In this document: piece by piece, positions 1 to 64,000 of the stretch
Position numbering within the stretch: the stretch's first letter is position 1
Layout of the letters: the number at the start of each line of letters is the position of its first letter
NCBI GenBank assembly: GCA_030649135.1
Contig: JAUSGI010000004.1
Location: 1-64,000 of the forward strand
DNA length: 64,000 bases
Direction of reading: 5' to 3'
Origin: a bacterium
Lineage (GTDB): Bacteria; Patescibacteriota; Minisyncoccia; Phycocordibacterales; Zambryskibacteraceae
Made by a program: the position numbers and the translations under genes
Notes under the pieces: generated by a model
Told to the model about the DNA's origin: nothing
Database searches by the model: none
Seen by the model: only the letters and a program-made list of their open reading frames with translations

Positions 1-378
1 CGAGCCGAAGAATTCTCTGTGCGGGGCAAAGGAGAGAAGGTCCGAGTAGTTTTTCTTTCTTCAGAAGCAAAAAGTGCCATCAAAAAATATCTTGAAAAAC
101 GGAAAGATATAGATAACGACTCAATGTTCCCAGTAACCGCCCGTTCCATCCAAAGAATCATTAAACACTATGCTATTAAGGCCGGTATTTCCAAGAAAGT
201 GACACCGCACGTAGTGCGCCACATGTTTGCCACCGACCTCTTAAGTAATGGTGCCGACCTTCGCAGTGTCCAAATGCTTCTTGGTCACGCTAATATCGCC
301 ACCACCCAAATCTATACTCACGTTACCGACAAAGCTCTTAGGGAAACCCACAAAAAGTTTCATTCGAGAAGGAAATAA
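1..378 (+). CDS. Tyrosine recombinase (XerC/XerD/phage-integrase family), C-terminal part; gene starts upstream of the window
   Basis: Frame continues from base 1 (…EFSVRGKGEKVRVVFLS…). C-terminal catalytic region LLGHANIATTQIYTHV with the conserved Tyr is typical of tyrosine recombinases. Confidence 0.8.
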   Translation, partial: RAEEFSVRGKGEKVRVVFLSSEAKSAIKKYLEKRKDIDNDSMFPVTARSIQRIIKHYAIKAGISKKVTPHVVRHMFATDLLSNGADLRSVQMLLGHANIATTQIYTHVTDKALRETHKKFHSRRK

Positions 379-443
379 TTTATTACTTGTATTTTTGGTC
401 CCGTCTTGGTATAAAGACCACGGACGCTTTAAAAGAGAGTGAA

Positions 444-743
444 ATGTCTCAAGATGAAATGTCGGAAGATGCGATCGAAGACGACGATTTCGATCAAGAT
501 AACCCAAAGAATTTGTGCTGGGCTATCATGGTGAACCCCGTGAAGCGAAGTTGGTACATCTGCTCGATCGAGAAAGGCGCAGAAGTTGGAGAGCGCCCCG
601 ATTTGTGCGGATACGACGAGAATGACATTGTTGGGGCTTTCTTCGATCAAGAGACCGATGCTTTTCTCGTGGCTCTTATTGAGCTTGGTGGTGATTCCGT
701 CGAGTTGGGAGGTAAGATTGAGTCGGTACTCAGTTTCGTTTAG
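444..743 (+). CDS. Hypothetical acidic protein (Asp/Glu-rich)
   Basis: ORF with an AGAGAGTGA SD-like sequence before ATG 444 (the longer 387 start is less likely). No recognizable domain. Lies between the recombinase and the Doc toxin. Confidence 0.4.
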   Translation: MSQDEMSEDAIEDDDFDQDNPKNLCWAIMVNPVKRSWYICSIEKGAEVGERPDLCGYDENDIVGAFFDQETDAFLVALIELGGDSVELGGKIESVLSFV

Positions 744-773
744 GTAATAATAAGTTGAATATGCTATAATGCA

Positions 774-968
774 TTGCAAATGATGACATTTATTACAAAT
801 TTGTTTAAAAAACAGGACAAATCGGTAGATATTAAAAGAGTTGCGGAAGAGCAACTCCAGGAGAATGTGCAAGTAATTAAATCACTACGCGACTATGATG
901 AAGGAAAAAAAGATATTTCAACCACTAACATCGAAAAACGTATGCCAAATATACGAGTTACTCGTTAA
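774..968 (+). CDS. Possible small antitoxin partner of the downstream Doc toxin (speculative)
   Basis: 64-aa ORF immediately upstream of, and overlapping, the Doc-family gene in another frame, the usual position of Phd-type antitoxins. No sequence motif was recognized. Confidence 0.25.
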   Translation: MQMMTFITNLFKKQDKSVDIKRVAEEQLQENVQVIKSLRDYDEGKKDISTTNIEKRMPNIRVTR

Positions 969-1311
969 ACACGAACTCGTTTCTTTTACCATTACCCCTG
1001 ATGGTATATCTAAAGTTGAGGCTCTTGTTGCTAACATAACAAATGCATACTTTGGCGAAGAGATTTATAAATCAACAGAAGAAAAAGTTGTTGCTTATTT
1101 GTACTTCCTAATTAAAGATCACCCGTTCATTGACGGAAATAAAAGAACGGCTTGTCTCACTTTCGAGGTTGCCTGCGCTGTGAACGATTTGTCACCAAAC
1201 TATAAAGGATTAGGGCTGGATTCTTTAGCAGTATTTATTGAAAAGATCCAAGAACCAAATCACCATGAAACGATTAAATCTCTTGTTAGAATACTTTTTC
1301 ATATTACATAG
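895..1311 (+). CDS. Doc/Fic-family toxin (death-on-curing type)
   Basis: Motif HPFIDGNKRTA matches the Fic/Doc core HxFx(D/E)GN(K/G)R. At about 138 aa it is Doc-sized. Confidence 0.7.
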   Translation: MMKEKKIFQPLTSKNVCQIYELLVKHELVSFTITPDGISKVEALVANITNAYFGEEIYKSTEEKVVAYLYFLIKDHPFIDGNKRTACLTFEVACAVNDLSPNYKGLGLDSLAVFIEKIQEPNHHETIKSLVRILFHIT

Positions 1312-1367
1312 TTGACAAAACTTGGGGCAGTTTGATACACTAGTGAAGCAACAAGTTTGATTGAGGT

Positions 1368-1389
1368 GGGTTCGCCGGAAGGCGAACCC
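1368..1389 (+). terminator. Perfect 9-bp stem hairpin (gggttcgcc-ggaa-ggcgaaccc) just upstream of nusA
   Basis: Inverted repeat seen directly. Followed by atttcgtaaaaaa, so the T-tract is weak; it could be a terminator or attenuator of the Doc gene. Confidence 0.4.
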
Positions 1390-1409
1390 ATTTCGTAAAA
1401 AATACAAAT

Positions 1410-2579
1410 ATGTTTGATTTAAAAGTTATCAATTCGGTGCTCGGCGAACTGGAAGAAGTGCGCGGTATTCCGCGCGCCTCAATTATTGAAGCGATAGAAG
1501 CGGCGCTCGCCACTGCTTATAAAAAGGAATACGGTAAAAAGGGCCAAATTATTCGCACCACCTTTGATTCCAATACTGGTGAGACTCATTTTTTCCAAGT
1601 GAAGATTGTGGTGGATGACTCGCGTGTAATTTTCGATGATGAAGAAGAACCCAAGGAGGGTCCCGCCTCCGCCGAGGCTACGGCGGGCAAGGATGAGCGC
1701 GTGGTTTACAATTCCGAGCACCATATTCTCTTGGAAGATGCCCGTAAAATTAAGAAAGATGCCCAACTGGACGAAGAAATCATCTTTCCTGTCGAGTCGA
1801 AGGGTGACTACGGTCGCATTGCCGCTCAGACCGCCAAACAAGTCATCATGCAGAAAATTCGTGAGGCGGAGAAGATTCATCTTGTTTCCGAGTTCGGCAA
1901 ACGCGAAGGTGAAATTGTATCGGGTACCGTGCAGAGGATGGAGAGGGGTAATGTATTTGTTGACCTCGGTAAAGCACCCGGACTTTTGCCTTATGAGGAG
2001 CAGATTCCCGGTGAGCATTTCAGTCAAGGAGAGCGGGTGCGCGCTTATCTCTACCGAGTGGAAGAAAGTCCAAGAGGAGTGTTCTTGCGTCTCTCGCGTT
2101 CACACCCCAAGTTTCTGGAAAAGCTTTTTGAATCAGAAACCCCCGAGTTGGCGAATGGCGCGGTAGTTATCAAAGCGATTGCTCGGGAAGCTGGCTATCG
2201 TTCCAAAATCGCCGCGGTAGCTCTCGACAACCACATCGACCCGGTAGGAGCGCTTGTGGGTCAGCGAGGAGTGCGAGTTTCTACTGTCATGTCTGAATTG
2301 CGCGGAGAAAAAATTGATATTATCGAGTGGTCCGCCGAGCCTAAGAAATTTATCGAAGAGGCTCTCTCACCGGCCAAGATTCTTAATATTGAAATTAATG
2401 ATGAAGAAAAAACCGCGACCGTAATGGTTTCCGAAGACCAGCAGTCACTCGCCATAGGCAAAGGCGGGCAAAATGTACGTTTGGCGGCCAAACTTACCGG
2501 TTGGAGAATAGATATCCAGTCTGCCAAGGGTGTGGAGCTTGCAGTTGCCGACGTTCCGGAAGATAATAAAGCAGTATGA
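1410..2579 (+). CDS. nusA: Transcription termination/antitermination factor NusA
   Basis: N-terminal MFDLKVINSVLGELEEVRGIPRASIIEAIEAAL, an S1-like region and tandem KH regions; typical NusA architecture. Confidence 0.95.
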   Translation: MFDLKVINSVLGELEEVRGIPRASIIEAIEAALATAYKKEYGKKGQIIRTTFDSNTGETHFFQVKIVVDDSRVIFDDEEEPKEGPASAEATAGKDERVVYNSEHHILLEDARKIKKDAQLDEEIIFPVESKGDYGRIAAQTAKQVIMQKIREAEKIHLVSEFGKREGEIVSGTVQRMERGNVFVDLGKAPGLLPYEEQIPGEHFSQGERVRAYLYRVEESPRGVFLRLSRSHPKFLEKLFESETPELANGAVVIKAIAREAGYRSKIAAVALDNHIDPVGALVGQRGVRVSTVMSELRGEKIDIIEWSAEPKKFIEEALSPAKILNIEINDEEKTATVMVSEDQQSLAIGKGGQNVRLAAKLTGWRIDIQSAKGVELAVADVPEDNKAV

Positions 2580-3103
2580 ATCTCTGGCACGACATAGAAC
2601 CTGGCACTAAAGAAGCGATGAACGTCATCGTGGAAATTAATAAGGGTTCGAAGAACAAATACGAAATAGACAAAAAGACTGGCCTGATTGCTCTCGACCG
2701 GGTCTCTTACACTACGCAAGATTTTCCTTTCGACTACGGCTTTGTGCCGCGCTCACTTTGGCATGACAAAGACGCTTTGGATGTTGTGCTTTTAACCACC
2801 CATCCCCTATTGCCCGGAATTCTCGTGCGGGCACGTCCGATTGCTCTTTTGAACATGATAGATGGGGGCGAGGGCGATGACAAAATTATTGCGGTGCCTA
2901 TTGATGACCCGCGTTTCGATAAAATCCAGGACCTCGGCGATATCAACCCGCACACACTCAAAGAAATCGAGCACTTTTACTCTACCTATAAAAAACTGCA
3001 AAATAAGGAAGTGGAAGTGAAGGGTTTTAAGGGGAGACAGGACGCCCAGGCCGCATTTGAGGAAGGACTCAAGTTATACACAAAACAATTTGAGACTAAA
3101 TAA
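2576..3103 (+). CDS. ppa: Inorganic pyrophosphatase (family I)
   Basis: MNLWHDIEPG…NVIVEINKGSKNKYEIDKKTG…DVVLL, characteristic of soluble PPase. Its ATGA start overlaps the nusA stop. Confidence 0.9.
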   Translation: MNLWHDIEPGTKEAMNVIVEINKGSKNKYEIDKKTGLIALDRVSYTTQDFPFDYGFVPRSLWHDKDALDVVLLTTHPLLPGILVRARPIALLNMIDGGEGDDKIIAVPIDDPRFDKIQDLGDINPHTLKEIEHFYSTYKKLQNKEVEVKGFKGRQDAQAAFEEGLKLYTKQFETK

Positions 3104-3112
3104 AAGAGGTTT

Positions 3113-3134
3113 GCCTACCTACCGATAGGCAGGT
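3113..3134. repeat. GC-rich palindromic motif, family A (gcctacct…aggcagg), copy 1
   Basis: gcctacctaccgataggcaggt. Related copies at 11422-11440 and 44728-44747. Confidence 0.5.
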
Positions 3135-3179
3135 TATAATGGGGGTATTATTACTAACGTTGGATTAAGACTATTAAGC

Positions 3180-3908
3180 ATGAAGAAACAATATTTTTCT
3201 GTCCTTATTTGCTTGGCGCTTGTGTTGGGAGCATTTTCTCCGGTATTGGCAGAAACAGCAACAGGGACAAAGGGCAATATCAACTCAACAACTAGGGCAA
3301 ACTACGAAGCCCAGAGAGTAAAGATGGAAGCTCAACGCGCGAAAATGAGGGCCGAGGCGGAAACTAGAAAGGCGGACGCAGAGTCCAAGGGCGATGAAGT
3401 TCGGGCTAGGCGCGAAGCCAAGAGCCTCGAACTTGAAACCAGAAGGGCGGAGATGGATACTAAACGGGAAGCCAAAAGAGTGGAGGCCGAAGCCAAAAGA
3501 GTTGAAGCCCAGAGCAAGCGGGTGGCGTTCCAAGAGGAAGCCGCTAAGCGCCAAGTGGAAAATGTCACCAAAGTCATTTTGGCCACCATCGGACGTCTCG
3601 AGACAAACATTATCGTACGAGTGGAATCTAGAATTGCCAAGGTTAAGGCTCGAGGAGGTGTTACTACCGAAAGCGAGGGGTTTATAGCCGCAGCCAAGGT
3701 GAACCTTGCTAATGCCAAGGCAGTCGTGGCTACTTTTGCCGGTATTGATCTCTCAAGTGAGAAGGCTCGCGAAAACTTCGAGAAAATCCGTACCGCGGCC
3801 AAAGAAGCACGAGAACATATTCGGGCTGCCCATCAAAATTTGATGATGGCGGTGCGGTCGCTTGGTTCGGTTGAAGTGAAAATAGAAACTGATGACTCGG
3901 TGGAATAG
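3180..3908 (+). CDS. Secreted coiled-coil protein (signal peptide; EAKRVEA repeats)
   Basis: N-terminal hydrophobic signal MKKQYFSVLICLALVLGAFSPVLA, then Ala/Lys/Glu/Arg heptad-like repeats. No catalytic motif. Confidence 0.6.
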   Translation: MKKQYFSVLICLALVLGAFSPVLAETATGTKGNINSTTRANYEAQRVKMEAQRAKMRAEAETRKADAESKGDEVRARREAKSLELETRRAEMDTKREAKRVEAEAKRVEAQSKRVAFQEEAAKRQVENVTKVILATIGRLETNIIVRVESRIAKVKARGGVTTESEGFIAAAKVNLANAKAVVATFAGIDLSSEKARENFEKIRTAAKEAREHIRAAHQNLMMAVRSLGSVEVKIETDDSVE

Positions 3909-3932
3909 TAATTATTCTTAACTAATATTGAA

Positions 3933-4190
3933 ATGGACGGAGAACAAAACAATGTAAATGTGGGCGCGGGAGAAGGTGGAGGCTCGAGCGGTCCTATCAT
4001 CGGGGCCATAGTTATTCTAGCTATTGTAGTACTTGGCGGTTTCTACTTCTGGAATCAGCGCGGTGGTAAGGAAATCACAAACGACACTACCAATACCCAG
4101 ACCGGAGCGGATGACGCCGCCGCTGCTATTGAAGCAGACCTTGATACGGTAGACATTGAAAATCTTGACGCGGAATTGAACGCCTCATAA
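3933..4190 (+). CDS. Small membrane protein (single TM helix, acidic tail)
   Basis: Gly-rich N-terminus, TM segment IIGAIVILAIVVLGGFYFW, then an Asp/Ala-rich tail. Confidence 0.4.
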   Translation: MDGEQNNVNVGAGEGGGSSGPIIGAIVILAIVVLGGFYFWNQRGGKEITNDTTNTQTGADDAAAAIEADLDTVDIENLDAELNAS

Positions 4191-4210
4191 GTTGGGGTTT
4201 CCGTGGACAT

Positions 4211-4249
4211 AACAAAGAGCCCGATAGTTGCGCTATCGGGCTCTTTGTT
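4211..4249 (+). terminator. Perfect 17-bp stem hairpin (aacaaagagcccgatag-ttgcg-ctatcgggctctttgtt) between the small ORF and clpP
   Basis: Inverted repeat seen directly. No clear U-tract follows; it may be a terminator, an RNA processing site or a regulatory element. Confidence 0.5.
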
Positions 4250-4263
4250 ATACGCTACTCGCC

Positions 4264-4839
4264 ATGGGTTATTTAATTCCAACAGTAATAGAAAAAAGCC
4301 AGTTCGGAGAGCGGGCATATGATATTTACTCGCGCCTTTTGCGTGAAAGAATAGTTTTTCTAGCTGGACCTATCAACGATGAGGTGGCCAACATTGTTAT
4401 TGCCCAACTTCTTTTTCTCCAGTCTGAAGACCCGAAGAAGGACATTTCCCTTTATGTTAATTCTCCCGGAGGTGCTGTCACGGCAGGGCTCGCCATCATT
4501 GATTGCATGAATCATATCAAGCCGAATGTTTCCACTGTTTGTTTAGGACTAGCTGCTTCGATGGGCGCTTGGATTCTTTCTTCCGGGCAAAAGGGTAAAC
4601 GTTTTGCCCTTCCCAATGCAGAAATCATGATCCACCAACCGCTTGGAGGAGTCGAAGGTCAGGCTGCCGATATCGAAATAGCCGCCAAACGCATTATTAA
4701 AAATCGTCAGACGATGAATGAGATTATGGCAAAAAATACTGGTCAGCCATTGGCTAAGGTTGCAAAAGACGTCGACAGGGACTTTTTTATGGACCCTGAA
4801 GAGGCCCAAAAATACGGCATCATAGACAAGATTCTATAA
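4264..4839 (+). CDS. clpP: ATP-dependent Clp protease proteolytic subunit ClpP
   Basis: [15 protein letters not shown]…VNSPGGAV…GLAASMGA…MIHQPLGG, the ClpP Ser/His region. Start at ATG 4264 is preferred over the 4228 ORF start, which runs through the hairpin. Confidence 0.95.
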
Positions 4840-4937
4840 CTGTAGTAGACTTCGGGTGTTCACTTAAAAAATTAATTAAAAAGTTTCGTTTCCCTCCTGC
4901 TTTTACGGTTACGACAGTCTGATTCCCCTCTACGTCT

Positions 4938-6467
4938 ATGTCTCTTAAATTAGCGCTACTTTTAGCATTGCTCGCCGCATCGGCCGGTATCGGCTTCGGT
5001 TATTTGTTGCGCCTCTTAATTTCCCTTGGCAAGAAGGGTTCGATGGAGCTCGACATCAAGCAGATGGAGCTTTCCGCCAAAGAGGAGGCGCAGAGGGTTA
5101 TCTCGGAAGCGGAAACTCAAGCGGCAGAAATTATCCAAAAAACTCAAAAAGAATTTAAAGAACGTGAAGAACGGGTTAAAAAAACCGAAGACCGTCTGGT
5201 GACCAAAGAAGAATTTCTCGACAAACGTCAGCTCGATTTGGATAAGGAGGTGGAGCATGTCAGACAAAAAGTGACGGAAACAGCCTCTCTCCGGGAGGAA
5301 GCGGAGACACTGGTCGAAGCTCGCCAGACGGAGCTTTCTAAGGTAGCCGGGCTGTCTCATGGCGAAGCTAAAAATGAACTCTTGAGAGTCGTAGAAAAGG
5401 ATGCCGAGGAAGATATTCTCATCCGTATGCAAAAACTTGAAATTGAAAGTGGAGAACGTCTCGAAGCGCGCGCCAAGGAAATTCTCTCCACTACGATTCA
5501 GAGATTGGCGGTCTCGACTGCTAGTGCCATGATGGGTACGACGGTTTCTCTGCCGTCGGACGAATTGAAAGGCAAAATTATCGGCAAAGAGGGTAGGAAT
5601 ATTAAAGCATTTGAACGCGCTACCGGGGTGGAGGTGATAGTGGATGATACCCCCAATTCCATTACCCTGTCCTCTTTCGACCCTGTACGCAGGGCAGTAG
5701 CAAAATTGGCGCTGGATAACCTGATTCTCGATGGGCGTATTCAGCCGGCCAAGATTGAAGAATTTGTGGAGCAGGCCACAGCTGAAACAAATAAAATTAT
5801 CAAAGAGAAGGGCGAGCAGGCGGCCATTGAATGCGGAGTCTACAATCTTGATTCGAAACTAGTCTCTCTTTTGGGCCGTCTGTATTTTCGTTCCAGTTAT
5901 GGCCAGAACGTGCTTGACCACTCCATAGAGATGAGCCACTTGGCGGGGATGATTGCCACCGAAGTCGGGGCGGATGTAGCGACGGCGAAAGCCGGAGCTC
6001 TTTTGCACGATATCGGCAAGGCTCTTGACCATGAGGTTTCCGGCACACACGTCGACATAGGCAAGAGGATTTTGGCCAAGTTCAATATCCCCGAGGCCGT
6101 CATTCAAGCAATGCAGTCGCATCACGAGGAGTATCCATACGAAACTATTGAGTCCGTTATAGTTCAGACGGCGGATGCTATTTCTGGAGGAAGACCGGGG
6201 GCCCGCCGAGACACTGCCGAGCGTTATCTTAAGCGTCTTGGAGACCTAGAGGCTATTGCCCTCTCCTTTGATGGGGTGGAGAAGGCTTACGCTCTGGCCG
6301 CCGGCCGTGAAGTTCGTGTTTTCGTACTGCCTGACAAAATTTCTGACCTGGAGGCCAAACAAATGGCTAGAGATATCGCTCTACGTATCGAAAGTGAACT
6401 TAAATATCCCGGTGAGATTAAGGTTAATGTCATCCGCGAGGCCCGTTCTATAGAATTTGCCCGCTAG
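4938..6467 (+). CDS. rny: Ribonuclease Y
   Basis: N-terminal TM helix, coiled coil, KH domain (GKIIGKEGRNIKAFERATGVEVIVDD) and HD domain (HSIEMSHLAGMIA…LLHDIGKA). Confidence 0.95.
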   Translation: MSLKLALLLALLAASAGIGFGYLLRLLISLGKKGSMELDIKQMELSAKEEAQRVISEAETQAAEIIQKTQKEFKEREERVKKTEDRLVTKEEFLDKRQLDLDKEVEHVRQKVTETASLREEAETLVEARQTELSKVAGLSHGEAKNELLRVVEKDAEEDILIRMQKLEIESGERLEARAKEILSTTIQRLAVSTASAMMGTTVSLPSDELKGKIIGKEGRNIKAFERATGVEVIVDDTPNSITLSSFDPVRRAVAKLALDNLILDGRIQPAKIEEFVEQATAETNKIIKEKGEQAAIECGVYNLDSKLVSLLGRLYFRSSYGQNVLDHSIEMSHLAGMIATEVGADVATAKAGALLHDIGKALDHEVSGTHVDIGKRILAKFNIPEAVIQAMQSHHEEYPYETIESVIVQTADAISGGRPGARRDTAERYLKRLGDLEAIALSFDGVEKAYALAAGREVRVFVLPDKISDLEAKQMARDIALRIESELKYPGEIKVNVIREARSIEFAR

Positions 6468-6578
6468 CTTGCCCCGACTTGGCGTGGGTTGCTTAAAAAA
6501 CGGCTTAGTATATAATCAAAAGCGAGTTCACAGGTGTTCAAAGCTAGGATTTATCAAATAAAAAATAACAGTAGACAA

Positions 6579-6851
6579 ATGAATAAGGTAGATATTGCAA
6601 ACGCAGTGCACGGTAAGCTCAATGGTACGAAAGTGCAGGCAGAAGAGGTTGTTGATATTGTCATTGATTCCATCGTCTCTACTCTCAAGAAAGGAGGCGA
6701 AGTTTCAATTGCTGGTCTAGGCATCTTCTCAACCAAGGTGCGCGCAGCGCGCCAAGCTAGGAACCCTCGTACCGGTCAAGCTATCTCAGTGCCATCAATG
6801 CGAGTACCTAAGTTTCGCCCAGCTAAGGCCTTGAAGGAAGCAGTTAAGTAG
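6579..6851 (+). CDS. hup: DNA-binding protein HU
   Basis: MNKVDIANAV…GEVSIAGLGIFSTKVRAARQARNPRTGQAISVPS, the HU/IHF fold signature. Start at the internal Met 6579. Confidence 0.9.
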   Translation: MNKVDIANAVHGKLNGTKVQAEEVVDIVIDSIVSTLKKGGEVSIAGLGIFSTKVRAARQARNPRTGQAISVPSMRVPKFRPAKALKEAVK

Positions 6852-6873
6852 ATTTCGTTAAATTTCCCACAAA

Positions 6874-6902
6874 CAAAAAATCCGCTTCGGCGGGTTTTTT
6901 GT
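6874..6902 (+). terminator. Rho-independent terminator after hup
   Basis: aaaaaatccgc-ttcg-gcgggtttttt: GC stem plus T-tract. Confidence 0.8.
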
Positions 6903-7161
6903 TTGAAATAATATAAAAGAAAGCCGCCCCCTCGTTACGAAACGAAAGTTTGGCTTTCGTCTCGCCCGAGTGGGGCGGTTATGGGCGAAGCATTGCGCTT
7001 CGCCCAGCTTTTTAACGTGGTTCACCCCACGGAGCTGTGGTCTCGTTCGCATGTTATTCAGGAATGGCTAGTTCCCTACTCCTACATGCGAATCCCCACT
7101 CACGTTTCACCTAACGGGTTTTATTGTCTAGGAGTTGTCCTTCTCCCTGAGAGTTACGAGC

Positions 7162-7563
7162 TCAGACTCGTCTAGCGGCAGCGTAGAACTTCTCTGTCTC
7201 TAGAACAGCTTGTGGCCTCTGCATTCTGCTCCAACAACCGTCGCAACCGCAGGTGGCAGCGTGCAGAATGTTGTTCACTAGATGCGGTGAACACTCGGCG
7301 AAGTAGCAGACAACTTCACATTCTTCCTGCTCTTCGTCCCAGCGGATGAATCCCGGTGGAATTTCTCGCCATCCCCGCTGCGCTTTCAGCAGTGACTCGA
7401 GACTGGCGCCTGCCTCTATCGCCGTGCGTAAGGCTTTGAGTGACAGCCGACTACGACGTTCCACCACGACATTAATGCAATGGCGATCGAAGAGGATAAG
7501 AGCGTTTCTCCTTGCGTCCGCGCACCACTTCCTCGAACGATTTTCCCTAAGTGGATTCGGCAT
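7162..7563 (-). CDS. GC-rich Cys-rich protein, HNH-like Zn-finger nuclease-like (tentative)
   Basis: Cys pairs (WCADARRN…DRHC; CEVVCYFAEC; CGCDGC) flank HLVNNILH (H-x3-N-x4-H), reminiscent of HNH. SD GGGGGTGAAAGG before ATG 7563. Much GC-richer than neighbours (by eye). Confidence 0.35.
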   Translation of the reverse strand: MPNPLRENRSRKWCADARRNALILFDRHCINVVVERRSRLSLKALRTAIEAGASLESLLKAQRGWREIPPGFIRWDEEQEECEVVCYFAECSPHLVNNILHAATCGCDGCWSRMQRPQAVLETEKFYAAARRV

Positions 7564-7898
7564 CCTTTCACCCCCTCTTATTCTCACTAGCCAAGTGAGA
7601 TTGATTTTAAAGAACAGAGCGAACTATATTCGCTCTTCTGAAAATCCAATTGACATTAGAATTTCGGAAGAGCGAGCGAACGGTGTTTTGTCCGTTCGCT
7701 CGTTGAGCTGTTTTTACGCGCAAGGAGGGGCCAAAAGGCTCGTGCCATAACCCCATCCAGAGGATCACCGACGTATCAGTGTCGTAGTGGGATTTTCACT
7801 TGCGCAACCCCGGGCAAGGGATACTTCGCCTTTCTGCCCGATCAATTAAGCGGGATCCAGATAACCACCCCCTTCAGCGTGATGGTTTGTGTTGCCAA

Positions 7899-8192
7899 TT
7901 ACGTCTTGCTTCTCGTGATGACGGCGGTCGGGAAGTTCATCTTTACTGAGAATGCTTCGCCCTCAAGCGCGATACGATTCAGGGTCCTGGTGAGCTTCAT
8001 GTGCCACGTCAGATCAGATTCACCGGTCGCTGTTTCTAGCTCGATCTGCACCGCAGGACATCCGCACCGGAGAAAGTTAACTGCCATCTCACGGTGTGCA
8101 ACGGTATTCGTTGAGATAACCGGAACTTCACCCTCACGAATCGTCACCACATCAACTGACTGCGTGATGAACACTGCGCTTGAGATACTCAT
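7899..8192 (-). CDS. GC-rich hypothetical protein (97 aa)
   Basis: ORF with SD AAAGGGAGGGG before ATG 8192 and a consensus promoter upstream. No recognized domain. Confidence 0.4.
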   Translation of the reverse strand: MSISSAVFITQSVDVVTIREGEVPVISTNTVAHREMAVNFLRCGCPAVQIELETATGESDLTWHMKLTRTLNRIALEGEAFSVKMNFPTAVITRSKT

Positions 8193-8267
8193 TCCGCCCC
8201 TCCCTTTGTTGTTGGCTGAAAGAACATGAGCGAACCATTTCGCCCACCAAAACTTTCATCTGTAACC

Positions 8268-8296
8268 ATTATACGCTAATTTTTATAATATGTCAA
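8268..8296 (-). promoter_or_regulatory. Consensus sigma70-type promoter (TTGACA-17-TATAAT) on the minus strand, driving the 7899-8192 ORF
   Basis: Minus-strand reading TTGACAtattataaaaattagcgTATAAT; both hexamers perfect, spacer 17. Confidence 0.6.
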
Positions 8297-8396
8297 TATT
8301 TAGGTCAAATATTTCTATAGGTACTCAAAATATTGCTTATTTACTTGATTAATGTATGATAAAAATGTTGACCTTTAGGCCGACATATTTAACAAA

Positions 8397-9137
8397 ATGA
8401 CCTCAACAGACCTACAAAACATTGGATTAGATGGAAAAGAGTCTACGGCGTATTTGGCCCTTCTTGAGCTTGGCGAAGCCACTATGGGCGGGCTCGTGAA
8501 GAAGTCCGGCCTGAAGCGCACCACCCTCTACGACACCATCGAGTCGCTTAAAGGCAAGGGACTAGTCAGTACAGCCAAAAGGCAGAAGAAAATCATCTAT
8601 ATAGCTGAGGATCCTAGGAAGATCCTGGAACAACTGGATGAAAAGAAATCAGCAGTAGAGAAAATGCTTCCCGAACTACTCTCTATTACCAATACTCTGA
8701 AACAAAAGCCGCGCATTAGATATTTTGAAGGCCTAGAAGGCATTAAAGAAGTGTATCGAGATACGTTGCGCTATCCAGATCAAAAAGTTCAGGCCTGGGT
8801 TTCTGAAGAAATGGTTCTCGAGTTTGATAAAAAGTTCATGGACGAATACCCGAAGAAGCGCACGGAGAAAAAAATATGGGCAGAGGTAATTGCGCCTGAT
8901 CTGCCGGAAATTCAGCGTTATAAAGGGCTCGATACAGCCTCACTCCGTACTACGCGACTCATTGATCCGGAGCGGTTCCCGCTTGCAGTCGAAATTAGCC
9001 TATATGGACCAGATCGCATCGGCATCATGTCGTTCCAAGACCAGCTAGGACTTATTATCGAAAGTGGTCCCATGGCCCGTACCTTAAAAAGTATCTTCGC
9101 TCTTCAATGGGAATCACTCGAAGATACTAAAGGATAA
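8397..9137 (+). CDS. TrmB-family transcriptional regulator (N-terminal wHTH)
   Basis: N-terminus LGLDGKESTAYLALLELGEATMGGLVKKSGLKRTTLYDTIESLKGKGLV matches the TrmB HTH. Confidence 0.75.
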   Translation: MTSTDLQNIGLDGKESTAYLALLELGEATMGGLVKKSGLKRTTLYDTIESLKGKGLVSTAKRQKKIIYIAEDPRKILEQLDEKKSAVEKMLPELLSITNTLKQKPRIRYFEGLEGIKEVYRDTLRYPDQKVQAWVSEEMVLEFDKKFMDEYPKKRTEKKIWAEVIAPDLPEIQRYKGLDTASLRTTRLIDPERFPLAVEISLYGPDRIGIMSFQDQLGLIIESGPMARTLKSIFALQWESLEDTKG

Positions 9138-9202
9138 AAACCATCCATAAACTTATTCACTTCCCTCTACACTTATAATCCGCTATAGCGTACTATAGAT
9201 GT

Positions 9203-9769
9203 ATGGGGAGGCTCGAAGAAGAAAATAGGAAGAGAGTGAGACGAGGAGAGATTCAGAAGTTAATTTTGAATTCAGTAAAAATTGCAGGAGTTTTAAGCAT
9301 TGGACTAGTTGCTCCTCAAGTGATTGGAGCTATGGGGAAGCTTGGGCTTATCACAAATAAGCGTCAGGATGAGATTGTGCGATCTTCCGCGAGCAAATTA
9401 GTGAAGAAAGGTTTGCTTAAGTATGAAAACAATAGATACAAGCTTACAGTAGATGGAGAAAAACAGTTAAGGCGATGGGAGCTACAGGACTATAAGCTTA
9501 CTCAACCAAAGAAATGGGATAAAAAGTGGCGGGTCATCATTTTCGATATTCCAGAGAAAAAGAAGAAAATCAGACATCAAATCCGTTATCTATTTACTAC
9601 TGCGGGGCTGTCTCGCCTGCAAGATAGTGTTTGGGTTTTTCCATATGACTGCGAAGATCTTATTGGTCTATTGAAAACAGATTTTGGTATTGGAAAAGAT
9701 CTTCTGTATTTGATTGTAGATGAGATAGAAAATGATAAACATCTACGCGAAGAATTCGGTCTTCTCTAG
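9203..9769 (+). CDS. PaaX-like transcriptional regulator (wHTH plus PaaX-C-like domain)
   Basis: W-rich C-terminal motif WDKKWRVIIFDIPEKKKKIRHQIRYLFTTAGLSRLQDSVWVFP resembles the PaaX C-terminal domain; N-terminal KKGLLKYENNRYKLTVDGEKQL is wHTH-like. Confidence 0.5.
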   Translation: MGRLEEENRKRVRRGEIQKLILNSVKIAGVLSIGLVAPQVIGAMGKLGLITNKRQDEIVRSSASKLVKKGLLKYENNRYKLTVDGEKQLRRWELQDYKLTQPKKWDKKWRVIIFDIPEKKKKIRHQIRYLFTTAGLSRLQDSVWVFPYDCEDLIGLLKTDFGIGKDLLYLIVDEIENDKHLREEFGLL

Positions 9770-9857
9770 TCACATCTATATTTTACTATAGAAAACTATC
9801 GATGTGAGAATTAAGTTCAGAATGATACTGAAATTATGCTGGAAATGGGGCGGGAAA

Positions 9858-11333
9858 CTATTGGACTTTGTATTCCTCTCGGATTTTTTCTATTTCTTTT
9901 TCTTCGTCACTTTGATTCTTGGCACGGGCCACTTTGCCAAGTCCGGCTAACTCTTCTGATTTGAGAGCATGTAACTCCCCCACTCTGCCTTCCATGTGCT
10001 CTGGGCTGTTAAGTTTGGGGTTCTCAAGCACTTCAGAGAGGAGAATTTCCAAGATGAAACCGATATGTGGGCCCGGGCCGGCTTTGGTTAGTCTCATGAT
10101 ATCGGCGCCGTTTATGCCAAGTTGTTTAACGGAGATTGGATCACGCAGGACTTCTTCAATCATTGATTTATATTTACGCAGACGGAAAGGGGTTTCTTTG
10201 GGTCGGCCGGTGCCGATGCGGTCGCAGACCCGCAGGTCCACCAAGTCCCAAATCAAGTCAGTGCCGACATTTCTAACAATCCTCCGCACGGCGCTTAATG
10301 TGATTTTTTCGGTGTCGGAGAAGAACATGTGCCATCGCACGAGCTTCACTGCTTTCTCCACAATTTCTTTAGGGAAATGCAGGTCTGTCAAAATTGTTCT
10401 GGAAAGCCGTGCTCCAACAACCTCGTGGTTATAGAAAGTCCATTGGTTCTTAAGACGCTTTCTTGTATGGGGTTTAGCAACATCATGGGCGAAGGCGGCA
10501 AGTCGCACGTGGAGGGGAAAGTCTTTCTTAGCGGCGTGATTTAGAGTGCGGAGGAGGTGTTCCCAGACGGTGTAGGCATGAGCCTGATTTTGTTCCATAC
10601 CTATCCCCTTTTCAAACTCCGGTGAAATAAAATTCAGGAGCCCGAGGCGACTAGCCAAATCTAAAGCGAGCGCGGGTGTCTCCGACATGATAATTTTTGT
10701 AAACTCATCACGTATTCGTTCGCGGGAGATGTGTTCCAGAAGTTCGGCGTGCGTCGTTATCGCGATTTGCGTATCATGTTCTATGGCAAAGTTTAATTCA
10801 CTAGCCAAACGCAATGCCCGAAACATGCGCAGGGCATCTTCACCAAATCTTTCGTCCGGTCTGCCCACGGTGCGAATCATTTTTTTTTCAATATCTTCCA
10901 GGCCTCCAAATGGGTCAAGTAAATCTTCGGTTAGAATATTGTAAGCAAGGGCGTTCATAGTGAAGTCTCGGCGCGCCAAGTCATCTTCTATGGTTTTACC
11001 CCACTCCACTTTATCCGGTCGGCGGAAGTCAGAATATCCCGACTCGATCCGGTACGGAGTAATCTCCACGACCTTGAGAGTTTTGTCACTCGTATCTTCG
11101 TTGACTACTCCAACTGTGCCGTACTCGTTTTCATAAAATGTTTTTGGGAAGATTTTTATTATTTCCTCTGGTTTGGCATTCGTCGCGATGTCCCAGTCTT
11201 TGGGAGCTCTGCCTATGACCAAGTCTCGTACGCATCCGCCAACGAGAAAACTTTCAAATCCGGCATCGGTAAGTATGCGTGAAATGTTTTTCACTTCTTC
11301 AGGAATCTCGAATTTGTATTTTGCGTCTTTCAT
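9858..11333 (-). CDS. cca: CCA-adding tRNA nucleotidyltransferase with HD domain
   Basis: GGCVRDLVIGRAPKDWDIATNA (Pol-beta nucleotidyltransferase head), a poly(A)-polymerase-like body and a C-terminal HD region (HD…H…D). Confidence 0.9.
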   Translation of the reverse strand: MKDAKYKFEIPEEVKNISRILTDAGFESFLVGGCVRDLVIGRAPKDWDIATNAKPEEIIKIFPKTFYENEYGTVGVVNEDTSDKTLKVVEITPYRIESGYSDFRRPDKVEWGKTIEDDLARRDFTMNALAYNILTEDLLDPFGGLEDIEKKMIRTVGRPDERFGEDALRMFRALRLASELNFAIEHDTQIAITTHAELLEHISRERIRDEFTKIIMSETPALALDLASRLGLLNFISPEFEKGIGMEQNQAHAYTVWEHLLRTLNHAAKKDFPLHVRLAAFAHDVAKPHTRKRLKNQWTFYNHEVVGARLSRTILTDLHFPKEIVEKAVKLVRWHMFFSDTEKITLSAVRRIVRNVGTDLIWDLVDLRVCDRIGTGRPKETPFRLRKYKSMIEEVLRDPISVKQLGINGADIMRLTKAGPGPHIGFILEILLSEVLENPKLNSPEHMEGRVGELHALKSEELAGLGKVARAKNQSDEEKEIEKIREEYKVQ

Positions 11334-11352
11334 ATTAGTGTCCAGCGCTTTG

Positions 11353-11423
11353 TGCCCCCAGCAGGAATCGAACCCACATCACCTGTTCCGAAGACAGGTA
11401 CTTTATCCGTTAAGCTATAGGGG
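11353..11423 (-). tRNA. tRNA-Arg (anticodon TCG)
   Basis: Minus-strand cloverleaf GCCCCTATAGCTTAACGGATAAAGTACCTGTCTTCGGAACAGG…GGTTCGATTCCTGCTGGGGGCA; anticodon loop CTTCGGA. Confidence 0.8.
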
Positions 11424-11440
11424 CCTACCTGCGCAGGCAG
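11422..11440. repeat. GC-rich palindromic motif, family A, copy 2 (abuts the 5' end of tRNA-Arg)
   Basis: gcctacctgcgcaggcagg. Its reverse complement matches 19 of 20 bases with the 44728 copy. Confidence 0.5.
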
Positions 11441-11505
11441 GCAACATCGATATCGTACCTCAAAACTCGATTTTTTTCCTTTAGTACGCTATTATCTTTT
11501 CACTC

Positions 11506-11576
11506 GCGGCTATGGTTTAGTGGTAGAACACGTCCTTGCCAAGGACGAGATTCGGGTTCGATTCCCGGTAGCCGCA
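11506..11576 (+). tRNA. tRNA-Gly (anticodon GCC)
   Basis: GCGGCTATGGTTTAGTGGTAGAACACGTCCTTGCCAAGGACG…GGTTCGATTCCCGGTAGCCGCA; anticodon loop TTGCCAA. Confidence 0.85.
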
Positions 11577-11577
11577 C

Positions 11578-11648
11578 CGGGCTGTAGTACAGCGGTAGTA
11601 TACACGCTTCGGGAGTGTGAGACCCGAGTTCGATTCTCGGCAGCCCGA
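11578..11648 (+). tRNA. tRNA-Pro (anticodon CGG)
   Basis: CGGGCTGTAGTACAGCGGTAGTATACACGCTTCGGGAGTGTG…CCGAGTTCGATTCTCGGCAGCCCGA. Perfect 7-bp acceptor with C1:G72 and A73, which are Pro identity elements; loop TTCGGGA. Confidence 0.8.
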
Positions 11649-11675
11649 TGCCAAGTTTTATTAAGCACATATAGA

Positions 11676-11746
11676 CGGGCCGTCGTATACCGGTAGTATT
11701 TGCGCTTTGGGAGCGTAAGGACTGGGTTCGATTCCCAGCGGCCCGA
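11676..11746 (+). tRNA. tRNA-Pro (anticodon TGG)
   Basis: CGGGCCGTCGTATACCGGTAGTATTTGCGCTTTGGGAGCGTA…CTGGGTTCGATTCCCAGCGGCCCGA; C1:G72; loop TTTGGGA. Confidence 0.8.
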
Positions 11747-11766
11747 TAAGATACAATTAAATATGC

Positions 11767-11837
11767 CGGGCTGTGGTATAACGGTATTACTCATGGCTGG
11801 GGGTCATGCAACCCGGGTTCAACTCCCGGCAGCCCGA
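11767..11837 (+). tRNA. tRNA-Pro (anticodon GGG)
   Basis: CGGGCTGTGGTATAACGGTATTACTCATGGCTGGGGGTCATG…CCGGGTTCAACTCCCGGCAGCCCGA; C1:G72; loop CTGGGGG. Confidence 0.8.
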
Positions 11838-11846
11838 AAGAATAAT

Positions 11847-11917
11847 GCGGGATTAGTTTAATGGTAGAACAATAGATTTCCAATCTGTTGGTGGGAGTTC
11901 GATTCCCCCATCCCGCA
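11847..11917 (+). tRNA. tRNA-Gly (anticodon TCC)
   Basis: GCGGGATTAGTTTAATGGTAGAACAATAGATTTCCAATCTGT…GGGAGTTCGATTCCCCCATCCCGCA; loop TTTCCAA. Confidence 0.85.
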
Positions 11918-11921
11918 CAAA

Positions 11922-11957
11922 ATCAAAATGCTCTGGCTTGTGCTATGGCATTTTGAT
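11922..11957 (+). other. Perfect 10-bp stem hairpin immediately 3' of tRNA-Gly(TCC)
   Basis: atcaaaatgc-[16 nt]-gcattttgat. Confidence 0.5.
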
Positions 11958-12075
11958 TTATGAGGGGGAATCGAACAGGAAGGGGGTCGGGGAAACTCTA
12001 GTTTCCTCGTGGAGGAAGGCAGGGCGAAGCCCGTCGGAAAACCGTGGGTTTCCGAGGAGTGAGATAGCGAAGCGT

Positions 12076-12089
12076 CCCCCATCCCGCAC
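12076..12089 (+). repeat. Direct repeat of the tRNA-Gly(TCC) 3' end (cccccatcccgcac), second copy
   Basis: Identical 14-15-mer at 11905-11918 (inside the tRNA) and again at 12076-12089, about 160 bp apart. Confidence 0.6.
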
Positions 12090-12096
12090 CGTAGGT

Positions 12097-12534
12097 CTAA
12101 ATAATCACATTGTCGATTAGCTCTACCCTGGCCTTTCGGGTTTGGTGGTCCATTTTGACAGTTACCAGATCTAACTGCCAATCAAGCTCGAGGTTCTTTT
12201 CTAATAAGTATGTTTGAATTGCTCTAGATAATCGTTTAAGTTTCCATGGGTGCATATTGTCTTCAGGTCTGTAGTCAGACGTTCCACGCCCGCCATCGCT
12301 ACGCTCAGGCGTTAGCGGGCGGGCATGTGTGACAGGTTCATCTAAAGTTACACGAGAAACTGATTTGACCTCCACAAAATGGATGACGTTAGATTTTCTA
12401 GCCACAATATCGATTTCTCCCCACTTTCTAAGATAATTTCTTTCTATAATTTCAAATCCCCTCTTCTCTAAAAAACCACAGGCTATATTCTCTCCGATGT
12501 CTCCAAGCCTTCTTTTTTCCGTTCTATTGTCCAT
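12097..12534 (-). CDS. YraN/UPF0102-family endonuclease-like protein with C-terminal extension
   Basis: GDIGENIACGFLEKRGFEIIERNYLRKWGEIDIVARKSNVIHFVEVKS matches the UPF0102 (YraN) PD-(D/E)xK-like core. Confidence 0.7.
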   Translation of the reverse strand: MDNRTEKRRLGDIGENIACGFLEKRGFEIIERNYLRKWGEIDIVARKSNVIHFVEVKSVSRVTLDEPVTHARPLTPERSDGGRGTSDYRPEDNMHPWKLKRLSRAIQTYLLEKNLELDWQLDLVTVKMDHQTRKARVELIDNVII

Positions 12535-13109
12535 AAAGTTTCATATGAAACTCTTATTTTAAGAAAAGGGCTATAATTAAGGACATATTGGTGTGCTGTC
12601 GCTTAAATATATGTCTTTTACTCCCCATATTCCACATAATTATCCACAGTTTCGCTAATTTATGGTCTAATTCTCCTTTAAATAAAGAGCTTTTTACGTT
12701 ATAAGATTAAGGACAAAATAAGTACAGCCCCTCGACTTTGCTCGGGGTAAACAAAAACCCGCCGGCAGGCAATCTGCTAGCGGGGTGATCCCGCTAAAGC
12801 GAGATCGGGTCGCCTCAGCTCTTACGAGCTTCGGCGGACCAAGGAAGATTATCCCAGAACGAGAATAGGGCCCAGAAGATGCACGTAACCAAAAAATAAA
12901 AAAGTTGAGGGTTCGTCATCCCTGCCCAAACTCCCAAACCAGAATAAACTTCCGGTAACTGGAATGGCCTTCCAAGAACACATGCCTGGATTCCAATCTC
13001 GATTAGAGAACCGATAATATCCACCAAGCGCCTGACGACATTCTATCTTATAAAGGACAAATTTGTAAGCACAAAGTTGTGGATAACTTTTGTCCTTTAT
13101 AATATGGCT

Positions 13110-13880
13110 TTATTTAAGCGTTAATTTGATAGGGCAGTGGTCTGAACCTAAAATATTGTCAAGTATTTCTGTAGACTTTATTTTCCCTAACATTTCCGGA
13201 GAGGAGAAAAAATAATCTATTCTCCATCCAATGTTTCTCTCTCTGGCAAAACTTTTCATATCCCAATAGGTATAAGCCCCGGCTTTATCAGGATAAAAGT
13301 GGCGGAAGACATCTGTCCAACCATTGGCAATGAGTTTGTTCATCCACGCCCTTTCTATGGGTAGGAAACCAACATGGGTCTCATTTTCCTTTGGTCTGGC
13401 CAGGTCTATTGGCTCGTGAGCGACGTTAATATCACCACACAGGATAATATTCGGTTGTTTCTTGTGTAACTTATTTATGAATTCTAGGAAATAGTCATAG
13501 AAATCTAACTTGTACCGTAGCCTCTCTGGAGCCCCTCCGCCGTTAGGGAAGTAGACGTTGATAAGAGTAAAATCCTTATATTCAGCCATAATTAGCCGGC
13601 CTTCCTTATCCATTTCTTCAATTCCTATGTCACGTGAAACATACAAAGGTTTAACCTTTGTATAGATGGCTACACCGCTGTAGCCTTTCTTAATGGTAGG
13701 GAAGTGGAAGTAAGAGTGGTACCCGTCTGGGTCTTTCAGCTCCGGTGGCAGTTGCTCGGGTAGTGTTTTAGTCTCCTGTATGCATAAAATATCTGGTTTC
13801 ATATGGAACACTTCAGCAATGTTTCCCTTGCGGTGCACCGCCCTAAGCCCATTGACGTTCCAGGAGATGATAGTTCGCAT
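13110..13880 (-). CDS. xth: Exodeoxyribonuclease III (AP endonuclease)
   Basis: MRTIISWNVNGLRA…PDILCIQETK…; EEP-family ExoIII pattern over the full length. Confidence 0.9.
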   Translation of the reverse strand: MRTIISWNVNGLRAVHRKGNIAEVFHMKPDILCIQETKTLPEQLPPELKDPDGYHSYFHFPTIKKGYSGVAIYTKVKPLYVSRDIGIEEMDKEGRLIMAEYKDFTLINVYFPNGGGAPERLRYKLDFYDYFLEFINKLHKKQPNIILCGDINVAHEPIDLARPKENETHVGFLPIERAWMNKLIANGWTDVFRHFYPDKAGAYTYWDMKSFARERNIGWRIDYFFSSPEMLGKIKSTEILDNILGSDHCPIKLTLK

Positions 13881-13914
13881 ATCTATTTAATAAGTAATGT
13901 TGCCACGCACAGGT

Positions 13915-14436
13915 TTACCCACAGCTGAGGCCAATCTTGAGTTCTTCGTCATGAGAAAGAAACATAAAATGGATACGGTATGTTTTTCCCGTAGCTGCCG
14001 ACGTTTTTTGCTTGTCTTTTAGTCCTACGTGGAAGTGGTCATATGGCGGAACACTGTTGATGAAGCCAAAAAATGATGAGGCAAGACCCCAACCCGGGAA
14101 CTCTTTTCCTACCATGCGAAGCCCAATTTTCGATTCCGGAATTTCATACTCGACTGAAACAATTCTGTACCCATATACACCGTAAATTGGACCACTATTT
14201 TTGACCGCTTCCGGCATTGCGTAATGATGCATTTCGCCAATTGGTTGGCCGTTTTCATCACGCGCCACTTCTGCTTCGGGATGAACGTGTGCCACATGAA
14301 TCACGCCTTCGGGTAGATCCTCCAGAGTTAATGTGCGTACTGTGGGTTTTTGCTTGATTGAAATAAATACCATGACCACGAGTAAAGCGAGAAAAACCAT
14401 GCCAATCACAAGGACTAATTTACGGGAGATAAACAT
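13915..14436 (-). CDS. Hypothetical membrane-anchored protein
   Basis: N-terminal TM helix; no recognizable motif. Confidence 0.45.
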   Translation of the reverse strand: MFISRKLVLVIGMVFLALLVVMVFISIKQKPTVRTLTLEDLPEGVIHVAHVHPEAEVARDENGQPIGEMHHYAMPEAVKNSGPIYGVYGYRIVSVEYEIPESKIGLRMVGKEFPGWGLASSFFGFINSVPPYDHFHVGLKDKQKTSAATGKTYRIHFMFLSHDEELKIGLSCG

Positions 14437-14440
14437 ACTT

Positions 14441-16087
14441 TTATTTTTCTTGCTTGCGCTTCAGACAGTATATCTCATTTGCAAATGTTGGTACAAAAAA
14501 GTTTTTTGTTATTGGATTGTAGGCACTTTTTGCAGTAATTCGTTCCGTGGCCTGGAAAAAAGCAGTATTTTTGCCAGTTTCTGCTTCAACCTCGTAGAAT
14601 CGCCCGTCGTTAGAGCCAATATAAATTTTCTCATCGACTAGTAGGGGAGAACTAAAAATTCTTCCTTTCGTTTCAAATTTCCACAATAAATTGCCCGTTT
14701 CTATCCCAAAGCAGTACAGATGTTTATCGAGAGAAGCGATGTAAAGTCGTCCGTCATAAATGAGTGGTGTCGAGTAGAGTGATTCGCCCACCTCAATTTT
14801 GTGGAGCAATCTGCCAGTCGCCATCTCGAGAACATAAGCGTGTCCATTGGAAGAGCAAAATGTCACAGCCTGTTCTTCTTTGTCGAAGGCAAATGATGCC
14901 CGAACTTCCCCTTCAATCTTGAGTTCCCATAACAATTTTCCGGTGTGTACGTTAAAAGCATATACAACTGAGTGATCTGTACTGGCCAAGACCACTCTGC
15001 GCCGGCTTGAGAATGCTGGGGAAGAGGAGATTCGTCCTTCCGCAAGGTATTCCCATCTTTTTTCTCCTGTCGCAGCATCAAGTGCGACTAGCCCACCCCG
15101 TTTTTTCCAAAGGCCGAATTCAAGCCCCACAAAAATTAGGCCAACGTCTTGTGCGATGACCGGAGAAGAGTTTATCCAATCAGCCTCCATAAAAACCCAC
15201 TTTTTCTTTCCGGTATTGGTATCCAATGCATAAAAATTACCGTCATAAGCGCCGAAATAAATTATATCTTTGTAAAGTGCCGGTGAGGAAAAAATCATTT
15301 TCTTGCCTCGCCCCAGAATGCTATATTGCCAGGCAATAGACCCATCACTTTGATTTAATGCCCAGAAGGTACCGTTATCAGCACCGAAATAGACTTTTTG
15401 ATCAGCTATAACTGGGGCTGACTTGGGAATAACATGGAAGTAATTTGGATTCTCACTCTTAAAGCACCACTCAGCACGAAATAGCATTGGTACAGGCGCC
15501 TCTTTTTTGTTAGGCAGATTGGCAACCCCAAGTGCTTCCGCGAAGTCGTCAAGAGTAAACAGGGAAACAATCCTAATGCCTCTGTCATGAAAATATTTGT
15601 AATACTCTGGGCTACGAAAACGCAGAATGGCAAATATCGCATCCACTTTTTTGCCAAGCGATTCTAGTATTTCTACCTGTCTAATGAAACTCTGTCCGGT
15701 ATTTAGTATGTCGTCAACTAAAATTATCCTTTTTTCATTCACTTCCCCCTCAATCATGCGGAGTAGTCCATCTTTTTTGCGCGATTTACGGATAAAAAAA
15801 CCGTCAGTGTCTTGCTCTCGTTCGCTCAAGCTCATGATCATGCCGGTGACTAGAGGAATAGCCGCAACCTCAATCCCGCCGATTTGAAGACCGGAGGTGT
15901 CCGGAAATTCTTTTAGAAAAAGTTCAGTAACAGCGCGAATTACCCGCGGTTTCAGAAGAATTTTTCTGAAGTCGAAAATCCAATTAGATTGGTTGCCACC
16001 AGGAGAGACAAAGTTCTCCTTGCCTCTTGGTATAAAGACTTTCTGCGAAATGACTTCCTTCAAATATGTGCGTGGATCCTGGGTCAC
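14441..16087 (-). CDS. Fusion protein: N-terminal type I phosphoribosyltransferase (OPRT-like) domain plus C-terminal PQQ-like beta-propeller repeats
   Basis: PRPP-binding loop RIILVDDILNTGQS in the first roughly 190 aa, followed by repeated YxGxxDGxxYALDxxTGKxxW PQQ/BamB-like blades. Confidence 0.65.
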   Translation of the reverse strand: MTQDPRTYLKEVISQKVFIPRGKENFVSPGGNQSNWIFDFRKILLKPRVIRAVTELFLKEFPDTSGLQIGGIEVAAIPLVTGMIMSLSEREQDTDGFFIRKSRKKDGLLRMIEGEVNEKRIILVDDILNTGQSFIRQVEILESLGKKVDAIFAILRFRSPEYYKYFHDRGIRIVSLFTLDDFAEALGVANLPNKKEAPVPMLFRAEWCFKSENPNYFHVIPKSAPVIADQKVYFGADNGTFWALNQSDGSIAWQYSILGRGKKMIFSSPALYKDIIYFGAYDGNFYALDTNTGKKKWVFMEADWINSSPVIAQDVGLIFVGLEFGLWKKRGGLVALDAATGEKRWEYLAEGRISSSPAFSSRRRVVLASTDHSVVYAFNVHTGKLLWELKIEGEVRASFAFDKEEQAVTFCSSNGHAYVLEMATGRLLHKIEVGESLYSTPLIYDGRLYIASLDKHLYCFGIETGNLLWKFETKGRIFSSPLLVDEKIYIGSNDGRFYEVEAETGKNTAFFQATERITAKSAYNPITKNFFVPTFANEIYCLKRKQEK

Positions 16088-16139
16088 AGTGTTTGGCCAT
16101 GATTATACCTCATGCCCCGTGATATGATGAGTTTCTGCA

Positions 16140-18083
16140 ATGTTAGGGGGATTTTTTAAAAAATTTACCGAGCAAGCCGATGATTTTTACCACAGTCACC
16201 AGATTGAAGAGTTCTTTGCATGGCTTCATTCCAGCGTACCGCCCAAAGATCAAGAACTAGTATTTTTAAACTTACCACTACAAGAGGAGCTTCTTGATAG
16301 CCGGACCCGCCAAAGGGGGCGTCGTGACAGCGGTTCTATTCTAGCCTTCGTGTTTTGTGAGCCTGGACAACTAGATTCCTCCCTGAAAAAACTTGATCGG
16401 CCTCAAGATAAAGTGCAATGGTATCTGGTTTTTTATGCAGCCGGTATAGAAATATGGGAAAACCCGTCGCGCCACTCCAAAGCACTGCCTATTCGTCTAG
16501 GAGTTGGTAAAGAAGAGAAAAGTAAACTCCTCTCCTTTTCCAGAAAATGTATGGAGGATTTTTTTAAGGAGCCGACCATTCATATTCTCCATAACACGAA
16601 TGGAGAGGATTTAATGGAAGGGGATAGGGTTAGTGTAGACGTGGCGTTATGGATAAACGGGAGCCTTCGCGGGTCTATCATTGTCGAAAATCAGTCTCTT
16701 TACGAAGCAATTAAGCGGGCAAGTTTGGGAGCGTTGCGTGATAACAGAATGAAGCCGGTTGAAGAGCATGAATTGGCTCAAGCACTGATAGAAATTACCG
16801 TTTTTTCAAATTTAAGATTGCCTCTGAGAAAAGCGGATATTACTGATTTCAATATTGATGGACGAAGAGGTTATTATGTCGCTAATGAAGGAAAGAGGGG
16901 GTGGTACCTTCCAGCAGTATTCAACTGCGTAAAATTCAAAGGCATGGCGCATATGCGCGAAAGCCTTATACGGGAGAAGGCAAAAATTTCTCGCGACATG
17001 ATGGATAAGGTACAACTCTATGCTTTTATGGTCGAGGGATTTATTGAAGGAAGAGGAGGTCGTGTGTTGCTTCTTGAGGGGACCGTTGCTTTTGAGGAGG
17101 TGGCTGTTGAAGATTCCTGGTCATCATTCATTGAAGAAGCTCATGTTAGAGGAGATTTGGCAGCCGAATGGGTTATGACGATGCAGGATAAGGACGGGTT
17201 TATGCCGCTTTATGCTGACCCACTCTGCTCTTCTTTTGGCAGAATAGACTGGGCGCGACTGGCCTGTACTACTCACGCTCTTTCATGTTATGGCCAAGTA
17301 ACTCGAAGTGAGCCGTTTCAGAAAGGAGCACGGAATACACTTAGCTATCTTTCACGCCACCTCCTAGAAGTTAGCACTATTGCTGTGAACGTGCGCATTC
17401 CGGCATTGGTGTATTTGGCGCGCGCAGCCATGGTCCTGAAAGAGGAAACTGTGCTCTCAGACATTATGACGCAAATACCGCTTTATTGGCGAAGTCTAAA
17501 TTATCAGCCAATCTTGGCGGCCAATATGGCCACACTCTTCGCTCTGCAGGCAATAAGGAGCAACGGGGCTTTTTTAGCAGAAAGTATAGAGCTTGCTGAA
17601 CAGGTGTTTGCTGATTTTAAGATCAAATATGATGCCGCCCAGCGTATTCAACTTGCCGAGTATCCCGAACTTGCCCATGCCCTCGATCTACTTCACCAGA
17701 TAACAGGAAAAGATGTTTATGCAAAAAAGGCCCAGCAAGTAAAAGAATGGCTTATTGAGCAACAGTTCGAAAATGGTGCGTTTCCATCATATACCAACTC
17801 ATGGTGTGCTTATACCCGTGGTACAGGAAAGATTTTTGAAGCTCTGACAGGGATTCCCGCTTCATACGAAAAAGCTGTCAAAAGCTCGTTTTACTGGCTC
17901 GTACGAATGCAATATGGGGAACATAACATGTATTTTGTGCCTCTAGCGTTTAGGAACAGGGTAGATGGGGGTCTGCGTCATGATCATGCCAATTCTGAAG
18001 CTTGGATTGACGCCGCAGCTCATTTTTTGCTCGGCATCTCGAGAATAATTTCGAGAAAACATGACCCGGAGATACATTCATAG
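16140..18083 (+). CDS. AMMECR1-domain protein with C-terminal alpha/alpha-toroid (prenyltransferase/terpene-cyclase-like) repeats
   Basis: VDVALWINGSLRGSIIVENQSLYEAIKRASLGALRDNRMKP…LIEITVFSNLRL is AMMECR1-like. The C-terminal half has QW-like repeats (QQFENGAFPSY…). Confidence 0.55.
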   Translation: MLGGFFKKFTEQADDFYHSHQIEEFFAWLHSSVPPKDQELVFLNLPLQEELLDSRTRQRGRRDSGSILAFVFCEPGQLDSSLKKLDRPQDKVQWYLVFYAAGIEIWENPSRHSKALPIRLGVGKEEKSKLLSFSRKCMEDFFKEPTIHILHNTNGEDLMEGDRVSVDVALWINGSLRGSIIVENQSLYEAIKRASLGALRDNRMKPVEEHELAQALIEITVFSNLRLPLRKADITDFNIDGRRGYYVANEGKRGWYLPAVFNCVKFKGMAHMRESLIREKAKISRDMMDKVQLYAFMVEGFIEGRGGRVLLLEGTVAFEEVAVEDSWSSFIEEAHVRGDLAAEWVMTMQDKDGFMPLYADPLCSSFGRIDWARLACTTHALSCYGQVTRSEPFQKGARNTLSYLSRHLLEVSTIAVNVRIPALVYLARAAMVLKEETVLSDIMTQIPLYWRSLNYQPILAANMATLFALQAIRSNGAFLAESIELAEQVFADFKIKYDAAQRIQLAEYPELAHALDLLHQITGKDVYAKKAQQVKEWLIEQQFENGAFPSYTNSWCAYTRGTGKIFEALTGIPASYEKAVKSSFYWLVRMQYGEHNMYFVPLAFRNRVDGGLRHDHANSEAWIDAAAHFLLGISRIISRKHDPEIHS

Positions 18084-18165
18084 CGCTTCTTCTGTCTTGG
18101 TAACATTTTGATCTGTGGATAAAAAACTTGCATATCAATAATGAATTGTCTGATATACTTAAGGT

Positions 18166-18408
18166 ATGACTATTAAGGTAAAGAAGGTCACTAAATATTC
18201 GAGATATTTTTTACTTCTTGCCGTCGCATCGCTTGCCTCGTTGGTATTAGCAGAAAGAAGTGGGGGCAGTCTTTCTGATACCTCACAAGGTGGGGTAATC
18301 CCTATTGTACACGCTGACGCTCCTGGTGGTGATAGTGGTGATAGTGGTGACGGTGACGCTGGTAGTGGTGGTGGTAGTGATTGTGGTAGTGCCGGTGACT
18401 GCTTATAA
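18166..18408 (+). CDS. Small secreted Gly/Asp/Ser-rich protein encoded by a short tandem repeat
   Basis: Signal-like N-terminus, then GGDSGDSGDGDAGSGGGSDCGSAGDC encoded by the ggtgatagt/ggtggtagt repeats. Confidence 0.4.
   Translation: MTIKVKKVTKYSRYFLLLAVASLASLVLAERSGGSLSDTSQGGVIPIVHADAPGGDSGDSGDGDAGSGGGSDCGSAGDCL
18325..18392 (+). repeat. Coding microsatellite (ggtgatagtggtgatagtggtgacggtgac… 9-mer-like tandem repeats)
   Basis: Seen directly. It produces the spurious poly-Val ORF in the other frame (18305 start). Confidence 0.7.
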
Positions 18409-18442
18409 GTGTCGGAGACCCCCCTTTAATTTTATCGATACC

Positions 18443-19537
18443 ATGGAAGAGAAAAATAGCGTCATAAAACCCACCATTGTTATATTTGCGGTAATAGTTA
18501 TCATCGCCATCATCCCATTTGTTTATTGGTATTCCCGAAAATCAGCAGAGCCCCAGAAATCGTTTTATACGCAACTGCTTGAAAAAAACAATGAATTTGC
18601 ATATGCCGAAGGACTTTTGAAGTCAAATAGATATGATGAGGCGGCAAGCTACTTTAGGCTTGCTCTTGAGCAAGCAGAGGGATATAAGGAAGAAGGTCAG
18701 TTGAAATACATGATTGCCACATCGGATGGTGAGGGTAGCAATCCAATTAATGGTATTGTCTTGCTCAAGGAAGTTGTAGCAAATAAAAATTATACACCGA
18801 TGATACGGGCGTATGCGGTGCAGTACATCGGGCATCTTCTTTATTCATACAACACATCAGAAATAAAAAACGAAGTGTTTAAGGACGAACCTTATAAAAG
18901 CTTTCTAGTCGAAGGAGATTATTCTCTTGCGCTTCGTAAGTTGTTTGAATACGCTTCCTCCTTTTACCCTCTTGGTATTCCTGAATTGAGAATTGCCAAG
19001 TGGTATTCAGCCGAAGTGCTGAAATTAACCCAAGGTGGAGTTAACGATGAGGCAACAGAGAGTGAAATAGAAAAAATGAAGTTTATTATCAGACAAAAGT
19101 TGTTAAATGTCGATAAATATCTTCTCGATATTGCAAAAGATGAGCAGGCCAGACATTACGGAGCAGAGGTGCTATATAGAAAGGGAGCGGTGCTGGGGGA
19201 GCTTTATCTCGCGGACGATACCAGTTTTGGTGACCCGGAAGAGACATTCAAAAAGGCTTTAGAATTTTCAGCAATCAGAACGGGGCAAGAATCCTCAGCG
19301 AGGTATTATTATGCAGTTTTCCTTGCAAAAATGTATGGTGAAAAAAGAGCTAATGACATACAAAAATTACTCAATGACTTTTATGCCGGTGACGAGTTCA
19401 GTAGGACTAATACCGTTAAGTCCATTAAAAACGAAAAGAACAACTCATTAGGTCTGAAAAGTGATATTCTTCTTCTCGCGGAAATCGATAGTAATTTTGC
19501 AACATTTCTCAAGACTCTTGGTTGGGTGATTAAATAA
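18443..19537 (+). CDS. Membrane-anchored hypothetical protein (helical, TPR-like)
   Basis: Start at ATG 18443 (MEEKNSVIKPTIVIFAVIVIIAIIPFVYWY, a TM helix); the remainder is helical and repeat-like. The 18305 start is an artefact of the microsatellite. Confidence 0.5.
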   Translation: MEEKNSVIKPTIVIFAVIVIIAIIPFVYWYSRKSAEPQKSFYTQLLEKNNEFAYAEGLLKSNRYDEAASYFRLALEQAEGYKEEGQLKYMIATSDGEGSNPINGIVLLKEVVANKNYTPMIRAYAVQYIGHLLYSYNTSEIKNEVFKDEPYKSFLVEGDYSLALRKLFEYASSFYPLGIPELRIAKWYSAEVLKLTQGGVNDEATESEIEKMKFIIRQKLLNVDKYLLDIAKDEQARHYGAEVLYRKGAVLGELYLADDTSFGDPEETFKKALEFSAIRTGQESSARYYYAVFLAKMYGEKRANDIQKLLNDFYAGDEFSRTNTVKSIKNEKNNSLGLKSDILLLAEIDSNFATFLKTLGWVIK

Positions 19538-19569
19538 ATTTTTATCTCATAACAAAGGGAGTCCGTAAT

Positions 19570-20004
19570 ATGAAACGATACGAAAAGATAATACTGGTTA
19601 TACTTGCCGTTATCGCTACAGTACTAGCAATCTACCTTACCCCACTTAAGAACCTCAACCTCATAGAACCAAGGATTAATACTATTGACCCTAAAACTTT
19701 CTATGATGCCTATGTAAAGAATCCAGATGCGTATGTGTTCATTGATGTCCGCCCGGATAGTAGTTATCAGAGCATTCACGCTCCCGGGTCGATCAATGTT
19801 CCCTTGCACACACTTTATGACGAACGACGTGTACTGCCGAAACGCGGCAAAACAATAGTGCTTATCTGTAGTGGCAACCGTGCTTCTAGAGTTGGTTACG
19901 GATATCTCGAACACTACGGCTTTCTAAATTTGATGCAAATTGAAGGTGGAATAGAAAACTGGCAGCTAGAAGGATTGCCCGTTGAAACCAGAGGCATATT
20001 ATGA
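19570..20004 (+). CDS. Rhodanese-domain sulfurtransferase (membrane-anchored)
   Basis: N-terminal TM helix; rhodanese fold with active-site loop LICSGNRAS (catalytic Cys). Confidence 0.8.
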   Translation: MKRYEKIILVILAVIATVLAIYLTPLKNLNLIEPRINTIDPKTFYDAYVKNPDAYVFIDVRPDSSYQSIHAPGSINVPLHTLYDERRVLPKRGKTIVLICSGNRASRVGYGYLEHYGFLNLMQIEGGIENWQLEGLPVETRGIL

Positions 20005-20678
20005 AAGTTAGGGGAGTTCAGGTGATCGTCGCTATCTTGGTGCTTGTTGGCATTTATATTGCCGTACTGTTCTTTTCGCAAAATGACCAAACTACAGGAG
20101 GTGCTGCTTATCGACAGCCAGAATTAAAATTATCGTTTCGAGAAAACGAGCGTCTCTTGGGTACGGCTACTGCGTCGGTTAAAATAGTTGAATATGCTGA
20201 AGTGGAATGCATTTATTGTAAACGTCTCCACTCGGTGCTTCTGCGCGTCATTGGTGAGAGCGAGGGTAAAGTAGCGCTAGTATACCGGCACTTTCCCCTC
20301 CCGATCCATCCAAAATCTTTTACCGAAGCCATAGCCCTAGAATGTGCCGCTGAAGCAGGCGGCGACTCCACTTTTTTTAGGTACCTCGAGGCCCTTTATG
20401 AAGCCACCCCGTCCAATAATAAAATAGATCTGGCGATACTGCCAGAGCTTGCTCGAACTATCGGTATTTCTAAAGAGATATTTAATAAGTGTTTGGCGGG
20501 TGATCGTCACAAGATGCGCGTGCGTGACGATATGGAATCTGGTTTCGCGCTTGATGTTGATTCTGTGCCACAGCTTTTTGTTATTGCGCCCAATGGTAAG
20601 GTATTTGTATTTAGGAATTCGCCGAGCTATGCCGTACTCAACGCCACTATTATTGCGGCACTCGGGTTAACAAATTAA
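20001..20678 (+). CDS. DsbA-like thiol:disulfide oxidoreductase (thioredoxin fold, CxxC)
   Basis: N-terminal TM/signal segment; active site CIYC in a thioredoxin-like context (…EYAEVECIYCKRLH…). Confidence 0.75.
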   Translation: MKVRGVQVIVAILVLVGIYIAVLFFSQNDQTTGGAAYRQPELKLSFRENERLLGTATASVKIVEYAEVECIYCKRLHSVLLRVIGESEGKVALVYRHFPLPIHPKSFTEAIALECAAEAGGDSTFFRYLEALYEATPSNNKIDLAILPELARTIGISKEIFNKCLAGDRHKMRVRDDMESGFALDVDSVPQLFVIAPNGKVFVFRNSPSYAVLNATIIAALGLTN

Positions 20679-20688
20679 GAGAAGTACC

Positions 20689-21210
20689 ATGGGGTTAATT
20701 ATTATTTTCAAAAGACTCAACTATATTTTTCTAGTTGTATTGACTGCGCTTTTGGTTTTTTTAGCACTGACATTTTCTGCCAATATAGGTATTGTGGGCA
20801 GTGTTGTTTTCGCTGGTGCTCTTCCTGCCTCGACTAAAATAAACATTCTCTTGAATATCCCATACGGATATATTTCTGAATTTTCATCACAATCTCTCGT
20901 CGCAATATTATTTTCTTTGCTTTTCGGTGTTAACCTCGCTGGGTTCGTCTATTATGTGCGGCTCTACAGAGCAACTGCCATCTCTGCCGTTGCTGCGCTA
21001 GGTAGCGGAAGTATTATAAGTGCGATTGTTGGCGTTGGTTGTATTTCGTGTGGTTCGCTTGTCGCCGCCTTTCTCGCTTCGCTATTTGGCGCCTCAAGTC
21101 TGTCGATCATTCTTCCGTTTGGGGGTACTGAATTTAGTCTCGTCAGTATCCTGCTCCTGCTTATATCGATAATGCTCTTGAATCAGAAAATAAAACAAGC
21201 GTATCTATAA
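20689..21210 (+). CDS. Polytopic membrane protein with intramembrane CxxC (CISC)
   Basis: Four or five predicted TM helices; the only two Cys form CISC inside a helix. Adjacent to DsbA. Confidence 0.45.
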   Translation: MGLIIIFKRLNYIFLVVLTALLVFLALTFSANIGIVGSVVFAGALPASTKINILLNIPYGYISEFSSQSLVAILFSLLFGVNLAGFVYYVRLYRATAISAVAALGSGSIISAIVGVGCISCGSLVAAFLASLFGASSLSIILPFGGTEFSLVSILLLLISIMLLNQKIKQAYL

Positions 21211-21219
21211 AAAATAAGC

Positions 21220-21250
21220 GGGACGTGGAGGTTGTGACCCTCCACGTCCC
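21220..21250. terminator. Perfect 12-bp stem hairpin (gggacgtggagg-ttgtga-ccctccacgtccc), a bidirectional terminator candidate between convergent genes
   Basis: Seen directly; a second hairpin gcggttc-tgg-gaaccgc lies at 21254-21270. Confidence 0.6.
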
Positions 21251-21274
21251 GTTGCGGTTCTGGGAACCGCGAGA

Positions 21275-21835
21275 CTAACGAACCTTCTCGAGCGTACCGA
21301 CCCAGGAGAGGCCCGGGCCAGTGACCGTTGCGTGTAGTCGTCCGTCTTGCTTGATGGAGAGCAAGTAGACGTTACCTTTGGAGTCGGTAACGACTATCTT
21401 CTCACCATCAGCCCGTACCTTGGCCTCACGGCGGCCCGACCAGGTCCTGCCATAGTTCTGGTCACGTCCGCCGACATAGCGGCCGATACCACTAGACACC
21501 ATGGTGGTCGCCAGAGGCGAGATCCTCTCGAACGCGAGTACCTGATGGGCCATCAGGACGTTTGCCGATCCGCCACGAAATTCGCCGACCCAGACACCAG
21601 AGAGCCCGGCAACTTCCGTCGGGACACTAGGGTCCGGCGGGGTGATGTTGATGTCCGGGAGCACGGGCACATCCGGGACATGCTTCCGTATGACTTCCGT
21701 AAGCGATGTCGTCTCCATGCTGGGAGACGCAGCCTGCGCCACCTGGTTTCCGTCGGCCTGCTGGGCCGACGCCGGCACGTTGATGCTGGTGATGAAAAGA
21801 GCGATTACCACTGCGATCAGTGAAAAAGTCTTCAC
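21275..21835 (-). CDS. GC-rich secreted hypothetical protein
   Basis: GTG start at 21835, preceded by GGAGG with a 5-nt spacer; signal peptide KTFSLIAVVIALFITSINVPASA. The region is markedly GC-richer than its flanks (by eye). Confidence 0.5.
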   Translation of the reverse strand: MKTFSLIAVVIALFITSINVPASAQQADGNQVAQAASPSMETTSLTEVIRKHVPDVPVLPDINITPPDPSVPTEVAGLSGVWVGEFRGGSANVLMAHQVLAFERISPLATTMVSSGIGRYVGGRDQNYGRTWSGRREAKVRADGEKIVVTDSKGNVYLLSIKQDGRLHATVTGPGLSWVGTLEKVR

Positions 21836-21997
21836 GATGACCTCCTGTGTGTTTAGGGTGAGCTGCTTGATGGGGATTGTCTGTGCGTAGTATACCATAT
21901 ACTACCTACAAATACAACGACCTGGGTGCGTGCCCATAATATGGCCAATTAGCCTGACTTTTCAATTTTTGAATAAAGTAGTGAAAAAGCATATCAT

Positions 21998-22813
21998 GTG
22001 GATATCATGAAACGGTGGCAGAATTTTTTATTAGTGATTATCGTAGTCGTATTTATTTCCGTCTATACAAGTAGAGATTCTCTTGCGCTACTTGTTTGGC
22101 AGGAGTATCACTTGCCCCAAATGGCAGTTCTGCTTGACGGCAATAATGCAGAGTTAGCGATGTCTATGGGGGGCTACTATTTTAATAGCGTAAATGGAGG
22201 CGGGGAATATAATGTCGAGGTTGCCGAAAAAGCTTACGAAAAAGCAGTTTCGATAAATCCAGGAATTTTGTGGGGGCACTATCAGTTGGCACGGATTCAT
22301 TTTGTGAAAGGTGATTTCGCCGGCGCACTTGAAGAAATAAATAAAGAACTTGAAGCCAACCCAGAGAATCTTCGTTCGCTTTACATACGCGGACTTATCT
22401 ATGGCTATCGGAATGAAGTAGGGGATTTGGAAAAAGCTGAGGCCGACTTTCGCCGGTTCACGGAGTGGGCTCCTTCTGAATGGGCTGGATACAATGATTT
22501 GGCCTGGGTTCTCTTAAAGGAGGGGAAATATGCAGATACAGAAATTGAACTAAAAAGGGCGTTTGAGAATATATCAGAGGGAAATATGAACCCGTGGCTC
22601 TGGAATGCTCGAGGAGTGGCAGAGTTAAATCTTAGAAAATATTCTCGTGCCACTAATTCTTTTAAAAGAGCCAAAGAGTTGGCAGAGAAATTGACTCTGG
22701 AAGATTGGCGGCGTTCTTATCCGGGCAATAATCCTGCCACAAGTGGCGAAGGGTTCTCGGCTTTTCGAAGAGCTATTGACGAGAATCTTCGTCGCGCCGA
22801 GAGTAAAAGATAG
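21998..22813 (+). CDS. Membrane-anchored TPR-repeat protein
   Basis: N-terminal TM helix, then TPR-like helical pairs (…AYEKAVSINPG…YQLARIHFVKGDFAGALEEINKELEANPEN…). Confidence 0.6.
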   Translation: MDIMKRWQNFLLVIIVVVFISVYTSRDSLALLVWQEYHLPQMAVLLDGNNAELAMSMGGYYFNSVNGGGEYNVEVAEKAYEKAVSINPGILWGHYQLARIHFVKGDFAGALEEINKELEANPENLRSLYIRGLIYGYRNEVGDLEKAEADFRRFTEWAPSEWAGYNDLAWVLLKEGKYADTEIELKRAFENISEGNMNPWLWNARGVAELNLRKYSRATNSFKRAKELAEKLTLEDWRRSYPGNNPATSGEGFSAFRRAIDENLRRAESKR

Positions 22814-22865
22814 CTGTGGATAACGGTTGGGGGCTCTCAGCGGGTATTTTGCTATACTTTAACTA

Positions 22866-24605
22866 GTGGTAAACACACTTTTGTCTAAGAAGAAAATTCT
22901 TCCCGTAGCTATACTTTTGGGCGGTTTGTTAATCGCTTTGGGTGTTTTTATATCGGCTAATTTTGCTTCAGCTCAATCTTATAATGTTTCGCAATGGACT
23001 GAAGAAACCGGGGCCGGGATCTCTACACCCGCCTGTAGCTCCGCGGCTCCTTCGGTAACCTGTGTAGGCAACAAGCCGAAGGTGACCCTCTCCTGGGCCT
23101 ATGATACTCGTATTCCAAGCAAGCATGGGGAATGCGTCAAGGCAGCATACTCTATTTGGTCACCGGGTATTGATGATACCTTAATAGAATGGGGTGATAA
23201 CAAAAATTGTACTGATGAAAAGAGTCTTGTTAATCTTGCGAACAATACACCCTACTCCTACAAAATTTATTGGGTAACGGTGACTGATATTGTTACCAGT
23301 GATGAGTTAGTGCGCTCATTCACCACACCGAATTGCACAGTGGATCCTCCGGCAACGCCAAACCTTAGTGTCGTCGCGAGCTGTTCTGCTGCCAACGTGC
23401 CGCAGGCGACGCTCTCATGGACTGTTTCTTCTGTAACGGGAATCAGTAATTACCACATTGAACGTTGCAGGGGAGTAAGTTGCACAGCATTTTTACAAAT
23501 TAACACCTCTACTACCTCTCCTTATACAAGCCCCGTCCTCGCGACGAGTACTACCTATCGTTATCGAGTTCGCTCCCACAGTCACACCAATACATTTTTT
23601 AGTCCGTACTCAAACGTTGTGACCGTGACAATGCCGGCAAGCTGTGTCCTTTCCCCTGACCTTACTGCAGGAGCCACTACAGCAATGCCATCACCCAGTA
23701 TTCCTGGGGAGAGCGTCTCATTTTCATCAAGTGTTTCCAACATTGGCACCGATGTTGCTTTAAACTTCCACAACATCTTCCAAGTCTCCAACAGCAGTAT
23801 GACCTCGACAATTGTAAGGGTGGACACGGGAATAGTTCCTTCACTTGCCGTAGGTTCCAGCACCAATATCTCCGGTTCTCACGCCTTTGTTTCTTCCGGC
23901 ACCTATAATGTTCGCGCTTGTGCCAATATGTTGACCTCTGGGAATATGAATATTGACATCGATGGCGAATCAGACGTGACCAACAATTGTGGTTTATGGA
24001 CGATAGTGGAAGTTTCATCGTTCGACTACAGTCTGTCCAATTCCGGCACATCGAATGTGACCAAGGCGAGTGGTAATGCTTTCACTACTAATACTATTAC
24101 CAAAACGTTACTTTCTGTGTCGACACAATCAGTAACTCTTGACGTGTCAGGTGAGCCATCTGGTGTAACACATTCCATTTCCAACCAGGGGTGCTCTCCC
24201 ACATGCACTTCGGTCATCACTTTCACCGTTCCCCCGAGTACTCCCAATGGTACTTACCTCATCAGGGTTACCGGTTCTCCTCTCAACAAACAGACGAGCT
24301 TCAACTTGGTTGTCTCGGGTAACCCCATGAGCGTCTCATGCTCATCTTCTCCGAAGACGGCGTTAGTTGGCGAACTTGTCACTTGGACAGCGAGTGTCTC
24401 CGGAGGCACTCCGCCACTATCATATTCGTGGAGCGGCACTAATATCCCAACTAGTCCGGCTCCCACTACCAACCCATTCAGTATTCGCTACAGTACCATT
24501 GGACCGAAAACTGCCACCATTACGGTTACTGACACGAATTCCGTACAAGCCTCATGCCCGTCTACCATTCAAATTAACTTTAACCCCCTGTTTGAGGAAT
24601 TTTAA
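22866..24605 (+). CDS. Large secreted surface protein with CARDB-like and PKD-like domains (paralog 1)
   Basis: Signal or TM N-terminus; PDLTAG…SNIGT (CARDB-like); C-terminal LVTWTASVSGGTPPLSYSWSGTN (PKD-like). Thr/Ser-rich. Confidence 0.7.
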   Translation: MVNTLLSKKKILPVAILLGGLLIALGVFISANFASAQSYNVSQWTEETGAGISTPACSSAAPSVTCVGNKPKVTLSWAYDTRIPSKHGECVKAAYSIWSPGIDDTLIEWGDNKNCTDEKSLVNLANNTPYSYKIYWVTVTDIVTSDELVRSFTTPNCTVDPPATPNLSVVASCSAANVPQATLSWTVSSVTGISNYHIERCRGVSCTAFLQINTSTTSPYTSPVLATSTTYRYRVRSHSHTNTFFSPYSNVVTVTMPASCVLSPDLTAGATTAMPSPSIPGESVSFSSSVSNIGTDVALNFHNIFQVSNSSMTSTIVRVDTGIVPSLAVGSSTNISGSHAFVSSGTYNVRACANMLTSGNMNIDIDGESDVTNNCGLWTIVEVSSFDYSLSNSGTSNVTKASGNAFTTNTITKTLLSVSTQSVTLDVSGEPSGVTHSISNQGCSPTCTSVITFTVPPSTPNGTYLIRVTGSPLNKQTSFNLVVSGNPMSVSCSSSPKTALVGELVTWTASVSGGTPPLSYSWSGTNIPTSPAPTTNPFSIRYSTIGPKTATITVTDTNSVQASCPSTIQINFNPLFEEF

Positions 24606-24615
24606 TTTCTCGGTA
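24036..24615 (+). repeat. Roughly 580-bp near-identical repeat, copy 1 (3' end of paralog 1)
   Basis: Almost base-for-base identical to 26451-27030, about 95 percent or more by eye, including the stop codon and first bases downstream. Confidence 0.85.
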
Positions 24616-24683
24616 CCACGGTAATTTTGCCAGCTTACTCGCATTGTGAAGTGGAAGAGTTCGGCATATACTAAAGTGTAGTA

Positions 24684-27020
24684 ATGACCTTCAAGCACGC
24701 GTCAATCCAACCTAATGTCTTACTTGCACTAATTTTTGCAGTAAGTTTTTTATTTGTATCTACCCCCACTGCCATCGCAGTTGATACCTGTAATGTCTCA
24801 CCACAAACTGCTGTTATCGGTGAATTAGTCACCTGGTCAGTCAGTGGTGTGCGGGGCCCTTTTTTGAGCGCAACTTACGAGTGGTCCGGGACTGATGGCC
24901 TTTCTGGCTCAACTCGGCTTGTACAGAAGTCGTACTCAAGCGCTGGAACGAAAAATGGATATGTGGAGTCCAGGACTCGGGGCATAGGGGAGGAAAGTTG
25001 CAGTATGACTGTGCTACCCGCTCCACTGCTTGTTGTTTCCTGTAGCGTTTCTCCGACGTCTGCCAGTCTTAATCAACCTGTCACGTGGTCTGCGACAGCT
25101 TCGGGAGGAGATTTGTTGGCGACGTCTCAGACTAGAAACTTTGGTAATCAGCCGTTGACAACCACGGTCTTTGACTTTAGTGGCCTTGTCGGCAGTGCGT
25201 CCGTGGATTCTTTTTATGTGTCATATGACTGGCAGTGGGAAGACGGGGGAAATGATGGTGTTGCTAAGGGAAACAGGAAAGTAAATGTTGGTCAGACTGG
25301 TCTTATCTTCTCGGCCTTGAAGGATGATGACAGTCACGGTGTGCCTGGCCCGAATTGTCTGGGCTATACTGGAAACTCTGACGCCTATGATTACTGCATG
25401 TCGATTCACAGTTCAAGCTGGAATAACGCTGCGAAGAAGCTCACCGTGCAATGGGAGGGTGTCACGGATAGAGATATCAACACTGTCACCAGATTTAATG
25501 TCACTGCCAAAGCCCCAGCCGAACATATTTTCTCGTGGTCAGGAACCAACGGCCTCTCCGGAACAACTGCCTCAGTTTCAAAATCATATTCCACTACTGG
25601 GGTAAAAACTGGGAACGTGACCGTCACATCTGGAAGTCAGTCGGTCACAGGAGTCTGTGATAATTCGGTGTCTGTGCTAGGCCCTCTTCCCGACCTTACC
25701 GCCGGCCCCGTTTTCCCTACTTCAGCGACAGCAGGTACCGCAAAGATATTTACCTCAACGATCAGTAATAAGGGTTCTCTAAGTACTGGTATCTCGTTTA
25801 ATAATTTCATGCAAGTGGCGACTGCTCCCAATGGTAGTGGGATTGTCAGTGATACTTCTTTCGTCGGTATGGCCGCTCTGGCCGCCGGTAGTGCCAATAC
25901 ATTTAGTAAATCGCATACTTTTGTTTCAGCCGGTATCTACTCACTTCGTGTGTGCGCTGACAAGAGTTCAGCTACAAACGCCGGTGTGATTAATGAGGGG
26001 ACAAACGAAGGGAACAACTGTGGCGCGTGGACAACAGTGACCGTATCGAATCTTCCCGACCTTACCGCCGGCCCCGTTTCTCCTAACTCGGCAACAGTAA
26101 GTATCGCAACCACTCTGTCCGCACCGGTCTCAAATATCGGAACGGGTTCGACCAGAGTGGGCTTTACCAGTCTCTTCCAGAAAGCCACGAGTAACACTGG
26201 TGCAAATGCTGCAGATATAGGTACTTTCACCAGGTCAAGTGCGTTTCTCGCAGGCGGTTCAATGACGGCTTCTCTTTCCTACACCTTCCCAAGTGCTGAT
26301 GGGGGCACGACCCGTTATATTCGTGTGTGTGCTGACAAGAGCTCTGCTACAAACGTTGGTGTGATTACGGAGTCGAACGAAAACAATAACTGTGGTGATT
26401 GGACTGATGTATCTGTGCTGGTGCCGCCATCGGCGTTCAACTACAATCTTTCCAATTCCGGCAACTCCAATGTGACCAAGGCGAGTGGTAATGCCTTTAC
26501 CACCAATACTATTACCAAAACGTTACTTTCCGTGTCGACACAATCAGTAACTCTTGACGTGTCAGGTGAGCCATCTGGTGTAACACATTCCATTTCCAAC
26601 CAGGGGTGCTCCCCCAGGTGTACCTCGGTTATCACTTTCACCGTTCCCCCGAGTACTCCCAATGGTACTTACCTCATCAGGGTTACCGGTTCTCCTCTCA
26701 ATAAACAGACGAGCTTCAACTTAGTTGTCTCGGGTAACCCCATGAGTGTCTCATGCTCATCTTCTCCTAGAACAGCATTAGTTGGCGAGCTTGTCACTTG
26801 GACGGCGAGTGTGACTGGAGGTACCCCACCTCTCGCATATTTATGGAGCGGCACCAACATCCCAACCAGTCCGGCTCCCACCACCAATCCGTTTAGTATC
26901 CGCTATAGCACTATCGGACCGAAAACTGCCACCATTACGGTTACTGACACGAATTCCGTACGAGCCTCATGCCCGTCTACCATTCAAATTAACTTTAACC
27001 CCCTGTTTGAGGAATTTTAG
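24684..27020 (+). CDS. Large secreted surface protein with PKD-like and tandem CARDB-like domains (paralog 2)
   Basis: N-terminal PKD-like motif (VTWSVSGVRGPFLSATYEWSGTDG). Two tandem CARDB-like modules (LPDLTAGPV…VCADKSSATN[AV]GVI…NNCG[AD]WT), then the shared C-terminal module. Confidence 0.7.
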   Translation: MTFKHASIQPNVLLALIFAVSFLFVSTPTAIAVDTCNVSPQTAVIGELVTWSVSGVRGPFLSATYEWSGTDGLSGSTRLVQKSYSSAGTKNGYVESRTRGIGEESCSMTVLPAPLLVVSCSVSPTSASLNQPVTWSATASGGDLLATSQTRNFGNQPLTTTVFDFSGLVGSASVDSFYVSYDWQWEDGGNDGVAKGNRKVNVGQTGLIFSALKDDDSHGVPGPNCLGYTGNSDAYDYCMSIHSSSWNNAAKKLTVQWEGVTDRDINTVTRFNVTAKAPAEHIFSWSGTNGLSGTTASVSKSYSTTGVKTGNVTVTSGSQSVTGVCDNSVSVLGPLPDLTAGPVFPTSATAGTAKIFTSTISNKGSLSTGISFNNFMQVATAPNGSGIVSDTSFVGMAALAAGSANTFSKSHTFVSAGIYSLRVCADKSSATNAGVINEGTNEGNNCGAWTTVTVSNLPDLTAGPVSPNSATVSIATTLSAPVSNIGTGSTRVGFTSLFQKATSNTGANAADIGTFTRSSAFLAGGSMTASLSYTFPSADGGTTRYIRVCADKSSATNVGVITESNENNNCGDWTDVSVLVPPSAFNYNLSNSGNSNVTKASGNAFTTNTITKTLLSVSTQSVTLDVSGEPSGVTHSISNQGCSPRCTSVITFTVPPSTPNGTYLIRVTGSPLNKQTSFNLVVSGNPMSVSCSSSPRTALVGELVTWTASVTGGTPPLAYLWSGTNIPTSPAPTTNPFSIRYSTIGPKTATITVTDTNSVRASCPSTIQINFNPLFEEF

Positions 27021-27030
27021 TTTCTTGGTA
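26451..27030 (+). repeat. Roughly 580-bp near-identical repeat, copy 2 (3' end of paralog 2)
   Basis: See copy 1. Confidence 0.85.
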
Positions 27031-27087
27031 TCGCCTTAATGTTTGCAAGTTCACTTGTACTGTTTTGCATGATAAAATGGTTCAATT

Positions 27088-27109
27088 CACCCCGCCATGG
27101 CGGCGGGGC
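27088..27109 (+). repeat. GC-rich palindromic motif, family B (caccccgccatggcgg[cg]gggc), copy 1
   Basis: Related copies at 48743-48767 and 57957-57998, each just after a plus-strand stop codon. Confidence 0.5.
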
Positions 27110-27130
27110 AAGCAATAAATAAAGTGAATT

Positions 27131-28885
27131 ATGCATATTGACGAAAATAAGCTTGAGAGTTTTATGATGGACTCGGGTCTGGTCTCTAAGAAGGAGATTG
27201 AGCTCGCTAAAAGTGAAATTAAGGGCAAAGATACGAGTATCGGAGAAGCGTTGGTGAACAAGGGCGCTTTAACCGAAGATGATTTGCGCCGAATGCAGGC
27301 CTATATTCTCGGTATCCCTTTCGTTGACCTGAAGAATCAGAAACTCGATTTCTCCGTGCTCTCTCTTATTCCCGAGCCCATTGCGAGAAATCACAACATT
27401 ATTGCTTTCAGAAAGATTGAGGACAGTCTGGAAGTAGCCATGCTTGATACCGAAGACCTGACGGCCATCGATTTTGTTAAAAAGAAAGTGGGGCTTAAAA
27501 TCTTGCCTCGTCTGACGGATGACGAATCTATGAAGTGGGCATTACTTTCTTACCAGAAGACGCTTAAAGCGGAATTCGGGGACATCATTCAGAAAGAAGC
27601 CAACTCGCTTAGAGCCATGAGCGACAAAATTGGCGGAGAGGATATCACTGAAGGGGACCTAAAAAAACTGGCCGAGGATATACCGGTGGTACGCATTGTC
27701 GACACGCTCTTGAAACACGCTATCATTCAAGATGCTTCCGATATTCATATTGAACCGGAGGAGGATAAGGTGTTGGTGCGCTATCGCATAGACGGCATCT
27801 TGCGCGACGCCATGATTTTGCCGAAGAATACCGCCTCCGGCATCACCGCTCGTATCAAGGTGTTATCCAGTCTAAAGCTCGACGAGAAGCGGGTGCCGCA
27901 GGATGGCCGTTTTAAGATTGATGCCGGAGGCGAGAAGGTTTCTTTCAGAGTTTCCACTCTACCGGTTTATTATGGCGAGAAGACGGTCATGCGTCTTTTG
28001 CGCGAGAGCGTTTCCGGTTTTACTTTAGAGAGTCTCGGGTTTCATGGGCACGGTCTCGATAGTTTGCATAAATCGCTCAAGGCGACTACCGGCATGATTC
28101 TTGCCACCGGTCCGACCGGCTCCGGCAAAACTACTACTCTCTACACCATGCTCGATATTGTTAATACTCCAAACGTTAACATCTCCACCATCGAAGACCC
28201 TGTCGAATATCAGATGATGCGCATCAACCAGACTCAAGTACGTCCGGAAATTGGTCTCACCTTTGCCAACGGCCTGCGCACTCTGGTGCGCCAGGACCCG
28301 GACATTATCATGGTCGGAGAAATCCGCGACAACGAGACGGCGGCGCTGGCTATCAACGCATCACTCACCGGTCACTTGGTGCTCTCGACTCTCCACACCA
28401 ATTCCGCAGCAGGTGCTATCCCGAGGCTCTTAGACATGAAAGTTGAACCATTTCTCCTAGTTTCTACTTTGAATATTGTGATTGCTCAACGTTTGGTCAG
28501 AAAGCTTTCGGCCTCGAAGACCAAGTATTTTCTAAACAAGGGGGAACTAGCCTCGCTTGGCAATGTTATCTCACTTGAGAGAATGCTCGGTCTCCTTAGG
28601 GCCGAGAAGATTATCGGTGAGAAAGACGGTTTCGATAAAATTCCGTTTTGGAAGCCGACTCCCGGCAAAGACAGCGAAGACGGTTATTCAAGTCGTATCG
28701 GTATTCACGAAGTGCTCACGGTGACGCCGACTGTGAAAAACTTGATTATGAAAGGGGCGACGGCAGGGGAGATAGAGGAGCGGGCGACATCGGAGGGCAT
28801 GATGACGATGATTGAAGACGGCATTTTCAAAGCGGCGCAAGGTATTACCACTATAGAAGAGGTCTTAAGAGTGGTGTCGGAATAA
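27131..28885 (+). CDS. pilB: Type IV pilus assembly ATPase PilB / GspE family
   Basis: Walker A GPTGSGKTTTLYTML, Asp box, His box and a GspE N-terminal domain. Confidence 0.9.
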   Translation: MHIDENKLESFMMDSGLVSKKEIELAKSEIKGKDTSIGEALVNKGALTEDDLRRMQAYILGIPFVDLKNQKLDFSVLSLIPEPIARNHNIIAFRKIEDSLEVAMLDTEDLTAIDFVKKKVGLKILPRLTDDESMKWALLSYQKTLKAEFGDIIQKEANSLRAMSDKIGGEDITEGDLKKLAEDIPVVRIVDTLLKHAIIQDASDIHIEPEEDKVLVRYRIDGILRDAMILPKNTASGITARIKVLSSLKLDEKRVPQDGRFKIDAGGEKVSFRVSTLPVYYGEKTVMRLLRESVSGFTLESLGFHGHGLDSLHKSLKATTGMILATGPTGSGKTTTLYTMLDIVNTPNVNISTIEDPVEYQMMRINQTQVRPEIGLTFANGLRTLVRQDPDIIMVGEIRDNETAALAINASLTGHLVLSTLHTNSAAGAIPRLLDMKVEPFLLVSTLNIVIAQRLVRKLSASKTKYFLNKGELASLGNVISLERMLGLLRAEKIIGEKDGFDKIPFWKPTPGKDSEDGYSSRIGIHEVLTVTPTVKNLIMKGATAGEIEERATSEGMMTMIEDGIFKAAQGITTIEEVLRVVSE

Positions 28886-28917
28886 TTTAAAATTTTCAAT
28901 TAATTTTTACTTAAATA

Positions 28918-29298
28918 ATGACCCAAATTGACAGAAAATACGATTTAGAAGAAAGGACAGCATTGTTCGGAGAATCAGTAATAAAATTATGCAGAAATAT
29001 TAAGCAAGATAATGTCATATATCCGATTGTCGGACAGCTTATCCGATCCTCGACCAGTATCGGCGCTAATTATATGGAAGCTAACGGAGCTAGTTCTAAA
29101 AAAGATTTTGTCAGTAAAATTTTCATTTGTAAAAAAGAGTCCCAAGAAACAAAGCACTGGCTAAGAATGCTTAATTCTTGTGGAATAGAATCAATTTCTC
29201 TTAATTTGTCTCCAATGCAGAAAGAATGTCAGGAATTAATTTTTATTTTTACAAAAATTGCCAGCTCGTCTCGTGCCAATCAGCAACTCACCAACTAA
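28918..29298 (+). CDS. Four-helix-bundle protein of the 23S rRNA intervening-sequence (IVS) protein family
   Basis: GQLIRSSTSIGANYMEANGASSKKDFVSKIFICKKESQETKHWLRM matches the IVS-protein core (…IPANIAEG.GR.S.KEF..FL.IA.GS..E…HL). Confidence 0.7.
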   Translation: MTQIDRKYDLEERTALFGESVIKLCRNIKQDNVIYPIVGQLIRSSTSIGANYMEANGASSKKDFVSKIFICKKESQETKHWLRMLNSCGIESISLNLSPMQKECQELIFIFTKIASSSRANQQLTN

Positions 29299-29373
29299 CC
29301 TCTTTTTTATTGTATAATTAATTCATTGAGAATTTAATGGAAATTGAAAATTCTAAATTGAAAATTACTCCCC

Positions 29374-30585
29374 ATGTCTCTCTACAAATATAAAGCCAAG
29401 GATAAGGAAGGTCAGGTATACGAACGTACGCTCGAGGTCAAAAATCGCTCCGACTTGTATGGTGTGATTCGCGAGGAAGGCGGTAGTGTGGTTTCTATTC
29501 AAGAGCTCAAAAGTTTTACTCCCTTGATTTCTCTCGGCAATATATTGGGCGGCGTCAAAACTCATCAAAAAATTACTTTTGCCAAAAACCTTGGTCTGAT
29601 GATGACCGCCGGTTTGCCGGTAACCCGCGCTCTCTCCGTGATGAGCAAACAATCGAAAAGTAAACCATTCAAAAAGTTACTCTCTGACCTCGAAGAAGAT
29701 GTTAGCCACGGCAAAACTCTTTCTGAATCGTTGGGTAAACGGCCCAAAGTGTTTTCCGCGCTTTTTATTTCTATGGTTAAGGCCGGCGAAGAATCGGGTT
29801 CCGTCTCGGCCTCACTTGGCATTGTCGCAAACCAGATGGAGAAGTCTTACCTCTTGGCGAAGAAGGTGCGTGGCGCGCTTATTTATCCGGCAGTGATTAT
29901 CTCGGTCATGATTATCCTTGCCATTCTCCTGCTCATTTTCATGGTGCCTACTTTGACCGCCACTTTTGAGGGCATTGGGGTCAAGTTGCCTTTGTCCACA
30001 CGGGTGCTCATCGCTGTTAGCGGTTTTCTGGTGGACTATACGCTTCCCGTGGTTGCCGGACTTATCGCGCTTTTGGTTTCTTCCGTTCTATTCATACGCA
30101 GTGGTATTGGTCGGAATCTGACGGACATAATTTCCCTGCGTATCCCGGTCATTGGCGAGTTGGTCAAGGAAGTCCAAGTGGCTCGTACCGCACGCACACT
30201 CTCCTCGCTCCTCTCCGCAGGTGTGCAGATTGTGGTGGCGCTTGAGGTGACTAGCGAAGTTTTACAAAACCATCTCTACCGAAGCGCGATCGAGCGCGCA
30301 CGTGATGCTATCCAGAAGGGGGAGCCGATGTCGGCGGTCTTTGTTGAATATGAGCGTCTCTACCCGCTTTTTGTTGGCGAGATGGTGGCTGTGGGCGAAG
30401 AGACCGGTAAAATCGCGGAAATGCTCATGGGCGTCGCAAACTATTACGAGGAAGAGGTGGACCAGAAGACCAAAGACCTCTCGACCATTATTGAACCGAT
30501 ATTGATGATTATCATCGGTATTGGAGTGGGCATCTTCGCCATTTCGATGCTTGCACCGACTTATTCTCTGGTGGATTACATTTAA
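29374..30585 (+). CDS. pilC: Type IV pilus inner-membrane platform protein PilC / GspF family
   Basis: Two GspF repeats and three TM segments; typical PilC length and motifs. Confidence 0.9.
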   Translation: MSLYKYKAKDKEGQVYERTLEVKNRSDLYGVIREEGGSVVSIQELKSFTPLISLGNILGGVKTHQKITFAKNLGLMMTAGLPVTRALSVMSKQSKSKPFKKLLSDLEEDVSHGKTLSESLGKRPKVFSALFISMVKAGEESGSVSASLGIVANQMEKSYLLAKKVRGALIYPAVIISVMIILAILLLIFMVPTLTATFEGIGVKLPLSTRVLIAVSGFLVDYTLPVVAGLIALLVSSVLFIRSGIGRNLTDIISLRIPVIGELVKEVQVARTARTLSSLLSAGVQIVVALEVTSEVLQNHLYRSAIERARDAIQKGEPMSAVFVEYERLYPLFVGEMVAVGEETGKIAEMLMGVANYYEEEVDQKTKDLSTIIEPILMIIIGIGVGIFAISMLAPTYSLVDYI

Positions 30586-30590
30586 TCTTT

Positions 30591-31049
30591 ATGAAAGACA
30601 AAGGATTTAGCATGCTCGAAATCCTTTTGGTCCTTTTTATACTATCGCTCGTGGTTGCCATGGTCGCTTTCTCATTTTCTAAATTTAATTCTTCCAAAGC
30701 GCTCAACCAGAGCGCCTCTTTAGTCGTCGCCATTTTGGATGAGGCGCGGTCTCTCACGCTTTCTTCGGTTGATGCTTCCGGGTATGGTGTTAATTTCCAA
30801 GAATCGCAAGTGGTGTTGTTTAAGGGCGTCACTTATTCACCGTCTGACCCATCAAATGTAGTTACCGATATTAACGCCCTGGTAAATCTTCGCAACATTG
30901 TTCTCTCCGGCGGGGGTACAAGCGTAGTTTTTAAACGTCTGACCGGTAACACGGACGAGGCGGGTACGGTGGAAGTGTTTCTCAAAGCTACGCCAGAAAT
31001 TTTTCGTACCGTCAGTATCAGCAATACGGGAGTGGCGGCATCGAACTGA
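30591..31049 (+). CDS. Prepilin-type N-terminal cleavage/methylation domain protein (pilin or pseudopilin)
   Basis: KGFSMLEILLVLFILSLVVAMV: G|F(S/T)LxE class III signal. Confidence 0.75.
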   Translation: MKDKGFSMLEILLVLFILSLVVAMVAFSFSKFNSSKALNQSASLVVAILDEARSLTLSSVDASGYGVNFQESQVVLFKGVTYSPSDPSNVVTDINALVNLRNIVLSGGGTSVVFKRLTGNTDEAGTVEVFLKATPEIFRTVSISNTGVAASN

Positions 31050-31058
31050 CATCTATTT

Positions 31059-31550
31059 ATGAAAAATCCCCAAAAACATTTGAATCGCGGCCTAACTTTG
31101 GTGGAGGTGTTGATTGCCACTTCTATTATCCTGATTTTCCTCATGGCATTGCTCGGTGCCCATAATCTTTACCTCAAAACCGCCTTGGCGAACGGTGAAG
31201 TGGTCAAGGGGGCTTATCTGGCCGAGGAAGGCGCGGAAGTCGTCCGATTTCTGAGAGATTCTTCTTGGGATACCAATATTGCGTCACTTTCTCTAGACAC
31301 GGATTACTATCTGGTTTGGTCAGGGGGAGCCTGGCAGGTCACTACCGCCGAGACTCTCATAGATTCTGTCTTCGAGAGAACAATAACTCTTTCCGCGGTT
31401 TATCGTGACGCTTCCGCTGACATTGTTTCGTCAGGCGGGACGCTTGACCCGGACACTTTGATGGTAGTCTCGAGCGTGTCTTGGCCCAAAAATGGGATAA
31501 CCACCACCAAATCGATTTCGACTTATATCACTAATATCTTTGATGACTGA
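31059..31550 (+). CDS. Prepilin-type N-terminal domain protein (minor pilin)
   Basis: NRGLTLVEVLIATSIILIFLMALLG prepilin motif. Confidence 0.7.
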   Translation: MKNPQKHLNRGLTLVEVLIATSIILIFLMALLGAHNLYLKTALANGEVVKGAYLAEEGAEVVRFLRDSSWDTNIASLSLDTDYYLVWSGGAWQVTTAETLIDSVFERTITLSAVYRDASADIVSSGGTLDPDTLMVVSSVSWPKNGITTTKSISTYITNIFDD

Positions 31551-32058
31551 CATGCCGTACTCCTTCTATCGTCGCGGATTTTCTTTGGTGGAGATGCTTA
31601 TTTATATTTCTATTCTGGTTCTCATGCTTGCCGTTATCATGAACGTGATCGTTTCCATGACTGGCGCAGAGCGGGTGATTAAAGCTTTAAGAAATATAGA
31701 AAATTCCGCTACAGTAGGTCTGGAGCGTGTGGTGAGAGAAACACGGCAGGCCGAGAACATCAATGTCGCTTCGAGTATTCTCGGTTCAGATCCTGGCACG
31801 CTCGTGCTCAATGGCACTGATGCTCTCGGTAATCCGCGGGTTGTAGAGTTTTATCTCTCCTCGGGTAAACTTTTACTGAAGGAAAATGGAGTAGAAGTCG
31901 GGGCCCTGACTCAGGAGGATGCCCAGGTCAGCGGTTTGATTTTTTACCTGTTTTCCGCATCGGATGTCGAAGGTGTCAGAACCGAAATGACGATTGAAAG
32001 TGGTACCAGCACTTATTATCGTTCCGAAAAGTTTTATGCCTCGGCGCTTTTACGTTAG
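31540..32058 (+). CDS. Prepilin-type N-terminal domain protein (minor pilin)
   Basis: RRGFSLVEMLIYISILVLMLAVIMNV prepilin motif. Confidence 0.7.
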   Translation: MMTDMPYSFYRRGFSLVEMLIYISILVLMLAVIMNVIVSMTGAERVIKALRNIENSATVGLERVVRETRQAENINVASSILGSDPGTLVLNGTDALGNPRVVEFYLSSGKLLLKENGVEVGALTQEDAQVSGLIFYLFSASDVEGVRTEMTIESGTSTYYRSEKFYASALLR

Positions 32059-32060
32059 CT

Positions 32061-33380
32061 ATGAGAAATCAAACGCCCATTGCTCTAAATCGCGGACAAG
32101 CCCCTCGACTGGACTCGGGGCAAGCCATGATGATGGCCACCTTATTTTTCTTGGTGGTTTCTGTCACGATGATTTTCGGTTTGGTGGGTCCGGTATTAAG
32201 ACAACAAAAAATCTCTTCCAATTTGGTTTTATCGCGCCAAAGTTATTTTCTCGCGGAAGCCGGTCTCGAAGACGTGGTCTATAGATTGAGCACCGGTCAA
32301 CCGGTCTCCAGTACCGAGGTCCTGAACCTATCAGGTAGTACGGCCACGATAGTAACCACTGATACTCTGGAGGGCAAGCAGGTGATTGCCACGGCTGATG
32401 TTCAGAGCGTAGTGCGCAAAGTGGAGACTAACCTAACCTTGGGGGACGGGGCGGCTTTCTACTATGGTGTTCAGACCGGACAGGGAGGTTTTATTATCGG
32501 CAACGCGACGGTAAATGGCAGTGTTTATTCCAATGGCGCTATTACCGGCGCCAACGGGGCAAAAATTACCGGCTCGGCCGTCTCCGCGGAATCTTCCGGG
32601 TTAATTGATAACATTGATGTCGGTCAAGACGGAGTGGGTGAAGCTTGGTCGCATACCGTAAAAGATTCAATAATTGCCGGGGCTCTGTATTGCCAAGTCG
32701 GACAAAGTAACGACAAATCTTGCGACACGACTCGGCCCGATGCGCCGATGATTGATTTTCCAATTACTGACGCGCAAATGGCGGAGTGGAAAGCAGACGC
32801 TCTCCTCGGGGGCACCATCGGTTCCTATAATCCCAGCGTAGATGCCTCTTTGGGACCCAAGAAAATCAGTGGCAACATGACTTTGGATGATGTCAATCTC
32901 GATCTCACGATTAACGGAGTCGTTCACGTTACGGGTGATGTTGATTTAAGCAATAACCAAGGGTCGGTGCGTTGCGCCTCTGCTTTTACTTCTAATTCCT
33001 GCATGATTATTGCCGATGGGTCTATTCATATCAAAAATAACATCACTTTTGCCGGGTCCGGTCAGGCGGGGAGCTTCCTTCTCCTCGCTTCTACCTTGGA
33101 CTGTGACGGCACAGAGACACAGAGTCCGACTTCCGGCAAACTGTGCGGACATCACAATAGCGCGATTGATTTGCATAATAACAGCATCGGTTCCATTATC
33201 TACGCATCTCACGGTAAGTTGTATTTGCATCCGGGTGTCAATATCACCGGAGCGACGGCCTACCGGACGGAGCTTGAAAACAATGCGGTGGTAAATTACA
33301 ATCAAGGCCTAATTAACGCTGTTTTCTCCAGCGGTCCAAGTGGCGGTTATGAGATTCAGAATTGGAAAGAAATAGAGTAG
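32061..33380 (+). CDS. Large PilX-like minor pilin / putative pilus tip protein with beta-helix-like Gly/Asn repeats
   Basis: PilX-N-like hydrophobic N-terminus (GQAMMMATLFFLVVSVTMIFGLV), then repetitive NGSVYSNGAITGANGAKITGSAV segments. Confidence 0.5.
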   Translation: MRNQTPIALNRGQAPRLDSGQAMMMATLFFLVVSVTMIFGLVGPVLRQQKISSNLVLSRQSYFLAEAGLEDVVYRLSTGQPVSSTEVLNLSGSTATIVTTDTLEGKQVIATADVQSVVRKVETNLTLGDGAAFYYGVQTGQGGFIIGNATVNGSVYSNGAITGANGAKITGSAVSAESSGLIDNIDVGQDGVGEAWSHTVKDSIIAGALYCQVGQSNDKSCDTTRPDAPMIDFPITDAQMAEWKADALLGGTIGSYNPSVDASLGPKKISGNMTLDDVNLDLTINGVVHVTGDVDLSNNQGSVRCASAFTSNSCMIIADGSIHIKNNITFAGSGQAGSFLLLASTLDCDGTETQSPTSGKLCGHHNSAIDLHNNSIGSIIYASHGKLYLHPGVNITGATAYRTELENNAVVNYNQGLINAVFSSGPSGGYEIQNWKEIE

Positions 33381-33392
33381 TATGAGAGTGTC

Positions 33393-34157
33393 ATGGCTAA
33401 GCCTATTCTAGTCGCGAATTGGAAAAATCATCCCGGCTCGCTCTCCGAAGCCGGGGTTCTACTGAAACAGCTTTCGGGAAGTGCGCGTCTCTACCAGAAG
33501 TTGTCTCTCTTTATTGCTCCGCCCTTACCGTACCTGGAGTCTGTGTCTCTTCGTACCGGAAATTTTGCCCACTTGGCCTTGCAAGACTTTCCCGCTTCAT
33601 CGGATGGGACGCACACCGGGATGGTTACGCCGGATATTTTAAAAAGTTTCGGAGTTAAACTTGCTATTATCGGCCATAGTGAACGGCGGGCGCTAGGCGA
33701 GACGAATGACTCGGTTGCCCAGAAAGTCAAAGCCGCTCTACGCTCCGGCATCTTATCTCTGGTCTGTGTTGGTGAGTTGTCTCGAGACCAGGATGGTGAA
33801 CACTTCGAATTCCTGCGTGAACAAATTAAACTCTCGCTTGCCGGTTTGAATCGGAAAACGGATATTTCTAAATTAGCGCTTGCTTACGAACCGGTTTGGG
33901 CCATAGGCAAGCGCGCGGATGATGCAATCACGCCTGCCGACCTGTCGCAGTCCGTCATTTTTATCAAAAAGGTTCTCGTCGATATGTTCGGTCGCACTAT
34001 CGCTGAGCGCATTCCTATTCTTTATGGTGGCGCCGTTGAGCCAGTCGATGCGACTGCTCTTTTTGGCGGAACAGGCATCAAAGGCTTTTTGGTCGGACAT
34101 GCCTCTCTTAACGCCAAAAGTTTCAAGACTATCGCCGAATCACTTATTCGAAAATGA
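33393..34157 (+). CDS. tpiA: Triosephosphate isomerase
   Basis: VANWKNH…, IIGHSERR, catalytic E in AYEPVWAIG, and GG…V TIM motifs. Confidence 0.9.
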   Translation: MAKPILVANWKNHPGSLSEAGVLLKQLSGSARLYQKLSLFIAPPLPYLESVSLRTGNFAHLALQDFPASSDGTHTGMVTPDILKSFGVKLAIIGHSERRALGETNDSVAQKVKAALRSGILSLVCVGELSRDQDGEHFEFLREQIKLSLAGLNRKTDISKLALAYEPVWAIGKRADDAITPADLSQSVIFIKKVLVDMFGRTIAERIPILYGGAVEPVDATALFGGTGIKGFLVGHASLNAKSFKTIAESLIRK

Positions 34158-35155
34158 ACCCCAAATCAATTACTGAAGCAGGAGATTTGAAAGGCAAGAG
34201 AGTGCTCGTTAGAGTAGATTGGAATGTGCCGATAGAGGATGGCAAAGTGATTGATGATTTTCGTATCAAAAAATCTTTACCGACCCTCGAATATTTGAAA
34301 AACGCCGGGGCAAAGGTGACAATTATTACTCACTTGGAACCGAAAGGCACTTCGGTTGAATTTCTCAAGATGTATGTACCGGAAGGCATGGAGCTTCTCG
34401 AAAACTTACGAGATAATCTGGGGGAAGAAAGCAATTCGGAGGCATTCGCCAAAGAATTGGCATCTGGAGCCGATATTTATGTGAACGAAGCTTTCTCGGT
34501 AGCGCATCGCAGACATGCTTCGATAGTAGGAGTGCCCTCGCTTCTGCCGAGTTTCATTGGCCTGCAATTCGCTCTCGAAATCAAAGAACTTTCTAAAGCC
34601 TTCTACCCTAAGAAGCCGTTCCTCTTCATTCTTGGAGGCGCCAAATTTGATACCAAACTGCCACTTCTGAAAAAATTTATCCATATTGCCGACTATATTT
34701 TTGTCGGGGGCGCTTTAGCCAATAATTTTTTCAAAGAGCAGGGTATGGATGTTGACGGTTCGCTAGTGAAAGAAGGAAACTTTGGGCTTAAAGAACTTTT
34801 GAAGACCGGTAAAATTATTTTGCCGGAGGACACTATCGTAAAAGACGGCAAAATTCTTGATGCCGGTCCTAAGGCTATGGAGAACTTGAAGCCCATAATT
34901 TCTGCTTCGAAGCTGGTGTTGTGGAACGGTCCTTTGGGAGGTTACGAGCATGGTTACAATGTGGCCACACTTGCTTTGGCCCAAATGATTTCTGAGTTTG
35001 CAAGTGAGTCTATCATAGGAGGAGGGGATACGATTGCGGCCATAAGGGAATTAAATCTTTTTGACAAATTTTCTTTTGTTTCGACAGGCGGCGGCGCGAT
35101 GCTTGATTTCCTGGCCACCGGTACTTTGCCCGGCATTGAGGCTATGAAACAATAG
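34154..35155 (+). CDS. pgk: Phosphoglycerate kinase (short form)
   Basis: LKGKRVLVRVDWNVPIEDGKVIDDFRIKKSLPT N-terminus; VNEAFSVAHRRHASIVG; C-terminal GGGDTIAAI…STGGGAMLDFLATGTLPGIEAM. Shorter than typical PGK (about 400 aa), but both termini are canonical. Confidence 0.85.
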   Translation: MNPKSITEAGDLKGKRVLVRVDWNVPIEDGKVIDDFRIKKSLPTLEYLKNAGAKVTIITHLEPKGTSVEFLKMYVPEGMELLENLRDNLGEESNSEAFAKELASGADIYVNEAFSVAHRRHASIVGVPSLLPSFIGLQFALEIKELSKAFYPKKPFLFILGGAKFDTKLPLLKKFIHIADYIFVGGALANNFFKEQGMDVDGSLVKEGNFGLKELLKTGKIILPEDTIVKDGKILDAGPKAMENLKPIISASKLVLWNGPLGGYEHGYNVATLALAQMISEFASESIIGGGDTIAAIRELNLFDKFSFVSTGGGAMLDFLATGTLPGIEAMKQ

Positions 35156-35513
35156 CTTGACGGATTTTCTCGGAGTTAGCTACAAAATCTTTTGCGTTGC
35201 CTGAAACACTAGGGTCCGGAAAGACCCAAATGTGCGCGTGCTCCACTTCGTCGCCGATTATTTTGGAAAGTATAAAATCTGTGCCAAACGCCTTTTGTTG
35301 AGCTAGGGCAATCTTCTTTACAACTTCGAAATACTCGCCCGCATTAGGCACATCCCAAACCCATCTGTGGTGTTTTTTAGTAACCACTTGAGTGTGTCCG
35401 GGAGACTGCGGGTTAATGTCGAGGAATGCCAGAAAATTTTCGTCCTCGTAGACCTTATGTGAAGGAATTTCGCCACTGACAATTTTACAAAATACGCAGT
35501 TCGTGTCCGCCAT
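35142..35513 (-). CDS. HIT-family (histidine triad) hydrolase
   Basis: CVFCKIVSGEIPSHKVYEDENFLAFLDINPQSPGHTQVV… and the His triad (EHAHIWVF). Confidence 0.85.
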   Translation of the reverse strand: MADTNCVFCKIVSGEIPSHKVYEDENFLAFLDINPQSPGHTQVVTKKHHRWVWDVPNAGEYFEVVKKIALAQQKAFGTDFILSKIIGDEVEHAHIWVFPDPSVSGNAKDFVANSEKIRQAIVS

Positions 35514-35518
35514 TTTAT

Positions 35519-36430
35519 TTAGTAAGTATAATCATCTGCCAATCGGCCTAGTTGGTCGAACAATTCTATAGTCTCATACTTTTGGGCCCACATTTCCCAG
35601 CCCTTGCCGAGAAATATTCGCCATGTCCGGCCGAAAAAATTCGAGTCGGTGGAATGATTGGCAATACAAGCACTATAATTGAAATGGCTTTTGATAAAGG
35701 CGACACAAGAACCGGAAAATAATTTACCATCCACGCAGTTGTAGCAAATATCTCCTTCCGCGTTGCGGGTATTGAATTCTGGCGTACGGCAAGGTGATAG
35801 CCTTTCTATAAATTCTCGACACTCGTTTTCAAGCGCGTTGACTCCGGGTTCATTGGCCGGTACGGGGCAATTGCGTGTGAGCGCCGGGGTAAATGTGTAT
35901 TCGGACAAGTCTTCCAAGAAGCCCGAACAAATATTTTCTTTGAAGCTGACAATTTTGTATGGTGACTGCGGTCCGGCCGAGCCGGTAGTGACGACGGCTG
36001 TCTCACCGCTTTGGAGTACTGCGTTCTGTAAGATATTGGAACCGGTTGGTGAGACATAGAGCGCTGCCTGACCGATAACCGCGGTGTCCGCCGGGAAATA
36101 TCGAAGCACACCACCGGAATTGTAGGCGCGCTTATCTTTACCGTTTTTCAGTTGCCAGCCGGTAATGTTGACCGGCTCTCTGTCCCTGTTGTCTATGGTA
36201 ATGTACTCCTCGTATGGTTGATAAGCATAGGACGCGTTGCCGGCGCCAAGAGAAACATTTCGTACTTGGGACGAGCCCAGTGTAGTCGTATTAGCGCCGA
36301 TACTGGTATTACCGGAAGGACTGGATGGATTGGCCGTGAGGTTGGGCGCTCCCTTGGGTGTCACTAATATGATGACAATGAGTACGGCCAAAATCACGAT
36401 GCCTTCCGCGGTGCCGTTGCCGTCTTTCAT
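35519..36430 (-). CDS. Membrane-anchored surface protein with lamin-tail-like (LTD) domain and Cys-rich C-terminus
   Basis: N-terminal TM; EYITIDNRDREPVNITGWQLKNGKDKRAY…FPADTAVIG resembles LTD; many Cys in the last third. Confidence 0.5.
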   Translation of the reverse strand: MKDGNGTAEGIVILAVLIVIILVTPKGAPNLTANPSSPSGNTSIGANTTTLGSSQVRNVSLGAGNASYAYQPYEEYITIDNRDREPVNITGWQLKNGKDKRAYNSGGVLRYFPADTAVIGQAALYVSPTGSNILQNAVLQSGETAVVTTGSAGPQSPYKIVSFKENICSGFLEDLSEYTFTPALTRNCPVPANEPGVNALENECREFIERLSPCRTPEFNTRNAEGDICYNCVDGKLFSGSCVAFIKSHFNYSACIANHSTDSNFFGRTWRIFLGKGWEMWAQKYETIELFDQLGRLADDYTY

Positions 36431-36464
36431 AAGTCTATCTTAATACGCGTGCTAGAATAGTCCA

Positions 36465-38099
36465 ATGCAGCATTTCCCTGAATTATTTGAGACCCTGCTT
36501 AAACAGCGAGGCATCCTACCGGAGGAACAAGAAGATTTTTTGAGTCCTGACTATGAGAAGCTTTATGACCCCTTACTTCTGCCGGATATGCTCAAAGCTC
36601 GTGACAGAGTAATTAAAGCTATTAAGAACAATGAGCATATTGTCATCTTCTCCGACTATGACTGTGACGGCTTGCCGGGCGCGGTGGTATTCTCTGATTT
36701 TTTTGTGAGGATGAATTATGAAAACGTATCATTCTATATTCCACACAGGCATGATGAAGGCTTCGGTCTCAATCTCGGCGCGATAGAAGAAATCGCCGCC
36801 CGTGGCGCCGGACTCATGATTACTATCGATTGCGGTATCGCCAATACGGCGGAAGTGGCGTTCGCCAACGATAAGGGTATTGATGTTATCATCACCGACC
36901 ATCACAAACCGAACCCGACTCTGCCGGCGGCTTATGCTGTCGTCAATCAGAATAGGGAAGATTCAGATTATCCGTTCAAAGGACTCTGCGGCGCAGCCGT
37001 GGCGTTCAAGTTGGTGCAGGCTATAACCGCCCACGAAACTTTCGGCGTGAAGCCGGGTATGGAAAAGTGGTCTCTTGATATGGTGGCCATCGCCACACTC
37101 TCGGATATGGTACCGCTGACGGGTGAGAACAGAATTCTCGCAAGCTTTGGACTTAGTGTCTTGCGCAAATCTCCGCGACCCGGTCTGGCGGCACTTTTCA
37201 AAAGAATGAATCTCGACCAGAGAACTGTTTCGGAGGACGATGTTACATTCATGATTACCCCGCGCATTAATGCCGCCTCGCGCATGGGTATGCCGGAGGA
37301 TGCCTTCAAACTCTTGAAGACCAAAGACCACGAAGAAGCCGAGAGACTGGCTCTTCACCTAGAGAAAATCAACAATGAACGCAAAGGGGTGGTAGCAAGC
37401 GTTGTAAAAGAAGCTAAGTCACATTTAGCAAAACGCGAAGTGATTACCGATGTGATTGTGATCGGTAATCCGGATTGGCGTCCCGCGCTTCTGGGTTTGG
37501 TAGCAAATTCTTTGGTTGAGGAATATGAGAGGCCGGCATTTGTCTGGGGTCGAAGCGGTGACGGAACACTTAAAGGTTCGTGCCGTTCGTACAATGGCCA
37601 TGACCTGTTTGCTCTGATGAGTGTTACTGGTGATGCATTCGTGGAGTTTGGCGGACATGCCGGAGCTGGCGGCTTTTCTGTCACCCTCGAGAGTCTCACT
37701 ACGCTTGAAGAGAGGCTGTCCCAAGCTCTACCCGATTTGGGGGCCGGACTCACAGAGGCAGATGTGCCCGCTCTCCATATAAAATTGGACGATATCGGGG
37801 ACCACCTCTGGAGTCTCGTCTCACGATTTGCGCCGTTCGGCATGGGAAACGAGAAACCTGTTTTTAAAATTCCGCAAGCGGAAATCAAATCGGTAAAAAG
37901 ATTTGGCAAGGAGAATAATCATCTGGAACTTATGTTTAACGGCGGAGTCAAGGCTATTTCTTTTTTCTCCGACCCTGCTTCATACTCCGTCCTCCTTACT
38001 CCCGGCACTCGTATTTCTCTGCTTGCCAATCTAGAAAAATCTTTTTTCCGTAATCGTCCCGAATTGCGCTTGAGGATTGTTGATATCGTAGAATCATGA
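36465..38099 (+). CDS. recJ: Single-stranded-DNA-specific exonuclease RecJ (DHH/DHHA1)
   Basis: DHH motifs (IFSDYDCDGL, ITDHH) and a DHHA1 region (…GGHAGAGG). Confidence 0.9.
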   Translation: MQHFPELFETLLKQRGILPEEQEDFLSPDYEKLYDPLLLPDMLKARDRVIKAIKNNEHIVIFSDYDCDGLPGAVVFSDFFVRMNYENVSFYIPHRHDEGFGLNLGAIEEIAARGAGLMITIDCGIANTAEVAFANDKGIDVIITDHHKPNPTLPAAYAVVNQNREDSDYPFKGLCGAAVAFKLVQAITAHETFGVKPGMEKWSLDMVAIATLSDMVPLTGENRILASFGLSVLRKSPRPGLAALFKRMNLDQRTVSEDDVTFMITPRINAASRMGMPEDAFKLLKTKDHEEAERLALHLEKINNERKGVVASVVKEAKSHLAKREVITDVIVIGNPDWRPALLGLVANSLVEEYERPAFVWGRSGDGTLKGSCRSYNGHDLFALMSVTGDAFVEFGGHAGAGGFSVTLESLTTLEERLSQALPDLGAGLTEADVPALHIKLDDIGDHLWSLVSRFAPFGMGNEKPVFKIPQAEIKSVKRFGKENNHLELMFNGGVKAISFFSDPASYSVLLTPGTRISLLANLEKSFFRNRPELRLRIVDIVES

Positions 38100-38554
38100 C
38101 TATTATTTACACAGATGGGGCGTCGAGGGGAAACCCTGGACCGGGGGGGTGGGGGGCAATAATTTCGAACGACAATTCCGTGGTAGAAATTGGCGGAAGG
38201 GAAGAGCATACGACAAATAACCGCATGGAACTTACGGCGGCAATCAAAGCTCTAGAATCGACACCGGATAAAGAAGTTACCGTTTACGCGGATTCGGAAT
38301 ATGTGACGAAGGGCATGACCGAATGGATCAAGAGATGGCAACAGAAAGGCTGGAGGACGGCAGGTAAGAAGCCGGTACTCAGCCAAGATTTATGGCAGAA
38401 ACTCCTCGAGCTTACGGAGGGAAGACGAGTGGAGTGGAAATATGTGGCAGGACATGCCGGTGTGCCTCTCAATGAGCGCGCGGACGAGATAGCTACCACT
38501 TTTGCCGATAATCTTCTACCCAAACTTTATAATGGACCAAGAGGTAAGTACTAA
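38096..38554 (+). CDS. rnhA: Ribonuclease HI
   Basis: IYTDGASRGNPGPGGWGAII…TNNRMELTAAIKALE…; DEDD catalytic residues in RNase H order. Confidence 0.9.
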   Translation: MTIIYTDGASRGNPGPGGWGAIISNDNSVVEIGGREEHTTNNRMELTAAIKALESTPDKEVTVYADSEYVTKGMTEWIKRWQQKGWRTAGKKPVLSQDLWQKLLELTEGRRVEWKYVAGHAGVPLNERADEIATTFADNLLPKLYNGPRGKY

Positions 38555-39983
38555 AAGTATTTTCGTATTTATATTTGGTTCTATCTTCGGTATTCTGATT
38601 TCTTCTTTTGTTTTTATTGCTCCGCTGGTGGGCGTTTTGTTTATCATTATCGGTTCGGCCTTACTTAATGTGGAGAAACTTTGGAATAAAATAATAAATA
38701 AAGAAGTTTTATTTCTCTCTCTTGCGTTTCTATCGTTCGGCCTCGGTGTCCTGCGTTATTCGATTAAAGATTTTCACGAGCCGCTCGTTCCAACTTTCCA
38801 AGGCGTTGTTATAAGCGAGCCGGAACAGGGAGAAAATACTACTCGTTTTGTCTTGCGGACAGACAATGGCGAAAAAGTTTTAGTGAGTACGGATTTGTAT
38901 AGTGCTGTGCAGTATGGAGATGATGTTAAGGCCGCAGGTAAGCTGGAAAAGCCGGGTATTATTGATAATGATACCGGCCGGCCGTTTAATTATGCCGAGT
39001 ATCTTTCGAAAGACGATATTTATTACACTCTAAGTTTTGCGAAAGTCGAAATTTTGTCACACGACCACGGCAATCCCGCGAAGAGCATTCTCTTGAAGAT
39101 AAAAAGGAGTTTCGTAGCCAAAACCAAAGAAATTCTGGCCGAGCCATATGCTAGCCTGCTTTCTGGTCTCATTGTTTCAGGCAAGGAAGCGATGCCGAAA
39201 AATATTCTCGAAGAGTTTCGTCGGGCCGGCATCATACATATCGTGGTACTCTCCGGCTATAACATCACTATCATTGCGGAGTTTGTGAGAACGGTGTTTA
39301 GAAGCGCAGGGTTCTCTATCGTAGGAATTATTCTCTTTGTCATTATGACGGGAGCGCAAGCCACGGTTGTGCGCGCGGCACTTATGGTACTTGCGGTGAT
39401 TCTCGCTAAGGTTTTTCATAGAAAGTTTTCGGCTCCCAGAGCGCTTCTCGTTGCGGCCTTCTTAATGCTTCTCCAGAATCCGAAAATTCTTGTCTTTGAC
39501 CCGTCTTTTCAACTTTCGTTTCTTGCGACTCTCGGCTTAATTTATGTTGTGCCTATAGTCGACCGGTATTTAAAATGGATACCGGGGAAGTGGGGTCTGC
39601 GGGTGGCCATTGCCACTACCTTAGCTACCCAAGTGACCGTTCTGCCCTTCCTCATCTATTCTATGGGTAATGTTTCTTTAGTGTCGCTTCCTGCCAATAT
39701 TATGATTTTGCTCATCATACCCGCCACCATGCTTGCGGGCTTTGTCGCAACACTTGTTGCATACGTAAGTTCTGTCTTAGCCTTACCATTTTCTTACATA
39801 GCCCATCTTCTTTTGGCTTGGATTCTCGGTGTTTCTCACTATCTCGGTAGTTTTTCTTTCGCTTCTATTGCTGTTCCACCTGTGCCCTGGTGGTTAGTGG
39901 TTTTGATTTACCTTGCGATAGTTATTTTTATACAGCGTTGGAAACCTAACGGAGTGGCATATGATACTGTAAACAAGATATGA
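38502..39983 (+). CDS. comEC: ComEC/Rec2-family competence protein, N-terminal part (DUF4131 plus competence domain; lacks the MBL domain)
   Basis: Polytopic membrane protein with a ComEC core region; it ends without the metallo-beta-lactamase domain. The start may be internal (MDQEVSTKS…), because the 5' end overlaps rnhA. Confidence 0.7.
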   Translation: MPIIFYPNFIMDQEVSTKSIFVFIFGSIFGILISSFVFIAPLVGVLFIIIGSALLNVEKLWNKIINKEVLFLSLAFLSFGLGVLRYSIKDFHEPLVPTFQGVVISEPEQGENTTRFVLRTDNGEKVLVSTDLYSAVQYGDDVKAAGKLEKPGIIDNDTGRPFNYAEYLSKDDIYYTLSFAKVEILSHDHGNPAKSILLKIKRSFVAKTKEILAEPYASLLSGLIVSGKEAMPKNILEEFRRAGIIHIVVLSGYNITIIAEFVRTVFRSAGFSIVGIILFVIMTGAQATVVRAALMVLAVILAKVFHRKFSAPRALLVAAFLMLLQNPKILVFDPSFQLSFLATLGLIYVVPIVDRYLKWIPGKWGLRVAIATTLATQVTVLPFLIYSMGNVSLVSLPANIMILLIIPATMLAGFVATLVAYVSSVLALPFSYIAHLLLAWILGVSHYLGSFSFASIAVPPVPWWLVVLIYLAIVIFIQRWKPNGVAYDTVNKI

Positions 39984-40639
39984 CTTACTATGATACTCGA
40001 GAACAAATCACTAGGGGGCTTCCTCTGGAGGAAATTAAGAAAATTAATATCATCGAAACTAATGAGCCATTGGTTGAAATTATTGAGAATGATAGAATCA
40101 AGCTTTTAAGTGATCATAAATATTTGTCTCCCAATTTACGTAAAAGTGCCAGAGATATTTTATATATAGCAGCTGGCAATTTGCCACCAGACAATAAATT
40201 ACTCATTGTTACGGCGTATCGGTCTATTCAGATGCAAAAAGAATTGTATAACTCTAGATTAAAGCAACTTGCGATGAAACACCCATTCAAAATGGTATTT
40301 GATTACAAAGGATGGAAGAAAACAGTTGGCCTCTATACATCTCCACCAGGGGGATCATCTCACCAGTCTGGGGGGGCTCTGGATTTAACAGTAATCGATG
40401 CGGAAGGCGATAGACTAGATATGGGAACGGAACTAACCGATTTTGGAGTGAAGGTTCATACTGAAAATAATTTGATTACAGATGAGCAGAGAAAAAATAG
40501 GAAGATATTGTATGACGCAATGACGAAAGCTGGCTTTGTAAACTATCCGCTCGAGTGGTGGCACTATTCTTATGGGGACAGAATGTGGGCTGCTTATAGC
40601 AGGAGAGAAGAATGTTTTTACGGACCCATTCCTGACTAG
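39980..40639 (+). CDS. ddpX: D-alanyl-D-alanine dipeptidase (VanX/DdpX, M15D)
   Basis: SSHQSGGALDL (SxHxxGxAxD) and EWWHYSYGD motifs. Confidence 0.75.
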   Translation: MTYYDTREQITRGLPLEEIKKINIIETNEPLVEIIENDRIKLLSDHKYLSPNLRKSARDILYIAAGNLPPDNKLLIVTAYRSIQMQKELYNSRLKQLAMKHPFKMVFDYKGWKKTVGLYTSPPGGSSHQSGGALDLTVIDAEGDRLDMGTELTDFGVKVHTENNLITDEQRKNRKILYDAMTKAGFVNYPLEWWHYSYGDRMWAAYSRREECFYGPIPD

Positions 40640-40734
40640 CAGTTTTAAAATTCTTCTCCACCCCAGTAGTAGAGCAAAGCTCACTACGGGGCAGGCATTC
40701 TGCCAATTGAGATTTCCCCCAAAAGCTTTGATGC

Positions 40735-41508
40735 TCACCCTTCGATGCAAGCAAGTATTCTGCTTATATGCTCTTTAGAAATTCTAGTTTTAAAATATTC
40801 CTTAGTCAGAGTCTTAGGATAATGATCGATGGGCTCCGACGCAATATGTAACTCATGAAGATTTTTGATGAACACTTCTACTACGTGGTCAAAGTTGATC
40901 GTTGTATCCGCAAAATTGCCAATGAGAAAATGTGGTAGAAGATGAAATTTTGGCCTTTTTCTATAATTTAGTAAGGTGGCAGCAACCGAAAAGAAAGTTT
41001 TAGGGTCAATGTGTTCAATGATAATATTTACGCGTTCGGCAGGATAATCCGACTGCCTTTGGAGGTATTCATTAAACCATTTGGATTTCCAGATGTAGTC
41101 TTCCGCTCCAAGTACATGAATAAGCTTCATTAAGCCAATGATTAGGGCGTACTTCCTTTGTTTCCAGAATGGGATACTTAAACACTCGGTATTTATGAAA
41201 GGCTCCATTGCCAGTATGGCTTTACAGTTTTTGCCTAGCTTTGCCTTGTTCACTACCAGAAAGCCAAAGGAAATGCCTCCAACCACGTATTTATCGGAGT
41301 TTAAATCAGCTATTTTCTGGTCAAGGTAATTCGCAAATTTTTCTACAGTTATAGGCCACTTTAATGGGGGAATATCCCTATGAAACCCAGGCAGGTCGAC
41401 GAAATGGACAGTAAAGTAGTCAGAAAGAAATTCAGTTAGCCCATGCAGTAACACGCTGTTTGTTGGAAAAGAGTGTACAAGGAGCAAGTCCGGTTTTGGG
41501 GAATACAT
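40735..41508 (-). CDS. Alpha/beta-hydrolase-fold protein (esterase-like)
   Basis: HGLTEF…VHFVDLPGFHRD… and GGISFG (nucleophile elbow GxSxG). Confidence 0.5.
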   Translation of the reverse strand: MYSPKPDLLLVHSFPTNSVLLHGLTEFLSDYFTVHFVDLPGFHRDIPPLKWPITVEKFANYLDQKIADLNSDKYVVGGISFGFLVVNKAKLGKNCKAILAMEPFINTECLSIPFWKQRKYALIIGLMKLIHVLGAEDYIWKSKWFNEYLQRQSDYPAERVNIIIEHIDPKTFFSVAATLLNYRKRPKFHLLPHFLIGNFADTTINFDHVVEVFIKNLHELHIASEPIDHYPKTLTKEYFKTRISKEHISRILACIEG

Positions 41509-41524
41509 TGGGAATTTTCAGTTA

Positions 41525-42121
41525 TTATTTTGCATCTAAAAAATTTTGTTCGACGTTACCCCAGTTCAGGTTCTCGAAGAAGGCTTCAATGTATTTCTTT
41601 TTTTCCGCGGGAGTGTAGTCGATAAAATATGCATGTTCCCACATGTCGAGCACCAGAATCGGTGCAGGGCCAACGAGTTGACCCAGATGATGTTCGTCCA
41701 CCCAAGCGTTTAGAAGTCTTTTAGTATGAGGGTCGTAATAAAGGATGGCCCAGCCGATACCGCGGGTGAGCGCAATGGATTTGAATCTATTTAACCACTT
41801 ATCGAAGTCGCCCCATTCTTCCTCGACTGCTTTTTTGAGAGAACTTTCTACGGTAAGTGCGGTCGAACCATTCTCAAAATGCGCGAAATAGTATTCGTGA
41901 TTCCTCATGCCATCGAATTCGAAAGCGAATCGGCGTTGGATTTCCCCGAGAGCGTAAGCGTTAGCTTCGGCATTTTCCGCATACTCATCTATTTTCGTCA
42001 GGATAGTGTTGGTGTTTTTCACATAACCCGAATAGAGGCCGAGATGTATCTCAATCGCTTTCTCGCTAATGCCATTGAGTTTGGGAATATTAAACTTCTT
42101 TTCTTCAAATAATTTGGTCAT
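41525..42121 (-). CDS. sodA: Fe/Mn superoxide dismutase
   Basis: H…H N-terminal ligands and DMWEHAYF C-terminal signature. Confidence 0.9.
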   Translation of the reverse strand: MTKLFEEKKFNIPKLNGISEKAIEIHLGLYSGYVKNTNTILTKIDEYAENAEANAYALGEIQRRFAFEFDGMRNHEYYFAHFENGSTALTVESSLKKAVEEEWGDFDKWLNRFKSIALTRGIGWAILYYDPHTKRLLNAWVDEHHLGQLVGPAPILVLDMWEHAYFIDYTPAEKKKYIEAFFENLNWGNVEQNFLDAK

Positions 42122-42144
42122 AGTGCCTAGATTATACTATAGGT

Positions 42145-43002
42145 ATGGATTTCCTGAAAAAGTATTCCCAAGAAGCAGTTTTGGCGGTACTTGTTCTCTC
42201 GAATATCTTTGTATGGTTTGCGGTCTACCAAAGACAGCCGAGTAATATTCTTAGCGTCTATTTCCTCGACATTGGCCAGGGTGATGCTATTTTTATCGAC
42301 TCACCCGCGCATGGTCGTCTGCTTCTTGATGGCGGTAAGAACAGGTCAGTATTGACGGAACTAGGCAAAATTTTGCCTTTTGCCGACAAGCGTATAGATG
42401 TGATGATTGAATCTCATCCCGACGCTGACCACATTGGCGGTCTGCCGGAAGTAGTTTCGAGATACGATGTCGGAATGTTTCTTGAACCCGGGGTGGAATC
42501 TGATAATAGTATTGATGACGAACTTCACAGGCGAGTAGATGAGAAAAATATTCCGAAAATACTTGCGAGAAGGGGAATGGTGGTGAACTTTGGTGACGGT
42601 GCGAAGCTCCAGATACTTTTTCCTAATCAAGGTGTTTCTAATTGGGAGACAAATAGAGCCTCTATTGTGGCAAAATTGGTGTACGGAAACAAATCTTTCT
42701 TGCTGACAGGAGATTCGCCCATAGCGATTGAAAATGTTTTAATTAATCTTGACCAAAAAATCTTAGATTCTGATGTTTTGAAAGCCGGTCATCACGGTTC
42801 ACGCACCTCTACCTCTCTAGTTTATGCTCAAGCTGTATCGCCAGAATATGCCGTCATTTCTGCCGGCAAAGATAATACTTATGGTCATCCGCACAAAGAA
42901 GTGCTCGATATTTTACAAAAAGTCGGCGCGAAGGTGGTTAGTACCGCCTCCTCCGGCACCATCAAATTTGAAACGGACGGAAAAAATTTAAAATCTAAAT
43001 GA
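42145..43002 (+). CDS. MBL-fold metallo-hydrolase, ComEC C-terminal-domain-like (stand-alone)
   Basis: YFLDIGQGDAIFI…IESHPDADHIGG…KAGHHGSRTS, as in the ComEC lactamase_B domain; N-terminal TM helix. Confidence 0.75.
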   Translation: MDFLKKYSQEAVLAVLVLSNIFVWFAVYQRQPSNILSVYFLDIGQGDAIFIDSPAHGRLLLDGGKNRSVLTELGKILPFADKRIDVMIESHPDADHIGGLPEVVSRYDVGMFLEPGVESDNSIDDELHRRVDEKNIPKILARRGMVVNFGDGAKLQILFPNQGVSNWETNRASIVAKLVYGNKSFLLTGDSPIAIENVLINLDQKILDSDVLKAGHHGSRTSTSLVYAQAVSPEYAVISAGKDNTYGHPHKEVLDILQKVGAKVVSTASSGTIKFETDGKNLKSK

Positions 43003-43043
43003 AGAGGGCGTCACCGTGTGACCGGCGACGCCCTTGTGTCGGA

Positions 43044-44504
43044 CTAGAGTCCGAGTTTCTGCTTCCATCGTTCCGCAACAGCCCTCGCTTTCTTGGGGGC
43101 GATGCCGATATAGAGTGATGGATTCGAGATGACGCTTCGCTGGCGTGGCGTCATCTTCTCGAGGTAGTCCGCCAACTCCGCATCACCCATGACCACCTCC
43201 TCGAGTGGTCGCGATTCGCGTCTAGCTTGGCGCGCCAGGATTCGCACCTTCTCGTGGGCATGAGAATGTCCCAGCGCGGAGAGAATGAGCTGTAACGGCT
43301 CGGCGGCAGTCCCTCCCTTCGTCATGTTGAGATTTCTCTGAAGGTTTTCATGGTTCACCGTGAGTTTATTCATCACTCTCGTCAGGCGTTTAGCCATGGA
43401 AAAGACGTAGGCCACAACCTCGCCATAAGTTCGGGCCGAGGCGGAGTTCGTGAGGTCGCGTTGGTGTTCGCTGATCTGATCAAGGAACACAGTAATGATG
43501 CGCGGCATGACGACCTTCCAGAGACTCTTGGCGTTCTCAAAGTTGATGGGGTTCATCTTCTGCGGCATAGTCGAGGAGCCGACCTGGTCCTCTTCGACTG
43601 GTTCTCCTACCTCAGCGATTTCTGTGCGCTGGAGATGGCGCATATCGTCGGCGAGATTGGCCAGTATGCCGGCAGTAATGGTGACTTCACAGAGAAGACG
43701 CGTCATCGCTTCGGGCGGTACAATCTGGGTTGAGTATTCGGCCGGGATGAGTCCCATCTCGGCAAGTACTTCAGCTTCGAAGACCTCTGGGTCGTCGAAG
43801 AAGAGCGAAGAAGCGTTGTATGCTCCGACTGCTCCCGAGAACTTCCCGGGGAGTTTATCAGCACGAAGCTTCAGCTCTTCGATTGAACCGCCGATGCGAC
43901 TGACGTACTCGGCGATTGCGAAGCCGAACGAGGTCGGGACCGCATGCTGACCATGGGTTCTTCCGGCTTGGGGTGTCTCGGCTTCGTTGTCGGCGAGTGT
44001 GATAAGGACTTTTTCCAACTCGATGAGCGCTGGGATGACCACAATTTCGACAACGTGCTTGTAGCGTGCAGCGTTGGCCGATTCGATGATATCGAATGAT
44101 GTTGCCGATAGATGGACAAACGGTTTCGCGCGATCGCTCAGTCTCGTCTGGATGCGATTCACGAGAGCTCGGATGTCATGCCCGATTCGACCTTCCTCAT
44201 CGTACACTTCTTCGGTCACGACTTCGCCACAGGCCGCCACGATTTCACGCAAAGTGTCTTCGGAGCAAACTCCCCGGCGCTCTAATACGGTTGCAAGTGC
44301 TCGCTCCACACGGAGCTTGTAACGGGTGAACCCGTTCTCGGAGAGATACTTCGCTACTTCGGCATCCCAGTATCGATAATCGATCGGTGAAAGGCTGTCG
44401 AACACATCACGCATTCTCATATCATCCTCCTGTAAAGGTGCGATTCTCGAAACAAAAACTTCGTGTTCCTCGCTAAACCTATCAGTTTCCACCCATCTTT
44501 TCAA
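43044..44504 (-). CDS. purB: Adenylosuccinate lyase (class II fumarate-lyase family); GC-rich gene
   Basis: SPIDYRY…; GRTHGQHAVPTSFG; family signature GSSTMPQKMNP. The real start may be the internal Met near 44420. GC is clearly higher than flanking genes (by eye). Confidence 0.75.
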   Translation of the reverse strand: MKRWVETDRFSEEHEVFVSRIAPLQEDDMRMRDVFDSLSPIDYRYWDAEVAKYLSENGFTRYKLRVERALATVLERRGVCSEDTLREIVAACGEVVTEEVYDEEGRIGHDIRALVNRIQTRLSDRAKPFVHLSATSFDIIESANAARYKHVVEIVVIPALIELEKVLITLADNEAETPQAGRTHGQHAVPTSFGFAIAEYVSRIGGSIEELKLRADKLPGKFSGAVGAYNASSLFFDDPEVFEAEVLAEMGLIPAEYSTQIVPPEAMTRLLCEVTITAGILANLADDMRHLQRTEIAEVGEPVEEDQVGSSTMPQKMNPINFENAKSLWKVVMPRIITVFLDQISEHQRDLTNSASARTYGEVVAYVFSMAKRLTRVMNKLTVNHENLQRNLNMTKGGTAAEPLQLILSALGHSHAHEKVRILARQARRESRPLEEVVMGDAELADYLEKMTPRQRSVISNPSLYIGIAPKKARAVAERWKQKLGL

Positions 44505-44688
44505 TCAGCAGTCCGAGTTGCTCATGTATGACTTTTGCTTCGGCAAGGGTCACATTATTTTCCGTATTGGACGTGGGTCCTGATATAAAAATTGAGACTC
44601 CTTTGATACCTTCTATGTCTTTCGCACTTACTTGGACATCAATTGCGTTCCCAAGTTCGTTTATAAATTTTTTCTCGTATTTCTGCAT
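44482..44688 (-). CDS. Small hypothetical protein (68 aa)
   Basis: AT-rich ORF upstream of purB; no motif. It overlaps the longest purB start. Confidence 0.25.
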   Translation of the reverse strand: MQKYEKKFINELGNAIDVQVSAKDIEGIKGVSIFISGPTSNTENNVTLAEAKVIHEQLGLLIEKMGGN

Positions 44689-44727
44689 ATTTTTTAATTG
44701 AATATTTATTTGTTATCCATCTGGCCT

Positions 44728-44747
44728 GCCTGCGCAGGTAGGGGTGA
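44728..44747. repeat. GC-rich palindromic motif, family A, copy 3
   Basis: gcctgcctgcgcaggtaggg. Confidence 0.5.
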
Positions 44748-44760
44748 TGTTTGAGTCAGT

Positions 44761-45558
44761 CTAAGTAGTTATAGGAAAGATTGCGGAGGGTCCTTCTGTA
44801 AAATCCTGAACTAAACTTCGACTACCAGCTATGAGGTCTGTGTTTCTATAATCATAGGAAGTGCTTCCTATATTAATTACCGTTCCCCCTGCTTCAGAAA
44901 CCAATAGAGAACCTGGAGCAAAGTCATAATCTTTGCCGAATGGGTCAAAACATATCCTTCCTTCTATCTTGCCAGTGGCAACCAGAACAAACTCGTAACC
45001 AGCGCTTATAGTTTGAAGCAAAAGAGATTTCGCCCGTATCTTATTTCGAATCTCCACATTTGCTGGCTTGGCTTGGTTGGTTTCGAGCGCCACAATCGAC
45101 TGATTGGTTGGGCGATCACTGACACTAATCCTTTTTCCATCCTCAAATGCCCCTTTGCCTTTTTCTGCGTGATACATAATATCATTTCTGAAATCATAGA
45201 TTGCAGAAAAGATAACCTGACCATCTTCAACCAAGGCAACCATAGTTGTACAAAACGGTATACCTCGTACAAAGTGCATAGTTCCATCTATCGGATCTAC
45301 AAGCCATAATTTCTTACCATCCCGACTACCTCCAAATTCTTCGCCCACAAATTCTATTGTCGGATCAATTTTCTTGAATTCAGCTCTAAGATACTGCTCT
45401 ACTTCATGATCCAGTTTCGTGACCACATTATGGGGAGACTCATCTTTTTGGCTTACGATTTCTACTTTGCCGTAAAAGGGTAAAGTGATGCTTCTCGTGG
45501 AGCGAATAATTGATAAAGCTTCTTCGGTAACGGTTTTCATATCTTGAGAATACCACAA
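44761..45558 (-). CDS. Inositol-monophosphatase-family protein (SuhB/CysQ-like)
   Basis: WLVDPIDGT…; E…DP.DGT…; C-terminal (W/F)D.AAG motifs. Confidence 0.85.
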   Translation of the reverse strand: MWYSQDMKTVTEEALSIIRSTRSITLPFYGKVEIVSQKDESPHNVVTKLDHEVEQYLRAEFKKIDPTIEFVGEEFGGSRDGKKLWLVDPIDGTMHFVRGIPFCTTMVALVEDGQVIFSAIYDFRNDIMYHAEKGKGAFEDGKRISVSDRPTNQSIVALETNQAKPANVEIRNKIRAKSLLLQTISAGYEFVLVATGKIEGRICFDPFGKDYDFAPGSLLVSEAGGTVINIGSTSYDYRNTDLIAGSRSLVQDFTEGPSAIFPITT

Positions 45559-45583
45559 GCTGGCTGTCTGGCACGATACAGAC

Positions 45584-45856
45584 CTATTTTAAGGAAATAA
45601 TTTGGAGGCCTTTTTCGTCAATATCTTTGCGAGGATAGAATACAGTTAAGTCATCAATCTTCTTTCTGTCGACATAACTAACCTGTTTCTCCAACTCTCG
45701 ACCGGTATAATTCTTAGCCACTGGGTCCCATTCTTTAAGAACCAAAGTGTCTCCTTCAGCAATGTCAAAATCATTTAAGCGTAATTCAAATGTCTTCTTG
45801 CCATCAAGAATGGCTTGGAAAGATTCCGGCCAAATTTTCTTTTCTACTTTTCTCAT
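45584..45856 (-). CDS. DUF3850 (ASCH-like) domain protein
   Basis: KIWPESFQAILDGKKTFELRLNDFDIAEGDTLVLKEWD matches the DUF3850 consensus. Confidence 0.65.
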   Translation of the reverse strand: MRKVEKKIWPESFQAILDGKKTFELRLNDFDIAEGDTLVLKEWDPVAKNYTGRELEKQVSYVDRKKIDDLTVFYPRKDIDEKGLQIISLK

Positions 45857-45897
45857 AATCTAATTTTATACTACCTGCACAACGTGTTTCATGGATT

Positions 45898-46848
45898 CTA
45901 CTTTTTTGTTCTGGCACGAGCCCCAGCAGAGCTTTTTGGCTGGACAACTGTTTTTTTGGGACCGGCGTCTTCCTTGGTAGAACCAAGTTTTTTGGGAGCA
46001 ATTACATCTATGTAATGTGAGCTGGCATCATCATCTTTTTTATTAACAATATGTATAAGTTTTTTTAGTTCCGTTAAATATTCATCAGAATTTTTAGAAT
46101 CTTCAATTTTAAGTCCCATATCTTTGCAGGCATCTCTGTCGTAACAGTGTCCATGAGAGAAAGTGTTTCTCGCAAGGTCTCTGGATATGTCTCTTGCCAC
46201 ATTCTTGTCATAGCCAGCCAATTCTAATAGCTCATCAGCATAGAATTGTGCCTCCCACACTATTGTTTCCATCTCTCTGTAATGTACTATGTCTATTTTT
46301 TCTACCATTTGTTTCCATGGTATAGGCATTTCGTCAGGTGTCATTTTCTTAAACTTGCGTTCGATGTCATTGACCTTTTCTATAATTCCATAGCTAGAAA
46401 CCCATTCTCCTCTGTATCGTATCTGAGGGTCAATGGGGGTTAGGTATCCAAGATCGCCAAGAGTGATATTGTTACCCGCAAGTGACATTAATGTGGCTCC
46501 GCTCGCTGCCTCATAAGGAACAAAAACATGCAAAAAATCAAATCTCTTCCTAAGAAATCTGGCTATATTATAGGCGGAAGAAAGACTACCACCAGGGGAA
46601 TGAAGAAGTAAAAATGCTTTTTTTACGTTCTGGCAGTTTTTATCCACTTCCTCCTCGAGTTTATATACATCATTGGTGGATATTGAGACTGAACTGTAAC
46701 TTGCAGGATTGATTCTTATTAATTTATCTGAGGCAATAAAAGTAATAACGGCAACTGCGTTTCTGTCTGCTATCTTTTGCAACGGCTCCAGTTCTTCTTC
46801 AGTAAACATAATCGAGTACATCCTTTCATAAAGGCAACTAATATTCAA
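45898..46848 (-). CDS. S49-family ClpP-like serine peptidase (SDH-type)
   Basis: LLLHSPGGSLSSAYNIARFLRKRFDFLHVFVPYEAASGATLMSLAGNNI matches the serine-dehydrogenase-proteinase / S49 core; basic C-terminal tail. Confidence 0.55.
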   Translation of the reverse strand: MNISCLYERMYSIMFTEEELEPLQKIADRNAVAVITFIASDKLIRINPASYSSVSISTNDVYKLEEEVDKNCQNVKKAFLLLHSPGGSLSSAYNIARFLRKRFDFLHVFVPYEAASGATLMSLAGNNITLGDLGYLTPIDPQIRYRGEWVSSYGIIEKVNDIERKFKKMTPDEMPIPWKQMVEKIDIVHYREMETIVWEAQFYADELLELAGYDKNVARDISRDLARNTFSHGHCYDRDACKDMGLKIEDSKNSDEYLTELKKLIHIVNKKDDDASSHYIDVIAPKKLGSTKEDAGPKKTVVQPKSSAGARARTKK

Positions 46849-46920
46849 CTCTCTCTAATTCTAAGTGCACCTAATTGACGCGTTATTGGCAGGGAGGCTC
46901 TAAAACAAGACTCTCAAAAC

Positions 46921-47163
46921 TTAAATCACCCCGGCTTTTTTGAGGACGGAGTGGGCGCCGCGTTTGTTAATGGTCTTGATGGCTCTGGTGGAGAGAATGA
47001 GAGTAATAGTCTTCTTCAGTTCCGGCACGTAAATGCGCTTTTTCTGGAGATTGGGGTACTTACGAACAGACCCGGTGGGGTTAAATTGGGTGGCACGGGT
47101 GCGGTTGGAATATCCGCCTCCCATCCTCGAACCCTTGCTGTTTATTGGACAAATTCTCGGCAT
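46921..47163 (-). CDS. rpmB: Ribosomal protein L28
   Basis: MPRICPINSKGSRMGGGYS…N-terminal L28 pattern and size. Confidence 0.8.
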   Translation of the reverse strand: MPRICPINSKGSRMGGGYSNRTRATQFNPTGSVRKYPNLQKKRIYVPELKKTITLILSTRAIKTINKRGAHSVLKKAGVI

Positions 47164-47195
47164 AATCGAGTTAATTTACATGATATAATCGGCAA

Positions 47196-47804
47196 ATGCA
47201 AGTCGATTTTATCTTCCAAATCGCCATTCTCATCATGTCGGTGGTCATTCACGAAGTCTCTCACGGTTATGTCGCAAGCTATCTGGGGGACCAGACTGCC
47301 CGATATCAAGGTCGTCTGACCCTCAACCCCATCAAGCACCTCGATATGACTGGTTCAATATTGGTGCCAGCCCTTTCCTACTTTCTGGGTGGTTTCATTT
47401 TCGGTTGGGCCAAGCCCGTGCCATATAATCCCTACAACCTAAGGCCGGGACGCTGGTCGGAGGCGGCCGTGGCGGCCGCCGGTCCGGTCTCCAATCTTCT
47501 CCTGGCACTTATTTTCGGCCTGCTTCTACGCGTTGGTATTTCCGACGACCCTGCTTTTGTCAAAATCACGGCGATGATTGTCTTTATCAATATTCTGCTC
47601 GCCATCTTTAATCTGGTGCCCATCCCACCTCTTGATGGCTCTAAACTGCTTTTTGCCGTTTTTCCTAATAAACTCTTCCAAATCAGAGGATTCTTTGAGA
47701 GATACGGTCTCGTCCTTATCCTTTTCTTCATCTTCTTCCTCTGGCAGTTTATTTCCCCGGTCATTGTCCTACTCTTTCGCCTGATTACCGGTATTGCAAT
47801 TTAG
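47196..47804 (+). CDS. Site-2-protease-family (M50) membrane metalloprotease
   Basis: HEVSHG (HExxH) in TM1 and [10 protein letters not shown] (LDG motif). Confidence 0.75.
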
Positions 47805-47851
47805 GCTACTGTTTAGTAGAGTTACGGTCTCCCGCTGGGAGCATTTTTGTA

Positions 47852-48265
47852 ATGAGCACCATCAATCAACTCATCAAGCGCAAAAGGAAAAAGATTGCCC
47901 GCAAAACCAAGGCAATTGCTTTGACGCGTGGCTTTAATACCATCAAGAACCGCCCTGTTTTCTACAAATCTCCCTTCAAGCGGGGAGTGGCTACTAAAGT
48001 AACAACCAAGACTCCCAAGAAACCAAACTCCGCCATCAGAAAGATTGCCAGAGTCCGTCTGACCAATGGTATGGAGGTCACCGCCTATATCCCCGGCATC
48101 GGGCACAATTTACAGGAGCACTCGGTGGTTGTGATTCGCGGCGGGCGCGTTAAGGATGTGGGTCTGCGTTACACTATTGTGCGCGGGGTGCTTGACGCCA
48201 CTGGAGTTGAGAACAGGAAGCAGACCCGAAGTCAGTACGGAGTCAAAAAACCTAAAAATAAATGA
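47852..48265 (+). CDS. rpsL: Ribosomal protein S12
   Basis: [14 protein letters not shown]…[10 protein letters not shown]…; full-length S12. Confidence 0.95.
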
Positions 48266-48732
48266 GACGCAAACTTAAAGCCAAGCCCAAGATAAATCCC
48301 GATTTCGTTTATGATTCGGAGAAAGTCACGAAGTTTATTAACTACTGCATGGAACGCGGCAAGAAGACTACCGCCCGCAAAATTGTCTACCAATCTTTTG
48401 ATGTAATAAAAGAGAAGACCAAGAACCCGAACCCCTTGGAAGTCTTTGAGTCAGCGCTCAAAAATACCGGTCCGACCATGGAAGTACGCTCAAGACGTGT
48501 CGGCGGAGCCAACTATCAGATTCCCCGCGAAGTACGTCCGGAACGCCGCCAATTTCTCTCGATGATGTGGATTATCGATGCCGCTCGCCACAAGAAAGGT
48601 AAACCCATGCATGAAAAATTAGCCGAAGAAATTATTGCCGCTTCCAATAATGAAGGTGACGCAGTCCGCAAGCGCGAGAATACTCACAAAATGGCGGAAG
48701 CCAACAAGGCCTTCGCCCACTTCGCGTGGTGA
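48262..48732 (+). CDS. rpsG: Ribosomal protein S7
   Basis: …[14 protein letters not shown]…[16 protein letters not shown]…; full-length S7. Confidence 0.95.
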
Positions 48733-48742
48733 GGGTCTGAAA

Positions 48743-48767
48743 GACCCCACCCCGCCATGGCGGGGTC
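48743..48767 (+). repeat. GC-rich palindromic motif, family B, copy 2 (gacccc-accccgccatggcgggg-tc), terminator-like after rpsG
   Basis: Nested palindrome followed by a gattttat T-rich stretch. Confidence 0.55.
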
Positions 48768-48807
48768 TAAGATTTTATAATTCATTTCATTCATAATAAA
48801 ATCTAAG

Positions 48808-50976
48808 ATGGAACGAGACTATCCTTTAGAACGCGTCAGAAATTTTGGAATAATTGCGCATATTGACGCTGGTAAGACCACCACTTCCGAACGAGTACTT
48901 TTTTATACCGGTTCACAGCACGATATTGGCGAAGTGCATGAGGGAGATACCACTACCGACTGGATGGAACAAGAACGCGAACGCGGTATCACTATCACTG
49001 CCGCTGCCATTACCTGTTTCTGGGCGCCGACTTATCTAACCGAAGCTGAAAGACTGAAAAAAGAAAATAAGTTTCGTTTCAATATTATCGATACCCCCGG
49101 CCACATCGACTTTACCGTGGAAGTGAAGCGCTCGCTTAGGGTGCTTGACGGCGCGGTGGTCGTTTTCGACGGGGTGGCCGGTGTGGAACCGCAGTCCGAG
49201 ACCAACTGGCGTTATGCCGAAGAAGCTCTGGTACCTCGTATTTGCTTCGTCAATAAACTGGACCGCACCGGCGCATCCTTCGAGCGCTCATACAAATCAA
49301 TTCTTGACCGGCTTTCCAAAAAAGCGGTGCGCATGCAGATTCCGATAGGGGAAGAAGCCAAACACGAGGGTGTAATAGATTTGCTCAAAATGAAAGCTTA
49401 TTATTTCGAAGGTAATATGGGCAACTTGGTGATTGAGAAAGAAATTCCGGAAAATCTGCGTGCCGATGCGGAAAAGTATCGTGCCGAATTGGTGGAAAAG
49501 GTGGCGGAGAGTGATGAAGTGCTTATGAACATGTATCTCGAAGGCAAAGAGAAAGAGATTAGTCTTGATGCTCTTAAAGCGACCCTTCGTAAAGCGGTTA
49601 TCGCCAATAAAATTTTCCCGGTCTTTGCCGGCTCGGCTCTCAAGAATAAAGGCGTCCAGCTTGTACTTGATTCGGTGGTAGATTTCCTGCCTTCTCCTCT
49701 CGACATTCCTAGCATTCGCGGTATTGACCCTCGCACCGGAGAGGAAGTAGAGCGCCATGCATCGGATAGTGAACCATTCTCGGCCTTGGCATTCAAACTC
49801 CAGTCCGACCCGTTCGTTGGTCAACTGACTTTCTTCCGCGTCTATTCCGGCACGATTGAATCCGGCACTTATTTGCATAATTCAACCACTGGCGAGAACG
49901 AGCGACTCGGCCGCATCGTACGTCTGCAGGCTAATCAGCGGGAGGAGGTTAAAAAAGTTTTTGCCGGAGAAATTGCCGCCGCTGTTGGTCTAAAGAATGC
50001 CAAGACTTCGCATACTTTCTCAGACGAAGCTCACCCCATTATTCTCGGAGAGATTTCATTCCCGGAACCGGTCATCTCTCTGCGCATCGAACCGAAGACT
50101 AAGGCTGACCAAGAGAAAATGGGTATGGCTCTCAAGCGATTATCCGATGAGGACCCGACTTTCAAAATTAAATCGGACCAGGAGACCGGCGAGACGGTCA
50201 TCATGGGTATGGGCGAACTTCATCTCGAAATTATTGTGGACCGTATGAAGCGGGAATTTTCCGTTGAAGCTAATGTTGGCAAACCACAAGTGGCGTACAA
50301 AGAGACCATTACAGGCGAAGCGGAGGTGGAAAATAAATATATCAAGCAAACCGGAGGTAAGGGTCAGTACGGACACGTCAAAATTAAGATTAAGCCTCTG
50401 CCTAAATATGACCCTGAAGAAAAAGTGCCGAAGAATGCTTCTCGCGAGCCCGGATTCGAATTTATTAATGCTATTAAAGGAGGTGTCATCCCGCAGGAAT
50501 TTATTCCAGCTGTGGAGAAAGGTATTAGAGAAGCTATGGACAGAGGTATCGTGGCTGGCTATAAGATGACGGATATTTCGGCCGAACTTAATTACGGTTC
50601 TTACCACGACGTTGACTCTTCAGAAATTGCCTACAAAATTGCGGCCTCGCAGGCTTTCCAAGAAGCGGCAAGGAAAGCCAAACCGGTGCTCCTCGAACCT
50701 ATTATGAAAGTAGAAGTAGTAATGCCGGAGAAGTTTATGGGCGATATCACCGGTAATCTCTCTGGCAAGCGGGCCCAAATCGAAGCTATGGAAGATAGGG
50801 GAGAACTCAAAGTAGTCCGGGCCAAAGTGCCTCTCTCCGAAATGTTCGGTTATGTCACCTCGCTTCGCTCTATGACCGAAGGCCGCGGTTCCTCGACTAT
50901 GGAATTCGACCACTATGCCATCGTGCCGACAAACGTTGCTCTAACTATCATCGAAGCGAGAACAGGCGGGAAATAG
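48808..50976 (+). CDS. fusA: Elongation factor G
   Basis: GIIAHIDAGKTTTSERVLFYTG… G domain and all five EF-G domains. Confidence 0.97.
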   Translation: MERDYPLERVRNFGIIAHIDAGKTTTSERVLFYTGSQHDIGEVHEGDTTTDWMEQERERGITITAAAITCFWAPTYLTEAERLKKENKFRFNIIDTPGHIDFTVEVKRSLRVLDGAVVVFDGVAGVEPQSETNWRYAEEALVPRICFVNKLDRTGASFERSYKSILDRLSKKAVRMQIPIGEEAKHEGVIDLLKMKAYYFEGNMGNLVIEKEIPENLRADAEKYRAELVEKVAESDEVLMNMYLEGKEKEISLDALKATLRKAVIANKIFPVFAGSALKNKGVQLVLDSVVDFLPSPLDIPSIRGIDPRTGEEVERHASDSEPFSALAFKLQSDPFVGQLTFFRVYSGTIESGTYLHNSTTGENERLGRIVRLQANQREEVKKVFAGEIAAAVGLKNAKTSHTFSDEAHPIILGEISFPEPVISLRIEPKTKADQEKMGMALKRLSDEDPTFKIKSDQETGETVIMGMGELHLEIIVDRMKREFSVEANVGKPQVAYKETITGEAEVENKYIKQTGGKGQYGHVKIKIKPLPKYDPEEKVPKNASREPGFEFINAIKGGVIPQEFIPAVEKGIREAMDRGIVAGYKMTDISAELNYGSYHDVDSSEIAYKIAASQAFQEAARKAKPVLLEPIMKVEVVMPEKFMGDITGNLSGKRAQIEAMEDRGELKVVRAKVPLSEMFGYVTSLRSMTEGRGSSTMEFDHYAIVPTNVALTIIEARTGGK

Positions 50977-51070
50977 CTTTTAATACGGAAAATTTGACAT
51001 TGTGATTAGTTTGTGACAGAGTGAAAGTAGACGTACGGCCCTGCGGGCCAAATTCAAGGAGGACACTATC

Positions 51071-51337
51071 ATGTTGCGTTGGGGTGCTATGCTCTTCATC
51101 GGCGTGCTGATCTTTCTGTGCGGGGTGTTTGTGTCAGACAGGTGGGTGGTCGTCGGTAAGGCAGAGGCCATATCATCCGGCCGTCCACACTGTCAGGCGT
51201 ACATGGACCACGCCGTTCGGGCGGTCCAGGAAAGTGAGCATCAGTATGGAGCGCCGAACTACGCGAAAGCAGTAGCATCGACGGCCTGGAGTGCCATCTA
51301 CCGTAACTGCATGGGGGGGGCCCTACTAGTCCGGTAA
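51071..51337 (+). CDS. GC-rich small membrane protein (cassette between fusA and tuf)
   Basis: SD CAAGGAGG before the ATG; TM helix MLFIGVLIFLCGVFV; a terminator follows. GC is much higher than in fusA or tuf (by eye). Confidence 0.45.
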   Translation: MLRWGAMLFIGVLIFLCGVFVSDRWVVVGKAEAISSGRPHCQAYMDHAVRAVQESEHQYGAPNYAKAVASTAWSAIYRNCMGGALLVR

Positions 51338-51375
51338 GGGACTTCCAATGCGCTAATCTTTTTTCATGTTCGCCG

Positions 51376-51409
51376 CCGGTCTGCTTACCCAGACCGGCTT
51401 TATTATTTC
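51376..51409 (+). terminator. Intrinsic terminator (ccggtctg-cttaccc-agaccgg plus ctttattatttc)
   Basis: Stem plus T-tract after the 51071 ORF. Confidence 0.65.
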
Positions 51410-51442
51410 TTACTTTGAAGATTGCACATTCAGAATTTTCGG

Positions 51443-51471
51443 TTGACGAATTTTATATTAAGTCTTATAAT
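51443..51471 (+). promoter_or_regulatory. Consensus sigma70-type promoter TTGACG-17-TATAAT for the 51522 ORF
   Basis: TTGACGaattttatattaagtctTATAAT. Confidence 0.6.
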
Positions 51472-51521
51472 ATAGGAAGGAACGAACACGAGTTAACCCT
51501 CTATCCATAAAGGGGGAAGAG

Positions 51522-51803
51522 ATGAAAAAGGTTATCGTCCTCTTACTGCTTCTCGGCACCGATTACTGGATTGACCAAGACAACCGAATCATCTTCGGCA
51601 GGACGCCGAAGATCGTGAACGAGATTTGCTTCATGAGGGGAGGGGCGTTTTTCGGAAAAAACGGCAGAAGGCTCGTCTGGGCCGACGGCTGTCATGACCC
51701 GTGGGACGATGTAATGATTCTCCCGCTCGAGGCCCGGAGCCCCGAGCACTACATTCACAGGCACGAACTCAAGCACCGTCTCGACGGTGCTTGGCATGAC
51801 TGA
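51522..51803 (+). CDS. GC-rich small secreted protein (second cassette between fusA and tuf)
   Basis: SD AAAGGGGGAAG before the ATG; signal peptide MKKVIVLLLLLG; a terminator follows. Confidence 0.45.
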   Translation: MKKVIVLLLLLGTDYWIDQDNRIIFGRTPKIVNEICFMRGGAFFGKNGRRLVWADGCHDPWDDVMILPLEARSPEHYIHRHELKHRLDGAWHD

Positions 51804-51820
51804 CAATGAGGGAGCTGGAC

Positions 51821-51850
51821 CCCCGGCACGCACGCGTGCCGGGGTTTTCG
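51821..51850 (+). terminator. Intrinsic terminator (ccccggcacgc…gcgtgccgggg plus ttttcg)
   Basis: GC stem plus a short T-tract after the 51522 ORF. Confidence 0.55.
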
Positions 51851-51991
51851 CTGGATTGACTATTTCTGCCCTTTTGTATACCATAGCCCTTACGCGTTAA
51901 CGTTTGTTGGTACTTTGATATTTTCTTCATAGACCATATAGCGGTTTAGTGCGTTAAAACATTAATATCTATTCAATAATAATTTACTAAT

Positions 51992-53185
51992 ATGGCAGCA
52001 GAATTTGATCGCTCCAAACCGCACATCAACGTAGGCACCATCGGCCACGTTGACCACGGCAAGACCACTCTTACCGCGGCTATTCTTAATGTGCTTCACC
52101 GCGCAGGCAAGAATGCCACGATTAAGAGCGTTGACCAAATCGATAACTCTCCGGAAGAAAAAGCTCGGGGCATTACCATCGCCCTTTCCCACTCGGAATA
52201 CGAGACCGACTTGCGCCACTACGCACACGTTGATGCTCCCGGCCACGCGGACTACATAAAGAACATGATTACCGGTGCCGCCCAAATGGACGGAGCTATT
52301 CTCGTGGTTGCCGCTACCGATGGTGTGATGCCTCAGACTCGCGAACACATTCTGCTTGCCAAACAGGTTGGAGTGCCGAAGATTGTAGTTTTCCTCAACA
52401 AGTGCGACATGGTTCCCGACAAGGAACTCATTGCTCTAGTCGAAGAAGAAGTTCGCGACCTCTTGAAGAAATATGACTATGACGGTGCCAATGCGCCGAT
52501 TATCCAAGGTTCGGCCCTTAAAGCTCTGGAAGCCACCGGTATTGACGACGAATGGTCAAAGAAAATCTTGGAACTTACAGATGCTCTCGACACCTATTTC
52601 CCAATTCCGGTGCGCGAAACCGACAAGCCATTCCTCATGCCTATTGAAGACATCTTCTCCATTGAAGGCCGCGGCACGGTTGTGACCGGTCGTATCGAGC
52701 GAGGCAAGGTGAAAGTGGGTGAAGAAGTCGAAATTGTGGGTATCAAGGATACTGCCAAAACTACGGTGACGGGTATCGAGATGTTTAACAAGTCTCTCCA
52801 AGAGGGTCTGGCTGGAGATAATGCCGGCGTTCTCTTGCGAGGTGTGAAGAAGGAAGATTTGCACCGAGGACAAGTCTTGTCCAAACCTGGTTCCGTTACC
52901 CCTCATACCAACTTTACTGCCGAGGTCTACATTCTGAAAAAGGAAGAAGGTGGTCGACACACGCCATTCTTTACCGGCTACAAACCGCAGTTCTACATTC
53001 GTACTACTGACGTAACCGGAGAAGTTACTTTGGCTGAAGGTGTAGAGATGGTTATGCCCGGAGATACCGCCACCTTTACGGTTAAGCTGGTTGCGCCTGT
53101 CGCTCTCGAAAATGAACAGCGCTTTGCCATCCGCGAAGGTGGTAAGACTGTCGGAGCCGGCGTGGTTACCAAAGTCATCGCGTAA
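51992..53185 (+). CDS. tuf: Elongation factor Tu
   Basis: [14 protein letters not shown]…[20 protein letters not shown]…NKCD…; full-length EF-Tu. Confidence 0.97.
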
Positions 53186-53190
53186 ATTAC

Positions 53191-53583
53191 GTGCCCAAAA
53201 AAGTACCTCTAAAACCAAAAAGGGTTCTTAAACCTAAAGTTCCTAAGGCTCCCAAAGTTCCCAAAGCGGAAGAAGTAACCTCGCGTCTGCGTATCCGAGT
53301 GATGGCTTATGAGTCCAAGCTTTTGGACCTCTCGGTCAAACAAATCATAGACACAGCACTCCGTTATGACGCCAAGGTGCAAGGTCCGATTCCTCTGCCA
53401 ACGGGAATCAAGAAATACACGGTTAATCGTGCCGCATTTATCTACAAAAATGCGCGTGAGCAGTTCGAGATGCGGATTCACAAGCGGTTAATCGATATTC
53501 TGAATCCCACTCCCAAGATTATCGAGTCGCTCACCAACTTGAGTTTGCCGAGTGGGGTCAACATTGATGTCAAGCTCATATGA
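53191..53583 (+). CDS. rpsJ: Ribosomal protein S10 with Lys/Pro-rich N-terminal extension
   Basis: …RLRIRVMAYESKLLDLSVKQIIDTA… S10 core preceded by a KPKxPK-rich tail. Confidence 0.9.
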   Translation: MPKKVPLKPKRVLKPKVPKAPKVPKAEEVTSRLRIRVMAYESKLLDLSVKQIIDTALRYDAKVQGPIPLPTGIKKYTVNRAAFIYKNAREQFEMRIHKRLIDILNPTPKIIESLTNLSLPSGVNIDVKLI

Positions 53584-54053
53584 AAAAGCTTATTGCCAAG
53601 AAGGTAAATATGACCCAAATTTTCGGCGAAACCGGGGAGGTTTACCCTGTGACTGTGGTCATGCCAGTAGAAAAAGGTCAGACCTTAAGTACTGATTCCC
53701 AAGGTCTGACCTTGGATACTGGCGACGATTTCCAGGAGGGTGAAATGGTCAATGTCTCCGGTACATCGAAAGGCAAGGGTTTCCAGGGAGTAGTTAAGAG
53801 GCACAAGTTTGAAGGCGGCCGCCGCTCGCACGGACAGAAACATTCCGAGCGTGAAGCGGGTTCCATCGGCGGCGGCGGCCGCGCGGGAGGCCGGGTCATC
53901 AAGGGTATGCGCATGGCTGGTCGGATGGGCAACGAGCGAGTGACGGTCAAGAACCTGAAAATTATCAAGATTCTTCCCGAAACACGAGAAATCTTCATTC
54001 AGGGAGCCATTCCCGGCCGACGAGGCAGTACGGTTGAGATTAAAGCCAGATAA
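53580..54053 (+). CDS. rplC: Ribosomal protein L3 (short form)
   Basis: GKGFQGVVKRHKFEGG…SHG…GSIGGGG…GRVIKGMRMAGRMGNERVTVKNLKII. Confidence 0.85.
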   Translation: MKKLIAKKVNMTQIFGETGEVYPVTVVMPVEKGQTLSTDSQGLTLDTGDDFQEGEMVNVSGTSKGKGFQGVVKRHKFEGGRRSHGQKHSEREAGSIGGGGRAGGRVIKGMRMAGRMGNERVTVKNLKIIKILPETREIFIQGAIPGRRGSTVEIKAR

Positions 54054-54057
54054 AATT

Positions 54058-54705
54058 ATGGACGCAACAGTCTATAGCATCGATGGCAAGAAGTCCGGTA
54101 CGGTATCCCTGCCGGAGAACGTCTTCGGTATTCATTGGAACGCTGACTTGGTCAAACAAGTGGCAGATTCACTGCTTTCAGCAAAGCGTAAAAATGTTGC
54201 CCACACCAAGGACCGAAGCGAGGTGCGGGGTGGAGGCAAGAAGCCGTGGAAACAGAAAGGTACCGGTCGCGCGCGGCACGGTTCCATCCGTTCTCCCATC
54301 TGGGTGGGTGGCGGTGTGACCGGTGGCCCGAGAAATGAAAAAAATTTCGAGCGTAAGGTTTCAAAGAAAATGAGGACCAAGGCACTCTACACCATTCTCT
54401 CCCGCAAATGGCATGATGGCGAAATACTTTTTGTTGATTCGGTGGCGCTTGCCGAGCCCAAGACGAGAGTGGCCGTGAAGGCCCTCCAGTCTCTCTCTGG
54501 CATCAAGGGGTTTGAAAGTATTTTTTCGAAGAGAAACAACGCAACAGTTATCGCTCTGTCGGGTAAAAATAAGGAAACCGAACGCGCCTTCGATAATCTC
54601 GGTAATATTGAAGTGGTCGAAGCAAGAAACTTAAACCCTCTCTTGCTGCTTGAGCACAAATATTTAATAATCGAGAATCCCAAATTGATTTATGGCAAAT
54701 CTTAA
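54058..54705 (+). CDS. rplD: Ribosomal protein L4
   Basis: …RGGGKKPWKQKGTGRARHGSIRSPIWVGGGV…; start at the internal Met after the L3 stop. Confidence 0.9.
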   Translation: MDATVYSIDGKKSGTVSLPENVFGIHWNADLVKQVADSLLSAKRKNVAHTKDRSEVRGGGKKPWKQKGTGRARHGSIRSPIWVGGGVTGGPRNEKNFERKVSKKMRTKALYTILSRKWHDGEILFVDSVALAEPKTRVAVKALQSLSGIKGFESIFSKRNNATVIALSGKNKETERAFDNLGNIEVVEARNLNPLLLLEHKYLIIENPKLIYGKS

Positions 54706-54985
54706 TTTAAAGCCGAATAATGTTCTCTTGCGCCCTCGTATTACCGAGAAGGCCGCTTTGGGAGCCGACAAGTCCAATGTCTATGTTTTTGAGGTGACAA
54801 CGGACGCCACCAAAAAGTCCATCAGCGCTTCCGTTCGCGATGCTTACGGAGTGACGCCCAAACAGGTGCATGTTGCCGCCATTCCTTCCAAACGAGTTTT
54901 TGTCCGGGGCAAAAGAGGGGTAAAGGGTGGAGGCAAGAAAGCGTATGTCTATCTGAAGAAGGGGGATAAAATCGAACTAATATAA
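54692..54985 (+). CDS. rplW: Ribosomal protein L23
   Basis: …LLRPRITEKA…NVYVFEV… L23 pattern. Confidence 0.9.
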   Translation: MANLNLKPNNVLLRPRITEKAALGADKSNVYVFEVTTDATKKSISASVRDAYGVTPKQVHVAAIPSKRVFVRGKRGVKGGGKKAYVYLKKGDKIELI

Positions 54986-55824
54986 TGAAAAAGTACCGAC
55001 CAACAACAGATTCCCGTCGCCATATGTCTGGCATAGACTTCCGCAAGATTCTTACTTCAGATAAACCTGAAAAGTCTCTGACTAGTGGCTTCAGGCGTGG
55101 TACCGGTCGGAATAATCGTGGTCGTATTACCACTCGGCATAAAGGCGGGGGTCATAAACGTCTTTTTCGGGAGGTTGATTTTTCCTACGATAAGTATGAC
55201 GTACCCTTTACCATAAAGACCATCGAATATGATCCCAATCGTTCCGGTTTTATCGGGCTCGCGGTCTACCGAGACGGGGAGAAGAGATATGTGCTTTTGC
55301 ACAATAGCGCGCGAGTCGGGCAAACTTTTGTGGTTTCCGAGAATGCTCCACAAGTGCCTGGTAATCGTTTGCCTCTCGGCAATATCTCTGTCGGCACTTT
55401 TGTTTATAACGTTGAACTTAAACACAAGGGTGGCGCGAAAATTGCCCGCTCTGGAGGTGATTATGTAGAAATATTGGCTAAGGAGGGGGGCTTTGTTGAT
55501 TTGAAAATGCCTTCAAGCGAGGTGCGTAAAGTGCCTATTAACGCCTGGGCCTCTATCGGGGAAGTTTCTAATAATGAAAATCGTTTGGTAACCATCGGCA
55601 AGGCCGGTCGTTCACGTTGGCTTGGTATCCGCCCACACGTCCGCGGTACCGCTATGAATCCGGTAGACCATCCGCACGGAGGTGGAGAAGGCCGTTCCGG
55701 CCGAGGTCGCAGGCGTGCTATTTCTTACTACGGTAAACCGACTGGCAAGGGTCAGAAATCTCGCCGAACCAAAAAATATTCAAACAAGTTTATGGTCAGT
55801 CGCCGAAAAGTAGGGAAGAGGTAG
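54985..55824 (+). CDS. rplB: Ribosomal protein L2
   Basis: …GRNNRGRITTRHKGGGHKR…GNISVGTFVYNVEL…HGGGEGR…. Confidence 0.95.
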   Translation: MKKYRPTTDSRRHMSGIDFRKILTSDKPEKSLTSGFRRGTGRNNRGRITTRHKGGGHKRLFREVDFSYDKYDVPFTIKTIEYDPNRSGFIGLAVYRDGEKRYVLLHNSARVGQTFVVSENAPQVPGNRLPLGNISVGTFVYNVELKHKGGAKIARSGGDYVEILAKEGGFVDLKMPSSEVRKVPINAWASIGEVSNNENRLVTIGKAGRSRWLGIRPHVRGTAMNPVDHPHGGGEGRSGRGRRRAISYYGKPTGKGQKSRRTKKYSNKFMVSRRKVGKR

Positions 55825-55830
55825 GTAATG

Positions 55831-55859
55831 TTGACGCCAGCTTCTCGTTAGTGTATAAT
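55831..55859 (+). promoter_or_regulatory. Consensus sigma70-type promoter TTGACG-17-TATAAT for the 55897 ORF
   Basis: TTGACGccagcttctcgttagtgTATAAT immediately after the rplB stop. Confidence 0.6.
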
Positions 55860-55896
55860 GTAGGTAGGAGTACCAAGAATTACCAGGAGGGGGGAC

Positions 55897-56322
55897 ATGA
55901 CAGTTGCGGGAACGTTGTTTAACAAGTTGTTGAGGGTGTGCGGCAAGCGGGTGGTCGACTCCGCTAGCAACAGGAAGGAGTTCGTCGACAACGGCACCTT
56001 GTTTCCGGTGCCCAACATCGGCCAGGAGATGTACCTATTCCCGGTCACTCGCCGTCTCACCGGTGATGAGGCAGAGGACGCCTATGCATCTTTTGGCCTC
56101 GAAGCTGCCGGGTGGGAGGAGCTCGCTCTGGCCAATGACGCCAACCCTGCCATGGCGTCAGAGAGACCCAACGCCACTCAATGGCGGGATCGGGGGCGGT
56201 GGTGCTACATCACCTTCTCCGAGCCTGGGGAGAACTATCTCCTTCGGGCGGGGAAGGTCGATAGGTGGGACCCCGGGTGGTGGCTCGCAGGTCGTCCCAT
56301 CAAGTGGGACGAGTACCGGTAA
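55897..56322 (+). CDS. GC-rich hypothetical protein (Trp-rich; cassette between rplB and rplJ)
   Basis: SD AGGAGGGGGG before the ATG; a strong terminator follows. No recognized domain. Confidence 0.45.
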   Translation: MTVAGTLFNKLLRVCGKRVVDSASNRKEFVDNGTLFPVPNIGQEMYLFPVTRRLTGDEAEDAYASFGLEAAGWEELALANDANPAMASERPNATQWRDRGRWCYITFSEPGENYLLRAGKVDRWDPGWWLAGRPIKWDEYR

Positions 56323-56332
56323 TTCGGGGTCT

Positions 56333-56370
56333 GGGCGTTCGGACAGTCGTCCGAACGCCCTTTTCGTTTG
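56333..56370 (+). terminator. Strong intrinsic terminator (gggcgttcggac-agtc-gtccgaacgccc plus ttttcgtttg)
   Basis: Perfect 12-bp stem plus T-tract. Confidence 0.8.
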
Positions 56371-56479
56371 TATACTTGCATTAAATTTTTATTCCTGTAA
56401 GGTATTTCTCCATAAGGTCAAAGACAGTAGGCATCCATAAGCCCTACCGAGACTAAACCACTCTGGCCTTATTAAATTA

Positions 56480-56968
56480 ATGGCCATTTCGAAAGCCAAA
56501 AAGGGAGAAGTGCTCACGAAGCTTAAGGCGGCCTTCAAAAGTGCCAAGTCTTTGGTGTTCATTAACTTTAAGGGCTTGAATGTGGCCAATGCCACTCAAA
56601 TGCGCCGTGCTCTCAAAAGTGAAGGTATTTCTTACACGGTTGCCAAAAAGACTCTAACCAACTTAGCGCTTGAGGGAGAGAAGTTTCAGGGCACAGCACC
56701 AGTGCTCGAAGGTGAGTTAGCTCTTGCGTGGGGAGAAGACTTGGTGGCTCCGGCTCGCGGAGTTTATGGTTTCCAGAAAAAGTTTCCGGAGAGTCTCAAG
56801 ATTATGGGTGGAGTCTTCGAAGGTCGTTTTATGACGGCAGTCGAAATGGAGGAGATTGCCCAGATTCCTACGCTCGAGGTGCTTCGCGGCAAGTTCGTCA
56901 ATATTATTAATTCCCCGATACAGCGCTTTGTGATTGGGCTTAATGAAATTAGTAAGATTAAGAGTTAA
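56480..56968 (+). CDS. rplJ: Ribosomal protein L10
   Basis: MAISKAKKGEVLTKLKAAFKSAKSLVFINFKGLNVANATQMRRALKSEG… L10 pattern. Confidence 0.9.
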   Translation: MAISKAKKGEVLTKLKAAFKSAKSLVFINFKGLNVANATQMRRALKSEGISYTVAKKTLTNLALEGEKFQGTAPVLEGELALAWGEDLVAPARGVYGFQKKFPESLKIMGGVFEGRFMTAVEMEEIAQIPTLEVLRGKFVNIINSPIQRFVIGLNEISKIKS

Positions 56969-56972
56969 AAAC

Positions 56973-57386
56973 ATGGAAGATACACAAAATACAAATACCG
57001 AAATAGTTAAGGAAGTTCCTACAAAGTTCAAAAAGATTGTTGAAGAAGTTGAGACCATGTCGGTACTTGAACTCAATGAACTGGTGAAAGTTTTCGAAAA
57101 CAAGTTCGGAGTTTCTGCTACAGCTGTAGCCGCGCCCGCCTCCGCGCAAGGCTCCGGCGAGGCAATAGAAGAGAAATTGACAGCAAGCGTGGAGCTCACT
57201 AATAGCGGTGCCAACAAAATCGCCATCATCAAGGTGGTCAAAGAAGTGCTCGGCCTCGGTCTCAAAGAAGCTAAGGACCTCGTCGATGCTGCTCCCTCGA
57301 TGCTTAAAGCAGACATGAAGAAAGAAGAGGCAGAAGCGCTCAAAAAGCAGATAGAAGACGCTGGTGGTAAAGTGACGCTCAAGTAG
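56973..57386 (+). CDS. rplL: Ribosomal protein L7/L12
   Basis: …MSVLELNELVKVFENKFGVSA…AKDLVDAAP…EAEALKKQIEDAGGKVTLK; start at the internal Met 56973. Confidence 0.9.
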   Translation: MEDTQNTNTEIVKEVPTKFKKIVEEVETMSVLELNELVKVFENKFGVSATAVAAPASAQGSGEAIEEKLTASVELTNSGANKIAIIKVVKEVLGLGLKEAKDLVDAAPSMLKADMKKEEAEALKKQIEDAGGKVTLK

Positions 57387-57398
57387 TAGAATGGGCGC

Positions 57399-57956
57399 AT
57401 GAAATCCGTTTCCCACATCTTCGGCGGAGAGGCCAAAGTAAAGATTATGCGCCTGTTTATCTTTAACCCAGGTCTCACTTTTACTTCCGCTGAAGTGGCC
57501 CACCGTGCCAAAGAGAGACCTCATACGGCCCGCAAGGAACTTAGAATTCTCGCCAAGGCGGGTCTCATCAAGCGACGCACGAAGGGCTTTGCTCTCAACT
57601 CTTCCTACCTGTATCTTCCCGCGATTGAAAATTTTCTGATAGATGCCACGCCCATCACGGAGAAAGAGATAATCCAGAAAGTTTCTCGCGCCGGCAACAT
57701 CAGACTTGTCTTAATTTCCGGTGTCTTTCTACATGACCGTGATTCTCGTGTGGACATCCTCGTCGTGGGGGACCATCTCAAAGGAGCCAAACTCTTGTCG
57801 GCTATATCATCGATTGAAGCTCTCTTGGGCAAGGAGTTGCGTTATGCCGCTTTCGAGACCGCCGATTTCCGATATCGTCTGGGTATCTACGACAAGCTTA
57901 TTAGAGATATTCTGGACTACCAGCACGAGAAGATTCTTAATAAATTGGGTATTTAA
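57399..57956 (+). CDS. Hypothetical protein with N-terminal wHTH-like region (putative regulator)
   Basis: MRLFIFNPGLTFTSAEVAHRAKERPHTARKELRILAKAGLIKRR is wHTH-like; the C-terminal domain is unrecognized. Confidence 0.4.
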   Translation: MKSVSHIFGGEAKVKIMRLFIFNPGLTFTSAEVAHRAKERPHTARKELRILAKAGLIKRRTKGFALNSSYLYLPAIENFLIDATPITEKEIIQKVSRAGNIRLVLISGVFLHDRDSRVDILVVGDHLKGAKLLSAISSIEALLGKELRYAAFETADFRYRLGIYDKLIRDILDYQHEKILNKLGI

Positions 57957-57998
57957 CCCCGCTTCACCCCGCCTTGGCGGGGCAAGCGGCGGGGCAGG
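57957..57998 (+). repeat. GC-rich palindromic motif, family B, copy 3 (ccccgcttcaccccgccttggcggggcaagcggcggggcagg)
   Basis: Directly after the stop codon at 57956. Confidence 0.5.
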
Positions 57999-58116
57999 AT
58001 TATCCACACCCCAATAAACCTCGTATTTTATAGGTGTATAATGAATCGCGTACCCCTTTTAGAGTGGTCACAATTAGAAGCTAAGTGCATTTGCACAGAC
58101 ATCGAGCTAAGAATAT

Positions 58117-58815
58117 ATGTTATTAAACACATGGGGAGAAGTGCTAACCCTTTCCTTCCAGAATCTTTGGGTAGGAGTGGTTAACTTTGTCCCGAACCTT
58201 GTTATTGCTATCGTCATCCTTATCCTAGGATGGTTAGTTGGCGCGCTTATCGGCCGAGCAATTTGGCAAGTGTTCAAGTCTCTGAAAGTTGATGACGCTC
58301 TTCGCCAGGCGGGATTCGACTCTTTTGTGCGTCGTGGAGGTATTGACCTTGATTCCGGCGCGTTTGTTGGTGGTTTGGTGAAGTGGTTTGTGATAGTGAT
58401 GTTTTTAGTGGCAGCTCTGGATGTTTTAGGCCTTTCACAAGTCAACTTCTTCCTCCAAGACGTAGTACTTGGCTATTTGCCTCGTGTACTCGCTGCGGCT
58501 TTGGTTCTCTTGGTGGCTGGCGTTATCGGTGATGTCACCGGACGTGTGGTTGTCACAGCAGCTCGGACGGCAGGTATTGATTCAGCACATTTTGTGGGTG
58601 CTGTGGCCAAGTGGGCCATCTGGATTTTCGCCATTCTCGTAGCTCTTTCCCAACTGGGTATTGCTGCGGCGTTTAGTCAGACTCTCTTCACAGGCATTGT
58701 CATCGCGGTCTCTCTCGCCCTCGGTCTCTCCTTCGGTCTCGGCGGACAGGAAGCGGCATCTCGCTTCCTCGAAAAGCTTCGCGGAGAAATGAGTGGTAAA
58801 AACCACAACGGTTAA
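58117..58815 (+). CDS. Polytopic membrane protein with conserved TM-helix repeats
   Basis: Repeated hydrophobic segments with a recurring …VV.FLVAALDVLGL… pattern. Confidence 0.5.
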   Translation: MLLNTWGEVLTLSFQNLWVGVVNFVPNLVIAIVILILGWLVGALIGRAIWQVFKSLKVDDALRQAGFDSFVRRGGIDLDSGAFVGGLVKWFVIVMFLVAALDVLGLSQVNFFLQDVVLGYLPRVLAAALVLLVAGVIGDVTGRVVVTAARTAGIDSAHFVGAVAKWAIWIFAILVALSQLGIAAAFSQTLFTGIVIAVSLALGLSFGLGGQEAASRFLEKLRGEMSGKNHNG

Positions 58816-58861
58816 CCTCGAGGTATTACTTAGCTAGATAATACCCGGATAATCTGTAGGG

Positions 58862-58890
58862 AAGAGCCCGTTTTCGGGCTCTTTTCTGTT
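58862..58890 (+). terminator. Intrinsic terminator (aagagcccg-tttt-cgggctctt plus ttctgtt)
   Basis: Stem plus T-tract after the membrane-protein gene. Confidence 0.7.
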
Positions 58891-58893
58891 CTA

Positions 58894-58922
58894 TTGACTT
58901 TTAAACCTCATTGTGATATGAT
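58894..58922 (+). promoter_or_regulatory. Sigma70-type promoter TTGACT-17-TATGAT for the 58997 ORF
   Basis: TTGACTtttaaacctcattgtgaTATGAT. Confidence 0.55.
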
Positions 58923-58996
58923 TAGGGCAGGATGGGCATTGGCCCATAAGACGATCTTCGTTTACTACCTTCAAGGCTACACCTTAGGAGAGTGTC

Positions 58997-59506
58997 ATGA
59001 GCGTAGTGGAGAAAGCCGAACTCTCGCCAATCCTGGGTAGCGTACCGGTCGTGATGTTTTTCTTCAACGTCACCGACAAGAGGCTCGTGCCTTGGTGGGC
59101 GAAGACCGTGTCGGGCCTCGAGCAGAAGCCGGCCACCGAAGGTCAGCCCTCCGGTGTCGAGTTGATCAGGGGCAAGCACGTGAATCTCTATTCCGTTCTC
59201 GACGAGATCGGAGAGCAGGGATTCATTCCGGTCCGGCTCCTCGTCATCGAGAGGGGTCAAGGTAGGGTTCGTATGGCCCTGGTGTGCGTTCACTCGGATC
59301 ACCTGAAAGAGGGCGATCGACGGATGCCCCGGAGAGAGGAAGCTGATGTACGGGGGCTTCTCAAGAAGCTCTGGGACGTTCGGGTTCATCGTAACCCGGG
59401 CGAGCACGGAGGGAACTTCATCATCGGGTGTGCCTACCCGGCGATGGGGAATTCCAGGGGCAAGCTGCTCGTCGCCGACGGGCAGTTCCGGTTGGAGACG
59501 AAGTAG
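58997..59506 (+). CDS. GC-rich hypothetical protein (cassette upstream of rpsS)
   Basis: SD TAGGAGAG before the ATG; a terminator follows. No recognized domain. Confidence 0.45.
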   Translation: MSVVEKAELSPILGSVPVVMFFFNVTDKRLVPWWAKTVSGLEQKPATEGQPSGVELIRGKHVNLYSVLDEIGEQGFIPVRLLVIERGQGRVRMALVCVHSDHLKEGDRRMPRREEADVRGLLKKLWDVRVHRNPGEHGGNFIIGCAYPAMGNSRGKLLVADGQFRLETK

Positions 59507-59517
59507 CTGTGAGGTCT

Positions 59518-59560
59518 GGACCGGGGGCGCAACGCGCGCTCCCGGTCCTTTACTTTTTAC
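59518..59560 (+). terminator. Intrinsic terminator (ggaccggg…cccggtcc plus tttactttttac)
   Basis: GC stem plus T-tract. Confidence 0.65.
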
Positions 59561-59613
59561 GTTGATTTATATACTATATCCCGCATAGCTCGCTCGAGCT
59601 TTTTCATTTAATA

Positions 59614-59955
59614 ATGACCAGGTCATCTAAAAAAGGTCCATACGTCGACCCTCGAGTACTCAAGAAGTTAGAGGGCAAAAGCCCCACGACCGCTGGGGTT
59701 ATAAAGACGTGGTCGAGGGCCTGCCAAATTGCTCCGGAGATGGTTGGTTTTACCTTCGGGGTTCATAATGGTAAGGACCACGTAGCGGTGTTTGTCAGCG
59801 AAGACATGGTCGGACATCGCCTTGGCGAGTTTTCGCTAACGCGCAAATTTACAAGACACGGCGGTAGAATGCAGAAGGACCTTGAACAGAAGCAAAAGGA
59901 GTCCGAAATTGCTGCCGCTAAGGCAGTCAAGGGTGCGGCGGAATCAAAGAAGTAG
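59614..59955 (+). CDS. rpsS: Ribosomal protein S19 (with C-terminal extension)
   Basis: …[13 protein letters not shown]…[44 protein letters not shown]…. Confidence 0.9.
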
Positions 59956-59980
59956 ATTCAAGATTTAGAATTTAAGATTT

Positions 59981-60316
59981 ATGAATGAAGCAACAGCACA
60001 ACTTAATAACTACCGACAATCTCCACGCAAGGTGCGTTTAGTGGTGGATACTCTGCGTGGCAAAAAAATAGAGGAAGCAATTACTCTACTCTCGTTTATC
60101 CCAAGGCGTTCCGCCCTGCCACTTCAGAAACTTTTGACCTCGGCTTTGGCAAATGCCAAAGACCTTGCTTTGCCTACGGAAGATTTAATTGTCAAAGAGA
60201 TTAGAGTTGATGCCGGTGGCACCCTTTACCGCCGCCGCCCGCGTTCGAAAGGTATGGCCAACCCGATTCGTAAAAGGACGTCGCGTATTCGCGTAACGCT
60301 TGCTCCCAAGAAATAA
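59981..60316 (+). CDS. rplV: Ribosomal protein L22
   Basis: …YRQSPRKVRLVVDTLRGKKIEEAITLLSF…ANAKDLA…. Confidence 0.9.
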   Translation: MNEATAQLNNYRQSPRKVRLVVDTLRGKKIEEAITLLSFIPRRSALPLQKLLTSALANAKDLALPTEDLIVKEIRVDAGGTLYRRRPRSKGMANPIRKRTSRIRVTLAPKK

Positions 60317-60317
60317 T

Positions 60318-60974
60318 ATGACACACACAGTACATCCATATTCACATCGTCTTGGTATCCTGCGGGATTGGAAATCGCGTTGGTTTGCGCCGAAGGGTAA
60401 ATACAAATACATTTTGCGTGGTGATATTTTGATTAGGCAATATTTGGAGAAGAAACTTAAAGGATTTTTCGTGGCCGATGTTGAAATAGAGAGAAGTGAG
60501 AAGTCCTTGCGCATTATTGTCAGCTCCTCTCGTCCGGGCATGATTATCGGCCGTCAAGGTGACGGCGCGGAATTGCTTCGTAAAGAAATTAAGTCATTCC
60601 TTTTGAAACATAAATTACTTGAGGAAAAAGTGGACGTCAGGCTCGACATCAAAGAAATTAAATCGGCCGAGACCAATGCCGCCATCGTGTCGCAGATGAT
60701 AGTCGAGGGATTGGAGAAACGTTTGCCGTTCAGAAGGGTGATGAAGCAGATGCTTGAGAAGGTCATGGCTAATCGCGACGTGCTCGGGGTGCGAATCTTT
60801 CTGGCTGGCCGCTTGGGTGGTGCCACTATGAGCCGCACGGAAGACCGCAAGCTCGGCCGTATTCCTTTGCAGACTCTGCGCGCTGATGTTGACTACGCTC
60901 TTACCAAAGCAGTAATGCCCTACGGCACTATTGGGGTCAAGGTTTGGATATATAAAGGCGATATATTTAAATAA
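60318..60974 (+). CDS. rpsC: Ribosomal protein S3
   Basis: MTHTVHPYSHRLGILRDWKSRWFA… plus a KH domain (…RPGMIIGRQG…). Confidence 0.9.
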   Translation: MTHTVHPYSHRLGILRDWKSRWFAPKGKYKYILRGDILIRQYLEKKLKGFFVADVEIERSEKSLRIIVSSSRPGMIIGRQGDGAELLRKEIKSFLLKHKLLEEKVDVRLDIKEIKSAETNAAIVSQMIVEGLEKRLPFRRVMKQMLEKVMANRDVLGVRIFLAGRLGGATMSRTEDRKLGRIPLQTLRADVDYALTKAVMPYGTIGVKVWIYKGDIFK

Positions 60975-60975
60975 C

Positions 60976-61392
60976 ATGCTCTTTCCCAAAAAAGTTAAAC
61001 ATCGAAAGTGGCACACCATGCGAAGGAATCCATCGAGGGTCTCCGTGGCCACTCGTGGACTCTCGGTAGCGTTCGGCTCGTATGGATTGAAGGCACTCGG
61101 CTCCGCTCGTATCCGCTCCAATCAAATTGAATCTTCGAGGAAAGTCTTATCTCGCTCTGTAGGTAAGACCGGTCGCTTCTGGATTCGAATTTTCCCGGAC
61201 ATGCCTTATACCACCAAGCCTGCGGAAGTGAAGCTCGGTAAGGGCAAGGGAGATTTGGCAGGTTATGCGGCGCCGGTTCTCCCCGGTAGAATCATTTTTG
61301 AGGTAGACGGTATCAGCGAGGTAGATGCCCGGGAAGCGCTTCGTAAAGCGGGTACTAAACTACCGGTCAAGACTAAAGTAGTAGCCAGATAG
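60976..61392 (+). CDS. rplP: Ribosomal protein L16
   Basis: MLFPKKVKHRKWH…GRFWIRIFPD…. Confidence 0.9.
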   Translation: MLFPKKVKHRKWHTMRRNPSRVSVATRGLSVAFGSYGLKALGSARIRSNQIESSRKVLSRSVGKTGRFWIRIFPDMPYTTKPAEVKLGKGKGDLAGYAAPVLPGRIIFEVDGISEVDAREALRKAGTKLPVKTKVVAR

Positions 61393-61416
61393 TTCGACAA
61401 GCTCACCATAAATAAT

Positions 61417-61599
61417 ATGAAGAAAACTATCTACATCGGCAAATCAAAACAGGATTTGGTAAAAGCCCTCGGAGAGAGGCGAGAAATTTTGCGTAAACTA
61501 AGATTCGGAGCTTCCGGTTCCAAGACCCGCAATGTGAAAGAAGGTATGGTTATCAGAAAAGATATTGCCCGTATCATGACTGAACTTAATAAAGCGTAA
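61417..61599 (+). CDS. rpmC: Ribosomal protein L29
   Basis: …KSKQDLVKALGERREILRKLRF…. Confidence 0.85.
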   Translation: MKKTIYIGKSKQDLVKALGERREILRKLRFGASGSKTRNVKEGMVIRKDIARIMTELNKA

Positions 61600-61600
61600 T

Positions 61601-61849
61601 ATGGAAACTGACAAAACAAAAAAGCCCCAAATTTTTTCCGGCACGGTAGTCTCGGATAAAATGAAAGACACTATCGTGGTCTCGGTCGAGCGCTATGAAA
61701 AACATCCCCGATATTCCAAATTCATCAGGCGACGTAAGAAATTCAAGGTGCATGACGCTGGTAATACCGCCAAGGTGGGTGATAAAGTACAAATCATCGC
61801 TACTAGGCCGATATCGAAGGATAAAAGTTTCAAATTGTTAACTTCCTAA
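61601..61849 (+). CDS. rpsQ: Ribosomal protein S17
   Basis: …FSGTVVSDKMKDTIVVSVERYEKHPRYSKFIRRRKKFKVHD…. Confidence 0.9.
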   Translation: METDKTKKPQIFSGTVVSDKMKDTIVVSVERYEKHPRYSKFIRRRKKFKVHDAGNTAKVGDKVQIIATRPISKDKSFKLLTS

Positions 61850-61852
61850 GCC

Positions 61853-62224
61853 ATGATTCAACCACAATCCATTGTGCAAATAGCAGACAATTCCGGGGCA
61901 AAACTCGGTCGCGTTTTCAAGGTGCTTGGAAGCTCAAAAAAACGCTACGCTTCCATCGGAGAGCTGGTGGTGCTCTCGGTTCAAAAGGCCGAACCCAGGA
62001 AGCTGGTAAAGAAAAAGGATATTCTTTACGGGATAGTGGTGAGACAAAGGGCGCCTTTCCGACGCAAGGATGGTACGTATGTACGTTTTGACGAAAATGC
62101 CGTGGTTATCCTGGATAGTACCAAAAAGGAGCCAATGGCGGGCCGAGTTTTCGGCCCGGTACCCAGAGAAATTGGCGAAATGGGATTCCAGAAAATTATT
62201 TCTTTAGCGCCGGAAGTAGTTTAA
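61853..62224 (+). CDS. rplN: Ribosomal protein L14
   Basis: [17 protein letters not shown]…; full-length L14. Confidence 0.95.
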
Positions 62225-62229
62225 ATATC

Positions 62230-62454
62230 ATGCATGTAAAAAAGGGAGACAACGTAATAGTTTTAACGGGAAAAGATAAAGGTAAGATTGGTAAAATCTT
62301 GCGCGCCTTTCCAAAACAAGACCAAGTGCTGGTGGAAGGGGTGAATACCAAAAAGGTTCACGAACGGCCGAAAAAGAGTGGCGCCAAAGGTACCATTATC
62401 GAAAAGAATTTTCCCATTCACGTCTCTAATGTAAAAATCCATGGAAAATCTTAG
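62230..62454 (+). CDS. rplX: Ribosomal protein L24
   Basis: [24 protein letters not shown]… KOW motif. Confidence 0.9.
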
Positions 62455-62953
62455 AGAAAAATCAAAAACGATTCCGGGTTATAAAAACCCCATGCAGGCG
62501 CCACGAGTTTTGAAGGTGGTGGTCTCTTCCGGAGTCGGTTCATTTAAAGACAAGAACAAATTTAAAGTAGTGGAAGACCGTCTGGCGCGTATTACCGGAC
62601 AGAAAGCAGCCCCACGAGGAGCTAAAATTTCGATCGCTACTTTCAAATCTCGACAAGGAGACATTGTGGGCTACCAAGTAACTTTGCGTGGCAAGCGTAT
62701 GTACGATTTTTTGGACAGATTAGTACATCTTGCCCTTCCGCGCACCAAAGACTTCCGTGGTATTTCCCCGAACGCTGTTGATGAGATGGGCAATTATACT
62801 TTGGGTATCAAAGAACACAACATTTTTCCCGAAACTTCCGACGAAGAGCTTAAAGACGTCTTCGGTCTCGCTGTGACCATCGTCACTACCGCCAAGTCCA
62901 AAGAAGAAGTGCTCGCTTTCCTTGCCCATCTCGGTTTCCCGTTCAAGAAGTAG
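62441..62953 (+). CDS. rplE: Ribosomal protein L5
   Basis: …[15 protein letters not shown]…; full-length L5. Confidence 0.95.
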
Positions 62954-62991
62954 AAGTTATCTACATTATATAAAATAGAAAAATCCCCGCG

Positions 62992-63019
62992 CACAGTGCT
63001 CTGTGCGCGGGGGTCTGAA
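62992..63019. terminator. Perfect 12-bp stem hairpin (ccccgcgcacag-tgct-ctgtgcgcgggg). The T-tract is on the minus strand, so it terminates the 63034-63630 gene and is possibly bidirectional after rplE.
   Basis: Seen directly; minus strand continues …GGGGATTTTTCTATTTT. Confidence 0.75.
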
Positions 63020-63033
63020 ATTGTGACGGATAG

Positions 63034-63630
63034 CTATGAGTCCGACAGGATGCGAACATCCGCTTCTGCCGTCGGGCCCTTTTGTGTCAGGAAAGCGATG
63101 GCGCGGGCGAGTAACGCCGGGCTGTCCCGGAACATGGATAGTCCCATGTTGCAGAGCTTGCAGAGCAATGCCATTCTTCTCGCGCCGTAGTGCGCCGCCC
63201 CATAGAGCGAAAGTGGCAATGCCTGCCCAATCTCATCGCATGAGGTTTCGGGCTGGCTGCAGATCGCGCACCGACCACCCTGCTTCTTGAAGAGTTCATT
63301 GTAGTGACCGTTCATTTTCACGGCAGGGTGCGGATGGGTCTGCGCAAGTGGCGGAGCTGCTGATATGACAGCAGGCAATCCCGTGCTCACACCATCGTGG
63401 AGCTTGCAGTTTTGTCTGGTCCTGATGCTACCCCCATATGGGTATGTCCCAAACTCCTCGATTGGCCTGTTTTCTCCGCACTCCTTGCAAGGTCTTGTTT
63501 CCATACCAACCTGCTTTCCTTCCTGAACGTGAAGGTTGCAATCTCGCTGTGCACGACCTCCCGCACCAAGCTTGAAACTGTCCAATGGCCTCATTTTCTC
63601 GCACTTAATGCAGTATCTTTTCCCTCCCAT
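63034..63630 (-). CDS. GC-rich endonuclease VII-like (phage recombination endonuclease family) Zn-finger protein with degenerate catalytic motif
   Basis: C-terminal QGGRCAICSQPE…MALLCKLCNMGLSMFRDSPALLARAIAFL aligns with the Endo VII core QGGxCAICGxxE…GLLCxxCNxGLGxFxDDPxLLxxAIxYL. Two N-terminal Cx2C…CxLH repeats. The expected HVDHDH box is replaced by LSLYGAAHYG. SD AAGGGAG before the ATG. Confidence 0.6.
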   Translation of the reverse strand: MGGKRYCIKCEKMRPLDSFKLGAGGRAQRDCNLHVQEGKQVGMETRPCKECGENRPIEEFGTYPYGGSIRTRQNCKLHDGVSTGLPAVISAAPPLAQTHPHPAVKMNGHYNELFKKQGGRCAICSQPETSCDEIGQALPLSLYGAAHYGARRMALLCKLCNMGLSMFRDSPALLARAIAFLTQKGPTAEADVRILSDS

Positions 63631-63795
63631 GCCATGCTCCCTTCTTTAGGGACGGCAACCAATATGGTCGTCTGAACTTGAGTCTGGCGCGAATCCTACA
63701 TTGTGTCCACGGGTATGGCAAGTCTAAGGTTTGACAATACCCCTTTCAGTTGATAAGCTGAAACGCGAGCTTTTCGAAGCTTTTTTAGTTTAATT

Positions 63796-63981
63796 ATGGC
63801 CAAAACGTCAGTTATTGCTCGGTCGAAAAAGAAGCCCAAGTTCTCCACTAGGGCGACTTCACGCTGTTTCCGTTGCGGCAGGGGCCGCGGTTACATGCGC
63901 GACTTCGACCTTTGTCGTATCTGCTTTCGGGAGCTTGCCAATGAAGGTAAGATTCCGGGTGTAAAAAAGTCTTCTTGGTAA
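63796..63981 (+). CDS. rpsN: Ribosomal protein S14 type Z (Zn-binding)
   Basis: …[26 protein letters not shown]… with C4 zinc ribbon; 61 aa. Confidence 0.9.
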
Positions 63982-64000
63982 TTTCATATGGATACGATTT

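Follow-up and report, generated by a model that had tools for sequence, protein, structure and literature searches.

Moron-like accessory cassettes probably occupy polymorphic slots between conserved genes of a Paceibacteria contig

We analysed a 64,000-nucleotide stretch (the window) of a MAG contig from a Paceibacteria (Parcubacteria/CPR) member, a tiny-genome groundwater bacterium, and compared it with about 190 related loci. A preliminary description had singled out seven loci in the spacers of conserved gene strings, and all seven were found where it had placed them. We consider it probable that these loci are moron-like accessory cassettes that sit in a small set of polymorphic backbone slots and are exchanged by recombination. 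They do not form one homing-endonuclease family. The slots, few in number and polymorphic, fall between transcription units: HU–TrmB, ComEC–rpmB, fusA–tuf, rplB–rplJ, MscS-like–rpsS and rplE–rpsN (the window gene at 42145-43002 carries the NCBI name ComEC/Rec2 competence protein). The nine cassette ORFs and associated features are as follows, with the GC and GC3 of each ORF in brackets.

c1a, 7162 to 7563, minus strand: 133-aa Cys/His-rich ORF (0.547, 0.560)
Hairpin element, 7607 to 7701, minus strand: 95 nt, conserved, downstream of c1b
c1b, 7899 to 8296, minus strand: promoter TTGACA-17-TATAAT at 8296-8268 (12/12 match), Shine-Dalgarno (SD) site, 97-aa ORF at 8192-7899 (0.520, 0.602)
c2, 21219 to 21965, minus strand: promoter-like site TTGAAA-18-TATTAT at 21965-21936, 207-aa ORF at 21898-21275, perfect 13-bp 3' hairpin at 21219-21251 (0.590, 0.712)
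c3, 43044 to 44420, minus strand: adenylosuccinate-lyase-like gene (purB type), SD AGGAGG (0.546, 0.622)
fusA–tuf slot, 50980 to 51855, plus strand: tandem cassettes, c4a then c4b
c4a, ORF at 51071-51337, plus strand: SD AAGGAGG, terminator 51375-51398 (0.588, 0.685)
c4b, ORF at 51522-51803, plus strand: promoter 51443-51471, terminator 51821-51844 (0.550, 0.723)
c5, 55823 to 56374, plus strand: promoter TTGACG-17-TATAAT at 55831-55859 (11/12 match), SD AGGAGG, 141-aa ORF at 55897-56322, terminator 56333-56360 (0.608, 0.761)
c6, 58846 to 59561, plus strand: promoter TTGACT-17-TATGAT at 58894-58922 (10/12 match), leader hairpin, SD TAGGAG, 169-aa ORF at 58997-59506, terminator 59518-59548 (0.600, 0.765)
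c7, 62953 to 63772, minus strand: promoter-like site TTGCCA-17-TAGGAT at 63721-63693, 198-aa ORF at 63630-63034, terminator 63012-62985 (0.554, 0.618)

In composition, promoters, terminators and SD sites, the cassettes differ statistically from host genes. The 70 non-cassette ORFs of the window had a GC of 0.459 ± 0.042 (maximum 0.527) and a GC3 of 0.474 ± 0.069 (maximum 0.630). Eight of the nine cassette ORFs exceeded all 70 in GC. The GC difference proposed in the preliminary description was borne out (Mann-Whitney p = 6.6e-7), and GC3 differed as well (p = 1.5e-6). Its range of 57-62% GC holds for c2, c4a, c5 and c6 and is overstated for c1a, c1b, purB, c4b and c7 (52-55%). Locus 1 was the weakest compositional outlier (z = 1.5-2.1). 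GC-rich accessory DNA is the reverse of the usual AT-rich mobilome, a point against the moron-like reading.

Expression signals followed the same division. The four sigma70 promoters described earlier, at 8296 (minus strand), 51443, 55831 and 58894, matched the consensus at 12, 11, 11 and 10 of 12 positions, respectively. Sites scoring at least 10/12 were not enriched overall: the window has 16, and shuffled sequence gave 16.0 ± 4.6. Five of them, however, immediately precede a cassette ORF and point towards it, a placement for which we estimate about 0.1 by chance, given the share of strand positions concerned. All three sites scoring at least 11/12 were cassette promoters. The terminators were likewise confirmed, as c6, c7, c5, c4b and c4a own five of the six top hairpin-plus-T sites in a scan of 47-64 kb. 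Seven of the nine cassette genes had an SD match of at least 4 nt to the AGGAGG core, reaching 5-6 nt in five, versus a match of any kind in only 3/54 native ATG-start genes, in agreement with the GGAGG-type sites reported before. Relatives showed the same split: 5-6-nt matches occurred only in GC-rich slot genes, with none in core genes or AT-rich IS genes.

Since the window comes from a MAG and the segments stand out so clearly in composition, they could be metagenome assembly or binning chimeras, an explanation to which we assign a negligible probability. Each segment is only 0.5-0.9 kb, with host genes in the correct order on both sides, and cassette orthologs show codon-level purifying selection. 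This assembly-artefact reading is effectively refuted by an independent Logan assembly, with rplW-rplB-c5 on its contigs, and by other samples, whose MAGs and contigs have orthologous cassettes at the very same junctions.

All four ribosomal-cluster slots had clean empty sites in relatives with 89-92% rplB amino acid identity. The fusA–tuf slot was empty in L107 and L187. In L107, which lacks the c4a-c4b segment, the blastn HSPs abut (window 50979 and 51856 versus L107 6761 and 6760), and the spacer in L187 is 167 bp. The rplB–rplJ slot was empty in L105, L190 and L092, and the MscS-like–rpsS slot in L002, L106, L107, L155, L109 and L004, with 66-72 bp in place of c6 in L002 and L107. At rplE–rpsN, empty sites were found in L187 and in L002, L107 and L155, where the slot spans 23-80 bp. 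The median gap among relatives was 706 bp at fusA–tuf (25/35 above 350 bp) and 791 bp between rplB and rpsS in 61 relatives (44/61 above 350 bp). Eleven other junctions of the same cluster had medians of 16-250 bp, with at most three loci above 350 bp at any; further variable junctions were rpsG–fusA (14/31) and rpsJ–rplC (21/63). Self-contained, foreign-style units sit in the spacers of conserved gene strings that they leave intact, as had been described.

Where the ribosomal-cluster slots of relatives were not empty, they held either orthologs (of c5, c6 or c7) or cargo without relation to the cassettes. Much of this cargo was likewise GC-rich and SD-bearing, and some consisted of AT-rich IS or other genes. 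That slots are empty, orthologous or unrelated among relatives implies that cargo is gained, lost and swapped. Such alternative cargo includes, in L002, a YkuD-like cassette of 167 aa that has a promoter and terminator of its own, in L082 DUF5678 and an aspartic protease, and in L092 an IS200/IS605 Y1 transposase along with GC-rich ORFans. Despite different cargo, the promoter regions of the rplB slot looked alike by eye in the window, L002, L006 and L082. Next to the insertion in L082, 52 nt of the rplB 3' end occur a second time, and this second copy is 94% identical to the window rplB versus 88% to L082's own first copy. From this one duplicated rplB end and the patchy distribution, we infer that recombination may have taken place in the flanks, although differential loss of ancient cassettes could yield the same pattern. 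The cassettes of the window share no DNA or protein sequence and are not a family in that sense. As the preliminary description proposed, what they have in common is architecture and composition, and relatives contain cassettes of this class whose ORFs are unrelated.

The cassettes might instead be ordinary lineage-specific genes, resident at their junctions since an early ancestor, evolving very fast and repeatedly lost, with high GC3, SD sites and strong promoters reflecting selection on expression in place of mobility or a foreign source. One example of the expression-selection version is a separately regulated, SD-dependent regulon. L105 carries a c6 ortholog (71% identity, dN/dS 0.30) whose dS of 0.65 is near that of the flanks, so c6 is, judged by these rates, inherited vertically at this depth. 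A distant homolog (27%) lies upstream of rpsS in L006, and orthologs keep a high GC3 despite dS of at least 0.65. The promoter and leader of the rpsS slot are conserved as well, yet in L190, L092 and L187 they precede an unrelated 'family B' ORF (dN/dS 0.42), with no detectable homology to the c6 family (family A). Because promoter and leader are shared across cargo families, some of the 'cassette' may stay in place as a landing pad and not be mobile. Contrary to simple residency, the closest relatives differ in cargo: L190 (81-86% DNA identity to the window) has family B, yet c6 is found in L105, which is a little less similar (77-84%), and families A and B are each common to close and distant lineages. 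Between L186 and L187, the dS of c5 (1.30) is well above that of rplB (0.49). At the ComEC-side position, L107 has a GC-rich purB of a different kind (GC3 0.69), only 34% identical to c3 amid flanks that are about 72-94% identical, and L002 has no purB there. Unrelated cargo, including IS elements, also occupies the same slots. We regard fast-evolving residents as an unlikely, though not negligible, explanation.

The preliminary description had favoured selfish elements with their own mobility, either free-standing homing endonuclease genes or a promoter-plus-gene family targeting conserved-gene spacers. T4 seg and mob genes likewise lie between very conserved genes and have their own expression signals. 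The Endo VII call for c7 proved correct (PF02945, 33.1 bits against a cut-off of 23.6; PHROG endonuclease VII, 1.4e-15). The protein combines Zn-ribbon repeats with a beta-beta-alpha-Me nuclease domain, and its family profile matches restriction endonuclease Hpy99I (3fc3, 1.9e-6) with His147 and Asn161 conserved. Close relatives vary in whether they have c7 at rplE–rpsN, and a relative with 55% identity lies between infA and rpsM on many contigs of another Parcubacteria lineage. IS200/IS605 and rve transposase genes also occur in the same slots of relatives. However, a third member of the c7 family adjoins LemA, outside the ribosomal clusters, and c7, which has a same-slot ortholog in L190 (75% identity), evolves as a maintained gene does. 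The other eight of the nine products had no nuclease, integrase or transposase domain in Pfam, PHROGs, NCBIfam or PADLOC; c5 is lectin-like and purB an enzyme. The window yielded no integrase or transposase, and no shared ends, terminal or flanking repeats, or target duplications. The free-standing nuclease idea fits c7, the only nuclease among the nine products; as a general account, we consider selfish mobility improbable. The presence/absence comparison also cut both ways, with empty sites in close relatives and c5, c6 and c7 orthologs at the same junctions elsewhere. These orthologs, the flank-like dS of c6 and the dN/dS of about 0.3 identify c5, c6 and c7 as maintained genes and not as recent selfish insertions.

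Under the moron-like reading, each cassette would be autonomous in transcription and translation, with a near-consensus sigma70 promoter, an SD site, a single small ORF and an intrinsic terminator rich in GC. This style is foreign to the host, in whose genes GC is about 46% and SD sites are all but missing. Slots at transcription-unit boundaries would accommodate an extra unit without breaking an operon. The cassettes bring along neither mobility genes nor end repeats, and their movement most likely resembles that of Neisseria minimal mobile elements: DNA would be taken up by the competence machinery and recombined through the highly conserved flanking genes, with some insertions perhaps arising by homology-facilitated illegitimate recombination. 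Genuine IS elements occasionally occupy the same sites, and c7, a putative cutter of empty sites, may additionally drive its own spread. The cassette anatomy fits the definitions of the moron (PMC3594210) and of the minimal mobile element (PMC3082526). In Patescibacteria, horizontal transfer is reported to stay largely inside the phylum, and competence has been put forward as a route (PMC12455944). The earlier statement that no described system matches was too strong, as phage morons and Neisseria minimal mobile elements are close precedents for the concept.

Codon comparisons have shown the resident cassettes to be under purifying selection (dN/dS about 0.3 for c5, as for c6) yet fast-evolving, against 0.02-0.09 in flanking genes. 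For the cargo, this suggests roles at the surface, in interactions or in conflict. Products range from small membrane or secreted proteins (c2, c4a, c4b) to the c7 nuclease and c5, which has a C-type-lectin-like fold and whose family had zero matches in phage or plasmid collections. Few or no homologs were detectable for most of the cargo, and c2 forms a singleton cluster. The earlier view of small secreted or membrane products holds for c4a (TM-like) and c2 (membrane or signal anchor at the N-terminus, with a Kyte-Doolittle value of 2.37 over residues 21-39), which have a hydrophobic N-terminal segment; c4b has only a short signal-like one. The c3 protein matches Lyase_1 (1.3e-32) and ASL_C (7.1e-17) and scores 280 bits against TIGR00928, under the cut-off of 326.

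In the HU–TrmB slot, c1a starts with the ATG at 7563, preceded by AAGAGGGGGTGA, and its earlier HNH-like assignment found no support in Pfam, PHROGs, NCBIfam or PADLOC. The SD site of c1b is AAAGGGAGGGG (5-nt match), and its product matched no family in Pfam, PHROGs or NCBIfam. Relatives have different cargo in this slot, either a ParE toxin module or a GC-rich 214-aa gene. The hairpin element at 7607-7701, an inverted repeat with 21-nt arms, matched no Rfam family. L100 has a counterpart with 79% identity at 6631-6725, in the corresponding place 3' of its own 214-aa slot gene. The element is probably a terminator or small RNA.

The seven GC-rich loci singled out in the preliminary description all lie where it had placed them, and they coincide with the peaks of a 500-bp composition profile. 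They hold nine ORFs, hereafter called cassettes:

6905-8300, minus strand: locus 1, with ORFs c1a (7162-7563) and c1b
about 21219-21965: c2
43044-44420: c3, named purB
50980-51855: c4a and c4b, between fusA and tuf
55823-56374: c5, between rplB and rplJ
58846-59561: c6, between an MscS-like gene and rpsS
62953-63772: c7, between rplE and rpsN

The str-S10-spc cluster occupies 47-64 kb (rpsL, rpsG, fusA, tuf, rpsJ, rplC, rplD, rplW, rplB ... rpsS ... rplE, rpsN), and in this lineage its rplB-to-rpsS interval contains rplJ, rplL, an HTH protein and the MscS-like membrane protein (56480-58815). Several Parcubacteria/Paceibacteria (Zambryskibacteria-like) MAGs have a ribosomal protein L2 with 89-92% identity to the one encoded in the window.

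GC content is 46.8% over the window, and the 70 other ORFs have a GC of 0.459 +/- 0.042 (maximum 0.527) and a GC3 of 0.474 +/- 0.069. For the nine cassette ORFs these values are 0.52-0.61 and 0.56-0.77. Eight of the nine are higher in GC than any of the 70 (Mann-Whitney p = 6.6e-7), bearing out the compositional distinctness that had been judged by eye; locus 1 is compositionally the weakest case. In their called frames, c2, c4a, c4b, c5 and c6 follow the order GC3 > GC1 > GC2, the pattern that true coding sequence shows when it comes from a GC-rich background, and orthologs at a dS of at least 0.65 are still GC-rich and preceded by a Shine-Dalgarno (SD) site. The cassette feature is real and statistically solid. 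Genes that are atypical in the opposite direction, AT-rich (GC 0.35-0.39) and without SD sites, are accessory and occur at five loci of the window:

895-1311: Fic/DOC
28918-29298: 23S-rRNA-IVS protein
45584-46848: DUF3850/ASCH and SDH-type protease
39980-40639: VanY/M15 peptidase
9203-9769: PaaX_M-like protein

A PaaX-like gene is also found between rpsG and fusA in L092 (L-numbers denote fetched loci of related genomes). A 68-aa ORF at 44482-44688 (minus strand) overlaps the purB start region, is AT-rich unlike purB, and matches phrog_12635 (PHROG, 1.3e-9), a family of unknown function.

The promoters predicted earlier for the cassettes match the consensus at 12 of 12 positions (8296, minus strand), 11 of 12 (51443 and 55831) and 10 of 12 (58894). 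Such matches are not enriched over the window as a whole (16 found vs 16.0 +/- 4.6). Five of these sites directly precede cassette ORFs in the correct orientation, and the three highest-scoring ones all belong to cassettes. Likewise, five of the six strongest terminator-like hairpins between 47 and 64 kb belong to cassettes, and c2, c4a, c4b, c5, c6 and c7 have their own GC-rich hairpin and T-tract terminators.

The sharpest contrast lies in translation signals, where the preliminary description had remarked that cassettes carry SD sites lacking from flanking housekeeping genes. An SD site, defined as a match of at least 4 nt to the AGGAGG core no more than 22 nt from the start, precedes seven of the nine cassette genes vs three of 54 native ATG-start genes. 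The remaining 51 native genes have no such match (for example at 48786-48807, 51970-51991, 59592-59613 and 63774-63795). The match spans 5-6 nt in five of the nine cassettes and never more than 4 nt in native genes. Many native genes, including those of relatives, instead have a TATAAT-like box directly upstream of the start codon, which suggests that leaderless or short-leader mRNAs and their translation are widespread in the lineage.

The same division was found in related genomes, among about 190 fetched loci. Genes with SD sites in the corresponding slots, meaning core-gene junctions with variable cargo, are GC-rich in L092, L187, L100, L002, L107 and the c5-family loci L188 and L189 (GC3 0.61-0.88), and their SD matches are mostly 5-6 nt long (4 nt in L002 and L107). 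Neither the ribosomal and core genes nor the AT-rich IS and accessory genes of these relatives gave SD matches. Two genes are exceptions, one in L005 (from family B, introduced below) with no SD match and a c7-like gene in L191 with only a G-rich stretch. All-vs-all DNA and protein comparison of the cassettes detected no shared sequence. The proposal that architecture and composition, not sequence, are what they have in common stands, and it extends to relatives.

We determined how variable these junctions are, taking slot boundaries from the ends of blastn HSPs because global MAFFT alignment misplaced the insertion gaps. Across 61 relatives, 11 ribosomal-cluster junctions, including rplW-rplB, rplC-rplD, rpsS-rplV and rplX-rplE, have median lengths of 16-250 bp, with at most three loci above 350 bp at any one of them. 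The rplB-rpsS gap has a median of 791 bp and exceeds 350 bp in 44 of 61 loci; the fusA-tuf gap has a median of 706 bp and exceeds 350 bp in 25 of 35. The rpsG-fusA (14/31) and rpsJ-rplC (21/63) junctions are likewise variable. ORFs in the gaps are mostly unrelated to one another, 241 of 300 being singletons. Close relatives, at about 77-86% DNA identity, contain both empty and differently occupied slots; the comparison extends to the slots of all cassettes other than c2.

Cassette slots and their contents in related genomes
fusA-tuf: window 50980-51855 is absent in L107, where two HSPs abut; the L187 spacer is 167 bp
rplB-rplJ: window 55823-56374 is absent in L105 (5 bp between HSPs) and in L190
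MscS-like-rpsS: window 58846-59561 is reduced to 66-72 bp in L002 and L107; the whole spacer is about 141-158 bp in six genomes
rplE-rpsN: window 62953-63772 is reduced to about 60 bp in L002 and L107; the L155 spacer is 23 bp
After rplB, L002: promoter, 167-aa ORF (read as YkuD-like) and GC-rich terminator
fusA-tuf, MscS-like-rpsS and rplE-rpsN, L092: GC-rich ORFans; in rplE-rpsN additionally an AT-rich IS200/IS605 Y1 transposase
L082 group: DUF5678 and aspartic protease after rplB; rve-type IS after the MscS-like gene
After HU, relatives: ParE toxin module with small ORFs, or a GC-rich 214-aa gene (L100)
Beside ComEC: GC-rich purB in L107, 34% identical to that of the window; none in L002

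The cassettes are patchily distributed. The closest relative found, L190, lacks c5, and its rpsS slot holds an ORF unrelated to c6. Other members of this ORF's group, here called family B, occur in L092, in L187 and, with 26% identity, in the distantly related L005; c6 and its homologs form family A. The same promoter and leader hairpin lie upstream of both families. That A and B are hyper-diverged homologs might be supposed from their shared slot and size, and neither BLASTP nor hhalign supported it. The rpsS slot thus looks like a case of cargo replacement inside a conserved expression slot. The family B gene of L190 (reverse complement 2678-3244) looks frameshifted: its N-terminal half matches the L092 protein x175 and the remainder is Arg-rich and out of frame, as either a pseudogene or an assembly error would produce. 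A chimeric assembly as the source of the window's cassettes was rejected, as independent Logan contigs carry the rplB-c5 junction and orthologous cassettes occur in MAGs from other samples.

Some cassettes are neither orphans nor newly arrived. Among them, c6 has an ortholog in the same slot of L105 (71% identity) with promoter, leader and terminator conserved. Between the two, dS is 0.65, comparable to that of the flanks, and dN/dS is 0.30. The less closely related L006 has a homolog at 27% identity immediately upstream of its rpsS. Structure prediction for c6 from two sequences was unusable (pLDDT 36). The c5 family has 239 representatives at E <= 1e-3, none of them in Pfam, and a typical member had no match in phage or plasmid collections. 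Its closest members, at 41-47% identity (by different measures), occupy the rplB-rplJ slot of L186 and L187; the L186 promoter and terminator sequences resemble those of c5, and the dN/dS of c5 is about 0.3. We also considered c5, which is lectin-like, as the variable protein of a diversity-generating retroelement (DGR), which would have a C-type-lectin fold and be accompanied by a template repeat and a nearby reverse transcriptase; this was rejected because there is no template repeat.

For c7, the earlier Endo VII call was confirmed (PF02945, 33.1 bits vs a gathering threshold of 23.6). Its ortholog in L190 (75% identity) has the same slot and orientation. The protein consists of two N-terminal CxxC...C..H Zn-ribbon repeats and an Endo VII-type beta-beta-alpha-Me domain, and a profile of 12 homologs matches the restriction endonuclease Hpy99I (3fc3, E = 1.9e-6). 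Among these homologs the Zn cysteines C121, C124, C157 and C160 and the catalytic H147 are invariant, and the catalytic N161 is conserved in at least 90%; H147 and N161 align with the NH...CN motif of Hpy99I. Of the DHDH motif typical of the Endo VII family, the first D-H reads Y-G-A in the c7 family. No methyltransferase partner was seen among the genes neighbouring c7, so it is probably not part of a restriction-modification system. One relative, at 55% identity and present on many contigs, lies between infA and rpsM, and another adjoins LemA. Searches of viral contigs gave c2 no match and c7 only weak ones to its Endo VII domain.

Family searches did not confirm an HNH nuclease in c1a, and they assigned no family to c1a, c1b, c4a, c4b, c2 or c6. 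The purB gene has Lyase_1 and ASL_C domains and is purB-like, although its TIGR00928 score of 280 bits falls below the equivalog cut-off of 326.2. At the N-terminus, c2 and c4a carry a hydrophobic anchor and c4b a short signal-like segment. PADLOC found no defence-system match for any cassette protein.

The cassettes resemble several known systems. Phage morons (Hendrix/Juhala; reviewed in PMC3594210) are transcribed independently of their neighbours, between a promoter and a terminator that belong to them. [quoted passage not shown] Morons, however, sit in phages or prophages, whereas these units lie in the cellular str-S10-spc cluster and among other core genes of a CPR bacterium; no phage structural genes were found near them, the backbone being fusA-tuf-S10-spc, HU, ComEC and similar genes. 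They have every defining feature of a moron except residence in a phage.

They also have the descriptive features of the minimal mobile elements of Neisseria, in that a conserved gene pair flanks different whole-gene cassettes in different genomes. The window's cassettes carry no mobility genes, and some relatives have IS elements in the same slots. For the Neisseria elements, incorporation by homologous recombination in a competent organism was proposed (Saunders & Snyder 2002, as quoted in PMC3082526). The present case differs in taxon, in the far deeper divergence between the compared genomes (about 80% DNA identity), in a cargo that forms a distinct GC-rich, SD-bearing class in an SD-less host, and in the location of several slots inside the ribosomal super-operon; transfer by recombination is here only inferred.

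The free-standing homing endonuclease genes of T-even phages (seg and mob) resemble c7 alone, a lone nuclease gene, independently promoted and terminated, between highly conserved genes, variably present in relatives and with family members in another ribosomal-gene spacer. The setting of c7 is a cellular chromosome, its cleavage and homing are putative, and the other eight cassette genes (c1a, c1b, c2, c4a, c4b, c5, c6 and purB) are not nucleases. Of the homing-endonuclease-like reading offered in the preliminary description, c7 alone appears to fit the free-standing model. Integrons likewise exchange single-ORF modules at a fixed chromosomal platform, and the rpsS slot has a shared promoter and leader before different ORFs. 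There is no attC-like shared repeat at cassette ends and no IntI integrase in or beside the slots; moreover, every unit is separately promoted and terminated, and the slots are several, dispersed and single-cassette instead of an array. The cassettes are not integron cassettes, nor are they IS elements or DGR targets. Chromosomal HGT hotspots between core genes are a general concept, and here too accessory genes cluster in a small number of core-bounded intervals. According to a Patescibacteria survey (PMC12455944), translation genes such as those for ribosomal proteins, tuf and infA are enriched in HGT and genomic-island calls; the part available does not describe single-gene promoter-SD-ORF-terminator cassettes, fixed slots or an SD dichotomy. 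Mechanistically, the cassettes are a variation on what is known of gene cassettes and hotspots; they do not constitute a mobile-element family of a new kind.

These are autonomous units of foreign-style composition and translation signals in polymorphic slots with clean empty sites; cargo is replaced behind a shared promoter, and selection on the cassettes is purifying but relaxed. No self-mobility features (transposase, integrase, terminal repeats) were found in the window. When the surroundings of all seven loci were screened for direct and inverted repeats and for target duplications, only short chance matches and terminator hairpins emerged. The cassettes would move, once DNA has been taken up, by recombining through their highly conserved flanks, as has been suggested for the Neisseria elements. 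One hint in favour is a window gene named ComEC/Rec2 by NCBI, and PMC12455944 reports that Patescibacteria exchange genes mostly inside their own phylum, with competence as a proposed route. Terminator-promoter boundaries coincide with the slots (for example the conserved rplJ promoter with a conserved leader-like element from 56374, and the rpsS promoter after 59562), which would explain why insertions are tolerated there. For c7, nuclease-driven homing may add to the spread.

A further hint of such recombination comes from L082, where a 730-bp AT-rich insertion after rplB (10789-11570; DUF5678 and a retropepsin-like aspartic protease) lies between 52-nt direct repeats of the 3' end of rplB. 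Of the two copies, the distal one is 94% identical to the window's allele vs 88% to L082's own. A diverged copy of this kind would be left behind by the import of donor DNA that brought along its own end of rplB.

The genomes of CPR/Patescibacteria are tiny and streamlined; these bacteria are believed to live attached to other cells, and their mode of innovation is poorly understood. The ribosomal super-operon, a yardstick of conservation and of MAG phylogeny, has recurrent soft spots at which single-gene units are gained, lost and replaced over short evolutionary distances. Because the cargo is a recognisable class (GC-rich, SD-led, strongly promoted and terminated) that simple rules can find in SD-less genomes, it offers a handle on an accessory, likely host-interaction gene pool. 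The recurrent fixed slots and the two-dialect contrast are a point of interest for CPR genomics: they raise the question of dual translation-initiation regimes in one cell, and the inserts will affect compositional genomic-island predictors and marker-gene concatenations in Patescibacteria. A bolder idea, which we regard as improbable, is that Paceibacteria keep a few fixed expression slots into which genes are swapped from a pan-lineage pool; these fast-evolving genes would share a functional 'dialect' and circulate with no dedicated recombinase. This dialect may comprise GC-rich codons, canonical SD sites and consensus sigma70 promoters, against own genes that are SD-less and often leaderless-looking. 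If so, proteins for host interaction or conflict would be made under a distinct translation regime, marked by this dialect; at its most extreme, the idea has cassette genes tuned for expression in a partner or host cell, like T-DNA genes.

Several features of the surrounding sequence deserve mention. On the minus strand of locus 1, about 250 nt between the c1a stop and the HU terminator (6905-7160) are non-coding and rich in hairpins, including GGGCGAAGCGCAATGCTTCGCCC and a long CCGCCCC...GGGGGCGG stem. Rfam searches of the whole locus at gathering and E-value thresholds returned no RNA family, leaving a large structured RNA there unsupported. The rplJ-rplL-HTH-MscS block is a lineage-specific relocation into the same rplB-rpsS hotspot; it is common to L002-L005, L082, L092, L105-L107, L186, L187 and L190 and absent in more distant relatives, and its HTH protein gave weak PADLOC PDC-M05A matches. 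Upstream of rplJ (56374-56479) lies a conserved promoter-like sequence with a leader-like element (CATAAGGTCAAAGACAG...CCATAAG...CCGAGAC), near-invariant in four genomes. Rfam at the gathering threshold reported nothing for it; it may be an autoregulatory RNA of the L10-leader type. A tRNA cluster at 11352-11918 encodes Arg(TCG) on the minus strand, followed by Gly(GCC), Pro(CGG), Pro(TGG), Pro(GGG) and Gly(TCC) on the plus strand. Finally, two large adjacent ORFs at 22866-27020 (579 and 778 aa), with CARDB/PKD domains and GC2 > GC1, are probably Ser/Thr/Gly-rich surface proteins.

Follow-up and report, generated by a model that had tools for sequence, protein, structure and literature searches.

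The region downstream of hup in the 64,000-nucleotide stretch of DNA analyzed here (referred to as the window) is a strain-variable accessory operon of two genes, ORF97 and ORF134, in a bacterium of the candidate phyla radiation, and its hairpins are parts of two conserved RNA modules, A-B-C and X, which are absent from Rfam and previously undescribed. The operon probably stems from a mobile element or a phage, and its site is probably a hotspot between hup and cca on the Patescibacteria chromosome. As a function for the hairpins we propose, with about an even chance of being right, an RNA "punctuation" system that would combine BoxA antitermination with hairpin-based processing and stability. 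The features of the region are as follows, and related loci and contigs are designated by L numbers.

8397..9137, plus strand: divergent gene for a TrmB-family winged-helix regulator (Pfam TrmB, 2.8e-14).
8268..8296, minus strand: sigma-70 promoter that heads the array, TTGACA-17-TATAAT, with a 12/12 match to the consensus.
8217..8247, minus strand: 5' leader with a C-type hairpin, GUGGGCGAA-AUGG-UUCGCUCAU, then the BoxA-like GUUCUUUCA; matched by the terminator-like scan.
8192..7899, minus strand: ORF97, encoding a small protein, with Shine-Dalgarno (SD) sequence AAGGGAGGGG at 8206..8197 and family motif MAVNFLRCGCPAVQI (alignment A5).
7706..7898, minus strand: structured 3' UTR of ORF97, with closing helix GCGCAAG/CUUGCGC and 3' end GUAAAAACAGCU (fold z-score, -4.75).
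7701..7616, minus strand: A-B-C module, three hairpins between ORF97 and ORF134, then GTTCTTTAAAA at 7615..7605.
7674..7701, minus strand: hairpin A, GAGCGAACGG-ACAAAACA-CCGUUCGCUC, compensated and of different sequence in every copy.
7632..7673, minus strand: hairpin B, with conserved base GCUCUUCYGA / UCAGAAGAGC and variable, covarying apex (covariance model R1, 79 bits).
7616..7636, minus strand: hairpin C, AGAGCGAA-UAUAG-UUCGCUCU (alignments A1-A3).
7605..7615, minus strand: BoxA-like element GUUCUUUAAAA, with 0 mismatches to GYTCTTTAANA; the sole perfect match in 64 kb.
7564..7604, minus strand: leader of ORF134, hairpin UCUCACU-UGGCU-AGUGAGA at 7600..7582 plus the SD sequence; conserved in L001 and L003.
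7563 (ATG) to 7162 (stop), minus strand: ORF134, with SD sequence GAGGGGGTGA (GAGGGGGUGA) at 7577..7568.
7115..7166, minus strand: conserved opening part of the 3' RNA of ORF134, with two small hairpins that covary and an invariant 26-mer, GGACAACUCCUAGACAAUAAAACCCG (alignment A8).
7035..7106, minus strand: module X, with P1 (GYGG/CCRC), purine-rich internal loop GGA/CGAGA, and P2 with a CUAGCCA-loop insert (covariance model R2, 59 bits).
7006..7032, minus strand: hairpin P3 (CCGUGG-GGUGAA-CCACG) and A-rich linker UUAAAAAGCU, compensated in L001, L056, L060, and L065.
6983..7005, minus strand: terminal A-type hairpin GGGCGAAGC-GCAAU-GCUUCGCCC, equivalent in placement and kind to L072's terminal hairpin A.
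6913..6978, minus strand: long GC-closed hairpin, then CUUUCUUUUAU, matched by the terminator-like scan; the probable intrinsic terminator of the array.
6870..6905, both strands: bidirectional hup terminator (A-run, hairpin, T-run), the boundary of the variable interval.

We confirmed that both open reading frames following hup lie on the minus strand and that each has a strong SD sequence, as a first-pass annotation had reported, and the promoter that it described is likewise present at all 12 consensus positions. The same annotation had spoken of a GC-rich island. The shift is real (GC content of 0.522 at 6905-8200, versus 0.468 for the whole window and 0.499 for the neighboring rny gene), but at about 5 points over background it is small, and the case for an island is weak. 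Both hairpins that had been singled out (gagcgaacgg/ccgttcgctc at 7701..7674 and ggcgaagc/gcttcgcc at 7005..6983) are genuine. Compared with dinucleotide shuffles, folding is far stronger in both non-coding stretches, in accord with the dense hairpins beyond coding noted before: for 7564-7898 the z-score was -4.75 on the minus and -4.61 on the plus strand, for 6866-7161 it was -7.98 and -8.22, respectively, and no shuffle was as good.

Known RNAs did not account for this structure. Rfam covariance models matched no family in the window, whether the gathering score was applied or the cutoff was relaxed as far as E=10, tmRNA, RNase P, and other known housekeeping RNAs included, and the best match within 6700-8500 was a 22.8-bit miRNA hairpin, an artefact. 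In scans of related loci A-B-C and X were likewise without a known family, and no rRNA operon was present in the window or in the related loci scanned. Besides, 6S RNA, riboswitches, and the pistol, twister, and hatchet ribozymes were rejected on the lack of an Rfam match in the window or related loci; P3 followed by UUAAA resembles the start of a pistol ribozyme, a likeness that was dismissed because Rfam gave no Pistol match and the loop is without a pseudoknot partner.

Within the A-B-C module, hairpin B covaries strongly. Across 22 copies, 93.5% of cells were paired and double changes had occurred in 8 of 16 pairs, giving a covariation score of 0.421 versus 0.151 for shuffled alignments (0 of 500 reached the observed value) and at most 0.169 when the alignment was slid. 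Its duplex of 16-22 bp carries recurrent mismatches, namely, C.A in 14 copies and G.G in 7 of the 22. Hairpins A and C persist across copies despite differing sequences, and the hairpin A of the window recurs in L072 after an unrelated gene. The 5' arm of hairpin C overlaps the 3' arm of hairpin B by about 5 nt, and this overlap is preserved in sequence variant v2 of L080 (GAUGGGAC/GUCCC). All copies lie on the gene-sense strand, 20-55 nt upstream of an SD sequence and start codon, and in 19 of the 24 copies it is the sense strand that has the better fold (p=0.002), a statistic that overstates independence because the 24 copies are mutually related. Three other identities were discarded: a promoter within B-C, which is not conserved; a double-stranded operator for the neighboring TrmB regulator, which is unlikely since the half-site spacing varies by many nucleotides; and a genome-wide repeat of the REP/BIME or MITE kind, given that the 64 kb contain a single canonical copy and that copies cluster in arrays.

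At the head of the operon, hairpin C and a BoxA-like sequence follow the promoter directly, without A or B, as expected if the two together form a per-cistron 5' module. This 5' leader is 86% identical to the C hairpin and leader at 3475-3517 of L060. Equivalent consensus-like promoters head the different arrays that occupy the hup-cca interval of L065 and L072, and a TrmB gene is divergent from or adjoins such arrays in L072, L045, L024, and L077-79; it is possible that the regulator controls the array promoter. Homologues of ORF97 formed four clusters in 5.8 billion proteins and lie behind a consensus-like promoter (L005) or are flanked by repeated elements of a hairpin plus GTTCTTTCAC (L004); the AF2 model of the protein has a pLDDT of 75. 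A short stretch of the ORF97 3' UTR is homologous to an ORF-less spacer at 774-804 of L060, and the CG-UAAAA linker at its end recurs before hairpin A in other copies.

Module X lies within the 3' UTR of ORF134 and trails homologues of this gene down to about 40% protein identity. It keeps the same shape in six distinct folded copies, with P1 100% paired and two of its pairs covarying, and its covariation score was 0.26 versus 0.14 for shuffled alignments (0 of 500). The stretch that opens the 3' RNA (7115..7166) is conserved in the window, L001, L003, and L080, although the proteins are only about 40% identical. In the loop of module X, the covariation register misfits a standard K-turn.

Comparison of the DNA downstream of hup, which the first-pass annotation had suggested, revealed that the interval differs among relatives with identical HU: other genes occupy the space between hup and cca, and the stem of the hup terminator differs in sequence (L065 and L072) despite the identical protein. 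At the same hup-convergent position, L060 carries an array of at least seven modules. A-B-C was found between small same-strand genes, in Patescibacteria contigs only, plus the phage-like contig L080, and arrays held 5 (L001), at least 7 (L060), and at least 6 (L080) elements, all in sense orientation. In a scan of genome contigs, 4 of 49 matches were true, all of them in Patescibacteria, and the rest were mostly chance; viral scans with A-B-C variants v1 and v2 found nothing, and most matches of a viral scan with module X were chance, in high-GC coding DNA. Homologues of ORF134 occur in three other contexts and in the phage-like contig.

The phage-like contig also contains two type III hammerheads at intercistronic junctions (760-814 and 1425-1479). 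They scored 44.6 and 40.2 bits against RF00008 (E values of 1.5e-7 and 2.7e-6), under the gathering score of 48.5, and both are full-length, with three stems around a CUGANGA...GAAA core and a GUC cleavage site. Downstream of each stands GTTCTTTAAAA or GTTCATTAAAT, implying that a self-cleaving RNA holds the slot that A-B-C occupies elsewhere. The window contains no hammerhead.

The 11-nt tract at these junctions is BoxA-like. We used the consensus GYTCTTTAANA (PMC5725501), which is gamma-proteobacterial and may not be this lineage's own. GTTCTTTAAAA is identical to the functional boxA of a Legionella CRISPR array, which raises array transcription about 10-fold (PMC7862264), and protection from Rho by BoxA extends to rRNA and to long non-coding arrays (PMC7665894); a BoxA near the SD sequence, as in suhB, can instead repress translation and promote Rho termination (PMC5725501). 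With the same gamma-proteobacterial consensus, 13 of the 24 related copies had no more than two mismatches, versus 2.8% by chance, and about a third of the copies had a poor BoxA with four or more. One perfect 11-mer per 64 kb is not significant alone (about 0.25 expected, as estimated from the pattern length), and matches with up to one mismatch numbered 14 in the window versus 12.2 expected from a shuffle control. NusA is encoded nearby; a crude motif search for nusB, rho, and rnc (RNase III) found no match in the window, which is a fraction of the genome. By its sequence match, 7615..7605 is a candidate BoxA-type Nus-factor site.

The anatomy, covariation, strand, positions, BoxA sequence match, hammerhead slot equivalence, and strain variability described above are the basis of the punctuation system that we propose. 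In this system, the one consensus promoter would drive the ORF97-ORF134 operon, in which each cistron is preceded by hairpin C and then a BoxA-like sequence, with A and B added at the internal junction. The BoxA element would recruit NusB and NusE (S10) to the elongating polymerase, and together with NusA and NusG these would render transcription of a long, poorly translated, and structure-rich transcript resistant to Rho and to many hairpins. The long hairpin B might serve as a double-strand-specific cleavage or processing site. Once B is cut or opened, its 3' arm would be free, so that hairpin C could fold and shield the 5' end of the downstream mRNA like a cap, whereas hairpin A and module X would stay as protective 3' ends of the upstream mRNA. 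The conserved arms, furthermore, may make modules exchangeable among arrays.

In an alternative explanation at the DNA level, A, B, and C might be recombination sites of an integron-like system. The small genes would be its cassettes, entering or leaving at a hairpin that a site-specific recombinase recognizes in folded, single-stranded form. In a weaker version, homologous recombination through the conserved arms would shuffle the cassettes, much as happens for PeSL cassettes in T4-type phages. The arrays invite this comparison: small promoterless genes of the same orientation, with their own SD sequences, are split by a repeated imperfect palindrome of conserved base and variable apex; a strong promoter lies at one array end; cassette number and content differ at one chromosomal position among relatives; and ORF134 is found in at least three contexts. 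Besides, elements are mosaic, the window combining the hairpin A of L072 with the B apex of L003 and L045, which implies breakpoints within the conserved arms of B, and L072 ends in hairpin A plus the 5' arm of B only, while the array of the window starts with C only. However, alignments A1-A3 contain no attC core sites (RYYYAAC/GTTRRRY), the ends of the elements lack a conserved AAC...GTT pair, and there are three successive hairpins rather than a single bulged one. No recombinase, and hence no integron integrase (IntI), was present among 15 neighboring proteins in a Pfam scan of positions 1410-20678 of the window; the sole recombinase is a truncated Xer-type housekeeping gene (19..378), 6.5 kb off and syntenic in relatives. 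A canonical integron was therefore rejected, the literature being also without integron cassettes of such a kind in Patescibacteria. Both the BoxA match and the presence of hammerheads in this slot speak for the RNA level, and ORF134 occurs elsewhere without the element downstream of it. We consider the recombination-site explanation unlikely.

Somewhat less probable still is that A-B-C serves RNA processing and nothing else, whether as a site of the RNase III type or as a self-cleaving ribozyme of a new kind, and would divide the polycistronic transcript into stable monocistronic units, GUUCUUU being a U-rich translational leader whose likeness to BoxA is coincidental. The equivalent slot of the hammerheads in L080 accords with this, as does the B duplex with its recurrent internal mismatches. 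The early RNase III sites of phage T7 are duplexes with internal mismatches as well. Moreover, the overlap of B and C in two sequence variants would permit refolding after cleavage. Against it, the B stems of v1 and v2 differ by compensated substitutions, which leaves no conserved catalytic core and thus argues against a ribozyme; no ribozyme family matched; and the 11-nt BoxA identity recurs both after hammerheads and after A-B-C.

A bolder interpretation, which we hold to be similarly improbable, is that A-B-C and module X are new functional RNA classes punctuating mobile small-gene arrays of Patescibacteria and phages. A-B-C would then be self-cleaving or nuclease-guiding and interchangeable with hammerheads, and its arms would double as recombination joints in an integron-like system that lacks the integron integrase. 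As a 3' domain, X would bind a protein or a ligand, and the ORF134 family might be what recognizes it.

It is doubtful that hairpin C and the U-rich tract form an intrinsic terminator with B as its antiterminator, making up a protein- or ligand-controlled attenuator for each gene, or that A and C are bidirectional insulating terminators. In the simple terminator-like scan, C did come up at 7636..7616 and 8247..8226 (minus strand), as did hairpin A with a T-run at 7671-7704 and 6982-7006 (plus strand; the latter is the terminal A-type hairpin, which reads as a terminator on that strand), and the arms of B and C overlap as in RAT/terminator pairs. Yet the stem of C is only 5-9 bp and the tract after it is interrupted (GUUCUUUAA), with fixed G and C positions that are unlike the needs of a terminator U-tract and that an attenuator leaves unexplained. 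Hairpin B is far more stable than C and is transcribed earlier, so C would seldom win. Termination at each junction would also silence the distal genes in arrays of 7-14 cistrons, and the same tract follows hammerheads.

With regard to the encoded protein, ORF134 is a small orphan protein and not an HNH nuclease. Searching 1.8 billion representatives exhaustively with HMMER yielded only four clusters, none of them annotated, and no family, nuclease or other, was matched at E<=1 in Pfam, PHROG, PADLOC, or NCBIfam. The reading frame is preserved in the homologues (substitutions per codon position, 16/18/27), and the sole invariant motif in six sequences is H-x3-C-x-C-x2-C-W (HAAxCGCDGCW), a probable Zn site. 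The first-pass annotation had suggested an HNH-like arrangement, and the region could accordingly be read as an island with an HNH-type nuclease (a homing or mobile endonuclease) and an unidentified structured RNA. The literal string is there, the translation holding CEVVC..H-LVNN-ILH..CGCDGC (C-x3-C ... H-x3-NN-x3-H ... C-x-C-x2-C), and the region is accessory; but the nuclease reading fails and has hardly any probability left, as the motif is unconserved across the six-member family (in alignment A7, H94 becomes Y or Q, the N97/N98 pair KN, TH, AD, or AS, and C82/C86 are lost), no profile of HNH or another nuclease matched, the confident AlphaFold model finds no structural relative and appears unlike any solved HNH or other nuclease, and the spacing from H to N to H is shorter than a beta-beta-alpha-metal finger needs.

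If the punctuation system is real, BoxA/Nus antitermination, documented to date in rRNA, lambdoid phages, CRISPR arrays, and a small number of leaders, would be used cistron by cistron in accessory arrays and mobile elements of the candidate phyla radiation. Two conserved structured RNA modules missing from Rfam would be added, one of which swaps with hammerheads, and intercistronic ribozymes in phage-type arrays would gain a testable role, transcript punctuation. The hup-cca interval, furthermore, would be a hotspot of strain variation in small genomes otherwise poor in recognizable mobile elements.

Among known systems, the BoxA or nut-like sites (boxB-boxA-boxC of rrn leaders, lambda nut, CRISPR, and suhB) share with the present elements the 11-nt GYTCTTTAANA match, its position close behind the 3' side of a hairpin, which is also the order of rrn leaders, and a place in the leader of a long, structure-rich, and little-translated transcript, with NusA encoded nearby. 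Unlike those sites, the elements described here precede each protein-coding accessory cistron rather than occurring once per operon, and they lie inside a conserved three-hairpin module, in Patescibacteria and a phage-like contig; their binding of Nus factors is a prediction. The early RNase III hairpins of phage T7, and the lambda N-leader hairpin by nutL, are also long, irregular, and mismatched and lie between small genes on one transcript from a strong promoter, and the T7 cut leaves hairpins at mRNA ends, as proposed for A-B-C; however, there is no sequence similarity, A-B-C sites add two hairpins and BoxA, and cleavage here is a prediction. Type III hammerheads in phage and prophage arrays occupy the same intercistronic slot before the same BoxA-like tract in L080, whereas A-B-C has neither the hammerhead core nor a conserved candidate catalytic core. 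Integron attC arrays resemble ours in their promoterless small ORFs of the same orientation, structured repeats, end promoter, and variable content at a fixed locus, but differ in having attC cores, IntI, another fold, and site-specific junctions, of which there is no sign here. PeSL cassettes of T4-type phages likewise set short conserved stem-loop modules beside small novel ORFs and undergo modular shuffling; they carry a promoter, whereas A-B-C shows no conserved promoter and sits on Patescibacteria chromosomes too.

The studied stretch contains two minus-strand ORFs, each with a purine-rich SD, and a perfect consensus promoter, as the first-pass annotation had proposed. A 141-amino-acid ORF in the ORF listing is ORF134 with an upstream GTG as its start.

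Features of the studied stretch
6870-6905: hup terminator, left border of the stretch, which runs to 8300
8296..8268, minus: promoter TTGACA-17-TATAAT, consensus match 12/12
8192..7899, minus: ORF97
7701..7616, minus: three-hairpin module A-B-C
7615..7605, minus: BoxA-like tract
7563..7162, minus: ORF134, start ATG at 7563, as in homologues
7106..7035, minus: module X, second conserved structure, downstream of ORF134

The dense hairpins expected here were confirmed in the noncoding stretches by folding, with z scores against shuffles of -4.6 to -4.75 for 7564-7898 on both strands and of about -8 for 6866-7161 on either strand. The supposed GC-rich island is present as a shift in composition, but the shift is small (GC 0.522 versus 0.468). 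An Rfam search of the region gave zero family matches even at an E value of 10, in accordance with the reported absence of tmRNA and RNase P hallmarks.

ORF97 and ORF134 had no matches in Pfam, PHROGs, PADLOC, or NCBIfam. The HNH-like character ascribed to ORF134 did not hold up: the profile searches revealed no nuclease similarity, and H-x3-NN-x3-H and the preceding Cys pair vary among six homologous sequences, which speaks strongly against an HNH nuclease. Two close and three distant homologues (the latter at 37-41% identity) were found, and the family comprises four clusters in a search of 1.84 billion representatives. Only Y-x-A...H-A-A-x-C-G-C-D-G-C-W-x-R is invariant in the alignment of all six family sequences. 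The reading frame is preserved in homologues, and substitutions by codon position (16/18/27) lean mildly toward the third position. Together, the intact frame, this lean, and the invariant motif argue that ORF134 is a real orphan protein, and we predict that it probably binds zinc. ORF97 has three distant relatives, with MAVNFLRCGCPAVQI common to them, and its structure model is of medium confidence.

Among contigs with ORF134 homologues, we found a 3.7-kb array (L001) in which window segment 7680..7610 repeats between all genes.

Parts of the A-B-C element in gene direction
Hairpin A, first: GC rich, sequence variable
Hairpin B, second: base GCUCUUCYGA/UCAGAAGAGC, apex variable
Hairpin C, third: GAGCGAA-loop-UUCGCUC, 5' arm overlapping the 3' arm of B
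Tract GUUCUUU: directly after C, with SD and start codon 20-55 nt further on

Full copies were confined to Patescibacteria (Sungbacteria, Kaiserbacteria, and Saccharibacteria) when one genome per species was scanned for the pattern, and a metagenome scan added further copies. With a covariance model, we detected one canonical copy in the window (7682..7607, 79 bits), as well as five in L001 and at least seven in another array, L060, all in sense orientation. Hairpin B was 93.5% paired in 22 copies, with double changes in 8 of 16 pairs and a covariation score of 0.421 versus 0.151 when shuffled (0 of 500 reached 0.421) and at most 0.169 with partners slid; the element folded better on the sense strand in 19 of 24 copies. 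On the plus strand, hairpin A with the complement of the UAAAAA linker after it (7671-7704 and 6982-7006) reads as an intrinsic terminator, and array junctions may thus also block opposing transcription, e.g., read-through from hup.

The tract following A-B-C and the hammerheads described below matches the BoxA consensus GYTCTTTAANA, which comes from gamma-proteobacteria (PMC5725501). The window tract is the sole perfect match in 64 kb, and 13 of 24 A-B-C copies have at most two mismatches to this gamma-proteobacterial consensus at that position, versus 2.8% by chance. It is identical to the boxA of a Legionella CRISPR array, which raises array transcription about 10-fold (PMC7862264). NusB/NusE on BoxA, with NusA and NusG, blocks Rho termination of rRNA and CRISPR arrays (PMC7665894); BoxA near an SD may repress translation instead (PMC5725501).

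L080, a phage-like contig of 20.9 kb that encodes ParB-methyltransferase and ImmA/XRE proteins, has 14 small genes on one strand, including an ORF134 homologue, and its junctions carry an A-B-C variant, module X copies, and type III hammerheads. In the variant (v2), B is UCCCAUCAGAG.../...UCUGAUGGGA and C is GGGAC/GUCCC, with the B/C overlap retained. The 5' arm of B elsewhere conserves CGCUCUUC (window 7673-7663), resembling the lambda-type boxA core CGCUCUUA; because v2 lacks it, this likeness is probably a coincidence. The hammerhead candidates, between small genes at two junctions (760-814 and 1425-1479), match RF00008 at full length with 44.6 and 40.2 bits (E values of 1.5e-7 and 2.7e-6), just short of the 48.5-bit gathering score, and have an intact core and the GUC site. 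The same tract, e.g., GTTCTTTAAAA, follows both hammerheads and A-B-C. A third leader type (356-409, 2255-2308, and 3072-3120), hairpin CUYGRGUGGCUCCRAG and then AAAAAGGAGGUGAG, precedes three other genes. After the first hammerhead lie 340 nt without an ORF (815-1157), apparently structured, where a GUAGGAGUAGGG...AACUAGCAAUUCCUAC segment is similar to the insert in P2 of module X in the window.

Parts of module X
P1: helix G(Y)GG/CC(R)C
Internal loop: GGA/CGAGA, asymmetric, purine rich
P2: helix, complementary in every copy though wholly different in sequence
Insert: hairpin with loop CUAGCCA, often present
After P2 or insert: hairpin P3, then A-rich linker

Six distinct copies, each folded alone, adopted this shape, and a second covariance model gave 15 strong matches on the sense strand. 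Pairing in P1 was 100%, two of its pairs covaried, and overall covariation exceeded all shuffles and slides. Module X lies 3' of ORF134-family genes in the window, L001, L003, and L080/L081 (weakly in L076-78), and after unrelated ORFs too. Comparison of the window with L080 shows higher conservation of the region 3' of ORF134 than of the protein (26 nt invariant, proteins 37-41% identical). Module X-like matches with well-paired P2 occur in two high-GC IMG/VR contigs, L083 (45-91, 47.5 bits) and L089 (11146-11191, 40.1 bits), and module X may extend beyond Patescibacteria; most other viral pattern matches look like chance, in coding DNA.

Relatives picked by the exact HU protein of the window share the order S15, Xer, NusA, PPase, ClpP, RNase Y, HU, and then cca. 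The hup-cca content differs among them, and the interval is thus a hotspot of strain variation. Most contain a promoter, ORF83, ORF79, module X, and a ParDE pair; the ParE toxin and antitoxin pair at L065 7400-7892 fills the hotspot in most close relatives. In L072, the interval holds a TrmB gene divergent from the promoter, CheY-like ORF214, A-B-C, and a 51-amino-acid ORF, and the array ends in a terminal hairpin A and the 5' arm of B only. L060 has its array end facing a convergent hup gene, which is also where the window's array lies.

Genes adjoining arrays or syntenic with the window
Window 19..378: Xer-type tyrosine recombinase fragment, the window starting inside the gene; syntenic in relatives (S15-Xer-NusA)
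Window 8397-9137: TrmB family
L072 7716-8492: TrmB family
L045 5723-6493 and from 7723: TrmB family
L024 2114-2866: TrmB family
L078 3003-3718: TrmB family

These TrmB-family winged-helix regulator genes adjoin or diverge from small-gene arrays in five lineages. By analogy with anti-defence Aca regulators, they may repress the array's consensus promoter, or the association may be chance, such regulators being abundant there. The gene that follows the window's TrmB gene (9203-9769) encodes a PaaX-like protein whose central domain is Cas2-like (PF20803, 1.2e-17); since most identical-HU relatives lack both genes in hup-cca, both appear to belong to the variable insert. A TrmB-plus-array module with an ORF134 homologue, beside rbfA-infB, has a DUF3800 gene and a large serine recombinase at a distance of 2-3 kb in L077 (3665-4648) and L078 (590-1573; GCA_002774845.1), which suggests that the module can sit in an integrative element. 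Between the Xer-type gene and nusA, the window has a 138-amino-acid ORF (895-1311), and L072 has a 140-amino-acid Fic-domain gene at the matching spot. In L024 (Candidatus Sungbacteria), an A-B-C element lies ~200 nt upstream of a Y-RNA-like gene (4310-4382) matching the nematode stem-bulge RNA model ceN72-3 at 41.4 bits, above gathering, with a gene (4475-6058) that reads as TROVE/Ro60-like from its sequence alone just downstream. In L004, a direct repeat (9901-9953 and 10396-10448) flanks the ORF97 homologue P0006, 3.3 kb downstream of a tmRNA gene; the repeat is a third sequence variant (…UUGAGAUCACAAUUUCAAUUGCGAUUUCAUUGAGUAAMGUUCUUUCAC), with a GC hairpin before each copy.

The best-supported reading is that the region is an RNA-level punctuation system of accessory arrays with a mobile-element origin. 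Every cistron would have a hairpin and BoxA as its 5' module, preceded at internal junctions by added hairpins A and B; B would be a likely processing duplex, its role being filled by hammerheads in L080, and hairpin A and module X would stay at 3' ends. C and BoxA stand immediately after the promoter at the first cistron, which fits this model. We infer that Nus binding, antitermination, and cleavage may take place. The main rival is that the conserved arms serve recombination or that the element has a dedicated recombination function. The window's hairpin A matches that of L072 and its B apex matches that of L003 and L045, and these different partners indicate that the modules are mosaic, with breakpoints inside conserved arms; no integrase was found near the array, where the adjoining genes are housekeeping genes. 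By core sites, fold, and integrase, the array is not a canonical integron. As for the punctuation system, neither Rfam 15 nor the literature searched describes its combination of a conserved three-hairpin module with a BoxA at each cistron in Patescibacteria, for which hammerheads can stand in, and of module X; individually, BoxA, RNase III sites, hammerheads, and cassette arrays are known.

Follow-up and report, generated by a model that had tools for sequence, protein, structure and literature searches.

Prophages, ICEs and genomic islands that depend on a tyrosine integrase, and their gene-less derivatives (CIMEs), enter the 3′ part of tRNA genes. They carry a replacement for the gene end, and the tRNA gene remains intact, with a flanking repeat of its end and with empty sites in relatives. 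The insertion found beside tRNA-Gly(TCC) in the window, that is, the whole 64-kb stretch of DNA analysed here, resembles these elements in all of these points, and its flanking repeat and empty sites are those of a tRNA island. However, it is 171 bp long and has no cargo, and no integrase or island genes were found between the repeats. In addition, unlike in the integrase elements, the target is specific to each copy, and an internal inverted copy of the target and a structured core are present.

CTXφ/IMEX elements and integron attC sites fold through two inverted arms into a stem like the double-stranded target, with a mismatched centre, and the present element resembles them in this respect. 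After exchange, the parts of CTXφ/IMEX follow in the order left half-site, right arm, loop, inverted arm, rest of the element, imperfect left arm and native right half-site, which matches the order seen here. Those systems act at a fixed site (dif or attI) through XerCD or IntI, whereas the stem of the present element consists of target sequence, its targets are tRNA and protein genes rather than dif, and its single-strand intermediate is a putative one. The Rfam attC model gave no match to the element.

Target-complementary sequences beside a structured scaffold are found within several pairing-guided elements. The guides are tetranucleotides in IS200/IS605, bridge or seek RNAs in IS110/IS1111, omega RNAs in TnpB/IscB, EBS-IBS pairing in group II introns, and internal guide sequences in group I introns. 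The present element has the same combination and, like them, a strand-specific hairpin structure. It differs in that no protein gene is carried, the complement is longer (11-29 nt), the end of the target is duplicated, and the scaffold is unrelated and has no Rfam match. IS200/IS605 derivatives (PATE) enter 3′ of a fixed tetra- or pentanucleotide and leave no duplication; here, no common target motif was found and a long duplication is present.

MITEs, Correia/NEMIS, RPE, REP/BIME and RUP are, like this element, small, non-coding, structured, multi-copy and patchy, and are tolerated in or by genes. Their terminal inverted repeats are fixed and their duplications short and of constant length, whereas the terminal inverted sequences of the present element are derived from the target and vary with it (X′ and X″ below), and its duplication, with a repeat of 7 to ≥35 nt, reaches the gene end. 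Casposons reportedly enter tRNA or EF-2 genes at the 3′ end, where they give rise to duplications of 14-15 bp. Insertion at a tRNA 3′ end with duplication is common to both, but casposons are large and have fixed terminal inverted repeats, whereas Cas1 is absent here and the repeat varies from 7 to >35 nt. A description of the element was not found in full-text literature searches, consensus strings included, and this family of small structured mobile elements in Patescibacteria is apparently undescribed.

The tRNA array and the 171-bp insertion

Six tRNA genes were called by both ARAGORN and the Rfam tRNA model RF00005 (51-71 bits; gathering score 29), in agreement with the array and the anticodons of the original prediction. 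These genes and their neighbours are as follows.

9858-11333, minus strand: gene of the CCA-adding enzyme (Pfam PolyA_pol, PolyA_pol_RNAbd and HD)
11352-11424, minus strand: tRNA-Arg(TCG) (ARAGORN; Rfam tRNA, 64 bits)
11506-11576, plus strand: tRNA-Gly(GCC), 1 nt before the next tRNA (ARAGORN; Rfam, 70.7 bits)
11578-11648, plus strand: tRNA-Pro(CGG), with C1:G72 and A73 (ARAGORN, Rfam)
11676-11746, plus strand: tRNA-Pro(TGG), with C1:G72 and A73 (ARAGORN, Rfam)
11767-11837, plus strand: tRNA-Pro(GGG), with C1:G72 and A73 (ARAGORN, Rfam)
11847-11917, plus strand: tRNA-Gly(TCC), the insertion target, intact (ARAGORN; Rfam, 68.7 bits)
12097-12534, minus strand: YraN-like (UPF0102) gene, the convergent native neighbour of tRNA-Gly (Pfam PF02021, E 4e-18)

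The plus-strand tRNA genes are separated by 1, 27, 20 and 9 nt, and CCA is encoded in none of the six genes of the array. In the Rfam alignments, all three Pro genes start with CGGG and end with CCCGA, which gives the predicted C1:G72 pair and A73. The set of three Pro genes had been regarded as unusual; in fact it is typical of the lineage, since the same Arg-Gly-Pro-Pro-Pro-Gly cluster is found beside cca in L003-L009 and L016. The T-stem of the target tRNA-Gly(TCC) has an A52.C62 mismatch, which is also present in relatives without the insert. The genes neighbouring the insert are cca, yraN and exoIII. The exact YraN protein was found on a single contig of 98 kb, and identity to the next relative is 77%.

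Comparison with related genomes revealed the empty site in five of them (L001, L008, L004, L007 and L016). In these alignments the yraN stop codon lies 3-14 nt after tRNA-Gly(UCC); for an empty allele of the window, the predicted junction is ...TCCCCCATCCCGCAC joined to CGTAGGTCTAAATAA. This means that positions 11919-12089 of the plus strand, which separate the two genes in the window, are a 171-bp insertion, the length of which is exactly the period of the repeat. The distribution is patchy: at the cca locus the element is present in 6 of 80 related species and is absent from the closest relatives. The parts of the insertion and of the adjoining tRNA end are as follows.

11897-11909, plus strand: X, T-loop and 3′ strand of the T-stem of the tRNA, GTTCGATTCCCCC (exact complement of X′)
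11904-11918, plus strand: copy 1 of the direct repeat TCCCCCATCCCGCAC, the working tRNA 3′ end (repeat search)
11920-11959, plus strand: h, an AT-rich hairpin (12-bp arms 11920-11931 and 11948-11959, 16-nt loop)
11964-11976, plus strand: X′, guide-like inverted copy of the target, GGGGGAATCGAAC (perfect 13-nt inverted repeat of 11897-11909)
11975-12058, plus strand: conserved core (covariance model R1, 81.7 bits, E 2e-22)
11977-11987, plus strand: purine-rich junction of the core
11988-12009, plus strand: hairpin P1 of the core
12009-12019, plus strand: junction GTGGAGGAAGG of the core
12020-12034, plus strand: optional hairpin P1a of the core
12034-12055, plus strand: hairpin P2 of the core
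12059-12065, plus strand: degenerate T-loop copy GTGAGAT (part of the altered segment 12059-12074)
12066-12074, plus strand: GCGAAGC-type mini-hairpin AGCGAAGCG (part of the same altered segment)
12075-12089, plus strand: X″, copy 2 of the direct repeat, the displaced tRNA 3′ end (repeat search and empty-site alignment)

The direct repeat, predicted as 14-15 nt of the tRNA 3′ end, is exact over 15 nt, with 171 nt from start to start. Two matches to it were found in 0 of 100 shuffles, by which a chance origin is rejected. Copy 2 runs directly into the flank seen at the empty sites. The predicted hairpin after the tRNA is also present, but its arms are 12 bp long, not 10. The T-loop-like fragment noticed on the other strand is the perfect 13-nt inverted copy X′; that this copy is matched to the target and changes with the upstream gene had been missed. 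X′ was also considered as a copy of the 5′ strand of the T-stem, left by a partial tandem duplicate of the tRNA. This was rejected for the window, because X′ has GGGGG, the complement of CCCCC, and not the GGGAG of the tRNA.

X′ is able to pair with X upstream or with X″ downstream. The duplex energies in the window are -26.8 kcal/mol for X:X′ and -14.4 kcal/mol for X′:X″. The hairpin h prolongs the X:X′ pairing, and the altered segment breaks the X′:X″ pairing just left of the exact repeat. The GCGAAGC module of this segment is also found in L086, L099, L111, L120, L140, L146, L147, L168, L174, L194, L200 and L065. No protein-like ORF, integrase fragment or promoter was found in the 171-bp insert, and no intrinsic terminator in 11300-12650; h, being AT-rich with a 16-nt loop, departs from the terminator consensus. 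The covariance model R1 detected one copy of the element in the window.

A family of target-matched elements

A pattern scan gave at least 120 metagenome loci with elements of this family, which are non-coding, 130-200 nt long and found in Patescibacteria. The match of the window element to the covariance model extends over the whole model length. It is very probable, in our judgement, that the insertion is lineage-specific and a full-length member of this large family.

On the element strand, the end of the target gene (X and the remaining gene) is followed in every member by the optional hairpin h, by X′ as an inverted copy of 11-29 nt of the element's own target, and by the conserved core, which consists of two covarying hairpins and purine-rich junctions. 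Further on there are 3-4 nt copied from the target, then either 2-5 altered nucleotides or a GCGAAGC mini-hairpin, and finally X″, which repeats the target exactly or almost exactly up to the gene end. The gene end is present twice; therefore, the target gene stays intact. The alteration is always at the left edge of the exact repeat, the right edge of which coincides with gene ends. The median length of the exact repeat is 10 nt and the range 7 to >35 nt (15 nt in the window, 20 nt in L113, 29 nt in L162 and 35 nt in L188). The exact X:X′ match has a median of 11 nt and a maximum of 29 nt, and X:X′ is often a long perfect palindrome. A three-way comparison showed that the reverse complement of X′ corresponds to the left part of X and X″ to the right part, with an overlap of 5-10 nt. 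The family duplex energies were -25.1 kcal/mol for X:X′ and -16.2 kcal/mol for X′:X″, compared with -14.3 (sd 4.4) and -9.9 (sd 3.9) kcal/mol, respectively, for permuted partners. The two pairings are mutually exclusive.

Conserved motifs close to the ends of conserved genes serve as targets. Among the tRNAs, more than 30 species are targeted, mostly at the T-loop; a tRNA on the same strand lies <150 nt 5′ of the core in 78 of the 129 listed cores, with 31 anticodons. The non-tRNA targets, confirmed by Pfam, are the gene ends of L33, S9, L11, MurD, UvrC, RNase H and GT4 glycosyltransferase. The GT4 targets are on the strand opposite to the element, which lies upstream of and antisense to the GT4 genes. 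One target lies on the opposite strand, which means that recognition takes place at the DNA level. At L143, the 5′ end of an RNase H gene, the geometry is mirrored. Two copies of the element per 13 kb were found in L034, L056 and L065. Copies of the same genome at different tRNAs share idiosyncratic core features (copies a and b of L065; plus and minus copies of L034), and this is apparently recent retargeting.

In the family alignment, 98.7% of the core cells are paired. A compensatory change is seen in 94 cells, compared with 31.3 (sd 3.9) in shuffles, and 0 of 500 shuffles reached 94. G.U outnumbers A.C by 18 to 5, and in 70 of 97 cores the better fold is that of the plus strand (p = 1e-9); both RNA and top-strand DNA are compatible with this asymmetry. 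The hairpins covary, the loops are of the GNRA type, and the junctions are rich in Shine-Dalgarno-like purines. Folding of the window element as a single sequence was no better than that of shuffles (z = -0.37); therefore, the structure rests on the family covariation and not on the window sequence.

A small ORF in the core was rejected, as variable insertions disrupt every reading frame. No Rfam match was found for the spacer, at the gathering threshold in the window or at E up to 10 in 11300-13100; these scans returned only tRNAs and chance miRNA-like hairpin matches. Group I and II introns and the hammerhead, hairpin, HDV-like, twister and pistol ribozymes, for all of which Rfam is known to have models, were unmatched. 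A tmRNA, a minus-strand tRNA-like gene and an SRP RNA had no support from ARAGORN or Rfam, and the strand bias favours the plus strand. In the most cautious reading, the core is a new covariation-supported structured RNA or DNA motif with >120 members and without an Rfam entry. A second family (type B) has a different core, for which no Rfam match was found either, and the same architecture.

Possible routes of insertion

The explanation that we prefer joins the family insertion described above with integration as a folded single strand. The former is the observed part, with the high confidence already given. The latter, in which movement is guided by pairing of X′, is tentative and is modelled on the CTXφ/IMEX analogy. 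Taken as a whole, the explanation is slightly favored.

In its moving form the element would be single-stranded and folded, most likely as a DNA circle with the predicted junction ...GTGAGATAGCGAAGCG joined to TCCCCCATCCCGCACAAAATCAAAATGC. In the circle, the pairing partners of X′ would be the 3-4-nt target copy, the altered segment and the gene end borne by the element. The stem so formed would mimic the double-stranded target, save for a small bubble, and a single strand exchange might take place at this bubble (here between ...GTTCGAT and TCCCCC...). The exchange would bring the element-borne gene end up against the gene body, with the native end displaced downstream; together, these two ends would make up the 15-nt repeat. 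The topology would be that of CTXφ/IMEX integration, with specificity arising from base pairing of X′ rather than from a fixed protein site. Quasi-palindrome correction in the X:X′ hairpin might maintain the match of X′ to its resident target. The element does have a target-mimicking stem with an unpaired centre, and its parts follow the predicted order.

The putative enzyme would act in trans. The 39 ORFs tested in the window yielded no recombinase, transposase, HUH endonuclease or reverse transcriptase, and all those with Pfam matches are housekeeping. Nor does any such enzyme recur within 4 kb of the elements at the metagenome loci. A LAGLIDADG endonuclease, the one mobile-type ORF that does recur, lies by tRNA clusters; it is probably intron-encoded and shows no tie to the element. 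Of 128 matches, 0 were autonomous copies in which an ORF separates the target from X′. ComEC and type IV pilus genes are among those of the window, which makes uptake of single-stranded DNA plausible.

It is possible, though doubtful, that these are programmable mobile elements, in which X′ sets the site by pairing and the spare gene end spares essential genes. An enzyme of Patescibacteria, or the structured core itself, would then perform the strand exchange at the bubble. Given that two unrelated cores share one architecture, the systems would then amount to a new class of guided integration.

The protein-gene targets bear on the origin of the two gene ends. Copies 1 and 2 of L33 (7 loci) show 49 synonymous and 8 non-synonymous codon differences, where neutral decay of one copy would give approximately 2:3. 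The N-terminal copies of GT4, on the opposite strand, show the same mostly synonymous pattern, and the copies of both genes diverge by up to 31% in nucleotides. The distance of copy 2 tracks that of the gene body (rho 0.47, p 0.01), whereas that of copy 1 does not (rho 0.21). From these protein-gene targets we infer that copy 1 in the window is the element-borne one. The two L33 copies have locus-specific amino acids in common. This would be expected from transfer among close relatives and equally from the use of both ends, which would point to reversible excision or RNA-level removal.

Alternatively, staggered nicks might be filled in, in the copy-and-paste manner of SINE, casposon or spacer integration, so that both repeats come from the resident target and X′ arises by fold-back synthesis or is carried as a guide. 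Many repeats are exact (from 15 nt in the window to 35 nt in L188), their variable length of 7 to >35 nt is as in target-primed insertion, and the long perfect X:X′ palindromes are as expected from snap-back synthesis. Furthermore, both copies at the plus element of L034 carry the unusual acceptor base of the resident tRNA (AGCCGC), and X′ matches the commoner ACCCGC allele. This route is nevertheless unlikely, since fresh duplication followed by decay predicts mostly non-synonymous differences, contrary to the L33 and GT4 copies. The coincidence of the right repeat edge with gene ends and the systematic alteration of 2-5 nt at the left edge of copy 2 also argue against it, and no reverse transcriptase or Cas1 gene was found near the elements. 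CCA follows the discriminator in 6 of 64 cases of copy 1 and 6 of 57 of copy 2. Without such asymmetry, an RNA-derived copy is unsupported, and an origin of copy 1 from mature tRNA via reverse transcription was rejected.

An intron-like RNA element seems less likely still. X′ would be an internal guide that pairs with a 5′ exon (X) and a 3′ exon (X″), and removal of the element would join the gene body to copy 2, both gene ends being used. The protein-level selection on both L33 copies, with their locus-specific residues in common, would agree with this, as would the complementarity of X′ to a continuous junction-spanning stretch, comparable to P1 and P10 of group I introns. The covarying hairpins, GNRA-type loops and sense-strand G.U bias of the core point the same way, and tRNA group I introns are abundant in Patescibacteria (bioRxiv 10.1101/2025.07.03.662931). 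However, the unspliced RNA already encodes an intact product, and the core is only 60-90 nt long and matches no Rfam ribozyme or intron at E up to 10. The GT4 targets show the same synonymous pattern on the opposite strand, which means that the sense RNA of the element cannot belong to the GT4 mRNA. The empty sites imply insertion with duplication, which intron gain does not produce.

We regard as improbable a cis-acting RNA that benefits the host in 3′-end processing, termination or regulation and is spread by homologous recombination. It would account for the orientation with the upstream tRNA in 78 of the 129 listed cores, for the switch-like exclusion between X:X′ and X′:X″, and for the Shine-Dalgarno-like purines, and competence genes are present in the host. 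It is contradicted by the patchy distribution at the cca locus, by the lack of any terminator or promoter consensus there, and by the position upstream of and antisense to GT4 genes. In addition, the X:X′ duplex would sequester the T-arm of the tRNA, and matched inverted and direct copies at unrelated genes require templated insertion.

The original prediction took the locus for the decayed remnant of a kb-scale integrase island or prophage with attL and attR. The insertion footprint at the 3′ part of the tRNA stands, with its repeat and the empty sites in five relatives, and a tRNA 3′-end repeat that starts in the T-loop is reportedly, in the 2002 account attributed to Williams, the classic identity block of T-loop-class integrase sites. 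The reduction of a large element is unsupported and highly improbable, in view of at least 120 members of the same size and order of parts, a full-length covariance-model match, two exact and undecayed repeats, no ORF or integrase fragment in the insert, and >30 different targets, each with its own matched X′; 171 bp is a normal full size. A phage or plasmid origin of the spacer found no backing in the databases, as blastn gave no match to phage or plasmid records and no similarity to IMG/VR contigs was seen; five IMG/VR pattern matches were coding-sequence false positives.

Significance for Patescibacteria genomes

If the folded single-strand explanation is true, these elements would be an abundant, overlooked class of tiny mobile elements in small-genome Patescibacteria, in which harm is avoided by replacing the end of the entered gene. 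The choice of target would apparently lie in a short complementary sequence and not in a protein, a fully non-coding addition to the integration systems that choose their targets by base pairing. The putative strand-transfer activity would be worth seeking. Annotators would be able to spot duplicated ends of tRNA and other genes in metagenome-assembled genomes, and the small structured insertions 3′ of several tRNA genes of these genomes, with further unclassified ones in L061 and L029, would be explained.

The tRNA array and the insertion after tRNA-Gly(TCC)

Six tRNA genes are called at this locus by both ARAGORN and the Rfam tRNA model, arranged as in the original prediction, and the yraN-like gene expected downstream encodes a UPF0102/YraN protein.

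Genes of the array (each tRNA gene called by ARAGORN and Rfam) and its flanks
9858-11333, minus strand, CCA-adding enzyme, flanking the array
11352-11424, minus strand, tRNA-Arg(TCG)
11506-11576, plus strand, tRNA-Gly(GCC)
11578-11648, plus strand, tRNA-Pro(CGG)
11676-11746, plus strand, tRNA-Pro(TGG)
11767-11837, plus strand, tRNA-Pro(GGG)
11847-11917, plus strand, tRNA-Gly(TCC)
12097-12534, minus strand, UPF0102/YraN protein, flanking the array

CCA is encoded in none of the six tRNA genes, and all three Pro genes carry C1:G72 and A73, as predicted. With the CCA protein as query, 80 loci were collected from Patescibacteria (Parcubacteria, Candidatus Zambryskibacteria and relatives), the best of which showed 86% identity. 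The Arg-Gly-Pro-Pro-Pro-Gly cluster next to cca is kept in the nearer relatives (L003-L009, L016), including all three Pro isoacceptors. This means that the full Pro set, which had been considered unusual, is typical of the lineage. Single tRNA genes of the cluster switch orientation among the related genomes (L001-L080, upstream of the cca match), and in more distant relatives the tRNA genes are kept apart by insertions of about 1 kb.

The predicted direct repeat of the tRNA 3' end, TCCCCCATCCCGCAC, is 15 nt long and exact (11904-11918 and 12075-12089); a repeat pair of this kind was found in 0 of 100 shuffles. The hairpin 3' of tRNA-Gly(TCC) is also present, with 12 bp (11920-11931 with 11948-11959) instead of the predicted 10. 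The T-loop-like fragment noticed on the other strand, GGGGGAATCGAAC (11964-11976), repeats without mismatch, in inverted orientation, the T-loop and T-stem 3' strand of the tRNA (11897-11909). In five relatives (L001, L008, L004, L007, L016), 3-14 nt separate the tRNA-Gly(UCC) end ...CCCGCAC from the yraN stop region (TAAATAATCAC...). The window has 171 additional bases (11919-12089) exactly at this empty-site point, and the native flank picks up again past the second repeat copy. The proposed integration footprint is thus supported, and the segment is very probably a mobile insertion belonging to a family of small structured elements. The suggested search for mobile-element relatives gave no similarity in phage and plasmid collections.

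The element family, its anatomy and its core

Searching with the spacer (blastn) detected relatives at other Parcubacteria loci, each directly 3' of a tRNA gene. A core pattern (GGGTCGG, gap 12-26, GTGGAGGAAGG, gap 2-30, GGAAAACC) matches at least 120 metagenome contigs; in IMG/VR, a looser pattern gave coding-sequence false positives only. Among the matches listed, 78 of 129 cores have a same-strand tRNA less than 150 nt upstream, with 31 anticodons represented. Targets of the remaining cores include tRNA-like ends not called by ARAGORN, 3' ends of the ribosomal protein genes for L33, S9 and L11 and of the MurD and UvrC genes, RNase H gene 5' ends, and the N-terminal coding region of GT4 glycosyltransferase genes, on the strand opposite to the element. 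A covariance model built from 59 cores has a single match in the window (11975-12058, full length, 81.7 bits, E 2e-22) and, over the 80 related cca loci, finds copies in six species only. No Rfam family matches the core.

The members share one order of parts on the element strand: the target segment at the gene end (X), the remaining gene end, an optional hairpin h (AT-rich or CGAAG-type), the inverted copy X', a purine-rich junction AGGAAAGGGGU, hairpin P1, a junction GUGGAGGAAGG, an optional hairpin P1a, hairpin P2 (GGGAAAACC-GUG-GGUUUCCC), AG with about 2 nt, a 3-4-nt copy of the left part of the target, 2-5 altered nucleotides or a GCGAAGC mini-hairpin, and the direct target repeat up to the gene end. 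The repeat extends 0-9 nt beyond the 3' end at tRNA targets and reaches the stop codon or terminator at protein-gene targets. At T-loop targets, the altered segment takes the place of the loop centre: GTTC-GAA-TCC becomes GTTC-TTA-TCC, or has -TA-, -CA- or -GCG- there. The altered segment of the window is GTGAGAT followed by AGCGAAGCG.

X' consists of 11-29 nt of the particular target of each element, inverted. Its reverse complement matches the left part of X, and the second, direct copy X'' matches the right part, with an overlap of 5-10 nt. Pairing of X' is much stronger with its own partners than with permuted partners: -25.1 versus -14.3 kcal/mol (sd 4.4) for X:X', and -16.2 versus -9.9 kcal/mol (sd 3.9) for X':X''.

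Comparative evidence indicates that the core is a real structure. In the core alignment, 98.7% of cells are paired, as against only 25-73% in slid controls, and changes on both sides of a pair occur in 94 cells against 31.3 (sd 3.9) in shuffles, none of 500 being as high. Compensatory changes are found at five of the eight P1 pairs and at one P2 pair, the other P2 pairs being fixed by the search pattern. Core pairs include 18 G.U against 5 A.C, and in 70 of 97 cores (p = 1e-9) folding is better for the element strand than for its complement, so the folded strand is the tRNA-sense strand, as RNA or as top-strand DNA. The element of the window, folded alone, was no better than shuffles.

Two further arrangements were observed. 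In L188 (~1900-2330), two tandem elements follow tRNA-Gln(CTG), with a 38-45-nt partial tRNA copy between them, from the anticodon loop to the 3' end; these insertions are therefore nested. At RNase H gene 5' ends (L143 ~2560-2760, also L166), the geometry is mirrored: the displaced copy, on the left, pairs with X' as a perfect hairpin with a 4-nt loop, and the functional copy is right of the core.

Duplicated gene ends and the putative route of integration

In seven L33 loci (L155, L156, L162, L170, L175, L185, L193), the last 14 codons of the two copies differ by 49 synonymous and 8 non-synonymous codons, at 7-31% nucleotide divergence; neutral decay of one copy would give a ratio of about 2:3. 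The same pattern is seen in the N-terminal GT4 copies, which lie on the opposite strand. Mere decay of a duplicate thus does not account for the displaced copy, and protein-level selection has shaped both gene-end copies. As the GT4 genes are targeted in antisense orientation to the element, targets must be recognised at the DNA level. Distances of the copy displaced downstream of the core track those of the gene body (rho 0.47, p 0.01), whereas those of the copy joined to the gene body do not (rho 0.21). This weakly favours the displaced copy as the native end and the joined copy as the element-borne end. Locus-specific amino acids are common to both L33 copies, which fits exchange among close relatives and, equally, use of both ends. 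The junction makes an ATG in frame with the displaced L33 copy in L155, and a TTG in L156.

We classify the element as site-specific and integrative, restoring the gene that it targets. The order of parts corresponds one to one to what a single-stranded circle would leave if it integrated in folded form, the route of CTXphi and other IMEX elements. The site of CTXphi is fixed, whereas here it is whatever X' matches; X' thus looks like a guide. Within the free element, X' would be base-paired to three segments: the short copy of the target's left part, the altered segment and the gene end that the element carries. The resulting stem would equal the target sequence apart from a central bubble and would be capped by h at one end and the core at the other. 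If strands were then exchanged once at the bubble, the product would have exactly the order that is seen, with the gene body followed by the element-borne gene end, h, X', the core, the left-part copy, the altered segment and the native gene end. Such a guide-directed, folded-strand mechanism, which we put forward tentatively, would account for X:X' pairing being longer and better than X':X'', for the alteration at the repeat edge, and for an intact gene whose end copies can be different alleles. X' could be kept matched to the resident X by quasi-palindrome correction.

Elements at different tRNAs of one genome share idiosyncratic core features (a common P2 insertion in L065 a and b, 40 identical nucleotides in L034 + and -), and have therefore been retargeted recently. 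Window ORFs with a Pfam match are all housekeeping, for example NusA, ClpP, RNase Y, type IV pilus genes, ComEC, RecJ, EF-G and EF-Tu. None of the 39 window ORFs tested is an integrase, transposase or reverse transcriptase; no enzyme for the proposed integration was found among them, and none is recurrent within 4 kb of the metagenome elements. The window also has a type IV pilus set (PilB-like ATPase, PilC-like protein, three pseudopilins) and ComEC (27131-32058, 38502-39983), and the organism therefore probably takes up single-stranded DNA, which bears on a possible route of spread for small elements.

Copy-and-paste insertion with a fresh target duplication explains some features, namely the exact repeats of variable length and the case of L034+, in which the resident allele is in both copies but not in X'; the synonymous-only divergence and the systematic alteration are left unexplained. 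An intron-like RNA element would explain selection on both gene-end copies, but the GT4 targets are antisense, the core is tiny, and empty sites show insertion with duplication. Against a host-beneficial processing or regulatory module stand the patchy distribution of the elements and their antisense placements. A decayed integrase island, the reduced remnant of the original prediction, fits poorly with the constant small size of the members, the full-length covariance match, the exact repeats and the lack of any gene remnant. A reverse-transcribed tRNA was tested as the source of the copy, with a negative result.

A full-text literature search, consensus strings included, found no description of the element. 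The nearest report from Patescibacteria concerns group I introns at position 35/36 of the anticodon loop (bioRxiv 10.1101/2025.07.03.662931), which are different from the present family. The site-specific integrative element described here might represent a new class of pairing-guided integration.

Other candidates around tRNA genes

A second family, type B, lies 3' of tRNAs and has an unrelated core (AAGCGGAGCGGGCACC...GGTCGCGAGC...GACGGCGAGG...), to which Rfam gave no match.

Type B elements
L079, 5228-5400
L050, 5736-5843
L029, 3276-3358
L065, 3601-3652
L062, 1140-1228
L036, ~2498-2531

Its architecture is that of the first family, with a palindrome at the tRNA 3' end, a T-loop copy in inverted orientation and a direct repeat; the repeat of L029 is exact over 28 nt. 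As the cores are unrelated, the architecture is independent of any one core sequence. Further small insertions lie between tRNA-Gly(GCC) and tRNA-Arg in L061 (5717-5876) and L029 (5600-5877); L076 has only a 27-nt spacer there. The tRNA 3' flanks look like insertion hot spots in this clade. LAGLIDADG-type endonuclease ORFs occur beside or within tRNA clusters (L145 3837-4643, L153 1408-2214, L123 792-1541, L134 222-947 and others), and tRNA-like 3' ends without an ARAGORN call in L113, L127, L137, L141 and L146; both agree with reports of intron-bearing tRNAs in Patescibacteria.

In the window, a 575-nt gap between yraN and an exoIII-like gene (12535-13109) shows DNA-level conservation in relatives, with 76% identity to L008 over 532 nt and 70% to L001. 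A GC-rich structured block lies within it (~12727-12850), and its minus strand folds with z = -3.9. Rfam gave no match to the gap, even with an E limit of 10, and the gap is a candidate for an unannotated non-coding RNA. Its minus strand carries GAGCAAAGUCGAGGGGC, which we take to resemble the P4 sequence of RNase P.
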